From contig NW_005202176.1 in NCBI RefSeq assembly GCF_000372725.1, positions 42,240-106,239 on the forward strand: a DNA stretch of 64,000 nt. The letters run 5' to 3'. Origin of the DNA: Emiliania huxleyi CCMP1516 (taxonomy: Eukaryota). Positions within the stretch are counted from its first letter, which is position 1; every line of letters starts with the position of its first letter. Positions 1 through 64,000 of this stretch are shown in pieces. Both the position numbers and the translations under genes were made by a program. A model generated the notes under the pieces. The model ran no database searches. It had not been told where the DNA came from and saw only the letters and a list, made by a program, of their open reading frames with translations.

Positions 1-536
<536 letters not shown>

Positions 537-753
537 ACCACCACCACCACCACCACCACCACCACCACCCCCACCACCACCACCACCCCCTCCACCACAT
601 AAAGAGAAAGGAGCGCCCCCGGACAGTGCTCTCTTTCTGCATACAATCTAGCTGAAGTACCCCCCCACTATCGGACAGCGCTCCTTAAGCCCGAAAGAGC
701 TCCTCCTCTCCCCCCAAATCGTGATACATGGAAGTCTTTTCTCGCCGCTCCGT

Positions 754-853
754 NNNNNNNNNNNNNNNNNNNNNNNNNNNNNNNNNNNNNNNNNNNNNNN
801 NNNNNNNNNNNNNNNNNNNNNNNNNNNNNNNNNNNNNNNNNNNNNNNNNNNNN
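754..853. other. Assembly gap (100 N); further gaps at 2070-2169 and 12561-12660
   Basis: Runs of n. Confidence 1.
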
Positions 854-1054
854 TTCGTCACATAATTACCACGCGTTGGACCTTTGCGAGAGATGGCGAG
901 CGGAGCAAGAGCGGTGTAGGCGCGTCCACGCGGCGCAGCGGCTCTCCCGCGATCATAGCCCCTCCCGCAGCCGCAGCCGTAGCCGCAGCCCCAACTCTTG
1001 CTGCTCTTCTAGTGTCGGGTAGTGACCAGGAGTGAGGGGACGGATTGAAGATCC

Positions 1055-1143
1055 CTCACACCAAGATCGTGCAGGGCGGGGACACATGTCCCTAAATCCC
1101 ATCTCGTCTCAGAGTTTGCCCGTTTTATTTATTTATTTATTTA
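1055..1143 (+). mobile_element. Diverged 3' terminus of an element related to the 45206-49011 insertion
   Basis: caagatcgtgcagggcggggacacatgtccctaaatcccatctc..agag..tgcccgttttatttatttattta aligns by eye with 48938-49011 aaagatcgcaagggcggggacctgttcctttttacccatctc..agaggtgtccgttctatttatttattta. Confidence 0.7.
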
Positions 1144-1333
1144 CCACGCGTGACGAACGGAATCGAAACAAGCAGCACAAGCAGCGACAATGGGCCCCGC
1201 GCACGCGTTGCGACCGCAGATTTTTTACCATTCTCTCAGCGCAAGAACTGAGCACAAGAACGCGACAACGCACCATTCTCTCAGAGCAAGACAAACTGCC
1301 TCTATCAAAAAAGGATAGAGTACAATGCGTCAT

Positions 1334-1397
1334 GCGAGACGATCGAGGGGTCCCGTACCATGCGGAATCGAACCTATCCAGTGCTCAAGTGCTCAAG
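1334..1397 (+). mobile_element. 3' end of SINE/LINE-like family A (inside the duplicated block)
   Basis: Identical to 26-89. Confidence 0.65.
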
Positions 1398-1441
1398 AGA
1401 GAGAGAGGGGGGGGGGGGGGGAGGGAGGGAGGGAGGGAGGG

Positions 1442-1548
<107 letters not shown>

Positions 1549-1680
1549 TTTGTTGTTGTGTGAGGATCACAAACAAATAAAACGGACCCCCCCCACGGGT
1601 GGGAGAAGTTTCATGCTGCAGCCTGGTCTCTGGCAGCAACCAGCATCCGTCTCTGTCCCCCCCTCTCGCGATCTCGAAAA

Positions 1681-1819
<139 letters not shown>

Positions 1820-2169
1820 ACAACACACACACACACTCACAGAGATACAAGCACCACCACCAACAGATCTACTATGGAGATCGGAGATGCGCATGTTATC
1901 TTTTGCGTTTTCTTCTAAGGAGAGAGGAGCCTCCCCTCACTCGTTTCTTTTTTTGTATAAAAACCCTCATTGATTTCCCCCCCAAGTGACTGGATGCCGT
2001 TCTTCTTACCAACAATGAAGTCGCCCTCCCTTGGTCTCAAAATTGCGGATTAGAGAATATCATTTTTTTNNNNNNNNNNNNNNNNNNNNNNNNNNNNNNN
2101 NNNNNNNNNNNNNNNNNNNNNNNNNNNNNNNNNNNNNNNNNNNNNNNNNNNNNNNNNNNNNNNNNNNNN

Positions 2170-3498
2170 ATCTCCTTCCGCTGGGTGCCCGACGACCACA
2201 ATACTGCGGTGCAGTACTGGTTTCACGCGGTCACGGGAGCGCTCGCCACCGAGGGAATTTACAGGGGCGGCTGGCGCGCCGCCACGGTGGCCTACGTCAT
2301 CATCCTGCTCCCCATCGCCGAGCACATCGTCGGCACCGATCGCCGCTCTCCTCCGCCAAAGGACGAGCTCAACTCCAAGAGCTTCCGCTTTGCCTCGCTC
2401 GCACAGCCCGTCCTCCAGCTCCTCTGGCTCGCCTGGTCGCTGCTGATCGTCGCCTTCGGGAACGACGGCTACGACGGCGTGAAGAAGCTGTCGACGATGG
2501 AGGTCGTCCTGGGTGGGATCTCCTTCGGCGTCTACTCGGGCGCCTTCGGCATCACCTACGCGCACGAGCTGTGCCACCGCCACGCCAAGCTCGACCGACT
2601 GCTCGGCATCCTCAACCTTGTCTGCGTCTTCTACCCGCACTTCAACATCGAACACAACAAGGGGCACCACAAGATGGTCGCCACGGAGGAGGACCCCGCG
2701 ACGGCTCGCGCCGGTGAGTCCTTCTACCACTTCCTCCCGCGCGTCGTGATCGGCGAGCTGCGCTCCGCCGTCGAGCTGGAGGGAAAGCGGCTCGCAAAGG
2801 CCGGCGTACCGTTTCTGCACCCCACGAACGAGCTGCTCCAGCTCTTCTCCCTGTCGATTGCGATGGCGGCGGGCGTTGGCCTCGGCCTCGGCGGCCAGGC
2901 GCTCGCCTTCTTCCTGATCCAGGCCGGCACCGCGGTGCTGCTCTTCGAGTCGGTCAACTATCTGGAACACTACGGCCTCGAGCGGCGCCAGTACACGAGC
3001 GACCCGTCGCTTCCAGTCGAGTGGCGCTACGCGAAGATCGGCCTGCGCCACGCGTGGGACTCGCCGACGCGGCTGGGCAACACGATCCTGCTCAAGCTTC
3101 AGCGGCACGCCGACCACCACAACCACGCGGGGAAGCGGTACCAGCAGCTCACGACGTCGGACGCGAGCCCGCAGCTGCCGGGCGGCTACGCGACGATGAT
3201 TGCGATCGCGCTCGTGCCGCCGCTGTGGTTCGCCGTCATGGACCCGCGGCTGCTGGAGCACCGCCGCAGCATGCCGCGGCAGCATTACCGACACTGGCCG
3301 CGCGGCGTGACGCCGCCGCCGCCGACCTTGGGCGACACCGGCATCAAGGGAGCCGCGTCGCTGGTCATCGCCGGCCAGCGCTGGGTCCGCCCCAGCGTCC
3401 GCATCTCGAATCAGAGCCGGCTGTCGTGCAATGTGTGCCTGGACCCGGAGCGGTGCTCGCACGCGGACATGGCGCCCCAGTGCGACGAGTGCGAGTAG
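2170..3498 (+). CDS. alkB: Alkane 1-monooxygenase (AlkB)-like membrane diiron hydroxylase, 5' end lost in gap
   Basis: His boxes AHELCH, EHNKGHH, NYLEHYGL (HYG motif) and LQRHADHH; EDPATAR.GES.Y.F and PQLP.GY motifs; hydrophobic TM segments; no introns seen. Confidence 0.9.
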   Translation: MSFRWVPDDHNTAVQYWFHAVTGALATEGIYRGGWRAATVAYVIILLPIAEHIVGTDRRSPPPKDELNSKSFRFASLAQPVLQLLWLAWSLLIVAFGNDGYDGVKKLSTMEVVLGGISFGVYSGAFGITYAHELCHRHAKLDRLLGILNLVCVFYPHFNIEHNKGHHKMVATEEDPATARAGESFYHFLPRVVIGELRSAVELEGKRLAKAGVPFLHPTNELLQLFSLSIAMAAGVGLGLGGQALAFFLIQAGTAVLLFESVNYLEHYGLERRQYTSDPSLPVEWRYAKIGLRHAWDSPTRLGNTILLKLQRHADHHNHAGKRYQQLTTSDASPQLPGGYATMIAIALVPPLWFAVMDPRLLEHRRSMPRQHYRHWPRGVTPPPPTLGDTGIKGAASLVIAGQRWVRPSVRISNQSRLSCNVCLDPERCSHADMAPQCDECE

Positions 3499-3824
3499 CT
3501 TGGCGAACGCCATTAGGACGTTGGTGTTGTTCATACAGTGAGTGGTGGGTAGCTCCCGCGTGAGGTGACTCCAGGGTGACGATTCGAGTTGTATTATTTT
3601 GTGTGTATATACTCGACAACGAAACAACGACACAAGTGCGTAGTACGTAGCGGATAGCGTACGTGGAATGAGCAGAGAGGGGTATGGTAAATTACTCGAG
3701 TGCCCTTCGAGGTGTTTCTTCACAATTCTGTTACCCGGCACGCCGCCAATACGTAAGAATTCTTTTCTCGTGGCTTGCCTGTGATAGTGCTAGCACGCGC
3801 CAGTCCGCACCTGTGTCGAGCCTA

Positions 3825-4025
3825 AAAGAAAGAAAGAAAACGGACAACCCAAGGGAGGGATGGGAGGACGGCACGCCGCCACCACACAGGGATTTTAAGG
3901 AGAGGGGTGTGGTGCGCTAGCCGTCGCCCACCCTTGGGCGTCCGCCTCTTCCTATCTCTCTTCGCAGTCTCTCGCCGATTCTCGCTGCAACCTTCATGCC
4001 ACCTCGCGGTCGTCCCACTCTCGTC
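3825..4025 (+). repeat. Hairpin repeat copy A (core 3848-3938) plus ~90-nt extension shared with copy D
   Basis: Pairings cccaaggg/cccttggg, tggg/ccca, gacggc/gccgtc, caccacac/gtgtggtg; three further copies in the window. Confidence 0.85.
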
Positions 4026-4770
4026 TTTCTTTCCCTTGTCTCTTCTTTGTCGCGGGGGAAGGTGACTGCACCAAAACCCGCGAAGAATTGAGAAGGGAAC
4101 TTGAGATTGGCCTGCGCCGCATTTAGTTATGGTGTCCAGTGGCCGAATTGTGTCGGCGGGCCGAGTGTCGTTTCGCCTCTGTCGCTGGTCCGGGGATCTG
4201 GTCAGCGTGGTTGTGGGAGAGCCCCGCAATCGGCCTGCGCGGCGCGCGCGGGTCCAACACCGAGCACCACGAGCTCTCCGTCATCGCCGCCGCCCTGGCG
4301 GCGGCGGCGGCCCGCCAGCGGGCCGCCGCCGGGGACGTTGGGGACCCCGCCGCAAACCCCGTGCACCACCCTTCCAGCGGGCGAGTCACCTGGCCCCGCG
4401 CGGCCGAGCAATCAGCGCCTTTGAGCGCGGCCGCGCGCACCGCCAGCAGGGAGACCGGCGGGCCGCTCTACGGCGCGGCGACCCCCGGTGGCGGCGGCCG
4501 ACCTCACCCTCACCCCGAGGCCGGCCCCCGCCGTGCGCCTCCCGCACCCCTCGGGCCTCAGTGCCACCATTCCGGCAACCCGCCCCGCGACATTCTTCTT
4601 CTGTCGCGTCGCTCTCCTCTGCCTCGTTCTGCGACGCCGCCGCCGCCTGCCGGTCCCTTGTTCTCGCTGCTTCTTGCGCCTTTCGGCGCAGCTCCGCCCT
4701 CCTCGCTGCATATCCTGGCCCCTCGAGTCTAGCCTGGGCTCCTTAATTCTTTTCTCCGAGCTGCACCTAC

Positions 4771-6852
4771 AATGGGGCGACGGAGGGCGGCGGCGACGTC
4801 CCCGCAAGCATTCAGAAGGCCGCCAAGGATGGCCAAGCGGGAGCGGTGCTGGCGTGGCTCGACGGCGGCGGGTGGGTCGACGCGACGTTCGAGTACACCT
4901 TTTCGGATGGCTCTCGCGCGAGCGGCATGACGCTGCTGATGATCGCGATGGCCAATGGCCACGAGGAGCTGGCCGAGGCGCTTCTGCGGCGCGGCGCAGA
5001 TGTCTCTTTGCAGAAGAGCGACGGTGGCACCGCGCTGAGCCTCGCCGCCTTGAACGGCCACGAGAACCTGGTCGAGCTGGCTTTGCGGCACGGCGCGGAG
5101 ATCGACCAGAAGCAGAACAACGGCGGCACTGCGCTGATGGACGCCGCCTACAAAGGCCACGAGTGGATTGTCGACACGCTGATCCGGCACGGCGCAGAGA
5201 TCAACCTGCAGACCAGCAACGGTGGCACCGCACTGATGGCCGCCGCCCTCGGCAACCGTCCCGCCGTGGTGCGTCAGCTGCTGCGGGCGGGCGCAGACAT
5301 GACCTTGCGCTCGAGCGGCAGGACGGCGCTGCAGATCGCCACGAAGGACGGCCACGCCGAGTGCGTCGAGGCTTTCAGGACGTATCTCGGGGAGGTGGCG
5401 GGCCGGCGCGAGGCGCCGTCGGCTGAGGCGAGCGGCGCAGGGGCGGGCGGCGCACCCGCAGGCGAGGCGGAGGCGGGCGCCAGTGCCGTGGCCTCTGCTT
5501 TGAGCGGCGAGGGTGGCGCAGAGGCCGCGCCGGGCAGTGGGGCGGTGCCAAAGGAGGTTGTGCTTGCGGCTCGGCGAGGCGAAGAGGAGCCGGTGCTGGC
5601 GTGGCTCGACGGCGGCGGGTGGGTCGACACGACGTTCGAGTACACCTTTGCTTGCGGCACTCGCGTGAGCGGCATGACGCTGCTGATGATCGCAATGATC
5701 AAAGGCCACGAGGGGCTGGCCGAGGCGCTTCTGCGGCGCGGGGCAGATGTCTCGTTGCAGAAGAGCGACGGCAGCACTGCGCTGATTCTCGCTGCCACGA
5801 ACGGCCGCGAGAAGATGGTCGAGCTGGCATTGCGGCACGGCGCGGAGATCGATCAGAGAAGCACGATCGGCGTCACTGCGCTGATGGCCGCCGCCTGCGA
5901 AGGCCACGAGCGGGTGGTCGACACGCTGACCCGGCACGGCGCGGAGATCAACCTGCAGACCAACGACGGCGACACCGCACTGATGTTTGCCGCCTTCTAC
6001 GGCCATCCCGCCGTCGTGCGTCAGCTGCTACGGGCGGGCGCTGACATGACGCTGTGCGCTAAGAAGTGCAAGACCGCGCTGCAGTACGCCAAGCAACAGG
6101 GCCACACCGAGTGCGTGCGCGCCCTCGAGGAGCATGCGGCGGCCAAGGCGGCGGCCGAGAAGGCGGCAGAGGAGGCGGCGTGGGCTGCGGGCGCGGCGGA
6201 GAGGGAGGCGCAGAGGGCGGCGGAGGAGAAGGAGGCGGCGCGGCACGCCGAGGAGCTGCTGGCGGAGGTCGAGGCGGAGAAGCGCGCCAAGGGCAAGAAG
6301 GGCAAGAAGAAGAAGAAGAAGGGCGGAGGGGCGGGCGCGGCTGGGCCGTCGCAGGAGTCCGAGGCGCCGGCAGAGGGTGATGAGGCGCCGTCGGAGGCAG
6401 ACGCAGCTGAGGCCGCAAAGAAGGCCGAGGAGGAGAGAATGATGAGGCTTCTCGAGAAGTGTCACGAGGAGAGGATCCGGTTCGGCATCACGGCGGAGAG
6501 CCAGGCAGCGGCGTCGGCAGCGGTGGCCGAGGCGATGCGCTTGGACGCAGAGGCGGACGAGGCGGAGGAGGAGGCAGAGGCGGACAAGGAGAAGGAGGAG
6601 GCGGCCGTGGCGGCGCTGGCGGCTGCCGAGGTGGCGAGGGCGGAGGCCAGGGCGGCGCATGCGGAGGCCAGGGCGGCGCTAGAGGCGGCGGCGGCGGCAC
6701 TGAGCGGGACCGGGTCGGCGCTGGAGGGGAGCGAGACAGCGCTCGAGGAGGCGGCGGCGGCTGCGGAGGCGAGGGGTGCCGCTGCGGCCGCGTCGATGGC
6801 CAGGGCGGTTGCAGCTAGGATGGCGGCGGATGCGGCCCAGGAGCGCCCGTGA
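4771..6852 (+). CDS. Ankyrin-repeat protein with two tandem ~190-aa ankyrin modules and an Ala/Glu/Lys-rich coiled tail; start codon uncertain
   Basis: Repeated G.TAL..AA..G...V..L...GA.I motifs; intronless; the ATG at 4772 is out of frame with the ankyrin ORF and the first in-frame ATG is 4927 (frameshift or sequencing error possible). Confidence 0.85.
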   Translation, partial: NGATEGGGDVPASIQKAAKDGQAGAVLAWLDGGGWVDATFEYTFSDGSRASGMTLLMIAMANGHEELAEALLRRGADVSLQKSDGGTALSLAALNGHENLVELALRHGAEIDQKQNNGGTALMDAAYKGHEWIVDTLIRHGAEINLQTSNGGTALMAAALGNRPAVVRQLLRAGADMTLRSSGRTALQIATKDGHAECVEAFRTYLGEVAGRREAPSAEASGAGAGGAPAGEAEAGASAVASALSGEGGAEAAPGSGAVPKEVVLAARRGEEEPVLAWLDGGGWVDTTFEYTFACGTRVSGMTLLMIAMIKGHEGLAEALLRRGADVSLQKSDGSTALILAATNGREKMVELALRHGAEIDQRSTIGVTALMAAACEGHERVVDTLTRHGAEINLQTNDGDTALMFAAFYGHPAVVRQLLRAGADMTLCAKKCKTALQYAKQQGHTECVRALEEHAAAKAAAEKAAEEAAWAAGAAEREAQRAAEEKEAARHAEELLAEVEAEKRAKGKKGKKKKKKGGGAGAAGPSQESEAPAEGDEAPSEADAAEAAKKAEEERMMRLLEKCHEERIRFGITAESQAAASAAVAEAMRLDAEADEAEEEAEADKEKEEAAVAALAAAEVARAEARAAHAEARAALEAAAAALSGTGSALEGSETALEEAAAAAEARGAAAAASMARAVAARMAADAAQERP

Positions 6853-7139
6853 GAGGCCACGGTGCGACTCTCGAAATGTCTTGTGCATCGATCTTGTGCG
6901 CGAGCGCGGCCTCGGCGCGGGCGCGGGTGGGGTCCCGGTCTTTTTTAGAGGTGGAAGTCTCCCTGCGTCCCCCACTGTGTGAGGTCTTTTTTAGAGGTGG
7001 AACCCTCGCCTGCGTTTCGGAAACTAAGGCGCGTGTACTGTATACCGTGAGAGAGAAGGCGCCGAATTCTTTTTGTGCGCGCCAGTCCCGTGCCCGGTGT
7101 AAAGAAAGAGAGAAAACAGACAACCCAAAAAAGAAAGAA

Positions 7140-7286
7140 AGAAAACAGACAACCCAAGGGACAACCCAGAAAGAAAGAAAGAAAGAAAACACACAAGCCA
7201 AGGGAGGGATGGGAGAACGGCACGCCGCCACCACACAGGGATTTTAAGGAGAGGAGTGTGGTGCGCTAGCCGTCGCCCACCCTGGG
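7140..7286 (+). repeat. Hairpin repeat copy B (core 7197-7286) with GAAA-rich leader
   Basis: Near-identical to 3848-3935. Confidence 0.85.
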
Positions 7287-7369
7287 TCCCAAGGGAGCGA
7301 TGGAATTTGTGTAAATTCTTTTTGCCGGCGTGGAATTCTCCGAGTTGTTGCTGCTCCGGCCGCTCGAAG

Positions 7370-8844
7370 ATGCTCCTCACTGTGGCGTCCACGTCTGTCC
7401 GCGCGAGCGGCCCACGCATGGCTGTCGGCACGCCCACGATCACCGCTCCGGGCGCGCCCACGGCGCGGGACGAGGCCATGTTCATGGCCGACCCGCGAGG
7501 CTTTTGCGCCGCGCGGATCAGCGAGGTTGGCCCGGTCTTTGCCACGGGCGCGTTCGGCGGCGCCGTGTTTGTCGGCGGCGCCGAGGCTGTGGAGAGCGTA
7601 TGTGCGGCGGGCACGCCAATCGCCAGCGGCGGGCAGCGCCAGCCGCTCGAGCTCGCGCCGTTTGCGCCTCTGCTGGCGTCGGCCGGTGGCGACTGGCGAG
7701 GCGCCTACGAGTCGCTGTGCGCCGCCGGGTTTCACGAGGAGCTGTACGCGGGCCTCTTTGCCTGGGTGCCAAAGTTCAAGGAGACGGGCGGCTTCTCGAC
7801 CTTCCGCTTCGAGGACTTCATCGACCCGCGCGTGAGGAAGGCGCTGCCCGGCGCGCGGAGGCTGCTCTTCCGCGCGACGGCGCCGTCGCTGCTCGGGAGC
7901 ACGCTGGAGGCGCTGCCGCCGCGCGAGGGCCTCTCGACCGTCCGCGAGTGGGGAAAGGCGTACGCGGCGCTCGCTTCGGACCGGCTCGCCCCGGCCAGCC
8001 GGCTGAGCCTGCTGGGCCAGGCAGCCGGGCTCAGCTTGCCTGCTAGGTTGCCGGGGCTGGGCGGCGGGGGCGGGGGAGAGAAGGGGGCGCTGCTCGCCGC
8101 TGCTCTCGGGGAGGGTCGGCTGGCCGATGCGCTCGACGCCGTCGAGCCGACCGCCGCCCTCGTCACCTCGATGCTTGCGATGGCGGAGCGGCAGGGCGGC
8201 TGGTCTGCGAGGCTCGCGGCGGAGCAAAAGGCGGCGCTGACGGGGGCAGGGCCGGAGGCGCCCATCGACGCGGCGGTGCTCGACGAGATGCCGCTGCTGC
8301 ACGCGTTTGCCCTCGAGACGCTGCGCACGCAGCCGCCCACGCGGCCGCAGCGGCTCAGGCTCGAGCGAGACACGGCCGCCCCACGCTCTCTCTCTGTAGC
8401 GTCCGGCTCGAGAGCATCTCCCAACCCTCACCGGCCCGTGGATAGGCTGCGGGAGGCGTCTCTCTGCCCGCCGGCACCGTCGTCGCCGCCGAGCCCTTCG
8501 TCGGCCACTTCCTGCCCGCGGACTACGCCTCGCCCGACTCGTTCGACCCCGAGCGCTTCCTCGGTGCGGGAGGCGGACCTCCGCCAAGCCTCGGCCTGTG
8601 CGGCCCGGCGGGCGAGGCGGGCGAGGCGAGCCGGCAGCTGGCGCTCGCCGTCGCCAAGGCGACCTTTGTGCAGCTGCGGCGCATGTTCGAGATCGGCGTG
8701 GCGCTCGACGCGCCGCCGCCGGGCGGCTACCCGCTCCACGCCCTGCCAGACAGCGTCGACCTCAAGGCTGTCGCAAACATGTACTATGAGCTGCAGAGGG
8801 GGGCGGCCAAGACGTCTTCGGGCCTCTTCTACGAGAAGGACTGA
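7370..8844 (+). CDS. Cytochrome P450-fold protein (CYP120/CYP26-like N-terminus) with atypical heme-binding region; one GC-AG intron 8375-8445
   Basis: DPRGFCAARISEVGPVF start, LDEMPLLHAFALETLR (ExxR); after splicing GVSLPAGTVV and FDPERF; ends ..GLFYEKD* at 8844. Confidence 0.75.
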
Positions 8845-9367
8845 CGCGAGGCGGAGAGGCGCGGGGCGGAGGGGCGGGAAGGGGCATGCCGGCGGAGCCA
8901 CTTGCGGGCGCGCTCGAGCCGGAGCGCGGAGGGTGTGGTGGGATTGGGGGAGAGAAACTAAATGCAGCATGTTTGTTGTGGAGCGCGCGTCTCACGTGTG
9001 TGATGATCGTTTGAGGAGATGACTGTGTGAGTTAGGGCGCGGCGTTTGAATATTGCGCAGGCGACAGGCGGCGGTGAAGGCTGAAGCGTGAAGAGAGCCC
9101 GCGGACGCGAGAGACCGTTTTCGTTTACGAAAAGGAGTTGTCTGATAAAGCCGCGTCTGTCCGTCTCCACCACTCCAGCGCGCGGACCGAGGTGCCGCGT
9201 GCCGGCCGACCGCTGACACCCCGGGGGGCGCACGCGACTCTCACTCTCTCCCGCGCAACACGACCCGCAAAATCGCTGTTGAACTACGCGAGCTGCCTCA
9301 GAGTTTCCATCGCTGCCCAGCCATGCGCCCGAGGACCCAGCCGCCGCCTCAGGGCCTGGGAGAAGCT

Positions 9368-9997
9368 CTATGCGCCTGCGGGCCGCCCTGACGCCTTGTC
9401 CTCGGGAGGGGTCCAACCGACGTACTCTTGCATCGCGTCCCGGCTGGCGCGGAGCGCGATCCGCAGCGTCTCTCCCGTCTCCGTCTTGCGGCTCCTCAGC
9501 CGGCGCGCCTCCTCCGCAGGGATGACGCGAGCCTCGCACTCCTCGTGCCGGTCCGCGACAGGGCCCGCCTCTGCGGGCGGCCACACCTTAGCCACGGCCG
9601 TGCCCACCAGTTTGTCCCGAGGAACTGCGCCGTAGTGCGTGCTATCATTCGAGTTGGAGGCGTTGTCACCCTCCACCCAGACGTGCGCAGTCGGCACCCT
9701 CACCAACCTCCCGTCCCTCGCATACAGCCAGTCTCGCTCGAGGCCGACTACGCGCTTGGTGAGCAGATCATCCTCGCAGCCCTCCTCTGGCGAGCGGAGT
9801 ACCACGACGTCGCCCCGATCCTCCTCCGCGGTGGCCGATCGCGCCTCGACGAGGATGCTGCTTCCCGGCTTGAAGGTCGGGTCCATCGAAGTGCCTGCGA
9901 CCGTTGCTGTCCGCAAGTTTCTGCTGGCGATATAGGCGGCGGCGGCGACCGATCCCGCGGCGGCGGCCGTTGTCACCAGTCGGCTCGACGAGGGCAT
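9368..9997 (-). CDS. Mitochondrial inner membrane peptidase Imp1/Imp2 (S26 family)
   Basis: GTSMDPT (catalytic Ser), KRVVGL (catalytic Lys), VWVEGDN...SNDS..YGAVP. Confidence 0.9.
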   Translation of the reverse strand: MPSSSRLVTTAAAAGSVAAAAYIASRNLRTATVAGTSMDPTFKPGSSILVEARSATAEEDRGDVVVLRSPEEGCEDDLLTKRVVGLERDWLYARDGRLVRVPTAHVWVEGDNASNSNDSTHYGAVPRDKLVGTAVAKVWPPAEAGPVADRHEECEARVIPAEEARRLRSRKTETGETLRIALRASRDAMQEYVGWTPPEDKASGRPAGA

Positions 9998-11222
9998 TGA
10001 CAAATGGTTGTTGCGCGTTGCGGTAGAGTGAGCTTCGGCAGCCGCTCATGAAAAGAAAAGGCAGCTTAAGAATTTTGACTCCGGCTTGGGGTGCCTGTTT
10101 TATTTCTTTTCTTTGCAGAAGCCGACACTAGAGAAAAATAAACGAGATCCACGTGGAGCAAAAAAACAAATCTGTGAGTCAGGGGACAGGAGGGCCATGT
10201 CGTCCCATGACGTCCGGCCTTCTTGCTTCTGTCGGGGTCGGCCTCCACAACACCGCAAGTCGATTCCACACAGAAGGTGGCTCATCATGCTGCCGCCGCC
10301 ACGGCTGCCACCTCAGCCTCAAGAGCTCTGAGCTTCGGCAGCAGCTCGGGGCATGAAAAAGAATTCTGTGGCGCGGACGCGACGACCTGGCGTTGCCGTC
10401 GCGGAGGGCTCGGGCTCGAGTGAGCGCCGCCGGCGACGCGTCGTTGCGGCCGTGGCCGCGCGAGCCAGTTGCATCGACGGGCTGCTTACGGGCGGGGGGG
10501 GCGCCAATGAGGCGCTTGCCCGTCGGTCGGCAATCCATCCGTGTTGAGCTCTGCGGGCATTTGTGGTGGTGGGGCAGACCGCTCTCCTCGGCCAAGAGTA
10601 GACGTGCGCGAGAATTAATCTTAGGAGTGGGTTACACTACAGAAATAAATGTCTACGTTGAACGATAAAGGAACGAAAGAAAACGCTCATCGGATGCGAA
10701 ATGTATGCTAGAGGCCTCAGCTTCCCTCTGAAGACTGCTCCCAAACAAAGACCTTTGCTGCCGCCTTCCCCAGGGCCGCAACCAGCCGCAACCAGCGCCC
10801 CGGCGGTGACCTCCAGTCACCTGAGCACTGTAGCCGAGCGCTCAAGCGAAGTAGTCGGCTTGATCTCATGTCTCAGCGTGTGTCGGCCCTCCGCGGACAG
10901 CAATGCGATTGCACCCGGTGAAGTGCACATCAGCAGCCGTGTGTTCGGTCATCAACCGCTTTGTATCATTGACCTTGGTACACGGGACGAATACATGCAG
11001 CAGTGCGCGCGTCGGCAGCGCCAGGCGAGCACACTGCTGCACGTTGAACCGGCGGCGACCCCAAAAGAAGACTCGGCGACTTTCGTCGGCACGCTGGTAG
11101 TGACCAGACGGCGCCATCGGCAGTGAGGGCGAGGCTGTAGTACACAGCCGACAGAGCGACGACGCGCGCCGCCATGGTAGTGGGGGGGGGTGGAGGGGAT
11201 TGACTCATTTTTTACGGGGTTA

Positions 11223-12962
11223 GAGCAGGCGGACATCGCTTCCAGGGAGGGGGGCGCACTTCTCTCCACACCACATGCTAGGGGGGGGGTCCGACCCCCC
11301 CCCAGAGGCTTCACCACATGCTGGGGGGGGGGTCACCGCCGAGGACCCCCCAGAGACTCGTGGTCAGACCCTCCGGGCCCTTGATTTTACGCCTCATTTC
11401 GCAGCACGTTTTCGAGGGGAAAATCATCCTTTGAAGCTACATGAAAGGCTCGAGACTGGTCAGAGTCTCCAAGATATTGGCTCTGGGCCGGCGCGGGGGC
11501 CCCAGAGGGTGTCCATGCGGGGGGGAGATGGGGTCCCATGGCCCGCCGCAGGCGCCGATTTTTTCGGCTTGTTTTTCTTTTTTGTCGTTTTTTACTTGTT
11601 TTCATGGGAATTCGGCGTACTTGCGGCCATGCTATCACGCCTTGCGACAGCCTGTCGGCGCAGCTGACCGTGCCATGATGCACAATTGATCACCTGCATA
11701 GCTCGCGGCCTTAGTATCAAGCATTCAGTGACGACCTGATCGTACGGCCAGTAGGAAGGTGTCCTTCCATCGTGTGCACGCTTCTGACGCAATGCGCATC
11801 ACCTCGGATTGGCTGCTGGCACTCTCGAGGCTATGCCTACACAGCCTCGCGCGCATGGGCAGTCAAGAGGGACCACGCACCTTCTCAGGACAGCGCCGGT
11901 GCCTCTCTCTTGGACCGGCAAACTTGGTGGTATCGTGTCACCAATGTGGGACCAGTGCGGCATCGCGCCATCGACAGCTCTGAACTGCGCCTCACCACTG
12001 ACCGGGAAGGCCGCCAAGTGGGCCAGCACAGGTCGCACATTGTGGCAGCAGTCAGCAGTGCATGGCTGATAGCTAGAGCAGCAGCGTCAGGGTCGCAGGG
12101 TCGGATCGTGTCAAGCCTCTCGCCCGGCCGGCCGCGTGCAGACGTCGGCCTGTCTGCTGTCTGGAGTGATCTGTCGGCGGTCAGTACGACCGATCAGGTC
12201 GGAGTTTTCTGATGGTTGGAGGGTCTATCTGTATGTACTCCTCGAGATCTTTCCAAATCTGCCCTCTACTTAACCGTACTTAATCGATAAGTCGGTGCTA
12301 GCTGAGACTAGCGGAGCCGGAGCCCCGTTTCCGCACTGCGGCGCGGCGCACGGTGCCTCCGGGGGGCCCCGCGCCGGCCCAGAGGATATTGGACTTTCAG
12401 CCACGATTTCACAACTTTGGGGGCAAAATCGGCTCTTTGGCGGCTATTCCTATCCCTTTAGCCCACGAACTGCTGGGGGGTGCCCACCACATGCTAGGGG
12501 GGGGGTCCGCGCCCCCCCCAGAGGCTTCACCACATGCTAGGGGGGGGGGGGGTCCCCCAGNNNNNNNNNNNNNNNNNNNNNNNNNNNNNNNNNNNNNNNN
12601 NNNNNNNNNNNNNNNNNNNNNNNNNNNNNNNNNNNNNNNNNNNNNNNNNNNNNNNNNNNNAAGGGGGCCCCCCCCCCCCCCCCCCTTTTTTTAAAAAAAA
12701 ATTGCGGGAGAGGTTTTTTTGGGGGGGCCCCCCCCCCCAAAAAAAAAAAAATTTTCCCCCCCCCTTTTTAAAAAAATGGGGGGAAAAATTTTTTTTTTGG
12801 GGGTTTTTTTTTTTTTTGGGGCCCCCCCTTTTTTTTGGGGGCCCCCCAAAAAGGGGGGGGGGGGGGCCCCCCCCCCCCCCCCCGTTTCTCACAAAAATGG
12901 GGGGGGGGGGGGGGGGCGTGGAGAAGTGCGCCCCCCTCCCTGGAAGCGATGTCCGCCTGCTC
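11223..12962. mobile_element. Non-autonomous PIF/Harbinger (Tourist-like) DNA transposon
   Basis: ~45-bp TIRs gagcaggcggacatcgcttccagggaggggggcgcacttctc (11223) and its reverse complement ending 12962; TTA on both sides (11220-11222, 12963-12965); subterminal ccacatgct(a)gggggg repeats; no transposase seen. Confidence 0.85.
12661..12915. other. Low-quality homopolymer-smeared read end next to gap
   Basis: Consecutive runs of single bases adjacent to Ns. Confidence 0.85.
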
Positions 12963-13139
12963 TTACCGTCAGGGCACAGGGGGCGGTGAAGTCGCATCAC
13001 CCTCATTTCGTAGGTACGAAAAAAAAGGTCCGTTCACACTAACTGAGTGAGCAGTGAGTGAGAAGCACGAGGAAGGTTGTTGCCGGAAGAAGGGGGGACG
13101 ACATGGATGTAAAATACGAAGAAGCCGCACAAGTAAATT

Positions 13140-13617
13140 CTATTTCTGAAATTTGTATTTCATATATTTGCAGCGGGGCAATGTGAACCCATTATTACCC
13201 AGCTGGCGCGAGCGGCGGCGGTCACTGCCCTCGTGCGGATGGTAGTGGCAGCAGGGAGCGTCGGGTTGAGCTGCGCAGGTGCTGCAAATGGCCGCCGTGG
13301 CGGCCGGCGGCAAGCGGTTGCCGTAGTCGGAGGGGGCGGCGGTCCCGGACGTCGCGTTCGAGAGGCTGCACGTCACAGGGCAGGTCATCTTCACTCCTTC
13401 GACGCACGCCTCGTCGCACGCTGCGTTGGCCGTAAGGTTGGCCGAGTCGCACAGACCAAAGCCTTTCGCTTGCTTGCACGTCGGGACGAAGCCGGCGTCA
13501 CACGGCGCCAGAGACGGGGCGAAGGTGGGCTCGCGCGCCTTCGGAATGGGCGTCGCCTCGCGCAAGTCGGAGGGCGCGGGCGCAGCCAAGGCGGCGACGG
13601 CGAGAGCGGCCAGCATG
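13140..13617 (-). CDS. Small putatively secreted Cys-rich protein (ShK-like C..C..CPVTC); 3' end uncertain
   Basis: Signal-like MLAALAVAALAAP; TCKQAKGFGLC...MTCPVTC; composition shifts to AT-rich near 13200. Confidence 0.5.
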
Positions 13618-13729
13618 CTTGACGGCGACGGCGAGGGGTACGGGGGGTACGGGGGGTCGGGGGGTCGGGGGGTACGGGGCATAGCGCTGGCCAGCAAAGG
13701 CCTCGATCTTCTTCGCCAGGAGTTGGTTC

Positions 13730-14210
13730 AGCGCAGAAGGGAGGCGGGTCGGCGAGTTGAGCCGCATTACGCCCTCGCCGTGGCCCAGCAGCCCTGGAAA
13801 TTCCTCCGGTGCGTTGGCTGGCGCTGAAAACCCGCACGACGAGAGCCGCCCCTTGCCGTCGATGAAGAGGCTGTGCCGAACGCCTGCGGAAGCCCTCACC
13901 GGCGCGTTGGACTCGCGCAGCAGCGCCGCAAAGCACAGCCACCGCACGACGCAGCCCTCGCCCTCCGGCTGCGCCGGCAGCTCGTAGGCGCGCTCTTGCG
14001 CCCACAAGCGGATGCCCTCCCCCGCGAGTGAGGCGTGAAAGAGCAGCGAGACGGCCGCAACGCGAGCGATGTCAATGGGGCTGTTGAAGCGGGAGAGGAC
14101 GCGCACGAGGAGTTCCCTGGGGAGGTCGAGGAGGCGGGCGGGCGGCGGCGCGTCTGGCGAGGGAGCGGCGGTGGAGGCAGAAGCGCGCGAGCGGCGCTTC
14201 CGTGCCCCCG
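13730..14210 (-). pseudogene. F-box + RCC1-like repeat gene fragment, no ATG and truncated after the first RCC1 repeat
   Basis: LLDLPRELLVRVL (F-box-like); ASAGVRHSLFIDGKGRLSSCG...GLLGHG (RCC1-like); no in-frame ATG upstream. Confidence 0.65.
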
Positions 14211-14399
14211 AGTTCAAGAGAAAGAAAAATCCAGATTTATTTTAAAGTTTGTGCCCCGTTTGTTATCGAAAAAAGAAATCGCGCTGGCGCGCGGGGAGGA
14301 GGGGCTGCGTGCTCGACTGGAGAGCGAGGGGACAGGGCTCGTGCTCGACTGCCTACGCGCCCGAGGAGGCTCTAGCCGGGCTGGACTCGGCCAGTACTC

Positions 14400-14786
14400 A
14401 TGCACACTCCCGACGTGGAGGCCGCTTGCGCCGCCGACGCGGAGACGCAGAGCTCAGACGGCACGCGCTTACGCTCTGGCGGCACGCACGCTCACTGGCG
14501 CTCCGCCGTCGCGCTGCTCGCGGCCCTTGCACTCGTGGTGCTGCTCGCCGCTCCGTCGGCCGCACCCCGCGTGGCGGGCACCTGGACGGCGCATTGGGCG
14601 AAGCAGACCTCCTCCGGCAAGGAGCGGCCGGTGAGCTTCCTGCCCACCCTCGTCCAGTGCGATAGCAGTAGACGGTGCTACGGGCGGTGCGAAGGCGAGC
14701 GGCAGCGGGCTGACGGCAGCCGTTGCACGAACGGGTGGTGCCACGGCACTTGCCTTCCTGGCTGGTACCCCGGCTACGCGGGCTGA
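14400..14786 (+). CDS. Hypothetical single-pass protein with a 6-Cys C-terminal module
   Basis: 128-aa ORF with ATG; hydrophobic AVALLAALALVVLLAA; CDSSRRCYGRC...CTNGWCHGTCLPGWYPG. Confidence 0.45.
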   Translation: MHTPDVEAACAADAETQSSDGTRLRSGGTHAHWRSAVALLAALALVVLLAAPSAAPRVAGTWTAHWAKQTSSGKERPVSFLPTLVQCDSSRRCYGRCEGERQRADGSRCTNGWCHGTCLPGWYPGYAG

Positions 14787-15886
14787 AGCTCTACTGCGCA
14801 GCCCAAGCGCGGGGTGTGCGTACCGTGAGGACGTGTTGCGTGTGCGGCTGCGGGGTTGTGGTGTGCAGAGAGAGGTGCTCAGAACTCAGTGTCTTAGCCG
14901 TGTGTGTGCCCCATCGTCATCTACCTCCATGTCCTCAACCCTGGTTCAGAGAGGAGAGACTGCCGAGAGAGTTGGTTCAGAGCGGTCTGTGCGCCATCAG
15001 ACTTCTTGTGCCAGTTATTATTATGATGTGCTGTGAGAGAGGCTTCTATGGTTATAAGAATTCTCTTATTATTTTCTGGAGTGTTGTCGCATTTCCTGCG
15101 CTCGCGGGGCCACAGCCCCTGGGCTAGCTCGGTAGCTGCTGTGGGAACCACCTCAAGGCCGGCGCATGCGCCGGCGATGGACTGACCCAGCAGCTCAAGG
15201 GCTCGCGCTTCCCTCACCACCGCGCGCGCGCTGCAGCAGGAGTACCTGCCGCACTGCGACAACATGTCGCAGCTGCCGCTTCTCCGGTCTCTGTGATCGG
15301 CCTCCCCGTTCATCGGATGAACTCGGTGATCGTTGTCCGGATCGTTGTGGGCTTCGAGGACGCGGTCAGCGCCGCGCCGGATCTCCTCTCAGATCCGGCG
15401 CGGAGTGCGGCTCAAGGCTCAAGGCTCTGCCGGCGGGTCCGGGCCTGGCGCCTGCCAGATGCGGGTCCAAATTCCCCGGCGCTCGCGCGCGCCACCGCCC
15501 CCGGCGCGGGGTGGGATGTCAGTTCGAGAGTTCTGTGTTCCCGTCCTGTGCTCCACCTTCTTCTCCCGCGTCAGTCCCATGAGAACCCCACTATATAGCG
15601 CCGCCTCGTGAGCTGTCCTGTGTGCTGTGTGCTGTGTGTCCAGCAGTCCGGACCCAGTGCTACGGCCGGTGACAGCGTGCCTCGTGTCGGCTCCCGAGCC
15701 AATCGTGTGCAGCGTGTGTGTGCGTGTGGGCCCGTCCTCCATGCTAGGAGGTGTGTAAGACTAAGGTCTACGCCCTTAGTAAGACTCAGCTGGTAAGACC
15801 GACGTGCGACTTTTTCTGGAGTGGTTGTCGCGCCTCCACAGCCAGCCGCTCGTCGCCACTGCTGGCCATCCCCCAGAGCCAGCAGC

Positions 15887-17625
15887 ATGTCCGACGCCGT
15901 GCTAAATTTCTCGGACTGGCTCGGCATGCTCCACGATGCGGCCGCAAAAGGCGCCGCAGACGATGCCTCGGTTCGCGAGACGGTCAACTCGATGGAAATG
16001 CTGGTTCGGTCGAGCCTCGACGAGGCACTCGCCGGCATCTGCTCTCTCTGCTTCCCGGCGGCGGCCGACGGCGGCGGTGGCGGGGATGGCGGCCTGTACG
16101 CGCTGCTGCGTGCCTCACTCCAGGGCGACACGCAGCTGAAGAACCTCGTCGACCTGCGGTGCGAGGTGCTCCGCTTCCTCGAGGTGCTGATTGAGGAGCA
16201 CGTGCTCGAGCGGAACCTCGAGCGGAACCTCGGCGTGCACATCCTCGCCATCTTCGACGCGTGCACCCTCACCTTCCGCAAGGAGCGCTCGAACAAGGTG
16301 CGCGAGCTCTGTTTCCACCCGCTCGTCTACTGCCTCGACCTGCGGGACAAGTGCCCCGAGCGGCACGCGCTCGCCGACCGGATCTTCGGCTCCTCGATGC
16401 GCGACAAGATCCGCAACCCCGCGCTCGTCGACCAGCTCTGGAACCACCTCTCTTCCTCGCCGTCTGCCTCCACGCCCACCCTGCGCGGCGGCTGCTTCAA
16501 GCTGCTCGGCACCGTCGCCCGCCGCTTCCCGGTCGAGACGTCGGTCGACAAGCGGTTCGAGGTGCGGCACCCGACGTCGCTCTACCACCGCGCGATGAAG
16601 ACGCTGCAGGCCCAGACCGACTCGGCCGCGCCAAAGCTGCCCGAGGTTGCCGGCGCCCTCTCCGGCCTCGACGGCCTCCTCATCGACGCAGAGCTGAAGC
16701 CTGCAGACGTCGAGCTCGTGTTCGAGGTGGTGCTCAAGTGTCTCTCGGTGGACCTCGACGAGGTGAAGCGGTACACGATGCCTCGCGCCGCGCTGACCTG
16801 CCTCGGGAACAACGTCCCCGTCTTCGCCGCCCAGACGCCCGCACTCGTCGACGGCGAGCCCGCGCCAAGCGCCTCGGCGTGAGGGCTCGGGCGGCCTGCC
16901 TCGCAGCTTCCGCGGAGCCTCACCTGGTAGGCGAGCTGGTGGAAGGGCCTAGGCTGGCGGACTCGCTGCTGCTGCGGAGGGCGGCGGACCTCTGGCCGCC
17001 CCTCAAGCGCCTCGCCTCGCACTCGAACCAGTTCCTCCGCCCAAGGAGGGGGCCGCGTGCTGTGAGCAGCGCCTCTCTTCACAGCTGCAGCCGTGTGAAC
17101 AGGTACCTGCGCCCCCTCGCGGACGGCGTGCTGCGCGAGGTGCTGCACGCCCTCGCAGGCGAGCTCGCCGCTCGCAGCGAGGCGGCAAGGCGCAGGCGGC
17201 GTCTCTGCTCACGGCTGTGTTCACGGCTGTGTGCGTGAGCAGGCCAGCTCGCCGCCGCCTACGAGGCAGGAGGGGCGCTGCGCGACGGAGCCGTGGCGAT
17301 GTACAACACGCTCCTGCGCGCGTTCCGCGAGATGGAGACTGCCGCGGAACGCGGCGAGGAGGGAGGGCGCGGCGAGGAGGGAGGGCGGGGCGAGGAGGGA
17401 GGGAGCGGCGGCGCGACTCGGCCGGCGGCGGCGCAGACGCTGCGGATCGGCGGGATCGTGCGGCTGCGGAGCGAGCTGTCGCCCGCCGTGGCGGCTCTGA
17501 GCGGCGTGGAGAAGGCCGGAGAGCAGCTGCGAGGCAACCGCCGCACGCCCGCAGCGGAGAGACAACTCACTAACTCGCTCACTCACTCACTCACACTCAC
17601 TCACTCACACACACACACACACGCG

Positions 17626-17700
<75 letters not shown>

Positions 17701-20700
17701 CTGCCTCCCGCCCCGCCCGCAGACCTCTGCCAGTTTGCGGCCCGCTTCTTCGCGCCGCACGCGCAGCCGCGCTCGGCTGAGGCAGGGCAGACCCTCTCCG
17801 GCCGAGCGTTCGAGCTCCCAACTTCCGAGGTGTGAACAGCGCTTCTTCACATCACTTGCTGTGAATAGGCCGAGCGTTCGAGCTCCCAACTTCCGAGGTG
17901 TGAACAGCGCTTCTTCACATCACTTGCTGTGAATAGGCCGAGCGTTCGAGCTGCCCAACTTCCTCGAGGCGTTCGCGCTGCTGCTGCCCCACGCGCCGAC
18001 CGGCACCGCGGGCCTGCTCGAGACACTGCACGAGCTGCTCTACCTGCTGCACGAGTACTACGGCGTCCTGCAAAAGAAGCACCGCGCGCACGCCGCCGCC
18101 GCCACACAGCTGCTCTTCTCCGCCCTCGCCGGCCGCGGCGACGAGCTCGACCTCCTCCTCGGCCGGCTTGTCTACCCCGCCCTCACGCTCGCAATCGACT
18201 CCATCCCCGACGTCGCCGCCGGCAGCGGCTCCGCCGGCAGCGGCGTCGCCTCTTCGGCTGACGACGGCGGCGGCGAGGACGGCGGCGGCGGGGGCGGGGG
18301 CGGCGGCGGCGGCGTTGTCCACCTCGCAACGTATCTGTGGGTGCCCGTCCTCGACCCACTCTTGCGCCCGCCGGAGCGGTTCGAGGGGCAGGCGCGGCGG
18401 CGCGGAGAGAAGAAGTACGCCAAGGCGGCGGGCGGGTGGCGCGGCAGGGCGGGCGAGGGCGCCGCAGCCGCGGGTCGAGAGGAGACGTGCGCGCAGACGC
18501 TCGAGCACGTGCTCAACGCTCTGACTCGCATGATCGGTACGCTCGACGTGAGCGCCATCGCGGCCGCGGAGGAGGAGGAGGAGGAGGAGGCGCCCCTGGA
18601 TTCCGCTCCCGCTCCTATCGCCGACGCCGCCGACGCCGCCGACGCCGCCGACGCCGCCGACGCCGCCGACGACGGCACGGAAGGGCTGCTTGCTCCCATG
18701 GGCGATGGCGCCATCAAGCAGTCCAAGAGCGGCGACGTCGCGGTCTTCCTCAAGCTCGTTCACTTTTGCGAGGCGCTGCTGCCGGCGCTGCGGCCGAGCT
18801 TGCTGCACCGGTGGCTGCACGTCCTGCTGATGGACCTCGTCACCAGGGCCTCGCGCGCGCCGCACGTCTCGGGCTTCGCGAAGCTTCTCCGCACGCTGCT
18901 CCAGACGTGCGCACGCTGCAGCTACTTCGACCCGCCCGCCACCTCACCCGGGACGAGCGACGCCGCACCAGCCGCCGCCTCCGAGGCCGCCGAGGCCCGG
19001 GCGGTCGCAGGCTCGGCAGACTGCAACCGCGAGCGGTGCTACAGCATGCTGCGCGCCTACCTCGTCTCGCTGCTGGCTCGAGCGCGGCGGCTCAAGGACG
19101 AGCTCTTCGCGGCGGTGGTCAACCTGCTGCTCGCCGCGCCGCTGCGCTTTGTCGGGGAGCAGCTTCGCCGGCCGAGCCCACCGCTGGTGGAGCTGCTCCG
19201 GCACGCGCTCGCCCTCGGCCACGCCTACCTGCCGCTCGCCCTGACGGCGCTCAGCGCGCTCGAGAAGTGGATGGCCGAGCTGCAGCCGCTCCTTCAGCCC
19301 CACTTGCCCGCGCTGCTGCCCGCGCTGCGCGAGTACCTTACCGTCGACGCATCGGAGACGGCCGTCGCAACGGCGCGCGTCGGGGGCGCGCTCGGCGACA
19401 AGGTTGGCCGGCGGATGCTCGAGCGGACCGGCAACCGGCGGAAGCGGCGGTCGCGCGAGCAGCACAGCGAGGAGGAGCGGCTCCAGGCGCGCGTCGTGCA
19501 GCTGCTCGGGCGGGTGGGGGGGGAGGTGGTCCTGCTCGTGCAGCCCGGGGGCGGGGGCGGGGGCGGGGGCGGGGGCGGGGGCGGGGGCGCGCGGTGGGAC
19601 CTTGAGGAGCGCGTGGCGTGGGACGTCCCTCTCGAGGAGGAGAGGGACCTGAGCGTCCACCTCGACACGATCCTGCCCCGCGTGCTCGAGCTCGCGACCT
19701 CGTCGCTGCAGTACCGCGAGAAGGTCGCCGCGTGCGAGCTGCTCGAGGCCAGCGTCAAGCTCTGCGTCGGCATCAATGCGAACGCGCCCGCCGGCAACGC
19801 GGCCGCCGCTGACTTCGGAGCAATCAACCGGCGGCTCTACCCGGCGCTACTGCGGCTGGCCACCGACGCCGACGGCTTTGTGCGCCGTCTCTTCGAGCCG
19901 CTCACGCTGCAGATCATCCACTGGATCGTCAACCCGCAGCGCGCCGCCGCGGCGGACTCGATGACGATGCTCGACGCGTGCGTCGCCGCGACGGGCGACA
20001 CGGAGCACGCGGGGCTGCGCGAGTTTGGCGCGCGCTGCCTGGGCGAGTTTGTGGCCTACTCGATCAAGCACAAGAGCAAGACGAGCAGTCGCTCGCCGCA
20101 CGCGGTCCGGTCGCTCCTCGTGCGGCTCTACGCCCTCGCGCGCCACCCGGACGGGCTGCAGCGCCTCTCCTTCGCCTTCGCCATCGGCGCGTGCTACAGG
20201 CAGCTGCGCGAGGACACCGACTCGCTCGACGAGTCTCTGCTCGAGCTGATCCACAACACGCTCCTCGCGCTGCGCCTCGCGCAGGACGACGCGCCCGCGC
20301 TCGGCACCGCCGACCAGCTGTGCGGCGTCCTCGCCCACCTCAAGAAGATGCTGCTCCGCACCGCGGACAGGCTGCGCCGGGCCAACCCGCGCCGGCCGAT
20401 GTACAAGGCAGGGCTCGACGGGCCCGAGGGCCGCGCGCCAACGGCCACACTCCCGGCGCGGAGGAGTGAAACGCGCTCACCACGTTGCCCCCCGAACGGC
20501 AGGCTTCGCTCGCTACCTCCTCGCGCAGAGTGTGACGCCGCACGCGCGTGCTCGCCTGGAGAGCAGCCGCCTCTTCGAGGAGGTGTGCGCGCTCCTCGCG
20601 GAGGGGCAGGCAGTCCGGCCCGCCGCCGCGTCGTCCCGATGGGTCGCCAGCGCGCTCGCCTCGGCGACGGTGCCGCGGCTCCCGGTCGTCGAGCGCCTCG

Positions 20701-23700
20701 CAGCCGCCCCGTGGCGCCAGCTCGCCGCCGGTGCCTGCGGCTCTCGCCCTCGCGAACCCCCTCGTCGCAGTGTTCGAGCCCCGAGGCGCTGTCCTGTAGG
20801 CCCGCCCGCCGGCGGCCGCGAGCTCGCGCCGTGGCTGGTCGAGGCGCAGGCGGCGCTCGACGCGACGTTCTGGTCGCTCAAGCAGGGCCACGCGCCCTAC
20901 TCGGCGCTGCTACGGCCGGGCGGCGAGCTGCACGCGGCACTCGGCATCCTCAACGCAGTGCTGCGCGGCGCGCCGCCCTCGGCGCCACCCCTCGGCTGCG
21001 CGCTCTTCGAGGCGGCCGACGCGAGCGTTGCCGAGCCCGTCGCCCCGCTACGCGGCGCCTTGCTCTCCGCGCTGCGGTTCGTCAAGGAGCTCCAGCGGCA
21101 GGCGGCGCACACGGAGCTGCGGCTGCAGCAGCCGCTGCTCCACGTCGACGAGCCGGCGGCGCGCGATTGCGCCCTCCTCGCCGCGCTCGCGCCGGCGCGG
21201 CTGGGTTTCGAGCTCGGTGTTGTGGCGGCGCCCTACCGCCGGGTGCGCCAGCTCGCTTGCGAGGTGTGTCCCGGCCCGGCCCGCCTCTTGCTCCCGCCAC
21301 CCCTCCCGTTGGCCCCGGTCGCGCTTTCCGCCCCCGCGCATTGGGCCGAGGCCGCGCTCGGCCGTGCAGGTGTGCATGCGCAGCCACGCTCGCGACGCGG
21401 CGGCGTTTGTCGGCGCCGTGCAGCGACTGGTGGGCGCGCCGCTCGAAGCCCTTACGACGGCGGAGCTCGGGCGTCGCGACGGCTCCGGCGACACTCTGTC
21501 CCAACAGGCCCTGGCCGACGGGCTGCTGCACCTCCGCAGCGTTGGCCGTGCGGCAGCCGAGGCTTCGCTGCCCCGCGATGCGAAGTCTTACGCCGCGGCG
21601 CTCGCCGGTCGCGTACTCCAAGCGCCCGCGTCGCTGCGGCCGCTGGAGCAGCCGCTCCTGGAGACGTGCTTTGAGCTCGCCGTCGATCTCGGCCACTCGC
21701 CGCTCTCTCTGCTCCGGTCGATCGACGAGTCGTGCGCGGGGCGGCTCTTCTTCCAGCGCTTCCGCGCCAAAGTCGTCAGCTGCCTCATGGACGTGCCGGC
21801 CGATGGCGTCGAGCAGGCGGTCGATTGCATCATCGCAGCGGCGAGTGGGAGAAACGACCTGCCGGGCGCGCCGCTCTGGCGGCTGCTGCTCGTGTGGGTC
21901 GAGCAGCTCGAGAGGCGCCGCGACAAGCCGTCCGAGCCTCTCGTGCGCGCGATCGACGCGCGCCTCCCGCCCCTCTTGTCGCGGCCAGCGTGGCCGGACC
22001 CGGCTCGCACCGACGGGATGCTCGCCCTCGCGCGGCGGCTCATCGGGCTGGGCGCGCACCTGGTGCTGCTCGCCCCGGGAGGGAGCTGCTTGCTCGACGG
22101 GCTGCTCTGCCTGCTGCGCGCCGACAACGGCCTGCCGACTGCCGACCGGCGGCGCGCTGTGGTGGAGGTCTTCAAGCTGCTGCCGCAGCTGCTGAGGTGG
22201 CTCCGGCCGTCGGGTGCTTCGGCGGGGCGCCTCGGGGCGCTGGTTTGCGCGGTGCGGGCTGTGTTGGACAACGAGGTGCCGTTGAGCTTCAGCGAGCTGA
22301 CTCCCGCCCGGCGGCACGAGGTGCAGGAGCTGCTGCGGCCGGTCCTCGACGCCGTCGCCGACCCGCTCGTGCGGTCGCGCGAGCTGCTGCTTACCGTCCT
22401 CCGGCTCGAGGCGGTGCGCGAGCCGCAGCTCGGAGCCGGCCACGCAGAGGCCGCCGCAGCGGGTGCTGGTGGCGAGGCCCGCGGCGCGAGGAACGGCCAG
22501 CGCGAGGCGGTGCGCGCCGCCGTGCGCGACATGGTCCGCGCGGTGGTCGCAAAGGCGCCGTCGGGCGGTGGCGGCGCTGCGGGCGTCAGCGCGCCGGAGC
22601 TGTGGGCGCTGTGCGTCGATCGCGTCTGCGGGCCGGCCGACCCCGGCAGTGGCGGTGCGGACTGGCAGGAGAAGATGCTCCTGCTCGAGTGGGTCTCGGT
22701 GCCGCTCTGCGAGGAGATGGCCTCCGCCGAGAGCCTCACCGAGCTCGTGGCCGCCACCATGCCGGCGCTCGCGTCTCTCTGGAGCGAGACCGACTGGCCG
22801 AGCCGGCTGCCCGCGCCGGAGGACGCGCTGTCCGCCGCGCTGGTGCGGCGGCGTGCCGCCTTCGAGTGGATCGGCATGCTGATCGCCCGCGTGCCAAAGT
22901 CGTCCTTCGAGCCCGGCGGCAGGCTGCTCGAGGCGGCGGGCGCGAGCGGGCTGCCCGACCTCAAGAAGCTCTTGATTGAGCAGTGTGGCACGGCGGCCAA
23001 GGAGAGGCTCCCTCTGTCGCGGGAGCCCACGCCTCGCGTGGCCGCGCTCAAGCGGCTGCTCCACACCGCGGCGTACGGCGGGTACGTCAACCTGATCGTG
23101 CACACGCAGTCCAAGCCAGAGGTCGTCTCAAAGCTCCTCTTCAACTGGAAGAAGCTGTGGGAGAATGCCGCGCCGACCGCGGCCTTCAGACTGGCGCAGA
23201 CCCCGGACCACCCCACCGAGCGTGGCTCGAGCCTCGCCCGTCGGCCGGGGGCGCCCCGCGCGACGACTCGCGGCGGCGGCGGCGGCGGCGGCTATCTGCC
23301 GTCGCAAGCGCTGATGTCCAGCTCCCTGTCGCAGGGCGCGGACGACCTTGGCTCCGGCGGCGGCGGCGGCGATCCCATGGCCGCCGCGCCGCACGCACTC
23401 GGCCGCGCGCACACGCAGAGCTCTCAGGCCCACTCCCAGTCCCAGAGCTCCGACGGCGACGCGCCCGACGGCCGGCCGGCACAGCGCGGGCCGCAGCAGC
23501 CGGAGGAGGGGGAGTGGCAGCGGGAGCAGCAGCGGGAGCGGGAGCGGGAGCAGCTCTTCGCCGACGACCCGGAGCGTGTCGGCGAGCTCGCCTCCGCCAC
23601 GCTCGAGATGGACGCCCTCAACAAGGAGCCGCTGGTGCAGCTGCTGCTGCGCGCCGTCGACCAGGTGAGGCAGCGTGGCCTCGAGGCGCGGGGGGAGGGC

Positions 23701-25579
23701 GGCATGCCGGTGTGGATGGGCCGGCTGCTCGACACGCTCTCCAGCAGCTCCGCGACGTACACGACCCGGCTGCTCGTCGCGAGGCTCGTCTACGACCTCC
23801 GCAACTTGCCGCTCGAGCCGCTCGAGCCGGCAGGGGGGGAGGCCGCCTCGCCGGCCCCGGGCACGAAGAGGCTCTTTGCCGACCACGCCCGCCGGTGGTA
23901 CAAGCCGCTCGCGCGGCTGGTGCTCGAGAGCCTCCACGCCAACGGCTGCTTCCACTACCTCGCGCACGACCTGCTCCAGCTGATGGGCAGCTGGCCCGCC
24001 GAGGCGGTGGACGAGGCGGACGGCGAGCTGCACGCGCTGCTGGGCCACGTGCTGGAGAAAGGGATGCTGCTCTGCAACGACAAGCGAGGGCCCGTCCTGG
24101 CCGAGAACGTGCGCACGCTCAAGCTGCTGCTCGGCCGCTGGGCCCCGCGGCTCGGCGCCAAGCTGCCGCTGCGCCGCCTCCTCATCCTCAAGCAGCTCAA
24201 GGCGCGCAGCAAGGGGGACGAGGCCAGGGAGGTGCAGTGGCGCAAGGCGGCGCTCCACCTCCTCAACGCGCTGCTCGCCAACCACCTCCCTCTCGCAGAC
24301 GACGAGGCCGCCACGACCATCCCCGGCGGCCACTGGACGCGCCTCATGCCGCCCGGCAGCCCCGCGCTCGCCAACGCCCCGCCCGCGGCCAGCGACGCGT
24401 ACACGCCCGTGGGGCCGACCGAGCTGCTCGACGCGCTGCTGAGCTGCGTCAAGCACGCGCGCAAGGCGGTGTACGACCCGGCCGCCACCGTGCTCGGCCA
24501 GGCGCTCGCGAGCCTGGGCGGCTCTGCGGCGGCGGACAAGCTGCCCGCCTGCGAGGAGAACGTCTTCAAGTACCTGTCGGAGCTGAGCATGTCCGACTAC
24601 ACGCAGGCGGGCACCAGCCGGCTGCTCGTGCTGCTCGACCACCTCTCGGAGGGGTACCCGCGCCTGCTCGAGCTGCGCGGCCGCCTGCTGGCCGTGTGGG
24701 CTCGCAGCAAGCTCCTCGAGGTCCACGGCGATGGGCGCGCAAACGTGCTGCGCTGCATGACGCACGCCGCCGCGCGCGAGCGCAGCGGCGCCGGCCAGGA
24801 GGAGCCCGCGCCGCTGCGAGGCGGCCCCGAGGGCGTGCCGCCGGTGACGACGAGCGTGACGAAGGAGGTGTGGGAGGGGCTGCTCTCGCAGCAGCAGCCC
24901 GAGGTGCAGCACGCCTCGCTCCGCCTCCTCCTCGAGCTCGCGCAGCACCGCCCCCTCGACAAGCTCTGGCCGCTGCTGCCCGCCCTCGACGCCGCTCTCG
25001 CGCGCCACCGAGCGGTGGACTGCCGCGCCCTCTACCACGAGCTGCTCATCCGGCTGCGCGAACGCGCAGCGGAGCCCGGCGCCGCGGTTCCCGACGCGGC
25101 GAGTGAGACCCTGCTCCGCTCGGGGCTGCTCGTCGGGCTGTGCGACCCCGACGAGACGAGGAGAGAGGCGATGCTCGGCTACTGGCACGGCCAGCTGCCG
25201 CGGAGCATGGCCGCCCGGCTCGTCGCGTGCTTTGAGACCCTCTACGCGCCGGCGGTGGAGGCGCAGTGGCTGCACATCTCGACGCTGCTCCTCCTGCAGC
25301 TGGTGCACGGGGCGCCCAACCGGCACAAGACCATCTTCGTCAAGACGCTCCTCGACACGAGCAGCTTCCAGCCCGTCGGCAACCTGGCGCCCACCCGAGG
25401 GAGCGCCTCGCTCGCCATGCTGCCCTGGGGCCACGAGTTCTTCTCGCAGAGCCAGCCCGCCTCGCAGGACGCGGGCGAGGGCGGCCCGCTCCGCGCGACC
25501 CAGTCCCAGCTCTACTCGCAGACGCAGACGCAGGACCAGCTCGGCGGCGTCCCCGCCACCTACAGCTCGCAGGCGGCCG

Positions 25580-25621
<42 letters not shown>

Positions 25622-28600
25622 TGCAGCGGCGGCGTGCGGCTCTGCCGCCGGTGCCCGCCTTCGGTATGGGCAGCAGCCAAGCCGCGATGTCTGCTGGCGC
25701 GGGCAGCTCGCAGGAGCCGGACGGCGAGCGGCCGGTGCGCGACCGGCGCAGACGCAACCTCGTGGCGGCCAACGCCAGGCGCAGCAACGCACAGAGCGGC
25801 GCTGCGCGGCAGCGGAAGGTGCAGCTGATGCGCACGTACCGGGCGGGCGAGGTGCCAGACATTGCGCTGTGCGCGCTCGACTTCGTCGCGCCGCTGCAGT
25901 CGCTCGCGCGGCACGACCCGGTGGTCGCCAAGAACGCGCTCGTTCACCTCTACCGCGCCGTCCGACAGCAGCGCCTCGAAGGCGCGGGGGCGGACCAGCT
26001 GGTGCGGCCGCGCCTGCGGGCGTGGGCGGCGGTACCACACGCCGTCTCGACGTCTACGCTTCCTCCGCTGTAGGCGAGGCTCCACGCCGGCGTGGCTGCT
26101 CTGCTCACGTCGCGCGCGGGAGGCACCGCCTTCGTCGGCTGCCTGCACGAGCTCGCTCTGACCGAGGAGGGGGCGGGTGGGGCTGTGCCCGCTGATGTGA
26201 GGCACCCGCTGAGCCCGCTCGCTCCCCCCGCGTAGGACGACACGTCGGGCTGGCTCCGCCCGGAGGACGTGAGCGAGTCGGCGGAGCGCACCGGCACGCT
26301 GCACTCGGCGGCGCGGCTCATCGAGCGCCACATCGTCGCGGCGGCGCCCGCAGCTCGCCCTCAGAAGCGAGCCCGCGACCTCGCCTCGGCTGCGGCTTCG
26401 GGCGGCGAGCGCGAGGTGCGCGTCCTGCTGATGGAGATCTACCGCCAGCTCGCCGACGAGGATGTTGTGCGCGGCGCGGCGGCCGCGAGCACTCCCGCCC
26501 TTGCCGAGGGAGGCGCCTCTCCAGCTGTCGCCCTCCCGCTGTAGGCTTGGCGGCGGAGGTTGCCGGCGTGACCGAGTTGCGCGACGCGCTCTCCGCCGAG
26601 GCGCGCGGCGACTCCCTCGAGGCGCTGCGGCTGTTCCAGAGGGCGAGCGGCAGCCTGGGCGAGTCCGGCTCCGCGTCGGCGTCGGAAGAGCTGGAGCTCG
26701 CCCAGCGAGGGCGGCGCGCGTGCCTGCTCCGACTCGGGCGGTGGGGCGAGCTGCGCGCGGCGACGGAGGCGCTGGTGCAGCCGGGCGGTGACGGGCTCGG
26801 GACATGGCGCGAGAGCGCGCACGAGCCGTGGGTGAGGATGCTGCTGGTGAGCCGGGCAAAGGAGGGCGCCGCGGGGCAGGGCTGGAGGAGCTGGGTCGAG
26901 GAGCGGGCGGAGGGGGCGGCGGGCGGGGCCGGCGAGGCGTGTGCTCCTCACCCCGTCCGCGACAGCAGCTTGTTGCTCGATGCCGGCCTCGGCGCTCTCC
27001 TCGTCCTCGATCGGCTCGCCGCCGGCAGCGAGGACGGCGCTCGGTCGCTCCTGCCCGGCTGCGTCCAGGCCTTTGTCAGCCGCTGGGCCGCGCTGCACCC
27101 GCGCGCGACGATGGTTCGACTCAAGGAGCTGGAGCAGCTGCAGCTGCTCGCCGAGGTGTGGACAGCGCTGCTTCACACCTCTTGCTGTGAACAGGAGCTG
27201 GAACAGCTGCAGCTGCTCGCCGAGGCCAACGAGCTGCTCGACGTGCTGAAGCGACCGCTGCTCGCAGCGGCGGGTACCGGCCGCTGGGTCGCGACTGACG
27301 CCGTCGCCGCGCTCGCGCGCACGTGGTCGGGCCGCTACCCGAGCAGCTCCCAGCACGGCGCCGCGGTTTGGGACGACGTGGTGAGCAGCCGCGCGCTGCT
27401 CTTCTCCGTGCTGGAGCGCCGCCTCAACGAGGCGCTCGACGCCGTCGACTTCGACGACGAGGACGAGCGCGCGGCCATCCGTCAAGGCTCGCTCGGCGCC
27501 GCCAAGAGGTGCATCGCCGAGTCGCACGAGCGCGCCGCGCGCGCGCTCCGCATGCAAGGAGACTTCGAGCCCGCGAAGGGCCACCTGCTCGCGAGCATGG
27601 CCCTCCGCAAGGCGGACCCGAAGTGCTTCGGGCCGGTGAGCGTGCAGTTCCAGGCCGGCCTCCTCCAGCACACGGTCGCTAAGGCTCGCGCCAGCCGCAA
27701 CTCGGGCGAGCTGCTGCAGATCTGGCAACAGGTGCGCCGGCCGGATGGGCCCCGCAACGCCAGTCTGGCCCTCCCCACCCCTGAAGCGCTCTCTTCGACT
27801 GCAGGGGGCGAAGCTACACGACATGTACGCATCCAACCCGCCGGAGGAGCGGTGCGAGCTGGCCGAGCTTCAGGCAGAGGTTGTGCAACTGATGCTCGAC
27901 GGCGGCGATGCCGACGAGGGCGAGCGCCTGCTAACAGAGGTCATCGAGAGGCTGCGCTCGCTCCTCGACTCGCCCCTCGCCTCGCCCGCCGCCCTTGCGC
28001 CCGCGCGGCTCAAGCTCGTCGACCTCTGCTCCGCCTCCCTCAAGCGCGGGCACGAGACACGCGGCGTCGACCTCGCCCGCGTCGCTGTCGCCGAGGTTGT
28101 GCGTGCGATGGCCGGCGGCTCGCTCGCGGCACGCGACCGCTTCCTCACGGTGGTAGGCCCTAACCTGACCCCAAGTCTGACCTAACCCTAACCCTAGGCG
28201 CGGGACCGCCTGCTCACGGTGCTCGCGCTGCTGCGCGGCCGCGCGGAGACGTGGGAGGAGACGGGCGCCCAGCTGCTGACTCCGCCCGCCTGGATGATGC
28301 TCAAGTGGACATGCCAGCTCCTCGCGCTGCTCAACGAGCCGCACGGCGAGTGCGTCGCGCCCCTCCTCGAGCGGCTGGCGGCTGCCTACCCGGCTGCCGT
28401 CTACCACCCCTTCCAGCTCAGCAAGGAGTCGGTCTCGCGCAAGCCACGCCTCGCGCCGCGCGTCGCCGCCACGGTGCGAGCCATGAGCGCCGTGCTGCAC
28501 AGCCCGCGGCTCGAGGCCCTGGCGGCCGCGTTCGAGGACCTCACGCACCCCGAGCTGAGGTACAAGGACCTGCTCGAGACGCTGACCGACCTGCTCAAGG

Positions 28601-30722
28601 AAGGGCGGGTCGAGGAGGCGCGCGCCAGCTACGTCGAGCTCACCCGCTGGCTCCGCGACCCGAAGCGCGGCGGCTTCCTCGCTGACTTTGCCAAGGCCAA
28701 GGTGGGCAGCCAAGGCGAGCGCACCCTCCAGAAGCTCGACGGTCTGTGCGGCGTCGACGGGCAGCACCTCGGTCGCTTCGTGGGGAGCGGGGGCGGACCG
28801 CCGACCCTGCAGAGGGAGCTCAATCGGGTCGGCATGGGCTGGAGGAAGCTCGAGGAGGTGTCGCAGGTGTGGGTCAAGGGCAACAAGCAGAGATCCACCC
28901 GGCTCGAGTCGTACTCGCCCCTGCTCGCAAAGTACCACCGCGCCGACGAGGCGGGCGGCGACCCGCTCGAGGCGCTCGAGCTGCCGGGGCAGTACGATGG
29001 GGACGCGCCGCCACTGGTCGACCAGCACGCGGCGGCAGACAGCTTTGACGCCGAGCTGCTCGTGATGGCGTCGCTCCGCAAGCCCAAGCGGCTGACCGTC
29101 TACTGCTCGGACCAGCGCGAGCGGCGCTACCTGATCAAGGGCGGCGAGGACCTGCGGCAAGACCAGCGCATCCAGCAGATCTTTGCGGTGGTCAACACGG
29201 TGCTCGCAGCCGACGGACAGTGCGCGACGCGCGGCCTGGCGATGCGGACGTACAGCGTGCTGCCGCTCAACGAGCGGGTCGGCTTCATCGAGTGGATGGA
29301 CGGCACGCAGCCGCTCGGCAAGCTGATCGAGAAGGTTGCAAGGGTGAAGCACCGGGGTGGGCAAGATCCGATCAGTATGGCGGCGACCAAGTTCGCCGCC
29401 GCCTACCCCTTGGCCAGCAAAGGCCAGCTGCCGAGGTGGGCCAGCTGCAGCCGGAGAGACGCGGAGCAGCACCTCGCTGATGCGCACGCTCTGTTGCCGG
29501 CCGACCTCCTCTCGCGCGGCATCGAGTCGCTCTCCGTCGGTGCGCGCTCCCACACGAGATGCCGCAACCTAAACCTCCCGCACGTCGACATCCACGCTCG
29601 GCTCGCCTCACCCCCTCTCCCCCCCCCCCCCCCCCCACACACCACCACCCCCCTCCTCCTCCCTCCTCCTCCCTCCTCTGCAGGAGCCGAGTCGTTCCTC
29701 GCGACCCGCTCCTGCTTTGCGCGCTCCCTCGCCGTGGTGACCGTCGTCGGGCACCTCCTCGGCATCGGAGACCGCCACCTCGAGGTGCGGCTGTACCTTC
29801 TGCTTCTAGTGGTGGGTCACCCTAGTCCTTACCTGTACCTGTCACATGTGAACTAGAACTTCATGGTGGAGGAGGCGAGCGGCCGCGTCGTCGGCATCGA
29901 CTTTGGCCACGCGTTTGGCTCGGCGACCCACCAGCTGCCACAGCCGGAGCTGATGGGCGTGCGGCTCACTCGCCAGCTCACCTCCTTCCTCCGGCCGCTC
30001 GACTCGGGCGTGCTGCTCAAGGGGCACATGGTGCTCGTGCTGCGCACGCTGCGAGCCCAGCGCGACGAGCTCCTGCGCGTGATGGACGTGTTTGTCTCCG
30101 AGCCGAACGTCGATTGGGCGAAGCAGGCGCGCACACTCGCTCGTCGCCTCGCTCGTCGCCTCGCCGCCACGCCACCCCACCCGGCCCCTCCCTCCTATCC
30201 CTCCTACGCCCGCTCTCGCCTCGCCCAGCGCCCCACCCAACGCCGTTTTCGGCAGGCGCGCAAGCTGGGCGAGGCGCAGCTGGCGAGCGTGCTCGAGCCG
30301 TCCGAAGGTGAGAGCCAGGCGTCGACGGTGGTGGCGAGCGAGGGCGGCGGCGCCGCCGACGGCGACAGGGACGCGGCGTGGGCGCGCAACCGGCTGGCCT
30401 CAGTGGTGTCCAAGCTGAGCGGAGGTAACGCCGCCCACATCACCGAGGCTGAGCTGCGGCTGAACCCGGTGGCCGCCAAGCCCGCCACCTTCGACCGGCT
30501 GGTCGAGATTGTACGCGGACCGGCAGACAGCTTGCGCCGCCAACTGCCCGCCACCGCTCTGACCCCGGAGCAGCAGGCGCGCTGCGGGCCTCGCTACCGC
30601 CCCCCGCCACGCACACGCTGACCTGGCTAGCCCCCTCGCCATAGGTTGACGTGCTGCTCGAGCTTGCCACCGATCCGAACGTGCTGGGCCGCACGTACCA
30701 CGGGTGGAAGCCGTGGCTGTGA
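15887..30722 (+). CDS. PRKDC: DNA-dependent protein kinase catalytic subunit (PIKK family), multi-exon
   Basis: HEAT-like N-terminus; LDTILPRVLELA...KVAACELL; YRAGEVPDI; kinase motifs KGGEDLRQDQRIQQIF, GIGDRHL, GIDFGHAFGSAT..LP.PELM..RLTRQ; FATC end ATDPNVLGRTYHGWKPWL*; more than 15 short introns. Confidence 0.95.
17031..17102 (+). other. Intron (72 nt, GT-AG) carrying the CTTCAC..TGTGAACAG module
   Basis: Removal restores the frame (NQ|YLRPLADG); its 5' part resembles the downstream exon start. Confidence 0.75.
17801..17936 (+). other. Intron made of two identical 68-nt units (exon-start copy + module), GC-AG
   Basis: gccgagcgttcgagctcccaacttccgag+gtgtgaacagcgcttcttcacatcacttgctgtgaatag twice; exon resumes gccgagcgttcgagctgcccaacttcctcgag (RAFELPNFLEAF). 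Confidence 0.85.
27126..27194 (+). other. Intron or insertion: 30-nt exon duplication + 39-nt module (GA donor if the whole 69 nt is spliced)
   Basis: gagctggagcagctgcagctgctcgccgag is repeated with one mismatch on each side of gtgtggacagcgctgcttcacacctcttgctgtgaacag. Confidence 0.8.
28129..28197 (+). other. Intron (69 nt, GC-AG): 24-nt exon-start copy + telomere-like CCCTAA tract
   Basis: gcacgcgaccgcttcctcacggtg vs exon gcgcgggaccgcctgctcacggtg; ends cctaaccctaaccctag; contains an in-frame stop, so must be spliced. Confidence 0.85.
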
Positions 30723-31704
30723 GATGCACTTCCGCCTTGCAAGATAAACATCTCTACTCTCTGCATTTTTCGTCATGTGTTGATGTGTATACGCAAGTCT
30801 GTAACGTACGGGCAGTCTCTCGGTGTACGGCTTTACCTACCTTACCTCCTGTCACATATTACCGTATGAACTATATCACAACTACTGGGCTGGGTTTTTT
30901 TAGGCATTGTGGGGTTGGCACTCCCATCGACCCTCATGACCTCCTGCGGTCTCTGAGATGGACACCAGTAGGTGTGGGACCATAGCCAGGGTACACTCGA
31001 AGGCTGGGTAAGCAGTAGAGGTCGATACTCGACGCGTCCCACATGGTCTGTGTCGCTGTCGGCACGCTGTCGACAGGACGTCGAGCGACACCGGTGGCAG
31101 TGCCACCCAGGAGTGGTCGGGCGGTCTCCCGTCATGAGAGAGCCACCATGTGATCCGTATGATGATTCCTGACAACCGCCTCAGTCAACTTTCGTCACAG
31201 TTCCCGCTCTGAGAGGAGCTGCGGGTCAGTTCGACAGCTGGAGCTGTGTCGCCGGCGTGCAGCGGCCTGCCTCCGGAGGTGCCTCTGAGGTGGACATTTT
31301 TTGGTCACCGTGAGAGAACGCGTTCGAATTTTCACTCCGGAACTTCAACTTCGCACGCGCACCGGCCAGGGCTACAATAGTGCCAGTGAGGCGAAGGCGC
31401 GAGTCGGAAGGCCGCGACCGTCAAGTGTTCCCCCAATTTTCCTACAATCGCTGTGAACCCAGCCTGAGCCACGTAACTCCACGACCTCTCTCCACACACG
31501 ACCCTCTCGCCGAAAAAAAAAGATACGCCGCGTTGTACATACATACACACAGAGAGAGACGGGGCAAACCATGGGGCAAAAACCAAGAGGAAGATCGAAA
31601 ATGGGGGACCCACCCCGGTCCACCTGCGACTCAGACCCCAGACAGAGAGCCGAACCTGCGAGCTGCGTGTGTCGCCCGCTGCTCCCCGCTCTACACCAAC
31701 AAGC

Positions 31705-34700
31705 CTACCCGCCGTAGCAGTACGTTTTGAGGCCCATTGCGCAGAGATTTGCATTCATCACGGCAACGTTGTTTCGGTTCGACAGGACGTTTGCACCAGG
31801 AGGCGGAGGTGGAGGCGGTACCCCCGGCGGGATTGGAGGCGGCGGAGGTGTTGGCTCGCCTGGAGGCGGAGGTGTTGGCGCGCCTCCAAGCGGGGACGGT
31901 GGTGGGAGTGTGGTAGCTGCCGGCGGGGTGGCGGCTGGCGGCGGGGCGGCAGCTGCCCCTGTCCTGCTCCATGGGAGCCAGCTCCATGAGCCGCTCGGTG
32001 CGGTCGTTGGCGGTGCCAGTGCCGGCGGCAGTGTAGGTGGCAGTGGCGTGGGTGGCGCCACCGGAGGTGCCGGTGGGAGTGGCGGTGGCAGTGGAGCCGA
32101 TGGCGACGGCGGCTGTGCGGCCGCCGTGGCTCGGGTCCGCACTGCCACCTCGTAGGTTGGCAACGCGGCGTTCACTGCTGCCTCGGCGGTCATGAAGGCT
32201 GCCTCGGCGGCGAGCGCCTGTTCACAGCTAAGGTGTGAAGAGATGCTGTGTGCAGCCTTGACGCCGGCCTGCGGCGGGGCGAGCACCGCCACACCCGCCG
32301 CCCTCTCGCGCCCCAAGGCCTTCGCCACCTCAATCTCGAGGGCGACGGAAGGCGGGGAGGAGGCCGCGGCCTTGGCCTCCGCCGCCAGAAGCGCCTTCTC
32401 CGCCGCCGCCTCCTCCGCCGTGGCGAGCGCTGTGGCGACCATCGCTACGGCGAGCACGGCGCGCTTCGCGTCGAACGCCGCAATTGGGTCTGCAATGCTC
32501 CCAAGAGGGACTGCCGGCGCCGGGGCGGGAGGCAGCTTCGGGAGCGGCTGCGACGCGGCTGCGGCCGCCGCCACAACCGCCTCGGCCTTGCCCGCCAGCT
32601 GCGCCTCGACGGCCATCACCTCCTGTTCCGCCGCTGTCAGCGCCCCAGCCGCGAGCTGCAGGCGCGACGCCCAGTTCGGGAGCCACGCCGGCAGCAAGTC
32701 CGCCTTGTACAGCGCGATCTCGGCCTCCCTCACCCGCCGGTGGGCCCCCATCAGCTTCGCCGGCAAGGCCAGAAGCTGCGCCGTCGCCAGCTGTCGCACC
32801 CGCTCAAGCTCTAGCGAGGCGGGACCAGCAGCGCCAGGCCCGCCGGCGGCACCGCCGTATGCATAGCCGGACGCTGCCTGCGGGGCGGTAGCTGCCGGCG
32901 GAGTGGCGGCTGGCGGCGGGGTGGCGGCTGGCGGCGGGGTGGCAGCTGCCCCTGTCCTGCTCCATGGGAGCCAGCTGCTCCATGAGCCGCTCGGTGCGGT
33001 CGTTGGCGGCGGGGGTTGGAAGGGCTGGCGGCGAGGAGGGCGCGCTGGCGGCGAGGGTGGAGAAAGAGCCCCCAGCGGAGCGGGCGGCGCGGGCGGGGGC
33101 TGCGGCGGCTCGGGAGGCGGCGGCGAGGGGCTGGGCGAAGGAATGGTGTACGGCGGAGGGGGCGACACCGGCGGAGGCGGCGGGGGCGGGGCAGAGGGCA
33201 GCGGCGGGCTCTGCGGCGGCGGGGAACTTGATGGCGGTTGGGAGGGCGGACGGAGTGGATGCGGGGAGGGTGGGTGCGCGGGCGGCGGCGGCGGAGGCGG
33301 CGGCGGCGGCGGCGGCAACGGCTCCCATCCCCAGAAGGATGGCGGCGAGGGTGGGGGCGGCGGCGGCGGGGGGGCGGATGGAGGGTGCGGTGGCAGGCCA
33401 GGAGGCGGCGGGGGTGGCGGGGCGGGAGGAGGGTGCGGCGGCGGCACGTCGGGAGGCTGCGGCGATGATGGCGGCACGGGCGGCGATGATGGCGGCACGG
33501 GCGGCGATGATGGCGGCAGGGGCGACGAGGGGGGGAGGTATGGCGGAGGTGGGGCCTCGGCGACAGATGGGGCGAAGAAGGAAGTCAACGCAGTTGCCAA
33601 ACTGTTCAGCCAGAAGGATGGCGGCGAGGGTGGGGGCGGCGGCGGCGGCGGCGGCAACGGCTCCCATCCCCCGAAGGATGGCGGCGAGGGTGGGGGCGGC
33701 GGCGGCGGGGGGGCGGATGGAGGGTGCGGTGGCAGGCCAGGAGGCTGCGGCGGGGGTGGCGGGGCGGGAGGAGGGCGCGGTGGCGGCACGTCGGGAGGCT
33801 GCGGCGATGATGGCGGCACGGGCGAGAGGGGCGGGCGGGGCGGGGCGGGAGGATCGAAGGGTGGCTGCTGCGGGGCGGGAGGAGGGTGCGGCGGCGGCAC
33901 GTCGGGAGGCTGCGCCTGCGGCGATGATGGCGGCAGTGGCGACGAGGGGGGGAGGTATGGCGGAGGTGGGGCCTCGGCGACAGATGGGGCGAAGAAGGAA
34001 GTCCACGCGGAGTCGACGGTGGGGCGAAGAAGGAAGTCCAAGAAGGTTTGCGGAGGGGACGGTGGCGGCGGCGGCGACTGAGGAGGCGACGATGGCGGCG
34101 GCGGCGACTGCGGAGGCGACGGCGGCGGCGGCGATTGCGGAGGGGACGTTGGCGGCGGCGACTGCGGAGGGGACGTTGGCGGCGGCGATTGCGGAGGCGA
34201 CGGTGGCGGCGGCAACGTATGCGGAGGCGACGGTGGCGGCGGCGTTTGCGGAGAGGGCGGTTGTGACGGCGGTGCTGAAGGTGGTGCTGGCGAGGACAGA
34301 CTGGCACTGGCCTGCAGCGTTTGAGGCGGCATTTGGCGGGCCCAGCATCCAAACGAGTCGATGCGCAGAGTGGCGTCTGGCAGAGCGTCGTAGAGAACGC
34401 AGCGGATTTTCGCGCGTTCTCGGAGGGCGGTAGTCTGGATACCCAGGCAAAGAGAATTGTTCGTGCATTTGGCCTTGCACCGATCCACGCCGCTCAGGCC
34501 CCAAAACTCATCAATGACATACTCATAGCCAGACGAGACCTGGCCCGACGATCCCTTCTTGAACTTGCACGCGCCGACCGAGCTGGTGAGACGGCCCGGG
34601 GAGACAAACGACCCGGTGACGCCCGGGGAGAGAAGCGACCCTGTGACGCCCGCGCGACCACCAGCGCCCTTCGCAGCCTGAGCGGGAGGAGAGGGAGGAG

Positions 34701-34734
34701 AGCCCAGCAGAGCGCCCAGCAGAACGATCGACAT
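31705..34734 (-). CDS. Large Pro-rich, putatively secreted protein with an N-terminal PAN/Apple-like Cys domain and internal duplications; probable intron 32218-32286
   Basis: Signal-like MSIVLLGALLG; CKAKCTNNSLCLGIQ...CVLY..CW; SPPP/PPPSP tracts; duplicated blocks (TSFFAPSVAEAPPPPYLPP x2, GSWS.WLPWSRTGAAA x2). Confidence 0.65.
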   Translation of the reverse strand: MSIVLLGALLGSPPSPPAQAAKGAGGRAGVTGSLLSPGVTGSFVSPGRLTSSVGACKFKKGSSGQVSSGYEYVIDEFWGLSGVDRCKAKCTNNSLCLGIQTTALRERAKIRCVLYDALPDATLRIDSFGCWARQMPPQTLQASASLSSPAPPSAPPSQPPSPQTPPPPSPPHTLPPPPSPPQSPPPTSPPQSPPPTSPPQSPPPPSPPQSPPPPSSPPQSPPPPPSPPQTFLDFLLRPTVDSAWTSFFAPSVAEAPPPPYLPPSSPLPPSSPQAQPPDVPPPHPPPAPQQPPFDPPAPPRPPLSPVPPSSPQPPDVPPPRPPPAPPPPPQPPGLPPHPPSAPPPPPPPPSPPSFGGWEPLPPPPPPPPPSPPSFWLNSLATALTSFFAPSVAEAPPPPYLPPSSPLPPSSPPVPPSSPPVPPSSPQPPDVPPPHPPPAPPPPPPPGLPPHPPSAPPPPPPPPSPPSFWGWEPLPPPPPPPPPPPPAHPPSPHPLRPPSQPPSSSPPPQSPPLPSAPPPPPPPVSPPPPYTIPSPSPSPPPPEPPQPPPAPPAPLGALSPPSPPARPPRRQPFQPPPPTTAPSGSWSSWLPWSRTGAAATPPPAATPPPAATPPAATAPQAASGYAYGGAAGGPGAAGPASLELERVRQLATAQLLALPAKLMGAHRRVREAEIALYKADLLPAWLPNWASRLQLAAGALTAAEQEVMAVEAQLAGKAEAVVAAAAAASQPLPKLPPAPAPAVPLGSIADPIAAFDAKRAVLAVAMVATALATAEEAAAEKALLAAEAKAAASSPPSVALEIEVAKALGRERAAGVAVLAPPQAGVKAAHSISSHLSCEQALAAEAAFMTAEAAVNAALPTYEVAVRTRATAAAQPPSPSAPLPPPLPPAPPVAPPTPLPPTLPPALAPPTTAPSGSWSWLPWSRTGAAAAPPPAATPPAATTLPPPSPLGGAPTPPPPGEPTPPPPPIPPGVPPPPPPPGANVLSNRNNVAVMNANLCAMGLKTYCYGG

Positions 34735-35583
34735 GTATCTTAGTACCTGTGTCTTTGGAAGATTCCGCGCACAGCTTTTTTTCTTCTCGTACCCCCCCCC
34801 CCCCCCATCTTTCGGTTCCACTTCCTGCATACATTTTTCCATCGGAACACGGGCACCATCGGAACTATCGGAACACGGATCAGATTTCTGGGTTTCAGAA
34901 AAATGGTGGGGAACCGACATCATGGCCCCGAATGCCGTGCTTAGGTAATCTCAGCCGCAGCCCCAGCTAGAGGGTCGACAGCGTCCTAATCTAAAATCTG
35001 AGGATTCAGGATTGAGGGCTTGCTTCAGTGAGGCCAAAGTGAGTTTATGGATGTGTGAGAACGGTGCGGGACACGAGGAGTCACGCGGACCGACTCGTCG
35101 GTGACTCTGCTGCACGCCGTTTCAGAATTTTTCTCAGCGTGAGCGAGACGTGGAAGAATGCGACCGTCTCGGGTAGGAGCGTAGGAAGAGAGCCCGGAGT
35201 ATCAGAGTAGCCGTCGTGGTCGTGGCGAGCAGCGCCGGCCACTCCGGCGCCGCGTCGGCAACATGGGAGCATGTCCACCGCCACTTCGCGGTCGCAGCGC
35301 TGTTGTTTGTCGCCCAAAACGCCGCATGTACCTCTGGCGGGCCAAAGATCGACTCACATGTCGATTTCGACGCGACGGCGGCATGGAGGCATCACGTCTC
35401 CATGCCGCCGTTAAGTTGGAGCCTGTCTCCTGGCGATCACAGCGCTCGCAGGAGGTACATGCGAGCTTTTCAGAGTCACTAGAGCAATTGGCCGGCGCCC
35501 CTTGGGCGCCGGACCCGCCCCGGGGGCGTGGCGTGTCTAGTGATGTGGCACGTCTAGAATAGATCAAGAGATCAGTAGTCAAA

Positions 35584-37740
35584 TCAGAAAAGAGAGGTAA
35601 AGGAACACTCCGGGCCTTCGTAACCGAAAGGTGAGCTGAAGTGCTCAAGAGTATCTGCGTCGTACTTGAGATCGCAATCTAACAAATCGCTCGTGGCGGG
35701 TGTCTCGTGGAACGGTGCATTCATTAGCACCTCGTACGGCGACATTGCATTGATCACTCGACATAGATCAGACCGGATCTGAGCCTTCAACTCCCTAATC
35801 TGTGGAGGGTCGAAAATATGCTCCATAGAACGTTCGAGCATATTTTTCTTCCACTCTTTCTCGTCTTTCGCTTTGAGTAGCTCTTTGAGCTCGGCAACGC
35901 GAGCATGACCGTTGAAGAACCGTTGAAGGAGCGCGTCGTACGCATATTGGTAGGGCAGCTGTGGGAATCCGTCACAAGCTACGTCACCTTCTTTGATCTC
36001 TTCAACACTGAGCGATCGGAAGAGGTCTTCTGACACGCACCGCAGCCCCCGCTCCGACCTTCGGATCTCAAAGTCCGTGATTCCGTGTTCCAAAGCCGCC
36101 CTTGAATCCAATTCCGTACGTGGCTTTTCCAATTGAGATAATTCCGTATTCCAATTCAAAGCCCGTAATTCCGCAATCCTAACACGCACCGCAGCCAACC
36201 GATGCTCTTGCGGTCTCAACCTGTGCATGTCGAGCCATTCTTCCGGTGAAAATTCACTCCAAGGTTGTGGTGCATTCATTAGCACCTCGTACGGCGACAT
36301 TGCATCGACTTCTCGTCGCAGGTCAGATAGTATCGACGCACTCAGATCCTCAATTTGTGAATTCAGCTCCTCGATCTGTTCCTCTCGGGCCTGCTCTCTC
36401 TCTTCTAAATCCTTGCGAGTGAACGAATAGTGGCTGCAGCCTCTGAGCATGGCCCTGAGCTCTGAGTCCCGCTCATGGCTACGGCACATGCGGTCCAGAA
36501 GCGAGTCGTACGCGAACTGGAAGGGCAGCTGCGGGAATCCCTCACACGTAATGTTGTTCTTTCGGATCAGATCCGCATCGAGTCTCCTGTACACGTCTTC
36601 TGACACACACCGCAACGGCCATTTGTTCTCCTTGCAGAAGGTTTGGTACCCCCAACTGGCGCGCCACTCACGCAAGAGGTCGTCCGTGAGGACCAAGGTG
36701 CCTGGTCGTTGATGAATTCCCCCCATGATGATGCAGAAATAGCTGCCTGGGACTCGTCGTTGCTCTTCAAACCAGTTCTGCATTGCCTCAGACTCATGAG
36801 TGATGCGGTCACTCGTCTCTGTCAACCTGGCCATCATTGGCTGTCCCTGCTCCATGTATGTCCTCCATGCAACATCGCGACGGTTGACCTTGACGATCTC
36901 CTCTCGTCCATTCAAGAGAAACACCCGAACTCCCTGCACCAAATGTCCATCGACGAACTCCCCGTCATGGAACTCTCCGTTGCTGAACTTGACGCATCCC
37001 CTCCCAGTGAACTCGAGAAATGATCCCTCCCGTTTCCAGTGGCCGTCGTAGCACCTCACGCGGATTTCGTCCGACCGGTGGTCTTCTTCGAGATACATTC
37101 TCGCTCCTCTGCCAAAGAGGCCTCGTATAAATACCTCGTCGATGAAATGCCGATCGAGATCGGCCTTCTTGGCTCCCATCTCCTGTAGCTTGACAATACG
37201 TTGCGCATTCTCCCGCTGAACCTGCTGCATATCGACAGGAATCTTGCCGCCGAGCGTTGACGGTGGCTCCCGTACGCTGTACTGGATGGTCGCTGACGGG
37301 GGCGGCCGTCTCCCGAGCACCTTCTCCCACGCACTCAAAAGACGCTCCCTGACTCCGCTGGCCGAGGAATTCAGCACCAACCAGGTGAGGTTGGCCAGCT
37401 GAAAGAAGAGTTGGATTGTCGGCGTCTTGAAAGACTGCGAGCGCGCTGAGCTATGCTGCTGCTGTCTCTGCTTCTCTCGCCGGTCGCCGTCGTCGGGCGG
37501 CCGCTGGCGTGCAGTGCGGTCTCGGCTCTGCTCATGGACCTTTTTCTGTGCCTTTAGGCGCTCTGCCATCAGCTTCCTGCGGGCGTCTCGCTCCTGCTCC
37601 CATCGGGCGTGATCGGCACTGAAGGCGGCCGCGTTCGCGTACGGCCTGCCCGGCCCGATTTCCTCCTGCCGTGGCTCGGCCCGAAGCTTGTCCGGCAGGG
37701 GAGGCACGTGGATGGTCGAGGGGCCGGCACCGGCCGACAT
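35584..37740 (-). CDS. Intronless 718-aa hypothetical protein with a MORN-like segment and a duplicated C-terminal domain
   Basis: Long ORF in visibly lower-GC DNA; YDGHWK..GRGCVKFSNGEFHDGEFVDG; LRCVSED...GFPQLP.Q.AYD.LL and AMSPYEVLMNAP each occur twice. Confidence 0.75.
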   Translation of the reverse strand: MSAGAGPSTIHVPPLPDKLRAEPRQEEIGPGRPYANAAAFSADHARWEQERDARRKLMAERLKAQKKVHEQSRDRTARQRPPDDGDRREKQRQQQHSSARSQSFKTPTIQLFFQLANLTWLVLNSSASGVRERLLSAWEKVLGRRPPPSATIQYSVREPPSTLGGKIPVDMQQVQRENAQRIVKLQEMGAKKADLDRHFIDEVFIRGLFGRGARMYLEEDHRSDEIRVRCYDGHWKREGSFLEFTGRGCVKFSNGEFHDGEFVDGHLVQGVRVFLLNGREEIVKVNRRDVAWRTYMEQGQPMMARLTETSDRITHESEAMQNWFEEQRRVPGSYFCIIMGGIHQRPGTLVLTDDLLREWRASWGYQTFCKENKWPLRCVSEDVYRRLDADLIRKNNITCEGFPQLPFQFAYDSLLDRMCRSHERDSELRAMLRGCSHYSFTRKDLEEREQAREEQIEELNSQIEDLSASILSDLRREVDAMSPYEVLMNAPQPWSEFSPEEWLDMHRLRPQEHRLAAVRVRIAELRALNWNTELSQLEKPRTELDSRAALEHGITDFEIRRSERGLRCVSEDLFRSLSVEEIKEGDVACDGFPQLPYQYAYDALLQRFFNGHARVAELKELLKAKDEKEWKKNMLERSMEHIFDPPQIRELKAQIRSDLCRVINAMSPYEVLMNAPFHETPATSDLLDCDLKYDADTLEHFSSPFGYEGPECSFTSLF

Positions 37741-39382
37741 GCATGGAGGGCGAACGCGCGACCAAATTTTCGGGCGGACAAACCGCGCGGGCTGCTACTT
37801 TCAATGATAGGGAAGCGATTGCGCGAAATCCCACACTGGTGGATTTTGTCTGCCCTCTAGCCCCCCGCCCCCCCCACTCGGCCGAGAGAGAGTTCCCGCA
37901 GGCAGAGAAGACTAATCCTGGGGGAAGCAACTCCAGACGCGCTCGATCGAGCTGGTTCTCCATAAAAAAAGTAATATATCTTTACTTCCAAAACCCGGAC
38001 GTGCCTCCACCGGCACGCCGCTTCCGACAGGGTGATGGAAGGTTCGACGCACCCCCGGACTGGGCAGAGAGATCCCAGTGCATCTGCGCTGGGCTGTCCA
38101 CCCCGCCCCCACTTGCCCTGACTGCACAGGATAGCGTGCCCCGACAAACGGCGACACATAGCGGGGGACACTGCGCCGGGGGGTATGCCTAACTTTGGTG
38201 CTTTGTGTGGGTCGCGTTCCCATGGTAGTTGTGTGGCTGAAGCCCTCGTGCCGCTGGCTTGCCCCTTCCAGCGGCTGGCCCCTCGAGACTGTCGGTGCTT
38301 GGCGGGAGGAGGGGGAGAGGGAGGCCCGGTGGGAGGAGAGGGAGAGGGAGGCCCGGTGGGAGGGGAGGAGAGGGAGGCCGCCTTGGGCTCTTCTCCTCCC
38401 CCCTCCCTAGGCTCTTCTCCTCTCCCCACCCTGGGCTCTTCTCCCCTCCTCCCTGGTACTCTCGGCCTGATTACCGGAGCGACTGCTGGAGCAGACGCTG
38501 GGGGGACACTCACGCCCGGAGGCGGTACGCACGACCCGGAGGCGTGGGGATGGGGGGGGGCCGCGCCGCCGCCGCCGTGCCGCCTTCTCCCGCTTTGACC
38601 TCCCCCTGAATGCCTTTGCAAGAACCGCCAGCGGCGGTGGTTGAGCCGTTCGCGGTTCGAGCGGGGACCTTTTGGCTCCCGGATCGAAACTCGGGTGGGG
38701 GTTGCTTCGCGGTAGCGAACGCGAGCGGCGTGAGCGCGTGCGTGTGCGCGTGCGCGGCTGCAAGGCGAGGCGCAGGCGCTGGCGCAGGGGTAGGCAAGGC
38801 GAGGCGGGCGGCGGCGGCGCGCGATAATTCCTTTTGCCCGGGTGAGGCGTGGCGAGCGCGTCGCGCGGTGATGACGCCGCACGCGGAGAAGCTCTTGGTG
38901 ACCCACCGCGGTGGCAGCGAGCCAAAGCAAGCCACCTGCCGCATGACGGGTTGACCTCGAAAAAGAATTTTTTCACCTGGTTCTCCATAATTATCTTTAC
39001 ATTTTCTTGCGACGGGTTGCCGGCTCGCATTCCATGAAAATGAACACACATGTGTGATGTGTGTGTCTCCTCCGCAACAGCTACTACTGTATAAAGTCGG
39101 AAGTATGGGACACTCTCGCTCGCGGATCCTGCTCTAGGTCTAGCCCGCTGTGTGGACGCGCTGGTCTCCTCTAGCCCCTCCGCGTGGGCGAAGGCGTGGC
39201 CAGAGCGTGGTCCAAAGAGAGCAAGCCTGTAGGTCGGGCGGGACACTAGCGACCCTGGCCGGCCTTCCGGCGGCAACTAACGCCGCACACGAGCCAGGGG
39301 GAGCCCCGCCCCGTGGAGGGAGGGGAGGGAGGCTCTGACAGCAGCAGCTCGAGTCGGAGCCGGCGCCCCTCGCACTGCAGCC

Positions 39383-41873
39383 TTACTTGTTCAGGTTCCT
39401 CCACTTGTCCTTGAGGTGGACCTGGCGGCGTGGCGTCGTCGGGCGCGCGTCAATGACTCCCATGCGGCGCGGCGCGGCAAGCGGGAGGGAGGCGGGCGGG
39501 GGGCGGGCGGGCGGGCGGGCGGCGGGGAGGGTGGGACGGGTCGGCGCGCATTCGTGCGGTGCTTGTGGAACTTGAACTCGCGTAGGATGTCTGCCCAGCG
39601 TCCCTCGCCGTACTTTTGGTACCCCCGCTTGAGCTGCTCCACCTCCTCCGACGTCCACCGCAGCCGGCCGCACTTGGACTGCGGCTGCTTGCCGCCCGTG
39701 CGGGCCTGCTTGGCGACGGCGGGTCCGGGTCCGCCAGAGTCATCGCCGTCCGAGTCCTGCGCGCGGGTGCGCGCCACCGCTCAGCCAGAGGCGAGGGAGA
39801 GGGGCGGAGGGAGGAGGGGCGGAGGGAGGAGGGGCGGAGGGAGGTGGGAAGGGGAGAAGAGGGCAAAGGAGGGGCGGCGGGGGCGGCGCGGGAGGGGCGG
39901 CCTCGATCTCGCCCTGTATCTCGGCTGCATCTCGGCTGCATCTCGCCTCGATCTCGTCCTCGATCCGGTCGCCCGACTCGTTCCAAGGGATGCTCTTCCC
40001 GCGCCGCGTGCTGTGCACCGGGTCCGCAGCAGACGACGAGCCGCCGCCCCCTCGGCCCGTCTCTGGGCGGCCAGCCGCCGCACCGCCCGCCGCCGCACCG
40101 CCCGCCGCCGCACCGCCCGCCGCCGCGCCCGCCTTCCGCTTCCCCAGCGCCGTCGCCTCGGAGAGGGCGGCGGGCAGCGGGTCCACGACGCCGCGCGCCA
40201 GCCGGGCGGTGCCGCGCGCGAGCTCGGCCGCACTCCCACTCTGCGCCTCCTCCTCCCCCACCTCCTCCTCCGCCCCCGAGTCCCAGGCTCGGTCGGCGGC
40301 GGCTGCAGCGGCTGCGGCGGCCGCCGCCGCCCTGGCCGCCCTGGCCGCCCTGGCTGCCTTGGCTGCCGCCGCCTCGGCCGCCACCCTCTCCGCCTCGGCC
40401 GCCTCCGCCCTCCGCTCCGCCTGCCTCTGCTGCTGGAGGATGCGCGCCTTTGCCGCCTTCGCCGCCTCCGCCTCCTGCTCCTCCCTCAGCGCCGCCGCGC
40501 GCAGCTCCGCTGCCTTGGCCAGCTTCTCCGCCTCGATCCGGTCCAGGTCCGCCATCGACAGCTCCTCCACACTTCGCTGCCCCGCACCCCGCCCTGCACC
40601 CCGCCCCGCCCGCCCGCCGTCAGATGGGCCCGCCTCCGCCTCCGCCTCCGCCGCCGCGTCCGCGTCCGCGTCCGCGACCGCCTCCTCCGCCTCCGCAGGG
40701 GCCGCGCGTGCGCGTGCTTGCGCGCGCGCCCCGCGCACCGTCGGCGCCTCCTGTGGCGGGCGGGCCGCCTCGCCCTCGTCGGCGCCCTCCTCGTCGGCGC
40801 GGTCCTCGGCGCGGTCCTCGTCGGCGCGGTCCTCGTCGGCACCCTCCTTGTCGGCGCGGTCCTTGTCGGCGCAGTCCTCGCCCTCTCCGAGCTCGATGCT
40901 GATCAGCCGAGGGTGAGGCAGGAGAGGGCGGACGTGGTCGGAGAGGTACTCGTCGATCATGCCCTGCGGAGGAGGAGGAGGAGGGAGGAGGAGGGGAGGA
41001 GGGAGGAGGAGGGGAGGCGGGAGGGCGGTGGCGTGGTGGGCGGGCGGGCGGGCCAGGGGAGGGGAGAGGCGGCGGAGAGGAGGGGGAGGGGAGGGTGGGG
41101 GGAGGGGTGACGCGGATGGTGCGAGGCCGGTGGTGCGAGGCCGGTGGTGCGAGGCGTGGGGCGTGCGGTCGCAAGGCGGGGGTGGTGCGAGGGCCTGCAG
41201 GTGCTCGGCCGAGTGCCGCTGGAGGAGAGGGGCTGCCTTTGCAACCTGCGGGGGGGACACGGGAGGGAGGGCCGCGCCCGCGTCGCGTCGCACGCGGTGC
41301 GCCACGCTGCACACCCTCCGCTGCGGAGGACGCGGCACCTCCCCCTTGCACGCGCTCTCGAGCGCGTCGGTGAGGAGCCTCACGCACGACTTCTCCGCCT
41401 TGAAGCGCGGGCGGGAGAAGTGGCGGTCGAGGGCGCGCTTGCCCTCCCTCCAGCTGGCGGGCGTCGCGCGCAGGTGCTCCAGCACGACCTGGACGGCGCG
41501 GGGCGGGGTCGCGAGAGTTATGCGCAGCAGCGGCTGGGCCGGCTGCGGTGGCAGGCCCCGCCTGCATGCGCAGCTCCACCCGGAGGCCGACCAACGCTTC
41601 GGATGCGTCGTCGATGCCGAGGGACGCAACGAGCCTGTCGAGCGCACCCAGCGCTTCGCCGAGCGGCGTCGCGCCGGCGGAGACGGTCTGCAGCTGACGC
41701 ACCCGCTTCCAGTTCTCGGCGCGCGCGTCGGCGGGCTGCACGCCCCGCTGCTCGAGGAGGTCGGCCACGGCGCGGGGCATGGGCTCGCCGCGCCCCGACG
41801 AGCAGGCGAGCTCGTAGATGCCCGACAGCACACGCGAGGCGATGTCGGGGTCTTGGCGAGGCGGTTCGGCCAT
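39383..41873 (-). CDS. Telobox Myb-domain protein (TRF/TRFL-like telomere repeat binding factor), multi-exon
   Basis: C-terminal RWTSEEVEQLKRGYQKYGEGRWADIL...RTN|VHLKDKWRNL*; helical N-terminal region; acidic Ala-rich linker; internal exon borders partly uncertain. Confidence 0.8.
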
Positions 41874-42801
41874 CGGCTGCGCCTGAACCCGATGTCGTTC
41901 GATGTCGTTGGGAGTGCTGCCGCCAGCGCGCTCGTGTTTTCTTTTTTCAGTGATTCTTAACACCAAAAGGCACGGGCTGCCTGTGATGCACATGGCGCGG
42001 AGCAGCATCGGGTTGGTGTCGAACCCGAGCGGGTCCTCATCCCAATCCCGGCGCCCACCCTCCGCGTCGTCCTGCTCATCGTGCGCCGCTTCCTTTACTT
42101 CGACTTTACTTACTGCCACTGCGCCGCTGCACGCTGAGCTGCCGCCGCCGCCGCGGCTGCTCGCGGCCACGTGGCACGAGGCGGCGTTGGCAGCGGCGGC
42201 AAACAAAGCGTCGCGCGCGGTGCAGGGCAACTCAATCAATAAAGTAGACGGGGCCGCAAGTTGTTGTCATGGCAGCCACCATTGTAGCCAAACGAGTCGG
42301 CCAGCTGCGGCGGCCCAAGAGCGTCGGCAGCGTCTCGACCGTGCCAGAGCCCGTCTTGGGCAGTTAGGTTAGGTCTCCGGTGGGTGTCGGTCGTGAGCCT
42401 GACGCAATGAGACACGCTCCGCACCTCCGAAGCCTCCGAACGTTCGATTCGCCCCGTAACGTCTAACCGCCCGCCGCGCATAACTGACTCCTCATCACCT
42501 CCCTACCAACATACATAGGGAGGAAGGTGAAGAACAGTCAGGCTCGGACTGGACACCAACGCGGCACGCACAGACAAAGAAAACAGCGTTCGAAACCAAA
42601 TCAGCGCCAGTGTCGTGCCCAACGCGGTATGCGTATGGGTGGACGCGGGACAGATGATGACGACACGCACGAGCGACACACAGACACAAACAGGCTCACA
42701 AGACACACAGCCAGCTGGCTGCCACACACCCTGTCCCTGAGTGGGCGTACACATCACTCAGGGCCACGCCCCCCTCTCGCCCCCCCCAAAGCACACACGG
42801 A

Positions 42802-42952
42802 ACAAACATCACCTGGCAACCCTGTCTGCACGTCTCTCGCGCGCGCGAGAGAGAGTTGTTTTGTGTTTGCGCGCGCGTGAACAGGGCTCCACAGGCCCCA
42901 AATGACGTGTGAGTGTTAGAGTTGTTTGGTATTGCTAAAAATCTCTCTCTCA
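42802..42952 (+). repeat. Dispersed repeat; inverted partner at 51495-51603
   Basis: accctgtctgcacgtctc..gtgaacagggctcc..aggccccaaatgacgtgtgagtgttagagttgtttggtattgctaaaaatctctc is reverse-complemented at 51495-51594. Confidence 0.85.
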
Positions 42953-43475
42953 CACGGACGCCGGTGCCAAGGGCTCAAACAACAGCACACAAACACAGAC
43001 AGTAACGTGTGAGACTAGTCACTACTCGAGTAGAGCAGGCTTGCTCCGCCTCTAATCTCGTCGCCGGCCGCAAGGCACGGACAAGACCGTGCGTGTGTGG
43101 GGTCTTGTGAGCTGTCTATGGACGCCACCCTCTTCACAGGCTAGCGGCCAGCCGCTAGCCCTAAACTCGCACTCATGGGTGACGACAATTCATTGGATGA
43201 GTGTTTGCGAGCAGAAGCGCGTGTGCTGAATCTAGATCGCACGCCGTGGCATATCACATATGTATGACTTGGGTAGGCGTGCGACCGCAGCGCGCCGCCC
43301 GCCCGCCGTAAGCTCGACGGGGCGCGCGTGTCAGCTATAAGTTTGCCTGGAGAGCTATCCTGGTCTTTCCGAAGAACGAGCCCCGCGCCACGGGTGCCAG
43401 CCGTGCGAGGGTCGAAGGCGGTGTCGGTTGCAAAGTCACGCGCTTCCGCACGCGCCTCACCACACACGAACACAG

Positions 43476-44805
43476 ATGGCCAAGCGCGCCGCGCCCCGCC
43501 GCCGCCTCGCCGTTCCCTCCTCGCCGGCGGCCCTGCTCGACCTCCTCGACGACGAGGTCCTCATGCACCTCCTGCAGCAGGCGCCAGCCATCGACTTGGC
43601 GCGCGCGTGCTGCTGCTGCGCCAGGCTGCGCGCTGCGGCGAGCGGCGCGGCGGCCCTGCTGCTGCGGCGGCGCAAGCCCTCGCCCTTGCCGCCGCCCGGC
43701 ACGCCGTACAACCGCCTCCGCGCCCTCGGCACCGCCGAGGCGCTCGAGCGGCAGCTCGGCTGCCCGCGCTCGAGCGTGCGAGCCGGGTGGCGGGACGAGT
43801 ACGTCGCACTGCAGACGGAGGACTTTCGGCTCTACCAGCTGCTGACGGGCGAGGCGTGGGGCTCCGAGCACCTCGACTTTTGCGCCGAGTTCTTCGGCGC
43901 GGGCGGAGAGCGGTCGGTCGACGCGTGCCTCTCGGCCAACGCGGGCGACATCGAGTGGCGGGTTACCGTGGCCGGCTGGAGCAGGCAGCACGCAGAGGTG
44001 GTCACGCTGCTGATGACCTCGGGCGCCGCGATGAGCCGCTCCCTCAGCCGGATCAAGACGTTTGCGGGCCGGCCGCGATACAGGCTGCCGGTGGCGCTGG
44101 GCCGCCCGGTGCCCTTTCCGGCGTCTGTGTGGGCCGTGTGCGACGCACTGGCGGCGGCGGCGCTGCGCCAGTCCGGCCCCGCGCCGCCGCACCTCTACTC
44201 TCCCCTCTCGCTGCCGCCCGAGGCGTGGGGGACCGGGCCCGGATGCCTGCTAGAGGAGGACGCTGCGTGGGGCGGGGCTGCTGCGGAGGGCAGAGGCGGC
44301 GCCGCGCCTCCTCGGAGCTCTCTCGGGGCCTTGCCGTAGGCGCGCTGCTGCGGAGGAAGGCGAAGGCCGGGCTCACGCTACGGACGCGCTCCTTTGTCAA
44401 CGCCGAGGAGGCGTCGCGGTACGCGCTCGGCTCGGGCGAGGGGTTCCTGATCCACAACGACGAGAGTGAGACGCCGGTGAGCAAGGGACGTGTGCCGGAA
44501 AGAGAGGGTCCGCCCAGGGTCGACCCCCGCCCCTGCACCTCGCACGGCGCCTCTCCCCCTCCCGCCAGGTGCACGCGTCCGAGGTTGTCCGCTTCGTCAA
44601 CCGGCGCGCCGACGCGCGCGGCTTCCACTCGCTCATCCAGGATGCCCCCGGGGAGGGGCTGCGCAGCAGGAGCGGGCCCGGCTACACGCTTCCGCCCTTT
44701 GCGACGGTCGTGCTCGAGCGGGTCGACGCGCCGGGCGAGTGGCGCCTCTACGGCAAGGAAATGCGCTGCCGCCTCTTCACCTGCTCCGTCACCTACTCGC
44801 TCTGA
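43476..44805 (+). CDS. F-box-like protein with an uncharacterised C-terminal domain; introns 44272-44339 and ~44477-44568
   Basis: LLDLLDDEVLMHLL...DLARACCCCARLR; splicing joins to ..YTLPPFATVVLERVDAPGEWRLYGKEMRCRLFTCSVTYSL*. Confidence 0.65.
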
Positions 44806-45205
44806 CCGCAGCCCCCCCTGCAAAGAGGGCGAGATGGCGCTTGGTTTTTGCTTATTTTGTGCTGTAAGTCGTGCTAGTGGCATGATTCGTCTCGCTCCGC
44901 TTCGCAACGAGTATTTGGGTGCAGTGTGTCATCGCGAGTTGTGCGGGGACTGCGGTGTGACATGTGTAAGTCGGGGTAAGCTATGTGACACAGACACACT
45001 TTCACTTGACACACACGGTGATTTTCACACAACACGTCGCGCGAAGAGTGAAACCCCCCAAAAGCGTAGTCTCATTCACGGGACCTTCAAGAGGCACAGC
45101 TCACAAGCAGATCACCCTTCGTAGCGCACGCAAGCCGTACAGTACTCTAGATACTGCTCTGCATAGAACACATATTAGGTGTAGATACACATACACACAC
45201 CAGCT

Positions 45206-48200
45206 ACGCCTGCCGACGGACCGATGCTCACGCGGGATAGGCACACGATGGGCGAGCCCGGGGCGGTGGGGACGCTTTATGACGAGGCGTACAAGAGGCT
45301 GGGTAGGCCAGGGTGCGACGGGGCGCGGCTGAGGGAGGCACACCGCCGGCTCGAGAGAGCGCGGGACGACATGCTCAACCCAGAAAAACAACGAGAAGTT
45401 AGGGAGGAGTGGAAGCGGGAGGGATGGACGCGGCACGTAACATCGACATTGCGATGCGCGATCGACGCGAGCGCGCTAGAGGCCTACGCCGCCAGGCCAG
45501 AGGCCAACGTGGTGCCCGTTGATAAGCACGGGGTGCCGTATCGTGGCACGGAGCGGGAGATGATACAGAAGCTGCTTGGGAAGGCGTGTAGACGGGCCGG
45601 AGCGCGATGGGCGACCGTCGTCGTGAGATACTGGTACGGACATATGGGGGCGGCGCTGGTCGACGCAGGGCTTGTGAGCACGTCGAGGGAATACGCGGTA
45701 CCGCCGGACCGTGACGTCGATCCGTTTGCGCTGCCACGCCGACTCCGGACGCTGGCCCTCGGCCCGTTCCACGACTTTGATGATGCTGCGGCGCACCCGC
45801 GAGCGCGAGTGCAGATGGTGGGGCCGGGGAGCGGCGTGACAAAGCAATTCCTGAGCAACAGGGAGGAAATCCTAAGCAGCATGGGGGCGGCCTTGTTCCA
45901 GGGAGAGGGGCGGCGGGAGAGACGTGCGCGGGTGAAGACGCTCTTCGCCTCGATCGACATGGACGGGAATGTGGCGACGTGGGCGGAGAGGTGGGGGTTG
46001 GACAAGGGCAAACTGAAGCAGACAAGGGTAGCACTAGAGGGCGGAGGCTCCTTTGACTTTGGGGCGTACCTTCAGGCGCAAGCCGAGGGCACGCTCTGGC
46101 TGAGCAACAGCCTGGAGGAGAGGACGGGAATGACCCGCTTTGTCACGGATTGGCTTGCGCACCACAAGCCAGGGAAGGGGCACCCGGAACGCACAGTCAA
46201 ATCGTTCGCCTTTCAGGAGGCGGAGAGTATCAGCCGAAGGGCGAAGGTGCGTTGGGCCGCGCGCAACGGCCACGCAGTGCTGTCGTTGCAGCACGACGGT
46301 ATAGTCGTAGCGGTCAAGAGAGGGAGTGACGCCGGCGACGTGGCGGAACAGATGGCGAGTGCGAGTGAGGAGGCGCTCGGATACCGGCAGCCGTGCGAGC
46401 TAAAAGAGCAAGAGCCGCCGAGCGGAGTAGCGAGACCGCAGCTGGCGACACGCGATGAGGTGGGAGGGGTAGTGCCGGGGCTAGGAGAGATGGAGGGCCC
46501 GCCCCCGAGGCACGGCGCGTGGGTAAGAGACGCCGAACTCCAGGAGGATCCGCTTACGCGCTTCCTACTGCGGTGGGACGAATTTGAGGTCGGGACACGG
46601 GCGCTGTCCGACAGAAACGGGACGCAGGTCATGATGGGCAAGGATAAAGAGCCGCTCGGCTCGGGGAAGGGCCGTGAGCTCAATGCGGAGGTGGCCAGGA
46701 TATGCCTCGCGCTGCACAGAGCGCGGCCATTCACGCACCTCGCTGCGACGGATGGAGGGAGAGACACGCCGAATAAGTGGGTGGGGGATAGGTTCGTGCC
46801 GCAACCAGTTGTGTCGTACGGGGTGTACGAAGGGCCGGCCCGATTCGGGAGACCCGTCGAGGGATCTGGACAGCTCGAAGGGGGGGACGATGAGCTGCGG
46901 CTCGCGTTTGGGCAGGGGCTGTGGGGCGGCAGACTGCCGGACGACTGGCAGGTGATAGACGCGGAAATGTACGCGGTGCTGGCTTACCTGCGTAAGATGG
47001 CAACGGCGGAGGATGCGGCGGACAGGAGGTGCCTCGTCTTGAGCGACTGCAAGCCCGCGCTACAGCAGATCGAGGCGGCGTACCGAAAAGGCTCTCTCGA
47101 GGGGCTCCGGGAGTGGGATCGAGGGGCTCAGTTAGAGGGGATATGCAGATATCGCGCCCAGCTCGAATCCGTCACGTTCCTGTGGGTACCGAGCCACGCG
47201 GGGTGCGCTGGCAACGCCTATGCCGACGCCGCGGCGACGGCATACATGGGGGCCAGCGAGATTGAGGATGCCACCGCCGTCATCCGTGAAGCAGTGAGAA
47301 CGCGCCCGTGTCTGTACACGGACCGCCGGAGGACGGCAGACAGAGAGGGGGGGCGGGAGGTACTGGACCGGAGGACCTATTACGCCACACGCGGCCACAC
47401 GAACGAGTGGGTGCGAGGACGGCTCGGCGAGGGGCTCACGGCTGGGTCGCACACGGCAGGGGTGACAGGGCCGCTGTGGAGCGATGTGGTCAGGGGAACG
47501 ACGAGACACAAATGGGACAAGCGCCAGCGGATCAAGGATCAGCACGGCGAGCGCGAGATTGATTTCGCCGACGTGGATGACCACAACGTGGTGACAAAGA
47601 CCGTCATGGGAGCGCGGGTGCGGCAGCAGGCGGGGGTGCCACACGGAACGCACCACGAGAGGATCATGCGGGGAGAGGCGGGGAGGGAGACCCCGGGCGC
47701 AGCCACAAGGAGCGAACTCAGGGGCTGCCTCGTCTGTAAGGCCGCGAGGGACGCGGCGAGGAGGGCAGCACTAAAGCGGGACCCGCTGTGTCCGATCGTG
47801 CGGAAAGCCGCGCAGCAATGGACCGAGGAAGATGAGAACCCGCCTAGAGCGACAATGGCGCACGTGCTTAGCGGCGCCTGCCTGGGGAATAGGGAGCAGG
47901 CCAGATGGTTCCTCAGAGTAGCGCGAGCGCAGACAGGGACGGCGATCAGCAAAGTGGCACAGGCGGCACCCGACTCCAAGGATACGCTGAAGACGCTGAG
48001 GATGGCGCATGTCGCTGCGCTGAAGGGCTCACGCTACAGGGTGCTGGACGAGGACGGGTACGATACACTAGCCCCCGCAGTCGGGGGGGTGTTGCCAGCA
48101 CTGGTAGATGACCTCTCGGAGAAGAGCCGAAGGGACCTTGGCACCGGGGTCACGAGGAACCTGCAAGTCGTGGCCGAGGCGGCGACGGGAGCGGTGCAGA

Positions 48201-49011
48201 GGTGGATACAGCTCAATGATGAGGCTACGGCGCGCATAATGAAGAGAGAGGAACACATCGAGTGGCTGAGGAAGCTCTTCGCTGGGTGGAAGGAGGCCCG
48301 CCCGGCCTTGAGGGAGTCGCGGAGGAGGAGGGATAACGGAGGCAACGTGCAGACAGGCCAGCAGCCAGCGGGACGAACGAGGACCGCGACGGCAGCTCAA
48401 GCGGGAGGGAGCGGAGACAGTGGGCAGCGAGCGAAGTGGGTGAGACTGATGATGCTCCTTCGACTTAGGGAGCGGTTCCGCTGCTGGGCGAGCTTCAGGG
48501 TGGTGCTCACGCGAAAAGGAATCGACGCAATGTACAAAGCATACAAGAAGAGGAGAAAGAAGAGGAGAGGCGCCAGTGATGACGAAACAGAAGCTAGTGC
48601 AGACGAGGGCAGGTCAGACCCGGGGACGGCGGAGGCGGACCAGACGGCATCGACCGCCGAGGGAACGTTGGGAAGAGGCACGAGGAGGGCGGCGACTTCG
48701 ACCGACTATGGAGGACCCGTCGCCAGACGACGCAGGGCAGACGACGGTGAGGCGGAGCAGGCGCGCAGGGCGAGACGAGGGAGGGAGCAGGACGTTGCGG
48801 AGATCAGCAGGAGGATGTACGAAGAGATTAGGAGCAGCAGGGACCCGAGGGACCATGTGGAAGACGGCTAGTGCTAGTCCCCCATCGGGAGGACGACCCC
48901 GGCTAGTCGCCGACCACACCCACAAAGAACCCTGCACAAAGATCGCAAGGGCGGGGACCTGTTCCTTTTTACCCATCTCCTAGTAGAGGTGTCCGTTCTA
49001 TTTATTTATTT
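45206..49011 (+). mobile_element. 5'-truncated non-LTR-retrotransposon-like insertion encoding a PolA-like (TV-Pol) domain, RNase H and a CCHC finger
   Basis: TSD acacaccagct at 45195-45205 and 49012-49022; (TATT)3 tail at ~48999-49011; reading frame open from the first base; purine-rich strand unlike host genes. Confidence 0.88.
45224..48871 (+). CDS. 1215-aa polyprotein: family-A-like polymerase domain (aa ~130-395), RNase H, Cys/His finger, basic/charged tail
   Basis: LPRRLR..ALGPFHDFDDAAAHP (motif A-like), NREEIL...RARVKTLF.SIDMDG (motif B-like), SFAFQEAE, LSLQHDGIVV (motif C); RNase H ATDGG/AEMYAV/LSDCK/WVPSH/GNAYAD; CLVC...HVLSGAC. Confidence 0.85.
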   Translation: MLTRDRHTMGEPGAVGTLYDEAYKRLGRPGCDGARLREAHRRLERARDDMLNPEKQREVREEWKREGWTRHVTSTLRCAIDASALEAYAARPEANVVPVDKHGVPYRGTEREMIQKLLGKACRRAGARWATVVVRYWYGHMGAALVDAGLVSTSREYAVPPDRDVDPFALPRRLRTLALGPFHDFDDAAAHPRARVQMVGPGSGVTKQFLSNREEILSSMGAALFQGEGRRERRARVKTLFASIDMDGNVATWAERWGLDKGKLKQTRVALEGGGSFDFGAYLQAQAEGTLWLSNSLEERTGMTRFVTDWLAHHKPGKGHPERTVKSFAFQEAESISRRAKVRWAARNGHAVLSLQHDGIVVAVKRGSDAGDVAEQMASASEEALGYRQPCELKEQEPPSGVARPQLATRDEVGGVVPGLGEMEGPPPRHGAWVRDAELQEDPLTRFLLRWDEFEVGTRALSDRNGTQVMMGKDKEPLGSGKGRELNAEVARICLALHRARPFTHLAATDGGRDTPNKWVGDRFVPQPVVSYGVYEGPARFGRPVEGSGQLEGGDDELRLAFGQGLWGGRLPDDWQVIDAEMYAVLAYLRKMATAEDAADRRCLVLSDCKPALQQIEAAYRKGSLEGLREWDRGAQLEGICRYRAQLESVTFLWVPSHAGCAGNAYADAAATAYMGASEIEDATAVIREAVRTRPCLYTDRRRTADREGGREVLDRRTYYATRGHTNEWVRGRLGEGLTAGSHTAGVTGPLWSDVVRGTTRHKWDKRQRIKDQHGEREIDFADVDDHNVVTKTVMGARVRQQAGVPHGTHHERIMRGEAGRETPGAATRSELRGCLVCKAARDAARRAALKRDPLCPIVRKAAQQWTEEDENPPRATMAHVLSGACLGNREQARWFLRVARAQTGTAISKVAQAAPDSKDTLKTLRMAHVAALKGSRYRVLDEDGYDTLAPAVGGVLPALVDDLSEKSRRDLGTGVTRNLQVVAEAATGAVQRWIQLNDEATARIMKREEHIEWLRKLFAGWKEARPALRESRRRRDNGGNVQTGQQPAGRTRTATAAQAGGSGDSGQRAKWVRLMMLLRLRERFRCWASFRVVLTRKGIDAMYKAYKKRRKKRRGASDDETEASADEGRSDPGTAEADQTASTAEGTLGRGTRRAATSTDYGGPVARRRRADDGEAEQARRARRGREQDVAEISRRMYEEIRSSRDPRDHVEDG

Positions 49012-49091
49012 ACACACCAGCTCGAAACATTCACGCGAGTTCGCGTCGTCACGCGCGCAGCGGTGGCGCAGCATCGCCCCCACGGTCGCTG

Positions 49092-50195
49092 TCAGGCCTC
49101 GTCACAGCCATCGGGTATTGAGGCATTGAGCTCCACCGGGGGCGGAGTGCACGGAGCAGGTTTCAACCGCCCCTCCTCGCCGCCGCCGCTCTCTGTCACG
49201 TCGCCCGGGTGCCTCTGCAGCCAGGGCAGCGCGCGCGCCTCCGAGGCGGTCGGCCGGTCGGCCTGGCTGGGCGCCATGCAGGCCGCGACCCACGCCCTCG
49301 CCTGCTCCGCGAGGGCCCACTCCGGCTGCTCGAAGGAGAGGGAGGTGAGGCGTGCCGCCTCCGCGAGCGCCTCCTCGTCTGCGTCCTCCGCGTCGGGCAG
49401 CTCGAAGGGCAGCTCGGCCGTCAGCAGGACGTGCGCAGTCACCGCCGCCGACCAGACGTCGGCGGGGCCGCCGTACGGCTCTCCGCGGCGGTCGCGGCTG
49501 AGCCAGGTGAGCACCTCGGGCGCGGCGTACTCTGGCGACCCAGCGAGCCCCTCGCAGCTCTCGCCCTCTGCGAGCGTCGCCGCGTACCCAAAGTCGATCA
49601 GCGTGAGCTGCGGCGGCAGAGACGACTCGCCGTCCGCCTCCCGCCCCTCCCTGTCCGCCCTCCGCCCGCCCACCAGTCCCTCCTCCCCGCCGGGCCGATG
49701 ATGCTGCGACGCCGGGTAGTGCGAGATGATGAGGTTCTCTGGCTTGACGTCGCAGTGAACGACGCCGATCGAGTGCAGCGCGGCGAGCGCGTGGCAGAGC
49801 TGCGCCATCAGCGGCGCGACAAACGGCTCGGGCAGCGCTCCATGCCGCTCGACGAGCGTGAAGAGCTCGACGCCAGCGACACGGTCCAGCACGAGATAGA
49901 CGCTCGAGGGCGTACCGAGCACCTCACGCAGGCGGACCACCCGCGACTGGAGGGCGGAGCACTCGGAGGCGAGCCGCAGCGCGCGGCACTCGCCGACGAG
50001 CATCGCGAGAGCCTCCTCGTCGTCGTTCAGCACGGACAGCTCGATCCCTTTGAGTGCGATCGAGTGCTCTCCGAGGCTGCCGGCGGGCCGTGCGCAGTGC
50101 ACCTGCGAGAAGTGGCCGACTCCAATCATGTCGCCGAGCTCGTACCGCTCCTCGACCGAGGAGAGGACGATGTCGACCGCTGAGCCGAGGAGCAT
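49092..50195 (-). CDS. Ser/Thr protein kinase (CAMK-like), intronless
   Basis: IGVGHFSQV, ALK, HCDVKPEN, IDFG, GSPEYAAPE, ADVWS. Confidence 0.92.
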   Translation of the reverse strand: MLLGSAVDIVLSSVEERYELGDMIGVGHFSQVHCARPAGSLGEHSIALKGIELSVLNDDEEALAMLVGECRALRLASECSALQSRVVRLREVLGTPSSVYLVLDRVAGVELFTLVERHGALPEPFVAPLMAQLCHALAALHSIGVVHCDVKPENLIISHYPASQHHRPGGEEGLVGGRRADREGREADGESSLPPQLTLIDFGYAATLAEGESCEGLAGSPEYAAPEVLTWLSRDRRGEPYGGPADVWSAAVTAHVLLTAELPFELPDAEDADEEALAEAARLTSLSFEQPEWALAEQARAWVAACMAPSQADRPTASEARALPWLQRHPGDVTESGGGEEGRLKPAPCTPPPVELNASIPDGCDEA

Positions 50196-50295
50196 GAGAG
50201 ACCGGGTGCGGGTGCGGTGTTAAGCTCTTCGGGAGCGGGATGCGGCCGGCCCACAGCAACAGAGAAGAGAAGAAAATGCGCCTTCGTATCCATTA

Positions 50296-50538
50296 TAGCT
50301 CCGAGTAGAGGGGGAGGTCTGCTGCTAGGGGAAACCCGGAGCGCGGAGCCAACCCTCGGAGACCCGTGATTTACTTTACGGCCCTTGCCCTGCGAACGCG
50401 CACCCCCCCCCAGGGCTAGGGCTCTCTCGCCCGCCCACCCGATGCCAATCATCCAATCATCCGGCCCGCTGGGTGCGCTTCTTAGCTCCCCGGCCCTGGA
50501 TGTGCGGTTAATGACTGCACTCCAAGTGCTCCAAGTGC
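50296..50538 (+). mobile_element. SINE-like family B, ~240 nt, tail (CCAAGTGCT)n
   Basis: Homologous end to end with 58577-58808; both start at tagctccgagtagaggggg. Confidence 0.75.
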
Positions 50539-50582
50539 GCACTTGGAGTGCAGTCAGTAACCTCATGCCCAGGACCGGGGAG

Positions 50583-50950
50583 CTTGAGCACTTGAGCACT
50601 GGATAGGGTCGATTCCGCATGGTACGGGACCCCTCGATCGTCTCGCCCTCCCTCACTGGTGTGTTCATTGGGGGGGGTCATAACAAACACGGTACAGGAT
50701 CGAGGTGCACGCTGCCGAGGCAGTGTCGTCCCCCCTCTCCCCGACGGCGATGGCGGTGTGACCGATCGAGCTACAAGAGGAGCTTGTTCAGCAGGATCCG
50801 GGATTAGTCTGATGCACTGCCTCACTGGGTCTGAGATCACCGAGACGCCTCCCATCACCGTCTCGGATTCATGTGGGATCGAACCACTCCGGGATGGGCA
50901 AGCCCATCGTTCTCACTGAGAGCTGTGCCTTCCTATCACCTGTGAGAGAC
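50583..50950 (-). mobile_element. Candidate full-length tRNA-derived SINE (family A)
   Basis: Minus strand has B-box/T-arm gtggTTCGATCccac (~50872-50888) next to hairpin gatgggc-tt-gcccatc; 3' end is the family A tail; 5' boundary approximate. Confidence 0.55.
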
Positions 50951-51266
50951 AGCGGAGAGGGTGTGCGCCACATCAGCCGGAGCGGGCGGTGAGGGGGGGG
51001 GGGGGGGGGGGAGAGTGATAATAGGGGTGCTGAGGTGGGGGCTGGGTGTGATTTTGGGGCAGTCTGGAGGTCATTCTCCACAATTTCCTGCGACAGACTG
51101 AAGCGCGCCGCGAGGTAGGCGGTGGCAGCGCCAGCGGCCTTCGGGTCAGTCCTTTAAACAAACAGAAGACTTAATCCCCAAAATGATTTGTGAGTGATAG
51201 ATTTGTTTGCTCGCTAAATGTCTCGGGTCCGAGCGTGCCGGTGTCGGTAGCAGGTCTCACGGGTCT

Positions 51267-51314
51267 TGAGCACTTGAGCACTTGATAGGGTCGATTCCGC
51301 ATGGTACGGGACCC
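51267..51314 (-). mobile_element. 48-nt 5'-truncated family A insertion with an 11-bp TSD
   Basis: ctcacgggtct at 51256-51266 and 51315-51325 flanks the family A tail. Confidence 0.8.
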
Positions 51315-51494
51315 CTCACGGGTCTAGTGAATCATAGATAGAGATTTTTAGGAGCCAACAAAAAACTCTAGGGGGCCGGGGTCGTACGTCGTGCTCGAGC
51401 GGGAAGACAGCGCGCCTTGCGACCTTGTCGGCCCAGCTGCCATCCCAGTACAAGGTGTACCCTTTCTTCTTTGTGAATCATAGACCATACGCTC

Positions 51495-51603
51495 TGAGGG
51501 AGAGATTTTTAGCAATACCAAACAACTCTAACACTCACACGTCATTTGGGGCCTGGAGCCCTGTTCACGCGCGCGCGAGACGTGCAGACAGGGTGTTGTT
51601 TGT
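51495..51603 (-). repeat. Dispersed repeat; inverted partner of 42802-42952
   Basis: Reverse-complement match by eye, with small indels. Confidence 0.85.
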
Positions 51604-51859
51604 CGCTCTGCTGAAAGCACGAATTTCTCTCTTTAAAGCCCGAAGGGAGCGGCGAAAATCGGCGGGCGATCCATCCCCATGGGCGACCGGTGGCGCCGCC
51701 CGAGAAAGAAAAAATAAATTTTCAGAGGGAAGGAAGAGCCCGCCGAACTTCAAGTAATTCCGGCGCAAACGTGCGTTCCATCGGCAACTCTGTCCCCCTA
51801 AGCGCAAGGCGTCCTTCCTCGCTGGCGCCAGTCACAGCCTCCTGCCGCTCAGCCCTACG

Positions 51860-54800
51860 ATGTCCATCCTCTTCGCCCTGGCGCCCCTCGCCAGACCCGA
51901 CGGCTTCACCCTGCTCGGCGAGCAGCGCAGTCCGCCTCCCCCTCCAAGCCCGGTCCCGCCTCCGCCGGCCCTCGACGGAACGCTCGCCGCCGCGTGCTCG
52001 GACGCCTGTCCGCATGCACGCGACGGCGAGTGTGACGACGGAGGCGACGGCTCGCTCTATATGGCTTGCGCCCACGGCACCGACTGTATGGATTGCGGCG
52101 AGCGCCCTCACGCCTCGCCTCCACCTTTGACCCCAGCCTCGCCCTCGGCGGCGTCGGGGCTTCCGGCCTCCGAGTGCACCGACTCGTGCTTTCACTCCAA
52201 CGACGGCGAGTGTGACGACGGAGGGCACGGCGCCCTCTACAGGTGCCGCCCATCCCGCCCGGCCCTCCGCCCTCCCCCTCGCCTCCTCCCAGCCGGCCCC
52301 ACAGACACCCAACCGCCTACCTCCTTGCCCGCAGCGCCTGCGACCACGGCAGCGACTGTGCCGACTGCGGCCACCGCTTCCCGTCGGCTCCGCCTCCGGC
52401 CTCGCCGCCTCCCGCGGCGACCACGTCGGCTCCGCCCTCCGAGTGCACCGACTCTTGCTTCCACGCTCGCGACGGTACAACCCGAGCCTCGGCCCTTGCA
52501 ACCTGCAAAAGGCTCGCGAATCTCACCATCTCCTTGCCTCTCTCAGGCGAGTGCGACGACGGCGGCAACGGCGCCCTCTACAGCGCCTGTGACCACGGGA
52601 GCGACTGCTCGGGTGAGCCCCTACTTCTCCACCACTCTCTTCCCCACCTTCTCTCCCCTCTCCCCTCTCCCCCCTCCCCTCTCCCCTCTCCCCTCTCCCC
52701 TCTCCCCTCTCCCCTCTCCCCTCTCCCCTCTCCCATCCACTCTCCACGTCCCCCTCTCCCTTCGCCAACTCTGCGCTCCACCACCTCCGATCCCCACCTT
52801 CCCCCTCACCTCCTCCCTCCCGCCCCCCCGCAGATTGCGGGCACCGTTTTCCCGCCTCCCCTCCCGCGCCGTCCAGCCCGCCCATGCCGGCCTCGCCGCC
52901 ACCATCTGCCTCGCCGCCGCCGCCCTCGGCTGCTCCGTTTATGCCGCCTCCTATTTTCGGAGCAGAGTGCCACGACACCTGCTACCACTCCTCCGATGGC
53001 GACTGCGACGACGGTAAGTCACCTAGTCGCACCTCTCCCCCACCTGCCTCCCAGATCCCTCCCACTTCCCTCTCACCGCCCTCTCCCCTCCCCCTTCCCT
53101 CGCTCGACTCCCCCGACTCCCCCGACCCCCCCCTCACCTGCCCCCCCCTCCACACACACACACAGGCGGCGACGGCTCCGACTACTCCATCTGTGAGCAC
53201 GGCTCGGACTGCACGGACTGCGGCCACCGGCTGCACCTGCCGCCTCCGCCGCCGCCGCCATCCCCGCCGCCGCCTCCGCCTCCTCCTCCGCCGCCCCCCT
53301 CGATGCCGCTCCCCGACGGACACGCCCACGCCTGCGACGACACCTGCGTCCACTCGAACGACGGTGCGCCCGCCCTCGACCCCTCGGCCGCAGCCCACGC
53401 GGCCGCCCTCACCTCCGCCGCCCGCGCGTAGGCGAGTGCGACGACGGGGGCGACGGCTCCCTCTTCTCCCTCTGCGACCACGCGTCCGACTGCGGCGACT
53501 GCGGCCACCGGGTGGTCCCCGTCCTGCCGCCGCCGCCTCCGTTCACAGCCACCACCGAGGAGGGCCTTCGCTTCACTCTGGCGAAGGCCGATCACGAGTG
53601 CGCCTCGGCGGACGTGCGGCTCGGCGACTATGGCGAGCTGGCGCACTGCGCCGCCGCGTGCGGCCGCCTCTTCGGCTGCAAGTTCTTCCTGTACGGCAAG
53701 GGGCGCAAGGCGGGCAGCTGCTGGGCCGAGTTCGCGTCCGACTCGACCTGCCCCGAGGGGTGGGAGCCCGACCAGTACGACTTCTTCGCGCTCAACCTCG
53801 CGTCGCCGCCGCCACCGCAAGCCAGCCCGCCGTCCGGCGCGCCCTCGCTGCCGCCCTCGCCGCCGCAGTCGCCCGGGGCGTGCACCAACAGCTGCTACCA
53901 CTCCTCCGACGGAGAGTGCGACGACGGGGGGGCAGGCAGTCAGTACAGTCTGTGCGAGCTCGGCACGGACTGTGCTGACTGCGGGGTCCGTCTCGAGCTG
54001 CCCCCCCCTCCGCCGATGCCGATGCCGCCCCCCTCCCCACCCCCGCCGGCCATCGCGAGCATCTGGCTCCACACCTTCGCCGAGGCGGTCATCGACGCCA
54101 CGGCCGGCCTCGTCTACAGCGCCGTCGCGCAGATCTGCTCGCACCGCGCTCCCGCCAGCATCGCGCGCAGCTTCAGCGCCCGCTACAGCCCGGACACCGC
54201 CCTCGCGCTGCCCATCTCGGTGCAGCAGCTGCTGACCTACACCGTCTACTTTTCGCCGCGCATCGAGCTGAGCGACGTCGAGGCGGCGGTGCACGCGGAG
54301 ATGTGCCCGGGTGACACCGGCGTGGCGCGCGAGTGCGAGGTGATGAGCGTCCTCTCGGGCCGCCCTTCCACGTCCGACGACGCGATGCAGCTCGCGCACG
54401 TCGGCCTTCGCCGCTCGCTGCACGGCGACGAGACCTTCGACATCAGGCAGCTCAACAAGACGAGTCTGCTCGCCTCCCTGCGCGCCGTCCAGTTGTCCAA
54501 CGCGGCCGACGACGTGGCGGCCCACGAGTGCCCAGAGTGCGCCGAGGGCCTCGCCGCCGACGCGGAGGACTACCTCGCCGACGCGAGCGAGCTGGTGCTC
54601 GGCAGCGCGCCGAGCCAGCAGGAGGTCCTCCTCAAGCTGAACGTCGCCGGCTGGCCAATCACGCCCGAGGACGTCGCCGCCATCGTGCCGGCCTTTGCGG
54701 GCCCGCTCAACGTGTCGCCGCTCCTCGTCTCGGCGGAGGTGGTCCACGCGTCGGAGAGCAGCCCCTCGCCGCCCACGCAGCAGGAGCGCGCCTCCGCCCG

Positions 54801-55446
54801 GGAGGGCGAGGCGGTCCCGCCCGTCCTCATCCTCGAGGTTGTCGCGGCGGCGGGCTTCCTCGTCGTGGTCGGCGTCATCGCGCTCCTCTTCTGCCGCCGC
54901 CGCGCGGGCGAGGAGGGGGCGGCCAAGGAGGCGGCGGAGGAGGGCGGCCCCGCGGCGTTTGACTGGGCCGGCCGCCCCCTCAAGCCCGCCTCCAAGAAGG
55001 CGGCGCGCAGCAGCCTCATCTCCAAGCCGTCGCGGATCGCCGTGCGCGCGACCATCGACCCGAGCGTCGCGGCCGCGAACCGGAACCCAAAGGCGCTCGA
55101 CCGCGCCCGGATGAGCCGCAAGAGCAGTCTCCCGGTGATCATCGACCACCCCGTCACCGAGCTGTCCACGGTCAGCGCGGGCGCAGAGCCCTCGGGCGGC
55201 GCGTCGAGCAGCTCGGTGCCCGCGAACCCCTTCCTCCAGCCCGCCGAGCCGCCCGCGCCGCCGCCGCCGGTGGTGAGGGAGATGACGCCGGCGCCCGCAT
55301 CGCGGGGGCTCGCGGCCGCGGACGGCGAGGTTGAGGTGAGCAACCGCAACGAGATGTACGACGCGCTCGACATCCCGCCGGTGCTGTCGCCGAGCGACCG
55401 CGTGTCGCCCGACGACGACATCCAGGTCGCTGTGGTGCAGGTGTGA
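51860..55446 (+). CDS. Type I membrane protein with six Cys/Asp-rich repeats (C..C....DG.CDDGG......C..G.DC.DCG.R), Pro linkers, a PAN/Apple-like module and a TM helix; about 5 introns
   Basis: Repeats at ~51994, 52175, 52444, 52968, 53333 and 53881 are restored by splicing; TM VLILEVVAAAGFLVVVGVIALLFC. Confidence 0.8.
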
Positions 55447-56114
55447 AGGTGCACACACAAGTTGCTTGCTTGACAGGCCGACGCGGGGCATATTACTGTA
55501 CGCTGGGGCGAGGCCCGCTCGGACCGCGTTGTACGATCTCTCGGGTACAATTCTCGCAGTGCGCACAGGGGTCGGCTGAGGAGTGGGGTGAGCAAGCGCA
55601 GAGTGGAGTCAGAGTTGTGTGCGTGTGTGGATCCGATTCCTGTCTGTGAGGCTGAGCGCAGCTGTGCGGCTGCGGGAGAGGGGCGATCTGGGTTTCGCAT
55701 ATCGCACTGCGTGGCACGCCGGTGGCCGGTGCGAGTGTGTGTGAGACTGACGGAGAGCCCACACCGCTCTCTATACGTGAACGTGTGCAGAGAGAGTAAC
55801 GGCCTTTACGTGGGGGGGGGCGCCACACACACCTGTAGCATGTGTGCATAAGCGGGAACCGCGTTCTTGTGCTTTTGTGCGTTGTGGGTTGCGCGTTTTC
55901 TTTTTTGCCTCCTTACAAGTTGAAGTTACACGTGTTCGTGTAAAAATTACGTCCTTGATTTGTTAAACTTAAATTTCTCTACAAGACATAATAGTAAATC
56001 GACAAAACGAGAGCAGACGGGCATCCACAGAACGCAATTCGGAGGTGGCTCGTGGTGGGGCGCGTGCGCAACAAATGTTAGCAAAACCGCACGAGAAACG
56101 ACTACTCCCTTCCA

Positions 56115-56799
56115 TCAGTCCCGCCGGCGTCGGTCGCGGTCGCGGCTCCGCGAGCGCGAGCGCCGCCGCTCCTTCCGGTCGCGGCGGTCCCTCTCCCTGT
56201 CCCGGTCCCTATCCCTGTCCCGGGAGCGGGACCTGCGCTCCCGCCGGTCGCGGTCCGCTCCTCTCGGCGGAGGGCCTTGTGGGGCAGGGGCCGACCGCGC
56301 AGGGGGGCCGGGAGGGGGGCCGACGGCGACGCTCCACGTCCTCTCCTTGTCGTGCAGCCGGACGCCCATCCCTCGAAGCTGGTCGCGCAGCTGGTCCGCC
56401 GTCTGGAAGTCGCGGTTCAGCTTTGCGCGGTGCCTCGCCGACAGGAGCTTCTCGATCTGCTCGGCGTCGCACGGCGCGCCGACGTCGCCGACGCGCTGGT
56501 AGTCATGGCCGCCTCCGCCCCCGCGCGGCCCTCCGCCGCCGCCGCCGCCGCCGCCGCGCGGCCCTCCGCCCCCTCCTCCCGCCTCGTATGCGGGCATCGC
56601 CTCCTTGCGCCGCCGCTTGTTCCAGAGGTGCGAGACGGACTGCGAGAAGTCGACCTAAGGTGAGGTAAGGTAAACTTCTCCACACACACGAGGTGGTGGG
56701 GCAAGGGGGGGCGACCCTCGCGTCTCCACGTCTAACGACACGAGCGCCGCGGCATTCAAAGTGCAAGGCCCAGTGCGCGTGGGTGAGCGGTGTGTGTGT

Positions 56800-56872
<73 letters not shown>

Positions 56873-58035
56873 GTCGACCTTGATGCGGCGGTCGTCGATG
56901 AGAGCGCCGTCCATCTTGAAGTAGGCCTGCGTGCACGCCTCCTCCGTCTCAAACTCGATGAAGGCGTAGTTGAGCGAGTCGCCTGAAGCCGGCGCGGGGG
57001 CGGGGTCGGCGGCGCTGGCATCGCGGCGTCCGAGTCCCCTCGGCGGCTACGGCGCCCGTCTTGAAGTCGCGGATCACCTGCTCACAGCAGACGGCGTGAA
57101 GCGCGCCTCCTCACCGCAGCTCGCCGCCCCGCCGCCGCGGCGTCGCCTCGCACGAGGTGATTGCGCCGAAGCGGCCAAAGATGATGTCGAGGTCGTCGTC
57201 CTCTGTCACCGGGTTGAGCTTGCACACAAAGAGCACATTCTTGGGCGGCTCGACGTCCGCGTCGGGGAGGTCGCCCAGCATCTCTAGCACCTCCGCGCGC
57301 GACTTGGCCGCCTTGACGCGCAGCGCCTCGTCCTGCGCCGCCTATCCACACGCTCGTGCGCCGGTGGCGAGGGGGACGCCTCGACGCTGCGCCGCCGCCG
57401 CCCTGCGCGACCGGGTCGTCCTCGCCGTCGCCGCCCAGCTCCTCGTCGTCGGCGAGGCGCTCGCGGTCCTGCTGCCGGTGCAGCTCCGACGGCGGCGGAG
57501 ACGCGTCCGGCACCTCGAGCCCCGGCGGGTCGTCAAACGGGTCGTCGAGCACAATCGTGTGCCTCACGCGGATGTTGCGGAAGGGGCGGCCGTCCGGGTC
57601 GCAGTAGGCGGCGCCGATCTTGCGCGCCACGTCGAGCCCCTCCGCCACCTCGCCAAAAATTGTGTACTTGTCGTCGAGGTGCTCCTGCGCGTGGTCGCCC
57701 ACCGTGATGAAGAACTGCGAGCCGTTGGTGTTGGGGCCGGACGAGGCCATCGAGACGACGCCGGCGCGGTCGTGGCGGAGGGAGCGGCGGAACTCGTCCT
57801 CGAAGAAGCGCGCCTGATCGCCGTACAGCAGCCCGTAGAGGGAGGAGCCGCCCGTGCCCGAGCCGGTCGGGTCGCCGGTCTGGATCAGCGCGCCGGCCTG
57901 CACGTTGTGGAAGAGGCAGTGGTTGTAGTACTTGACCTTGCACAGCTTGAGGAAGGACTTGCACGCGATGGGCGCCTCCTCCGTCCGCAGGTCTATCACG
58001 ATGTCGCCGACGCTGGTCTCTAGGAGCACGCTCAT
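56115..58035 (-). CDS. PPIL4: Cyclophilin-RRM protein (PPIL4/CYP59) with RS/RD tail; introns 57342-57411, 57078-57146, 56983-57055, 56655-56878
   Basis: [90 protein letters not shown]. Confidence 0.95.
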
Positions 58036-58164
58036 TGGTCCACGGAGTGCCGCTCGACCTCGAGCCGCGCTGGCCTCAAGCGCAGAGAGGCAACCCGCAG
58101 CAAAAGAAAAAAAGTCTTACGGCAAAACTCCCTCGCACAACACTGTCTTATCTTGCGCCGCCTG

Positions 58165-58272
58165 AGGGTAGGCGACGGCTAACACCACACTTCTCCCCTA
58201 AAATCCCTGTGTGGTGGCGGCGTACCGTCCTCCCATCCCTCCCTTGGGTTGTCTGTTTTCGTTCTTTCTTTC
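58165..58272 (-). repeat. Hairpin repeat copy C
   Basis: Reverse complement of copies A/B; substitutions retain pairing. Confidence 0.85.
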
Positions 58273-58576
58273 TTCTGCCGCCTTTTTTGCCGGTTCACGG
58301 AGCTTTTTTGCTAATAACACGAGCTTCTTTTTCTCGACGACCGTTTTTCTGCCGCCTTTTTTGCCGGTGTATGCACGAGCTCCGCGTCCGGGCGCTGCCG
58401 CCACCGGGAGCGGCGGCGGGGAGCGGAGGGCGGACGATCGTGTACTCTCTGTTTACATTTCCGCGGCGCCCCTACCGCTCGCCTGCGCCCTGATCGTCCT
58501 TCCAAAATCCTGCTCGTGCAGGTGTGGACCCTGTCTGGGCCTGTATATACTTTTCCGTACAGTGTTGTGTGTCCGT

Positions 58577-58808
58577 TAGCTCCGAGTAGAGGGGGCGTTC
58601 TGCAGTTAAGGGGAAACCCGGTACACGGAACTAACCCTCGGAGACCCGTGTTTACTTTACGGCCCTTGCCCTACGAACGCGCACCCCCCGGGGCTAGGGC
58701 TCTCTTGCCCGCAACCCGATGCCGATCATCCGGCCCGCTGGGTGCGCTTCTCAGCTCCCCGGCCCTGGATGTGAGGTTACCGACCGCACTCCCAAGTGCT
58801 CCAAGTGC
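58577..58808 (+). mobile_element. SINE-like family B, second copy
   Basis: Homologous to 50296-50538. Confidence 0.75.
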
Positions 58809-59296
58809 CCCCCCGCCGCCCGCGCGGCTCCAAGTGCCCTCCGAGGAAGAATTTTTGCGATGGAATTGGCGGCGATAATGTGTGCCCAGACATCACATAA
58901 ATCAAGGAGTTTCTGTGTAAGCGGGAGAGGTGCGTGGCGCGTGGAGAGGAGAGTTGCGTGCGGGGGGGGCTTCCATCGTCACTCCCGAGCTCCGAGCAGC
59001 GAGCTCGTGCGCTCTCCGCGCCACTTTGTGTAACAATCAACGAGTCTCTCCTGGGTCACTCGTACGCCGACATAGACTCAAAACAAACCACGCCCGTCAC
59101 ACATGCAACTGTAAACACGGGCAATGTCGTCTCGCTCTCCCTCTCGCGTCTCGGCTCTACGACTACGTTCCCCAGTAACCGCTCTATCGCCGGCGGCGCC
59201 ACCTCTCTACGGCTCTACGCGGCGCTCTCTGGGCTTCGCGCACCGCTGCGGTAGGCCACAAAGAATGTGAAAAACGCACCTCAGCCCAACCGCACC

Positions 59297-60976
59297 TCAG
59301 CCCTGCGTGCGGTTCCCCTTGAGCTCCGCCACCTGGTCGAGCGCGTCGCCGAGCAGCCCCTTGGCCACGCCGAGGTCGCGCAGCTGCTCCACGCCGCCGC
59401 TCGCCCGCACCTCGGCGGCGTTGTCGGCCACGTAGCGGCGGCACTGCGCGAGGAGCCGCCCATCGCCCGTCATGTGCGCCGCCTCGAGCAGCGGCACGGC
59501 GCTCGCCGGCCCGACGCTCTCCTGCAGCGCCTGCGCGCAGAGCAGCTCGAGGCGCGGCACCTGGTACATCTGCGCCAGCTGCCGCAGGTCGAGCGCGCGC
59601 TGCGCTCTGCCGCCCCCCTCCTCGCCGAGGTCGAGCTGGTCGGTGCAGAGGTAGCGGACGAGGGCGGTGAAGGTGGCGAGGTCCGTGTTGCGCACCGTGA
59701 CCTCGGCGGCGTCGCGCTCCTTCATGCCGATGCCGAACATGGTCCGAAAGAACACGGACCGCACGCAGAGGACGCACTTGCTCACGTGCTCGTAGCGCTC
59801 CTCGTCATCGCCGACGATGAAGGTGACCTTGCCCTCTGGGAGGGAGGCGTCGCCACAAGTCTTTCCGAGGTCGGCCACCAGGGTCGAGGGCGGCACCACA
59901 ATCGGCGCGAAGGTGGGAGGCGGAGGAGGCGCCGACACGCAAACCTGGCGGAGGCCACCGTCTTTCGTGCAAACCAGCAGCGTGCTGCCGTCGGCGCTGA
60001 CGGCGACGCCGAGTGGGTTGCGGAACTGCGCCGTGCCGCCCACGCCATCGGCACTGCCCTCGGTGCCGCTGCCAGCGAGCGTCGTCACCGCGCCCGTCGC
60101 CACCTCGACCCGCCGGATCTTGTGGTTGTTGGCGTCTGTCACAAACAGCGCGCTGCCGTCCGGGCTGATGGCGACGTCGCTTGGGAGGTGGAACTGCGCC
60201 GCGCCGCCCACGCCGTCAGTGCTGCCGCGAGTGCCGCTGCCCGCGAGAGTGGTCACCGCACCAGTCGCCACCTCCACCCGGCGGATCTTGTGGTTGCCGA
60301 AGTCCGCCACAAACATAGCGCTGCCGTCCGGGCTAATGGCGACGTCGATTGGGCTGTAGAACTGCGCCGCGCCGCCCACGCCATCAGTGCTGCCCTCGGT
60401 GCCGCTGCCCACGAGCGTCGTCACCGCGCCCGTCGCCACCTCCACCCGCCGGATCTTGTGGTTGTGTGAGTCAGCCACAAACAGAGCGCTGCTGTCTGGG
60501 CTGATGGCGACGCCGCTTGGGACAGTGAACTGCGCCGCGCCGCCCACGCCTTCAGCACTGCCCACGGTGCCGCTGCCCGCGAGAGTGGTCACCGCGCCCG
60601 TCGCCACCTCCACCCGGCGGATCTTGTGGTTGAACATGTCCGCCACAAACAGCGCGCTGGCGTCCGGGCTAATGGCGATGCCGCGGAGGCTGGCGTCCTC
60701 CAGGCTTGCCACGCTGCGAACTCGGCCGGCCGCAGAGACGTGCAGCACCGAGCCCTTGCTCCCGACGTACCAAGCGCCCGCGCGATCGCTTGTGACGCCG
60801 AGTGGTTTGATCGATGCCAGAGGGCCGTCCTCGCCCTCGAGCGGCAGCGTGGTGACCTGGCCGACGACGGGCGCGCCAAAGAGGGGCGCCTCGAAGCCAT
60901 CCGCGACCGCCGCAGCCCCGTCCGATTCGCCGTCCTCGCCGGCGGTGCGGGCGCGCTTGCGGGCGGCGGACGCCAT
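59297..60976 (-). CDS. NHL-repeat beta-propeller + BTB/POZ(-BACK) protein, intronless
   Basis: Four near-identical 56-aa repeats (VAISPDGSALFVAD..NHKIRRVEVATGAVTTLAGSG); VTFIVG..VSKCVLCVRSVFFRTMF..GMKE..F.ALVRYLCTD. Confidence 0.92.
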   Translation of the reverse strand: MASAARKRARTAGEDGESDGAAAVADGFEAPLFGAPVVGQVTTLPLEGEDGPLASIKPLGVTSDRAGAWYVGSKGSVLHVSAAGRVRSVASLEDASLRGIAISPDASALFVADMFNHKIRRVEVATGAVTTLAGSGTVGSAEGVGGAAQFTVPSGVAISPDSSALFVADSHNHKIRRVEVATGAVTTLVGSGTEGSTDGVGGAAQFYSPIDVAISPDGSAMFVADFGNHKIRRVEVATGAVTTLAGSGTRGSTDGVGGAAQFHLPSDVAISPDGSALFVTDANNHKIRRVEVATGAVTTLAGSGTEGSADGVGGTAQFRNPLGVAVSADGSTLLVCTKDGGLRQVCVSAPPPPPTFAPIVVPPSTLVADLGKTCGDASLPEGKVTFIVGDDEERYEHVSKCVLCVRSVFFRTMFGIGMKERDAAEVTVRNTDLATFTALVRYLCTDQLDLGEEGGGRAQRALDLRQLAQMYQVPRLELLCAQALQESVGPASAVPLLEAAHMTGDGRLLAQCRRYVADNAAEVRASGGVEQLRDLGVAKGLLGDALDQVAELKGNRTQG

Positions 60977-61134
60977 GCAGGAACCAACGCACCAACGCCA
61001 AGGGCTGGATTCGGGTCCAGGACTTGGTGTGGCACTTCTTTGAGCGCCTAGAAAACTAACTCACTTGGAAGGCTCGAGAAGTTCCCCATGTGCAGTAAGG
61101 CGCGCGCGCACATGCACAACAACACCAAAAAACT

Positions 61135-61300
61135 AAAAAGTCCACGTCGCCGGTTCCGGTCGCAGCACCTTTGCCAGCGCCCGCAGCGTGGCCCACACCT
61201 TTCGCGGCGTGCTGATCGACACGCGGTCGCCCCCCGCGCTCAGGTTGTCGAAGCCGCGGCGCGCGAGCTCCGTCAGATAGTCGCGGTACAACTCGACCTG
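61135..61300 (-). pseudogene. Isolated exon-like gene fragment inside the hairpin-flanked cassette
   Basis: cacacag|gtcgag acceptor followed by host-like codons VELYRDYLTELARRGFDNLSAGGDRVSISTPRKVW; no gene context. Confidence 0.35.
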
Positions 61301-61500
61301 TGTGCATGCAACTACAGCTCGAGCTGGTGTGTGCAGTGTGTGCATGGATGCAACTTCTCGAGTGTCCGTGCGTGCGATCTGGGCGACTGGGCCCCGGGGA
61401 TGTGCTTTTGTGTAGTGCATGCACACAGAGTCTCAGAACTCTCTCAGAACGAGGCCGAGGAGAGCGATGAGTCAGAGGATGAAACAGCAGGAGAGAGAAC

Positions 61501-61690
61501 GACGATAACGGGAAGAACGCGAGGTGGCATGAAGGTCGCTGCGAGAATTGGCGAGGGAAGACTCTGCGAAGAGAGATAGGAAGAGGCAGACGCCCAAGGG
61601 TGGGCGACGGCTAGCACCCCACTCCCCTCCTTAAAATCCCTGTGTGGTGGCGGCGTGCCGTCCTCCCAGATCCCTCCCTTGGCTTCTCTT
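61501..61690 (-). repeat. Hairpin repeat copy D (core 61593-61683) plus extension shared with copy A
   Basis: Reverse complement continues ..cccttgggcgtctgcctcttcctatctctcttcgcag..ccttcatgccacctcgcg, as at 3931-4008. Confidence 0.85.
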
Positions 61691-62580
61691 TTTTTGACAC
61701 GACAAGGGCGCAGCCTGGGAGAGAGATTTTTGAAAACCAACAAGAAATCACGCCTCTCACAGTGATTTGGGCTCGGCAGCTTGTCAGCCCTTCGAGTCAG
61801 CCCTCAGCCGAAGCTGGGGCCGGTCCCGTAGCCGAGAGAGCCCGCGTCGATGAGTTCGACGTGGTCGGGGGGCCTTGCGGAGAGGCCAGCGAGTTGGCGA
61901 TCGCTGTACTTCATGGGGGTCATCAAGTGACCGCGACTGACAAGCCAGAGGTCGATACTCTGGACGACCCATTGGATGCCACGAATGCCTGAAGGAGAGG
62001 GAGGCGAGGCCAGAGGCAGACTCAGCTGCTCTCGGGTGATCTCGCTTTGGGAGAGAGAGACAGACAGAGAGATTTTTTTTCGCTTTGGTGGCTGAAGGCC
62101 CGATGGTCCTGTCATTCGCGTTCCGAGTCGTGGGGGTAGAAGATTGCGGGGGGGGGGGGGGGGGGTCGTGTCAGCACTTCCTTGAAGTACAGCGGACCGC
62201 CAGGCTCGCCGGCAGCATCCGCAGGGAGGCAGCATATCAGGCACCAGTCTTCTGGATGGAGAGCTTGACACGAGCCACAGCCGCGGTTCTTTGAGAGACT
62301 GAGAGAGAGCTTTCGGTTCTTTCGGACTGGCGGAGACAAAAGAAAAGTTTTGAGTTGTTCATACCGTCGTCCCCCTGCCTGTGTCCCTGATCGTCCTTCC
62401 AAGCACCTGCTTTTATTTCTACTCTCGTGAGCTGTGAACAGACGCACTTGCCTTCGGGGGCAAGTACCCAAATCCGCTAGGTTGGGCGTGCTTTCACAGC
62501 ATCGCGCGAGTATTTTATTTCCCGTCGTGCAGCACTGTCGACGGCGTCCACTGTGACCGCAACCCGACCTGGATACACAT

Positions 62581-64000
62581 ATGCCCTCCTTCGGCGGCGG
62601 CACTCGGCGCCGCCTCGCTGCCTTCCCAGGCGCCAGTGTTCCTCGCGGCGCCGGCACGCGCCAGCTCCTGACCACCGTGATTGCTCTCTTGGGCGTCGCG
62701 CTCCTCCTCCTCCAGGCGTCCTCCGTTTTCACGCCTAGGAATCCTACACGGATTGCACCCGAGCCCTCACCCCGCGTGGAAGCAAAGCACGGATTGCATC
62801 CTCGCTTTCCTCGCGTCCTCGTGCCGATAGCGGCGAACCGCACCGGCAACTCATCGCCGGGCGCACCAGGACCGGCGGTCGTCCTCGGCGGGCCTTACCT
62901 CGTCCTCGGCGTCGCGACCGCGCCGCGCAACACGGGCCACCGGCAGTGGATCCGCGAGACGTGGATGAGCCTGCCCAACATCGCTCGAGGCATCGACGAC
63001 GACGCGACGCTCGCGGAGCTCAAGGCCCTCGGGGCCACGGCGGTGCGCGCATCGGCCTCGCCAACCTCCAGCGTGCGGACCTTCTTCCTCGTCGGAGCGG
63101 CGGTCGCCGCCGCAGACCTCGCCGAGGAGCAGGCGCGGGAGAGGGACATCGTCGGGGTGGACGCGCGGGAGACGAAGCCGCCGGGCGAGAAGATGTTTGC
63201 CTTCTTCCAGCTCTGCGCGAGAGCCTTTGCCCGCACCTCCCGATGGTGCATCAAGACAGGTGTGCCCCCGCCTCCGCCTCCCCCTCACTCGCCTCCTCCT
63301 CCTCTTCCGCCGCCGCCGCCTCCGCCTCTGCATCCTCCGCCTCCCCCCCTCCCCCCCCCCCCCTCCGGCCGTGGCCATGCAGCATGGCCTATCACTAAGT
63401 CGAGCATCGCCCGCTCGACAGATGACGACACGTACGTGCACTCGGTCCGACTCGAGCTCAACCTGCGAAGCCTGTGGGACTCGACGCCGCCGCAGGAGAC
63501 CTCCCCGCGGGCGGCGTCGCCGGCGGCGGCACCACCGGCGTCAGCCGGCGGCGGCGTGGCCGATCGCTCGACGGGCGGCGGCGCGGGCGGCGGCGCAGGC
63601 GGCGGCGCGGGCGGCGGCGCGGTGTACGTGTACGGCGGCGCGACGCTGTGGGCGTCGTACGTCAAGCGGTCCTTCCACGTGTGCGGGCACGGGATGGGCC
63701 CGATGATGGCGGCGGGCGCGTCCAGGACAGAGGGGTGCGCGGCGCAGGGGGCCGTCGGCCCCTTCCCGTATGCCGCGGGCGCGCTCGAGGTGCTGTCGAT
63801 GCCGCTGGCGCGCTGTGAACAGCGTCTCTTCACAGCACGCCGCTGTGAACAGGCACGCTCGAGGTGCTGTCGATGCCGCTGGCGCGCTGGGTCGTGTCTC
63901 AGCCGGCGGTGGTCGAGTTTGTGCGCCGCGCGCGCGGCAGCGGCGTCCCCTCAAAGTGGGACATCGGTGCGCGCGGGGGGGCGACATTGGGACTGGGGAA
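62581..64000 (+). CDS. GT31 (Galactosyl_T) beta-1,3-glycosyltransferase, type II membrane; runs off the window; introns 63260-63421 and 63779-63852
   Basis: TM LLTTVIALLGVALLLL; LGVATAP....RQWIRETW; FFLVG; IKT|DDDTYVH; FPYAAG|TLEVLS; absent from the supplied ORF track. Confidence 0.88.
   Translation, partial: MPSFGGGTRRRLAAFPGASVPRGAGTRQLLTTVIALLGVALLLLQASSVFTPRNPTRIAPEPSPRVEAKHGLHPRFPRVLVPIAANRTGNSSPGAPGPAVVLGGPYLVLGVATAPRNTGHRQWIRETWMSLPNIARGIDDDATLAELKALGATAVRASASPTSSVRTFFLVGAAVAAADLAEEQARERDIVGVDARETKPPGEKMFAFFQLCARAFARTSRWCIKTGVPPPPPPPHSPPPPLPPPPPPPLHPPPPPLPPPPSGRGHAAWPITKSSIARSTDDDTYVHSVRLELNLRSLWDSTPPQETSPRAASPAAAPPASAGGGVADRSTGGGAGGGAGGGAGGGAVYVYGGATLWASYVKRSFHVCGHGMGPMMAAGASRTEGCAAQGAVGPFPYAAGALEVLSMPLARCEQRLFTARRCEQARSRCCRCRWRAGSCLSRRWSSLCAARAAAASPQSGTSVRAGGRHWDWG

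What the first reader, a model, noticed from the sequence alone, without database searches (positions are those of the whole stretch)
16854..63852. Introns that begin with a copy of the next exon: apparent intron gain by ~25-37-bp duplication plus an inserted 3' splice module
Seen in many unrelated genes: introns of ~68-84 nt whose first 24-37 nt resemble the first bases of the downstream exon. The copies span an age series. Near-perfect: 27126-27194 (30 nt, 1 mismatch), 63779-63852 (~37 nt, 1 mismatch), 17801-17936. Moderately decayed: 28129-28197, 17159-17242, 44272-44339, 57342-57411 (-), 32218-32286 (-). Strongly decayed: 16854-16930, 17031-17102, 8375-8445, ~20430-20502, ~26474-26544, ~30577-30643. 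The donor dinucleotide is generally what the duplicated exon starts with (mostly GC, sometimes GT or GA), which would explain the excess of non-canonical donors. Established: known Introners are DNA transposons with TIRs and TSDs of only a few bp, and repair-associated intron gains have short flanking repeats. Inference: a distinct route in which a staggered cut about 30 bp wide is filled with a short acceptor-bearing insert, so the upstream duplicate becomes the intron 5' half and coding sequence is restored exactly.
Basis: partly seen in the sequence, partly recalled or inferred. Interest (0 to 1): 0.9.

Follow-up and report, generated by a model that had tools for sequence, protein, structure and literature searches.

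The report
Introns built from long target duplications
In the coccolithophore Gephyrocapsa, over a hundred sampled short introns consist of a 15-40-base copy of the start of the next exon followed by an intron tail that in some cases matches another intron, likely because a staggered DNA cut is filled by copying an existing intron's end, which would be a little-recognised way of making new introns.

Summary
The host is Gephyrocapsa (Emiliania). 10 of the 14 cited introns beat controls; 6 of those are shown spliced by RNA contigs or a transcript protein. A 38-nt intron-end module recurs in at least 120 metagenome loci. At 88 of 104 distinct sites it follows a 15-43-nt copy of the downstream exon start (controls 0.4%). 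Total length is 68.9±3.4 nt. 29 of 30 unrelated inserts (AT-rich, 10-11-nt repeats) have the same build and a length of 60-79 nt. Two daughter introns carry exon-derived sequence of their parent intron. Three insertions lie antisense to the gene, and one duplicate spans an older intron-exon border. So these are insertions with long target-site duplications, copied from other introns, with a fixed AG end and a fuzzy other end. Most likely mechanism: target-primed reverse transcription of intron RNA (0.4); rivals are templated break repair and a Replitron-like HUH transposon. No enzyme was identified and no empty allele was seen. E. huxleyi Introners are already catalogued, with TSD unresolved. 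I did not find the long duplication described.

The parts
63779..63852 (+). 74-nt GC-AG intron candidate: 63779-63815 copies 63853-63889 (36 of 37 match), then the module 63814-63852
   Evidence: p=0.002; module hairpin z=-3.1; splicing not tested
27126..27194 (+). 69-nt GA-AG intron candidate in DNA-PKcs: 27126-27156 copies 27195-27225 (1 mismatch), then the module 27157-27194; in frame and stop-free
   Evidence: homologue test inconclusive; indirect hint only: no 1.2-kb RNA piece spans it
17801..17936 (+). two identical 68-nt units (duplicate with two small deletions plus module; modules 17831-17868 and 17899-17936); tandem expansion of one intron
   Evidence: same site in L095 also tandem
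28129..28197 (+). 69-nt GC-AG intron: 24-nt duplicate plus a telomere-like (CCCTAA-type) insert
   Evidence: RNA pieces of X11 and X13 begin at 28197
17159..17242 (+). 84-nt GC-AG intron, decayed duplicate plus decayed module
   Evidence: RNA skip of 84 nt; p=0.002
17031..17102 (+). 72-nt GT-AG intron, decayed duplicate plus module variant
   Evidence: RNA skip; p=0.007
16854..16930 (+). 77-nt GC-AG intron, decayed duplicate
   Evidence: RNA skip of 77 nt placed 2 nt left; p=0.005
32218..32286 (-). 69-nt GT-AG intron, decayed duplicate plus module variant
   Evidence: RNA skip in X11 and X13; p=0.002
57342..57411 (-). 70-nt GT-AG intron in cyclophilin-RRM gene, decayed duplicate
   Evidence: boundaries fixed by P0006; p=0.002; position read through in 8 genomic homologues
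56655..56878 (-).
   Evidence: p=0.002
57078..57146 (-). 69-nt GC-AG intron with decayed module; duplicate no longer significant
   Evidence: (p=0.36)
44272..44339 (+). 68-nt GC-AG intron candidate with gapped duplicate, in an F-box-like ORF
   Evidence: p=0.002; splicing not tested
8375..8445 (+). 71-nt GC-AG candidate, duplicate borderline
   Evidence: p=0.050
20430..20502 (+). 73-nt GC-AG intron; duplicate not distinguishable from chance
   Evidence: p=0.137; RNA piece ends near 20429 and 20501 inferred
26474..26544 (+). 71-nt GC-AG candidate; duplicate not distinguishable from chance
   Evidence: p=0.167
30577..30644 (+). 68-nt GC-AG candidate (end corrected by +1); duplicate not distinguishable from chance
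   Evidence: p=0.414
15888..30723 (+). host gene: DNA-PKcs (9 of the 14 cited introns lie in it)
   Evidence: Pfam DNA-PKcs_N, CC1-2, CC3, CC5, FAT, PI3_PI4_kinase; ends read
56115..58035 (-). host gene: cyclophilin-RRM (PPIL4/CYP59-like), four introns

Best explanation
These introns are a 15-43-nt duplicate of the insertion site plus an inserted intron tail that in two cases carries its parent intron's sequence, and they likely arise by target-primed reverse transcription: a nicked DNA end would prime on the 3' end of an existing intron's RNA, copy it backwards for about 35-55 nt, and rejoin at a second nick about 28 nt away. Shown: the duplicate; the fixed AG end; the variable other end with parental sequence; both orientations; about 69 nt net gain; removal of the whole 65-84 nt from RNA. 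Inferred: two staggered nicks leaving 3' overhangs; priming by a few matching bases at the AG|G junction; microhomology joining at the fuzzy end; fill-in creating the duplicate. Selection then keeps inserts whose duplicate starts with GC/GT/GA, or contains AG|G, and whose length suits the spliceosome. Slippage between the duplicates would give the tandem introns (8 of 88) and could also delete an intron precisely. Any intron can serve as template; the hairpin module is a prolific lineage (roughly 1,500 copies, a rough depth estimate). The RNA template and the enzyme (a LINE- or Penelope-type RT acting in trans) are untested.
For: Duplicate 88/104 vs 0.41% of controls, anchored at exon +1 in 78/88. 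Parent-daughter pairs L014->L109 and L083->L001 share 21-23 nt of the parent's exon-derived sequence and the same module variant, with microhomology at the join. The fixed end sits at the template's 3' splice site even in 3 antisense insertions, where splicing does not select it, and there the target supplies CAG or GAACAG matching the module end (L058, L120, L023). Unrelated inserts share the geometry: 29/30 at 60-79 nt with 35-160 scanned, duplicate median 25.5, length 68.9±3.8. This argues for a sequence-blind copier rather than one transposase-specific element. Variable TSD, fixed 3' end and truncated 5' end are the recalled hallmarks of non-LTR insertion; variable long TSDs of LINEs are described in PMC9977147 (passages). 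PLEs can carry intron-containing RNA in trans (PMC8557442 passages). RNA removes the full 68, 71 and 65 nt at L075.
Against: No RT was linked to these inserts, and there are no poly(A) tails. In L109 the match at the fixed end runs 7 nt into the parent's next exon, which needs unspliced RNA, a circle or DNA rather than a plain excised intron. All 3 opposite-strand neighbour pairs share the loop variant (117-428 nt apart; 8.7% across loci), as local DNA-templated repair would give. The module has terminal direct repeats and a hairpin like a Replitron. The tight 69-nt length (rho -0.80 between duplicate and insert) is not predicted by TPRT, and 189- and 224-nt introns are spliced, so a pure splicing ruler is uncertain. 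No empty allele was seen in DNA runs X1, X10, X2 or X3. 16 of 104 module sites have no clear duplicate.
Confidence: 0.4

Rival explanations
1. Host break repair: a staggered break with about 28-nt 3' overhangs is filled in and joined by polymerase-theta-type end joining, with a templated insertion copied from DNA of a nearby or distant intron. Selection keeps the products that splice. This is closest to the first reader's idea.
For: Microhomology at both junctions. Local inverted copies in L023 and L058. Patchwork AT-rich inserts, and period 10-11 repeats in 16 of the 24 periodic inserts among 50 examined. A duplicate that spans an intron-exon border shows DNA-level duplication. Break repair with short direct repeats is a listed gain route (PMC3443670 passages).
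Against: Three of three antisense insertions start at the module's AG, although any downstream start would be tolerated there. One near-identical family at roughly 1,500 copies (rough) implies a replication advantage that random repair templates lack.
Confidence: 0.27
2. A 40-bp non-autonomous rolling-circle element mobilised by an HUH (Replitron- or Helitron-like) transposase from DNA. It has a fixed start, a hairpin-guided fuzzy end that captures parental flank, and a variable TSD.
For: C. reinhardtii Replitron-1/-N1 insertions show four signatures: oriented dinucleotide target, short terminal direct repeats, a fuzzy end from the parent's flank and variable TSD, plus an 11-bp hairpin at the fuzzy end (PMC10288648 parts 2-4). 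The module has 11-nt terminal direct repeats, a three-arm hairpin, fuzzy parental ends and exons starting GC/GT in 93 of 104. Replitron-like proteins are listed for two haptophytes.
Against: No Emiliania or Gephyrocapsa entry in that paper's 7 supplements. Unrelated inserts without these termini have the same duplicate and length. Replitron termini align over about 52 bp at each end, longer than the whole module. The hairpin is stronger than shuffles in only 1 of 4 window copies. Non-GY targets occur.
Confidence: 0.22
3. Refreshing of old introns: positions are old, the 5' half is overwritten by the neighbouring exon (for example by aborted cDNA-mediated loss), and the 3' half by gene conversion among introns.
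For: It explains the constant length directly. One AT-rich insert differs at 9 of about 46 nt between alleles while its duplicate and flanks are identical. P0009 and P0011 have different introns at what reads as one position. No empty allele was seen.
Against: Antisense modules and a duplicate that includes intron sequence cannot come from spliced cDNA. The four cyclophilin positions are read through in genomic homologues: 8/8 for intron 1, 5 for introns 2 and 3 leaving out the confounded P0009 (P0138 also passes intron 2), 2 for intron 4. Introns are packed 28 nt apart in L023.
Confidence: 0.08
4. Chance similarity in GC-rich coding DNA, or an assembly artefact.
For: 4 of the 14 cited cases are at or above p=0.05; the window is about 67% GC.
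Against: Controls 0.41%. A sharp length peak. Independent DNA runs carry the introns and RNA runs skip them. The same sites recur in separate metagenome assemblies.
Confidence: 0.01

Closest known systems
Introners (Gozashti et al. 2022 PMC9860276; 2025 PMC12130899), including their E. huxleyi families
   Same: Multi-copy intron family that makes introns on insertion and takes the donor from the TSD. E. huxleyi CCMP1516 is listed with 653 elements in five families of mean length 70 or 37 nt. In 2025 two small 67-70-nt families are classed 'Unknown', one noted '10bp terminal direct repeats, co-opt 5' carry 3''. The module from its inner GT to its AG is 37 nt, so the 37-nt families are probably this module (inference; the tables give no sequences).
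   Different: Those tables give the TSD as '?', 'N' or 2-4 nt, and the text cites 3-9-bp TSDs. Here the duplicate is 15-43 nt and makes up about 40% of the intron. One end is fuzzy and chimeric, unrelated inserts share the build, and RNA removes 65-84 nt, not 37.
Replitron-1 / Replitron-N1 of Chlamydomonas reinhardtii (Craig 2023, PMC10288648)
   Same: Copy-and-paste, one fixed end, one fuzzy end with parental flank, variable TSD, terminal direct repeats, hairpin near the fuzzy end.
   Different: Those are 0.9-3.6-kb elements with a known transposase, under-represented in coding sequence and introns and not reported to make introns. Here 35-55-nt inserts of many unrelated sequences become introns of fixed total length; no transposase is known.
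Non-LTR / Penelope-like target-primed reverse transcription
   Same: Fixed 3' end, variably truncated 5' end with microhomology, variable TSD (recalled); long TSDs in Dualen and R9.
   Different: No poly(A) tail or known partner LINE; the template appears to be an ordinary intron end; the products are precise introns.
Intron gain by tandem genomic duplication at AG|GT and by double-strand-break repair (PMC3443670)
   Same: The new intron contains a copy of adjacent exon, is flanked by direct repeats and leaves the coding sequence unchanged. The antisense cases take both splice sites from an AG|G inside the duplicate.
   Different: A foreign insert carries the branch region and acceptor. Duplicates are far longer than the short repeats of repair-type gains, and they occur genome-wide in families.
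Dinoflagellate introner-like elements (bioRxiv 10.1101/2020.10.14.339549)
   Same: GC/GA donors taken from the TSD, acceptor carried by the element, either orientation.
   Different: TSDs there are 3-8 nt and fixed per class (parts 1-2 read).

Membership tests
Introner (broad sense) | Many similar copies at unrelated gene positions | tested here: met
   at least 120 loci, 104 distinct sites
Introner (broad sense) | Copies are spliced out and restore the coding sequence | tested here: met
   RNA skips; frame kept in 40/44
Introner (broad sense) | Recent gain: empty site in orthologues or strains | tested here: inconclusive
   no empty allele in 4 DNA runs; positions read through in distant protein homologues only
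TIR/MITE-type Introner | Short fixed TSD of 3-9 bp | tested here: not met
   15-43 nt, variable
TIR/MITE-type Introner | Terminal inverted repeats and two fixed ends | tested here: not met
   direct terminal repeats (only quasi-palindromic) and one fuzzy end with 0-17 nt of filler
Replitron | Short terminal direct repeats | tested here: met
   11-nt repeat at both ends of the module; absent from most non-module inserts
Replitron | Fuzzy end from parental flank and variable TSD (C. reinhardtii type) | tested here: met
Replitron | Oriented dinucleotide target | tested here: inconclusive
   GC/GT in 93/104, confounded by splice selection; antisense cases use other targets
Replitron | Autonomous partner encoding Y1 Rep HUH transposase | not testable with these tools
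   no genome held; none listed for this genus
Non-LTR / PLE retrotransposition product | Fixed 3' end, truncated 5' end, variable TSD | tested here: met
Non-LTR / PLE retrotransposition product | Poly(A) or simple-repeat 3' tail shared with a partner LINE | tested here: not met
   inserts end at AG with no tail
Non-LTR / PLE retrotransposition product | RNA intermediate and an active RT | not testable with these tools
   only a retroelement-like ORF with RNase H in the window, unlinked
Tandem-duplication intron gain | Intron made only of duplicated host sequence | tested here: not met
   35-55 nt of foreign insert in every young case
Known structured RNA family | Rfam match | tested here: not met
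   0 matches in 6 loci

The most novel reading that the evidence does not exclude
Haptophytes run a sequence-blind intron-copying pathway: any intron's 3' end can be reverse-transcribed into a staggered cut, the cut site itself becomes the donor half, and a ruler fixes the product near 69 nt. Most of their introns, the GC/GA donors, and the 10-11-nt and telomere-like intron repeats would come from this one process. A read-through protein from an unnamed lineage (P0009, about 70% identical) shows the same build with a telomere-like insert.
Probability: 0.3. Interest if true: 0.95.

Novelty: new variant of a known kind. Interest (0 to 1): 0.82.

Why it matters
How most new introns arise is still open, and known Introners are transposons with short TSDs. 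Here about 40% of each new intron is host exon sequence, and parentage can be traced through chimeric ends. The two copies give a clock for each intron (23 of 88 still perfect). That makes intron birth, ageing, tandem expansion and precise loss directly measurable in a globally important alga with many sequenced strains. It offers a cause for the non-canonical GC/GA donors. It also warns that gene models in coccolithophores can mis-call a 37-nt GT-AG intron and leave the duplicate in the protein.

Tried and rejected
Whole genome not held, so all genome-wide numbers come from 120 metagenome loci picked by a strict full-module pattern. Viral contigs gave 0 hits for the module and for a telomere-type pattern. 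Prokaryote genomes gave 2 hits, not followed. Locus-versus-locus comparison found 11 overlaps and no empty site. The first codon model had a wrong frame and was redone. The variant-sharing count had a de-duplication bug and was redone. The homologue test of the in-frame 27126 intron was inconclusive. Pfam on short exons found nothing; the ABC-F identity of L058 came from PDB. The ETF-QO label for L023 is recalled from its motif, not from a call. Non-module inserts are not more alike within a locus than between loci (p=0.23). No insert with filler on the AG side was found, too few cases to separate RNA from DNA templates. A 37-nt splice from the module's inner GT was rejected where RNA was available (68, 72 and 69 nt removed). 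A single-sequence fold of the side ORF was useless (pLDDT 38); the alignment-based job had not finished and was not collected. Earlier scan findings: none. Papers not held: Read 2013, Huff 2014, Huff 2016. I recall that Read 2013 reports 10-11-bp repeats in E. huxleyi introns; not checked. Subscription papers, bioRxiv supplements and files 13-14 of PMC12130899 were not seen and may bear on novelty.
Full report
Host and setting. No genome is held for the window. A cyclophilin exon is 100% identical to a Gephyrocapsa oceanica transcript protein, whose cluster includes the E. huxleyi CCMP1516 protein. The host is therefore Gephyrocapsa/Emiliania. Nine of the 14 cited introns lie in a DNA-PKcs gene.

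Observation. At the cited coordinates the intron starts match the next exon. 10 of 14 beat a coding-sequence null at p<=0.007, one is borderline and three are not distinguishable from chance. RNA contigs skip four cited introns directly and start at the edge of a fifth, while DNA runs keep them. A transcript protein fixes a sixth exactly and defines three more introns in the same gene. The three near-perfect cases were not shown spliced directly; 27126-27194 is in frame and stop-free.

A shared module. Several window introns end in one motif. Of 130 matches, 117 had full flanks, 111 were not followed by another module, and 104 were distinct sites. At 88 of 104 the DNA before the module copies the DNA after it. 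Controls were 0.41% of 10,712 other-locus pairs, 8 of 102 upstream-exon stretches and 2 of 101 further-downstream stretches; 8 of the 88 sites have a tandem copy upstream. The copy starts at exon base 1 in 78 of 88 and is 15-43 nt long (median 28). The intron is 59-78 nt (68.9±3.4). Donors are GC 42, GT 31, GA 9 and other 6, with G before the donor in 79 of 88. Removal keeps the frame at 40 of 44 confident sites, and mismatches are spread evenly over codon positions, as expected if the intron copy drifts freely. 23 of 88 duplicates are still perfect. 16 sites show no clear duplicate; several are short or decayed. Depth in two DNA runs suggests about 1,500 near-consensus copies, a rough figure.

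Copied from other introns. Between duplicate and module lie 0-17 extra bases. For 2 of the 14 ungapped fillers of 8 nt or more, a long match to another intron's exon-derived half was found with the same module variant: L014 to L109 and L083 to L001. Two further 8-nt matches may be chance. The joins overlap by several bases. With about 7% of copies sampled, one or two parents is what random parentage predicts (inference).

Either orientation, DNA-level duplication. By coding potential, 59 of 88 sites are sense, 24 unclear and 5 antisense. Three antisense cases are clear on inspection; L023's was found in the flanks, and L058 had scored unclear. In L058 the gene is an ABC-F protein on the other strand and the duplicate spans an older intron end and the exon start. 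In L023, removing a reversed 68-nt and a forward 67-nt module intron 28 nt apart gives one clean frame, and the two share filler and variant. L120 takes AG|GC from the duplicate. In all three the module still ends at its own AG (one base lost in L023), and the target supplies CAG or GAACAG there. All 3 opposite-strand neighbour pairs share the loop variant, against 8.7% across loci.

Not one family. In the flanks, 30 anchored repeats lack the module; 29 are 60-79 nt although 35-160 was scanned. For 28 of these inserts the duplicate median is 25.5 and the length 68.9±3.8. Inserts are AT-rich, telomere-like or tandem repeats; 16 of the 24 periodic ones among 50 have period 10-11. At L075 an RNA run skips a 68-nt module intron, a 71-nt older one and a 65-nt AT-rich one. 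One AT-rich insert differs at 9 places between alleles while its duplicate and flanks match; this is unexplained. A read-through cyclophilin from an unnamed lineage (P0009) encodes a 10-residue frameshifted copy around a telomere-like run, about 76 nt in all. Random pairs reached at most 5 residues in 40,000, and low-complexity read-throughs reached 7-8. This is protein-level evidence only.

Gain. No empty allele appeared in four DNA runs or in 11 locus overlaps. Eight homologues at 70-72% identity that derail into introns elsewhere read through the 57342-57411 position, and subsets read through the other three. This supports lineage-specific gain but is indirect.

Mechanism. The geometry is fixed by the data: new DNA is joined at the template's AG end, runs back through 35-55 nt, ends at a variable point, and 15-43 nt of target is duplicated. 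I favour target-primed reverse transcription of intron RNA (0.40) because the fixed end is a 3' splice site even when unselected and unrelated inserts behave alike. Templated break repair (0.27) fits the microhomologies and local inverted copies. A Replitron-like HUH element (0.22) fits the module's direct repeats, hairpin and fuzzy end but not the other inserts. Refreshing of old introns (0.08) fits the constant length. Confidence in the shared core, copy-and-paste of an intron end into a long staggered cut, is about 0.85. Whether the 69-nt length is mechanical or selected is open.

What is known. Gozashti 2022 (passages and supplement rows) and 2025 (passages and supplement rows) list E. huxleyi Introner families of 37 and 67-70 nt with unknown mechanism and unresolved or 2-4-nt TSDs. 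Craig 2023 (parts 2-4 of 7 and passages; supplements) describes the closest insertion signature. Passages only: PMC11782384, PMC10996645, the G. huxleyi genome preprint 10.1101/2024.05.26.595999, PMC11282704, PMC9977147, PMC8469720, PMC3443670, PMC13518057, PMC11347835, PMC8557442. Parts 1-2 of 4 of the dinoflagellate preprint were read. Ten searches showed no description of introns whose 5' half is a long target duplication; closed-access papers were not searchable.

Verdict. Confirmed; a new variant of Introner-type gain with an insertion signature outside the catalogued ones. Interest 0.82.

Noticed in passing
window 45185-48871 (+): Intronless 1228-aa ORF. The N-half has conserved motifs resembling family-A DNA polymerase (motif reading recalled; nearest Pfam-bearing Atlas cluster DNA_pol_A 21%, score 0.84, a lead only). 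It is followed by RNase H (Pfam E=0.0013; haptophyte Atlas cluster 0.93) and a Cys/His finger. 812 homologue clusters. The domain sits beside RNase H in four homologues, and by eye inside ORFs with GIY-YIG-like and Penelope-RT-like motifs in P0219 and P0229. It may be a retroelement-borne polymerase; fold not confirmed and no link to the introns shown.
   Followed up: partly
window 42819-42952 and 51495-51594: About 130-bp inverted repeats (87-93%) bound an 8.8-kb block holding an F-box-like gene, the ORF above and a protein kinase: a possible TIR element carrying genes.
   Followed up: no
L075 1095-1140 (also 2267-2300): Run X2 differs at 9 bases inside one AT-rich insert while the duplicate and about 900 nt of flank are nearly identical; a second dense cluster of differences lies in non-coding DNA.
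   Followed up: partly
L005, L020, L032, L033, L047, L052, L056, L064, L065, L074, L075, L087, L090, L113: Intron inserts made of 10-11-nt tandem units of many different sequences, about one helical turn.
   Followed up: partly
window 28197-32752: One RNA contig runs across the DNA-PKcs 3' part (+) and the convergent gene with the 32218-32286 intron (-), suggesting overlapping 3' ends; a contig does not prove one transcript.
   Followed up: no
window 17534-17722 and about 21177-21367 (+): Long GC-donor introns (189 and about 191 nt); the first is skipped in RNA and has no duplicate, the second is inferred from piece ends.
   Followed up: partly
L039 2355-2392; L058 525-632: Module sites whose duplicate starts TG or CT. 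L058 is explained as antisense; L039 would lose one base if spliced at the nearest GT and is unexplained.
   Followed up: partly
window 50484-50584; 50583-50635 and 51265-51317: A 46-bp-arm palindrome and a 53-nt direct repeat in non-coding DNA.
   Followed up: no
window 88-598 and 1396-1841; N runs at 754-853, 2070-2169, 12561-12660: Repeated (AG)n/(AC)n blocks either side of an assembly gap, possibly a duplicated assembly segment.
   Followed up: no
window 35584-37794 (-): 736-aa ORF with no Pfam match and an internal repeat of about 100 aa.
   Followed up: no

Follow-up and report, generated by a model that had tools for sequence, protein, structure and literature searches.

Introns of about 69 nt in Emiliania huxleyi consist of a duplicate of the start of the following exon joined to a recurring 39-nt module, and we put at roughly one in two the probability that each arose at a staggered nick by insertion of sequence copied from a template, likely the 3′ half of a module intron that already existed. 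In the window (the whole 64,000-nt stretch of CCMP1516 DNA analysed here), 8/8 copies of the module were confirmed within 1–2 nt of where an earlier note had placed them; they lie in four host genes, five of the eight within a single DNA-PKcs gene. For the string TGTGAACAG there are 8 occurrences where 0.24 would be expected, for GCTGTGAACAG there are 5 where 0.04 would be expected, and a PWM of the module gave 0 matches in Markov-shuffled sequence (120 kb and 2 × 400 kb). The module was missing from viral contigs (2 patterns) and from prokaryote genomes, and no Rfam family reached its gathering score in the window; the remaining matches, in 8 loci, were sub-threshold. The flanks hold extra modules at 27 per 170 kb, as compared with 8 per 64 kb in the window; assuming a genome of about 168 Mb, the family may number on the order of 10^4 copies. 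The features on which the argument draws are as follows.

15887..30722, + strand: host gene 1, DNA-PKcs, with 4 module-bearing introns and 5 modules (frame parse).
17031..17102, + strand: 72-nt intron predicted by the frame parse, GT donor after A.
17159..17242, + strand: 84-nt intron predicted by eye from duplicate and frame, GC donor.
17801..17936, + strand: 136-nt GC-AG intron, RNA joint 17799>17936.
27126..27194, + strand: 69-nt candidate intron (sequence), GA donor, module at 27156-27194.
28129..28197, + strand: 69-nt GC-AG intron with a non-module filler, RNA joint 28127>28197 in X11 and X13.
32218..32286, − strand: 69-nt GT-AG intron, RNA joint 32216>32286, module at 32218-32255.
56115..58035, − strand: host gene for a cyclophilin-RRM protein (PPIL4-like; Pfam Pro_isomerase, homologs P0001-P0006).
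56655..56878, − strand: predicted intron of the same architecture with another filler (frame parse; 9-nt exact duplicate, then (CA)n).
57078..57146, − strand: 69-nt GC-AG intron, RNA joint 57076>57146 in X12.
63779..63852, + strand: 74-nt candidate intron (sequence and frame), GC donor.

At three sites RNA contigs show the AG of the module joined to a GC or GT donor that lies where the upstream copy of exon 2 sequence begins or close to that point, and at 17801 and 32286 the donor is the first base of the duplicate, which bears out the earlier proposal that a long duplication supplies the donor. The 136-nt intron is made of two 68-nt units, in which a 29-nt duplicate plus the module at 17830-17868 is followed by a duplicate plus the module at 17898-17936; its joint was found only in RNA run X11 and was missing from DNA runs X9 and X4. 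The joint 32216>32286 was present in X11 and X13 (two studies) and missing from DNA; here the duplicate at the donor is partly decayed, and metagenome locus L038 carries the same intron. At 57078..57146, where a weak remnant of the duplicate adjoins a decayed module (57078-57116), removing the intron leaves a peptide colinear with its homologs. Together, the RNA joints cover 3/7 module introns, and the other four are predicted from reading frame and duplication. In particular, 17031..17102 has a decayed duplicate of the start of exon 2 (10 of the first 12 nt match) and a decayed module at 17061-17102, and 17159..17242 has an imperfect duplicate of ~24 nt and a loose module at 17205-17242, around which the automatic parse gave other ends (17185-17247). 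The candidate at 27126..27194, with a 30-nt duplicate (1 mismatch), would if retained be in frame without stops, and is intact in DNA contigs X9 and X4; that at 63779..63852 has a ~35-nt duplicate (1 mismatch) and a module at 63813-63852, and one X14 metatranscriptome contig (depth 4) covers 63786-63889 unspliced. Among the matches listed, there was no RNA joint at 27194 or 63852. DNA-PKcs_N, CC1-2, CC3, CC5 and PI3_PI4_kinase are the Pfam domains of host gene 1, for which protein searches returned no DNA-PKcs homologs. The earlier note had counted at least seven module introns, each copy ending at the acceptor AG. Eight modules do make seven introns provided that the loose copy at 17205 is included, and the three RNA joints agree as to the acceptor, but the copy at 17830-17868 lies inside the 136-nt intron and its acceptor is unused in the X11 product.

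The module ends in YAG and contains 11-nt imperfect inverted arms with a variable 4-nt loop, an 11-nt direct repeat with a period of 29, and a GT..AG piece of 37 nt (55.0% GC). As had been suggested of its TTCACA motif, the middle arm is able to pair with either flanking arm; nevertheless, 9/10 module sequences folded no better than shuffles (z −1.23 to +1.41), the single exception being 17205-17242 (z −2.29), and two-sided compensatory changes in the arms are rare, so that a stable conserved hairpin is unsupported. Linked variants define subfamilies (3 pairs at p<0.0006, 66 tests). The idea that the loop is copied from the target yielded a lone signal (p=0.0007, 8 tests) that failed position by position and as inheritance, and target start and loop type were not found to be inherited together (p=0.23).

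A metagenome scan yielded 119 non-redundant module sites, 115 of them analysable, with antisense mirror matches left out of the count. A separate count of 89 sites came from 127 matches after removal of 22 in low-GC loci (for the most part a single gut-bacterial coding sequence that recurred), 11 redundant ones and 5 at edges. A duplication of the start of the next exon is present at 88/115 sites (mean 27 nt, variable from about 14 to 42 nt), and at 73/89 sites the similarity of the duplicates exceeds the 99th percentile of mismatched pairs. Total length is the invariant: duplicate and module together measure 68.8 +/- 3.6 nt (range 59-78). The 5′ segment is near constant in length (29.6 +/- 3.5 nt) and locus-specific in sequence, leaving module introns with no end-to-end similarity. 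Exon 2 begins with GC, GT or GA at 109/115 sites, and the final base of exon 1 is G at 77/88. Removal of the whole intron fits the frame at 35/54 informative sites, as against 9/54 for a 37-nt intron, and because intron lengths modulo 3 are spread 23/29/36, the general intron cannot be any fixed shorter piece. We found no terminal inverted repeats, the inverted arms being internal and the ends of the insert being the target copy and YAG; thus the earlier description of an intron-generating family without such repeats stands, with the module supplying the acceptor and, likely, a branch A at −20. The strict sense orientation claimed for the module is not established genome-wide: a codon model with a control accuracy of 151/180 scored 62/82 sites as sense and 20/82 as antisense.

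The two ends of the insert behave differently: the 3′ end is fixed at YAG|G, and the 5′ junction varies from site to site and shows microhomology or foreign inserts. The microhomology averages 2.6 nt, compared with 0.53 (23 flush sites among 60 eligible; 0/5000 draws), an estimate that makes no use of the template extents inflated by a degenerate pattern. Extra 5′ bases (7-16 nt) occur at 12/88 sites, one of the 12 being a second module unit; they match neither flanks nor target above chance, which rules out templating from the flanks or a later exon. L035 and L060 have foreign segments of 28-29 nt between two modules. Sites that lack any duplicate number a handful at most. The earlier note had held that its reading would fall if the module were equally common without flanking duplications, and we find instead that the duplication accompanies 45/50 perfect modules and fades as the module decays (30/41, 11/19 and 2/5). 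Divergence is 5.6-7.4% between duplicates and about 4% within the module (the latter figure biased low by the search pattern), such that error-prone synthesis of the duplicate need not be invoked. Substitutions between duplicates are strand-symmetric and do not tell whether the template was RNA or DNA. An ancestral site without the insert is implied by the presence of a duplication; the DNA runs compared (two per site) carried the introns and contained no intron-less allele.

Many fillers besides the module follow a duplication of this kind. A search of lengths 55-120, which gave nothing in a 234-kb null, identified 52 other candidate introns with a duplication and a different filler (median 71 nt). 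This number omits 21 rows that were mirrors or related to the module, 9 that were tandem and 10 that consisted of repeat units, and it may still include a few mirrors. The anticorrelation between duplicate and filler length arises partly because the span searched was narrow. In the window, the intron at 28129..28197 has a 24-nt duplicate and a CCCTAA-rich filler.

Consistent with what defines Introners, similar intron sequence occurs at many unrelated loci and the three RNA joints remove the insert and restore the coding sequence. In the parts of the sources drawn on here, E. huxleyi CCMP1516 Introner families 2, 4 and 5 average 37.0 nt and 54-57% GC, have mostly GT donors and are 82-86% in genes (476 copies; PMC9860276 Supplementary Table 6). 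The 2022 rows give their TSD as ‘N’ or ‘?’ (PMC9860276), and the 2025 rows for fam4/fam3 give a TSD of 4 nt and the class ‘LTR/Unknown’, with fam4 splice columns 113-150 (gt:45, ag:45; PMC12130899 Dataset S2). The module family is probably these tabulated but undescribed 37-nt Introners, given the match in length, GC and donors, although the parts of the two supplements that were searched hold no family sequences. The spliced unit here is longer, however, at ~69 nt, with the donor supplied by the duplication; the tabulated 4-nt ‘TSD’ copies lie 30 columns apart, and the module's internal repeat has a period of 29 (PMC12130899). The automated LTR class does not hold, as there is only the 11-nt internal direct repeat, and the duplication is about 14-42 nt as opposed to a 4-6-bp TSD. 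In the same part of PMC9860276, TSD-recruiting Introners (Symbiodinium, Micromonas and Aureococcus types) have TSDs of 3-9 bp, are similar over their full length and often carry TIRs, whereas here the duplication is about 40% of the intron, of variable length, and there are no terminal repeats. Fungal introner-like elements, like the module, are short, non-coding, genic, TIR-less and hairpin-forming, but as described in the part of PMC10996645 used here they insert whole with no TSD, and here the 3′ part alone is common to copies. Our literature search did not find the ~69-nt architecture of duplicate plus module.

How might such introns form? In the half-intron copying that we favour, the template would likely be the excised RNA of an existing module intron. 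The lower strand would be nicked at G^GY, and its 3′ end would prime synthesis that starts at the terminal AG of the template and runs leftward. Once 39-60 nt had been made, the growing strand would return to the target 15-40 nt downstream through 1-6 nt of microhomology, as a result of which the intervening stretch of target would be duplicated. Copying beyond the module would leave foreign, coding-like bases of the parent intron, and two-unit inserts would result where synthesis primed again on the internal direct repeat of 11 nt. The upstream duplicate, starting G|GC, G|GT or G|GA, would then act as donor and the module would supply the predicted branch A and acceptor, so that splicing would restore the old mRNA exactly. 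The insertions retained would be those with G|GY donors and a total near 69 nt, lengths of about 60-78 nt surviving, and later slippage between duplicates would produce tandem arrays. Candidate polymerases are a retroelement RT, telomerase or a repair polymerase. Against half-intron copying, no parent-child pair was found, and no foreign 5′ segment matched another locus in this small sample; we also count against it the 20/82 sites scored antisense and the absence of RT from the window ORFs (none among 19+10). The 1228-aa ORF at 45185 has an RNase H match and no RT match. Plain TPRT, moreover, leaves unexplained the ~30-nt sum of target-copied and foreign bases and the rarity of unspliceable copies, and an upper length limit set by selection is not obvious because the 136-nt intron splices.

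Target-primed reverse transcription by non-LTR retrotransposons and SINEs leaves copies whose 3′ end is fixed, whose 5′ end is truncated and shows microhomology or extra bases, and whose duplication varies in length; CRE/SLACS-type elements make long duplications. A possible but doubtful alternative is that a few master RNAs of a SINE or non-LTR element gave rise to the inserts through TPRT and an endonuclease with a long stagger, the module being the element's 5′-truncated tail, which ends in 29-nt tandem units. The module's fixed 3′ end, its variable 5′ end and duplication and its 5′ microhomology suit this account, as do the three 5′ lengths of a second filler family (L024, L025 and L046) and the 29-nt period, often continued at 5′ junctions; L083, a single insert with two 29-nt units whose loops differ, makes a tandem tail possible. 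Yet module inserts have no poly(A), no tRNA, 5S or 7SL (Pol III) head was seen at Rfam gathering score in the window, no master element was found, longer inserts share no upstream sequence (best 8 nt, 2926 pairs), and nearly all copies sit at usable splice sites, unlike those of such elements; a separate master would also be required for each of many unrelated fillers. It is unlikely that whole ~69-nt introns were reverse-spliced, by a spliceosome-linked route, into G|GY proto-splice sites with the 5′ part then replaced by target during repair. This would account for the scarcity of unspliceable copies, the constant length of the 5′ segment and its near-wholly foreign content at L008, L035 and L052, and reverse splicing into R-loops is the origin proposed for TSD-less introners (PMC10996645, in the part cited); it does not make the long target duplication that most copies have, however, and an in-register 5′ replacement is ad hoc.

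We regard as improbable that the introns stem from generic staggered double-strand-break repair as in Daphnia, the module being a common captured repeat filler that was later selected. Such repair would give one plan to many different fillers, and Daphnia pulex neointrons, like module introns, contain filler and repeat exon sequence directly at the far end of the intron; but in the relevant part of PMC4202315 those repeats are 4-12 bp and the fillers largely unique, mostly without known source, as compared with about 11-42 nt and recurring filler families here, where one 39-nt filler is found at 119 sites with the same end and register. Very improbable is a mini-element derived from a DNA transposon or LTR element, consisting of a 25-nt hairpin with a 4-nt duplication, a reading near the automated call in PMC12130899. 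The inverted arms and variable loop invite it, and the loop equals the four bases left of the module at 4/67 sites (1.1 expected; p=0.015). The arms are not terminal in the insert, however, the loop bases are not target-derived, the module lacks the terminal inverted repeats and 2-10-bp fixed TSD of a TIR transposon or MITE, and the long, variable duplication largely refutes it. That the module is a generic splicing signal, convergent in old introns, we find scarcely credible: it does contain a plausible branch point and acceptor, but near identity over 39 nt at unrelated loci, linked subfamily variants and the tie to duplications all argue otherwise, and most introns of the same genes, many of them spliced, have no module.

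The origin of new spliceosomal introns is a still-debated problem, and half-intron copying, if true, lets a genome gain introns with no transposase and connects two models so far kept apart, the spread of Introners and the repair of staggered breaks. Since each intron retains a copy of its insertion site, the site, its age (from the divergence of the duplicates, about 6-7%) and the lineage of the filler can be read from one genome. Gene models with a 37-nt GT-AG intron at these loci would leave the duplicate as part of the protein or throw translation out of frame. More tentatively, introns could give rise to further introns with no transposon involved: excised introns would have their free 3′ ends reverse-copied into staggered nicks of transcribed exons, and every product would become a template. 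If so, the module and the 10-11-nt repeat, AT-rich and telomere-like fillers would represent lineages of intron 3′ halves in competition with one another, and 3′-half copying would account for a large share of the genome's introns.

All eight copies of the module, a recurrent 39-nt piece ending in YAG that forms the 3' part of introns, were found at the positions that the earlier note had given, and the module's 9-mer occurs 8 times in the window against an expectation of 0.24. As had also been claimed, the copies are spread over four genes:

DNA-PKcs gene, 15887-30722, five module copies
Proline-rich gene, module host
Cyclophilin-RRM gene (PPIL4-like), module host
Gene at the window end, module host

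The window has a GC content of 67%, and its sequence is present in marine metagenomes, metatranscriptomes and coded culture runs. Base composition, the use of GC donors and the resemblance to published E. huxleyi Introner families suggest Emiliania (Gephyrocapsa) huxleyi as its source. DNA-PKcs, a break-repair kinase, is the richest gene in module introns, which is probably only an effect of gene length.

Three introns are skipped by RNA contigs but not by DNA contigs, so that RNA joints support at least three of the seven window introns among the rows listed:

17801-17936, 136 nt, GC-AG, skipped in RNA contigs of run X11
32218-32286, 69 nt, GT-AG, skipped in RNA contigs of runs X11 and X13
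57078-57146, 69 nt, GC-AG, skipped in RNA contigs of run X12

In the first two of these, the RNA joints place the donor at the first base of the duplicate, that is, the upstream copy of the start of exon 2 that forms the 5' part of the intron; at 57078-57146 the duplicate is reduced to a weak remnant. The earlier view that each copy makes its own intron gives way for copies 17830 and 17898, which belong to a single 136-nt intron because RNA skips 17801-17936 as a unit. One contig of RNA run X14 spans 63786-63889 without splicing. Introns 27126, 32218 and 57078 are intact in the DNA contigs covering them, among which no allele lacking the intron was seen. DNA contigs of runs X9 and X4 both stop at 17934, 2 bases inside the tandem-intron acceptor, and this common end may mark an allele. 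The PPIL4-like gene also contains a micro-exon of ~24 nt flanked by two RNA-supported introns (56980-57146).

A metagenome scan for the module detected at least 119 loci, 97 of those listed being high-GC; a profile scan covering the window and the metagenome loci among the matches listed yielded 119 non-redundant sites, 115 of them with enough flank for analysis (window 32218 and L038 are one locus). The module consists of three 11-nt arms in the order +,-,+ (left G[C/G]TGTGAACAG, middle CTCTTCACACC, right GCTGTGAAYAG), the last of which is preceded by a 4-nt loop that varies, and can therefore also be read as 1.3 copies of a 29-nt unit; its variants are linked, forming subfamilies. The start of exon 2 is copied upstream at 88/115 sites (mean 26.6 nt), several of the remaining 27 having a shorter or decayed copy. 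Exon 2 begins with GC, GT or GA at 109/115 sites, and the last base of exon 1 is G at 77/88. Reconstructed module introns span 59-78 nt (mean 68.8), with lengths even modulo 3 (23/29/36), and of 54 sites with an informative reading frame, 35 agree with excision of the entire unit and 9 with excision of an internal 37-nt GT-AG piece. As to the strict sense orientation claimed earlier, the data fit a mostly sense one (7/7 window introns; 62/82 loci, scored by a model correct on 151/180 control windows; 23/27 extra modules in the locus flanks on the same strand as the seed), its strictness not being proven. The internal pairing proposed at the same time met with unremarkable folding and slight covariation.

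Several other repeats lie in the window:

1-2170, two near-identical 1.3-kb blocks adjoining assembly gaps, which suggests a local assembly duplication
~30860-31610, high-copy insertion of 600-730 nt, polymorphic, since contigs of X11, X9 and X4 lack it, as does L038
42819-51594, ~8.8 kb bounded by inverted repeats (83 nt, 87%) containing GTGAACAG, enclosing a kinase gene and a 1228-aa ORF that matches RNase H (PHROGs E=6e-6); because L072 carries the repeat as well, each arm may be its own copy of a dispersed repeat
58070-58800 and 61400-62350, repeats of very high copy number (contig depth >100,000 in X8) on either side of an NHL-BTB gene, likewise multi-copy
62420-62515, branched hairpin with strong folding (z -4.85) within multi-copy DNA, its closing stem including the module right-arm 11-mer; no match in Rfam and no copy among the metagenome loci

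The 3' end of the insert is constant, with no variation beyond YAG. Where duplicate and module adjoin flush (23 of 60 eligible sites), they share 2.6 further matching bases on average versus 0.53 by chance. At 12/88 sites, 7-16 extra bases intervene, in one case a second module unit; these matched flanks and target no better than chance, and several look coding-like by eye. Duplicate and extra bases together sum to 29.6 +/- 3.5 nt. Tandem or adjoining modules occur at 11/115 sites; among individual loci, L083 has two units with differing loops, the left hairpin of L088 is inverted, L035 and L060 each hold 28-29 nt of foreign sequence between two modules, and the middle duplicate of L022 is a hybrid of the outer two, a form that slippage predicts.

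Module introns may be made by 3'-first templated synthesis at a staggered break, a process marked by the traits seen here: a constant 3' end, a 5' end that is ragged and shows microhomology, and a duplication of variable extent. The templates would be existing introns rather than a single master, a proposal to which we give even odds, because the 3' boundary is the acceptor, the extra bases are unshared and the copies fall into lineages; RNA is slightly favoured as the template. Unspliceable copies are rare and intron length is tight, which suggests that, in addition to selection, insertion is coupled to transcription or splicing, in a sample skewed toward assembled, gene-rich contigs. No parent-child pair was found among the sites compared, and no polymerase for insertion among the ORFs scanned.

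The module family acts like Introners and like staggered-break repair, and lacks defining features of MITEs, SINEs, LTR elements and whole-intron ILEs. Among the E. huxleyi Introner families given in PMC9860276, five in all, three have a length of 37 nt, 54-57% GC and TSD 'N' or '?'; PMC12130899 gives a family of 45 members whose splice columns are 113-150 and whose class is 'LTR/Unknown'. The GT-AG piece inside the module is 37 nt with 55.0% GC. We think it likely that these listed families are the module family with mis-set ends; the 9-mer is absent from the searched supplements of both papers. Excerpts compared from other work comprised Daphnia, with 4-12-bp repeats (PMC4202315), PMC10996645, PMC11282704 and bioRxiv 2020.10.14.339549; the literature as sampled, the E. 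huxleyi genome paper lying outside its scope, yielded no account of haptophyte introns with long duplications. The module is a real intron-generating family, probably already catalogued yet undescribed.

Scanning 234 kb (the window and 170 kb of locus flanks) for the pattern G|G...YAG|G whose start is duplicated returned 61 module matches and, with mirrors, arrays and repeat units removed, 52 candidates with other fillers behind the duplicate (median length 71 nt, duplicates 11-41 nt), located in L001-L118 and at window 28129-28197; a shuffled control gave zero other-filler candidates. The filler is a 10- or 11-nt tandem repeat in 21/52; the E. huxleyi genome paper reportedly mentions 10-11-bp repeats in introns. 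Others are AT-rich, CCCTAA-like or of a second fixed family, which shares its 3' end and looks 5'-truncated:

28129-28197, other-filler intron, RNA-confirmed, the single confirmed case (the other 51 are candidates)
L024 (-), second fixed family, 32 nt
L025 (-), second fixed family, 59 nt
L046 (-), second fixed family, 66 nt

Since candidates with other fillers behind a duplicate have a median length of 71 nt, total length is the constant, and the ~30-nt duplicate of module introns is what brings their total to 69. The module family is one member of a wider duplication-plus-filler process.
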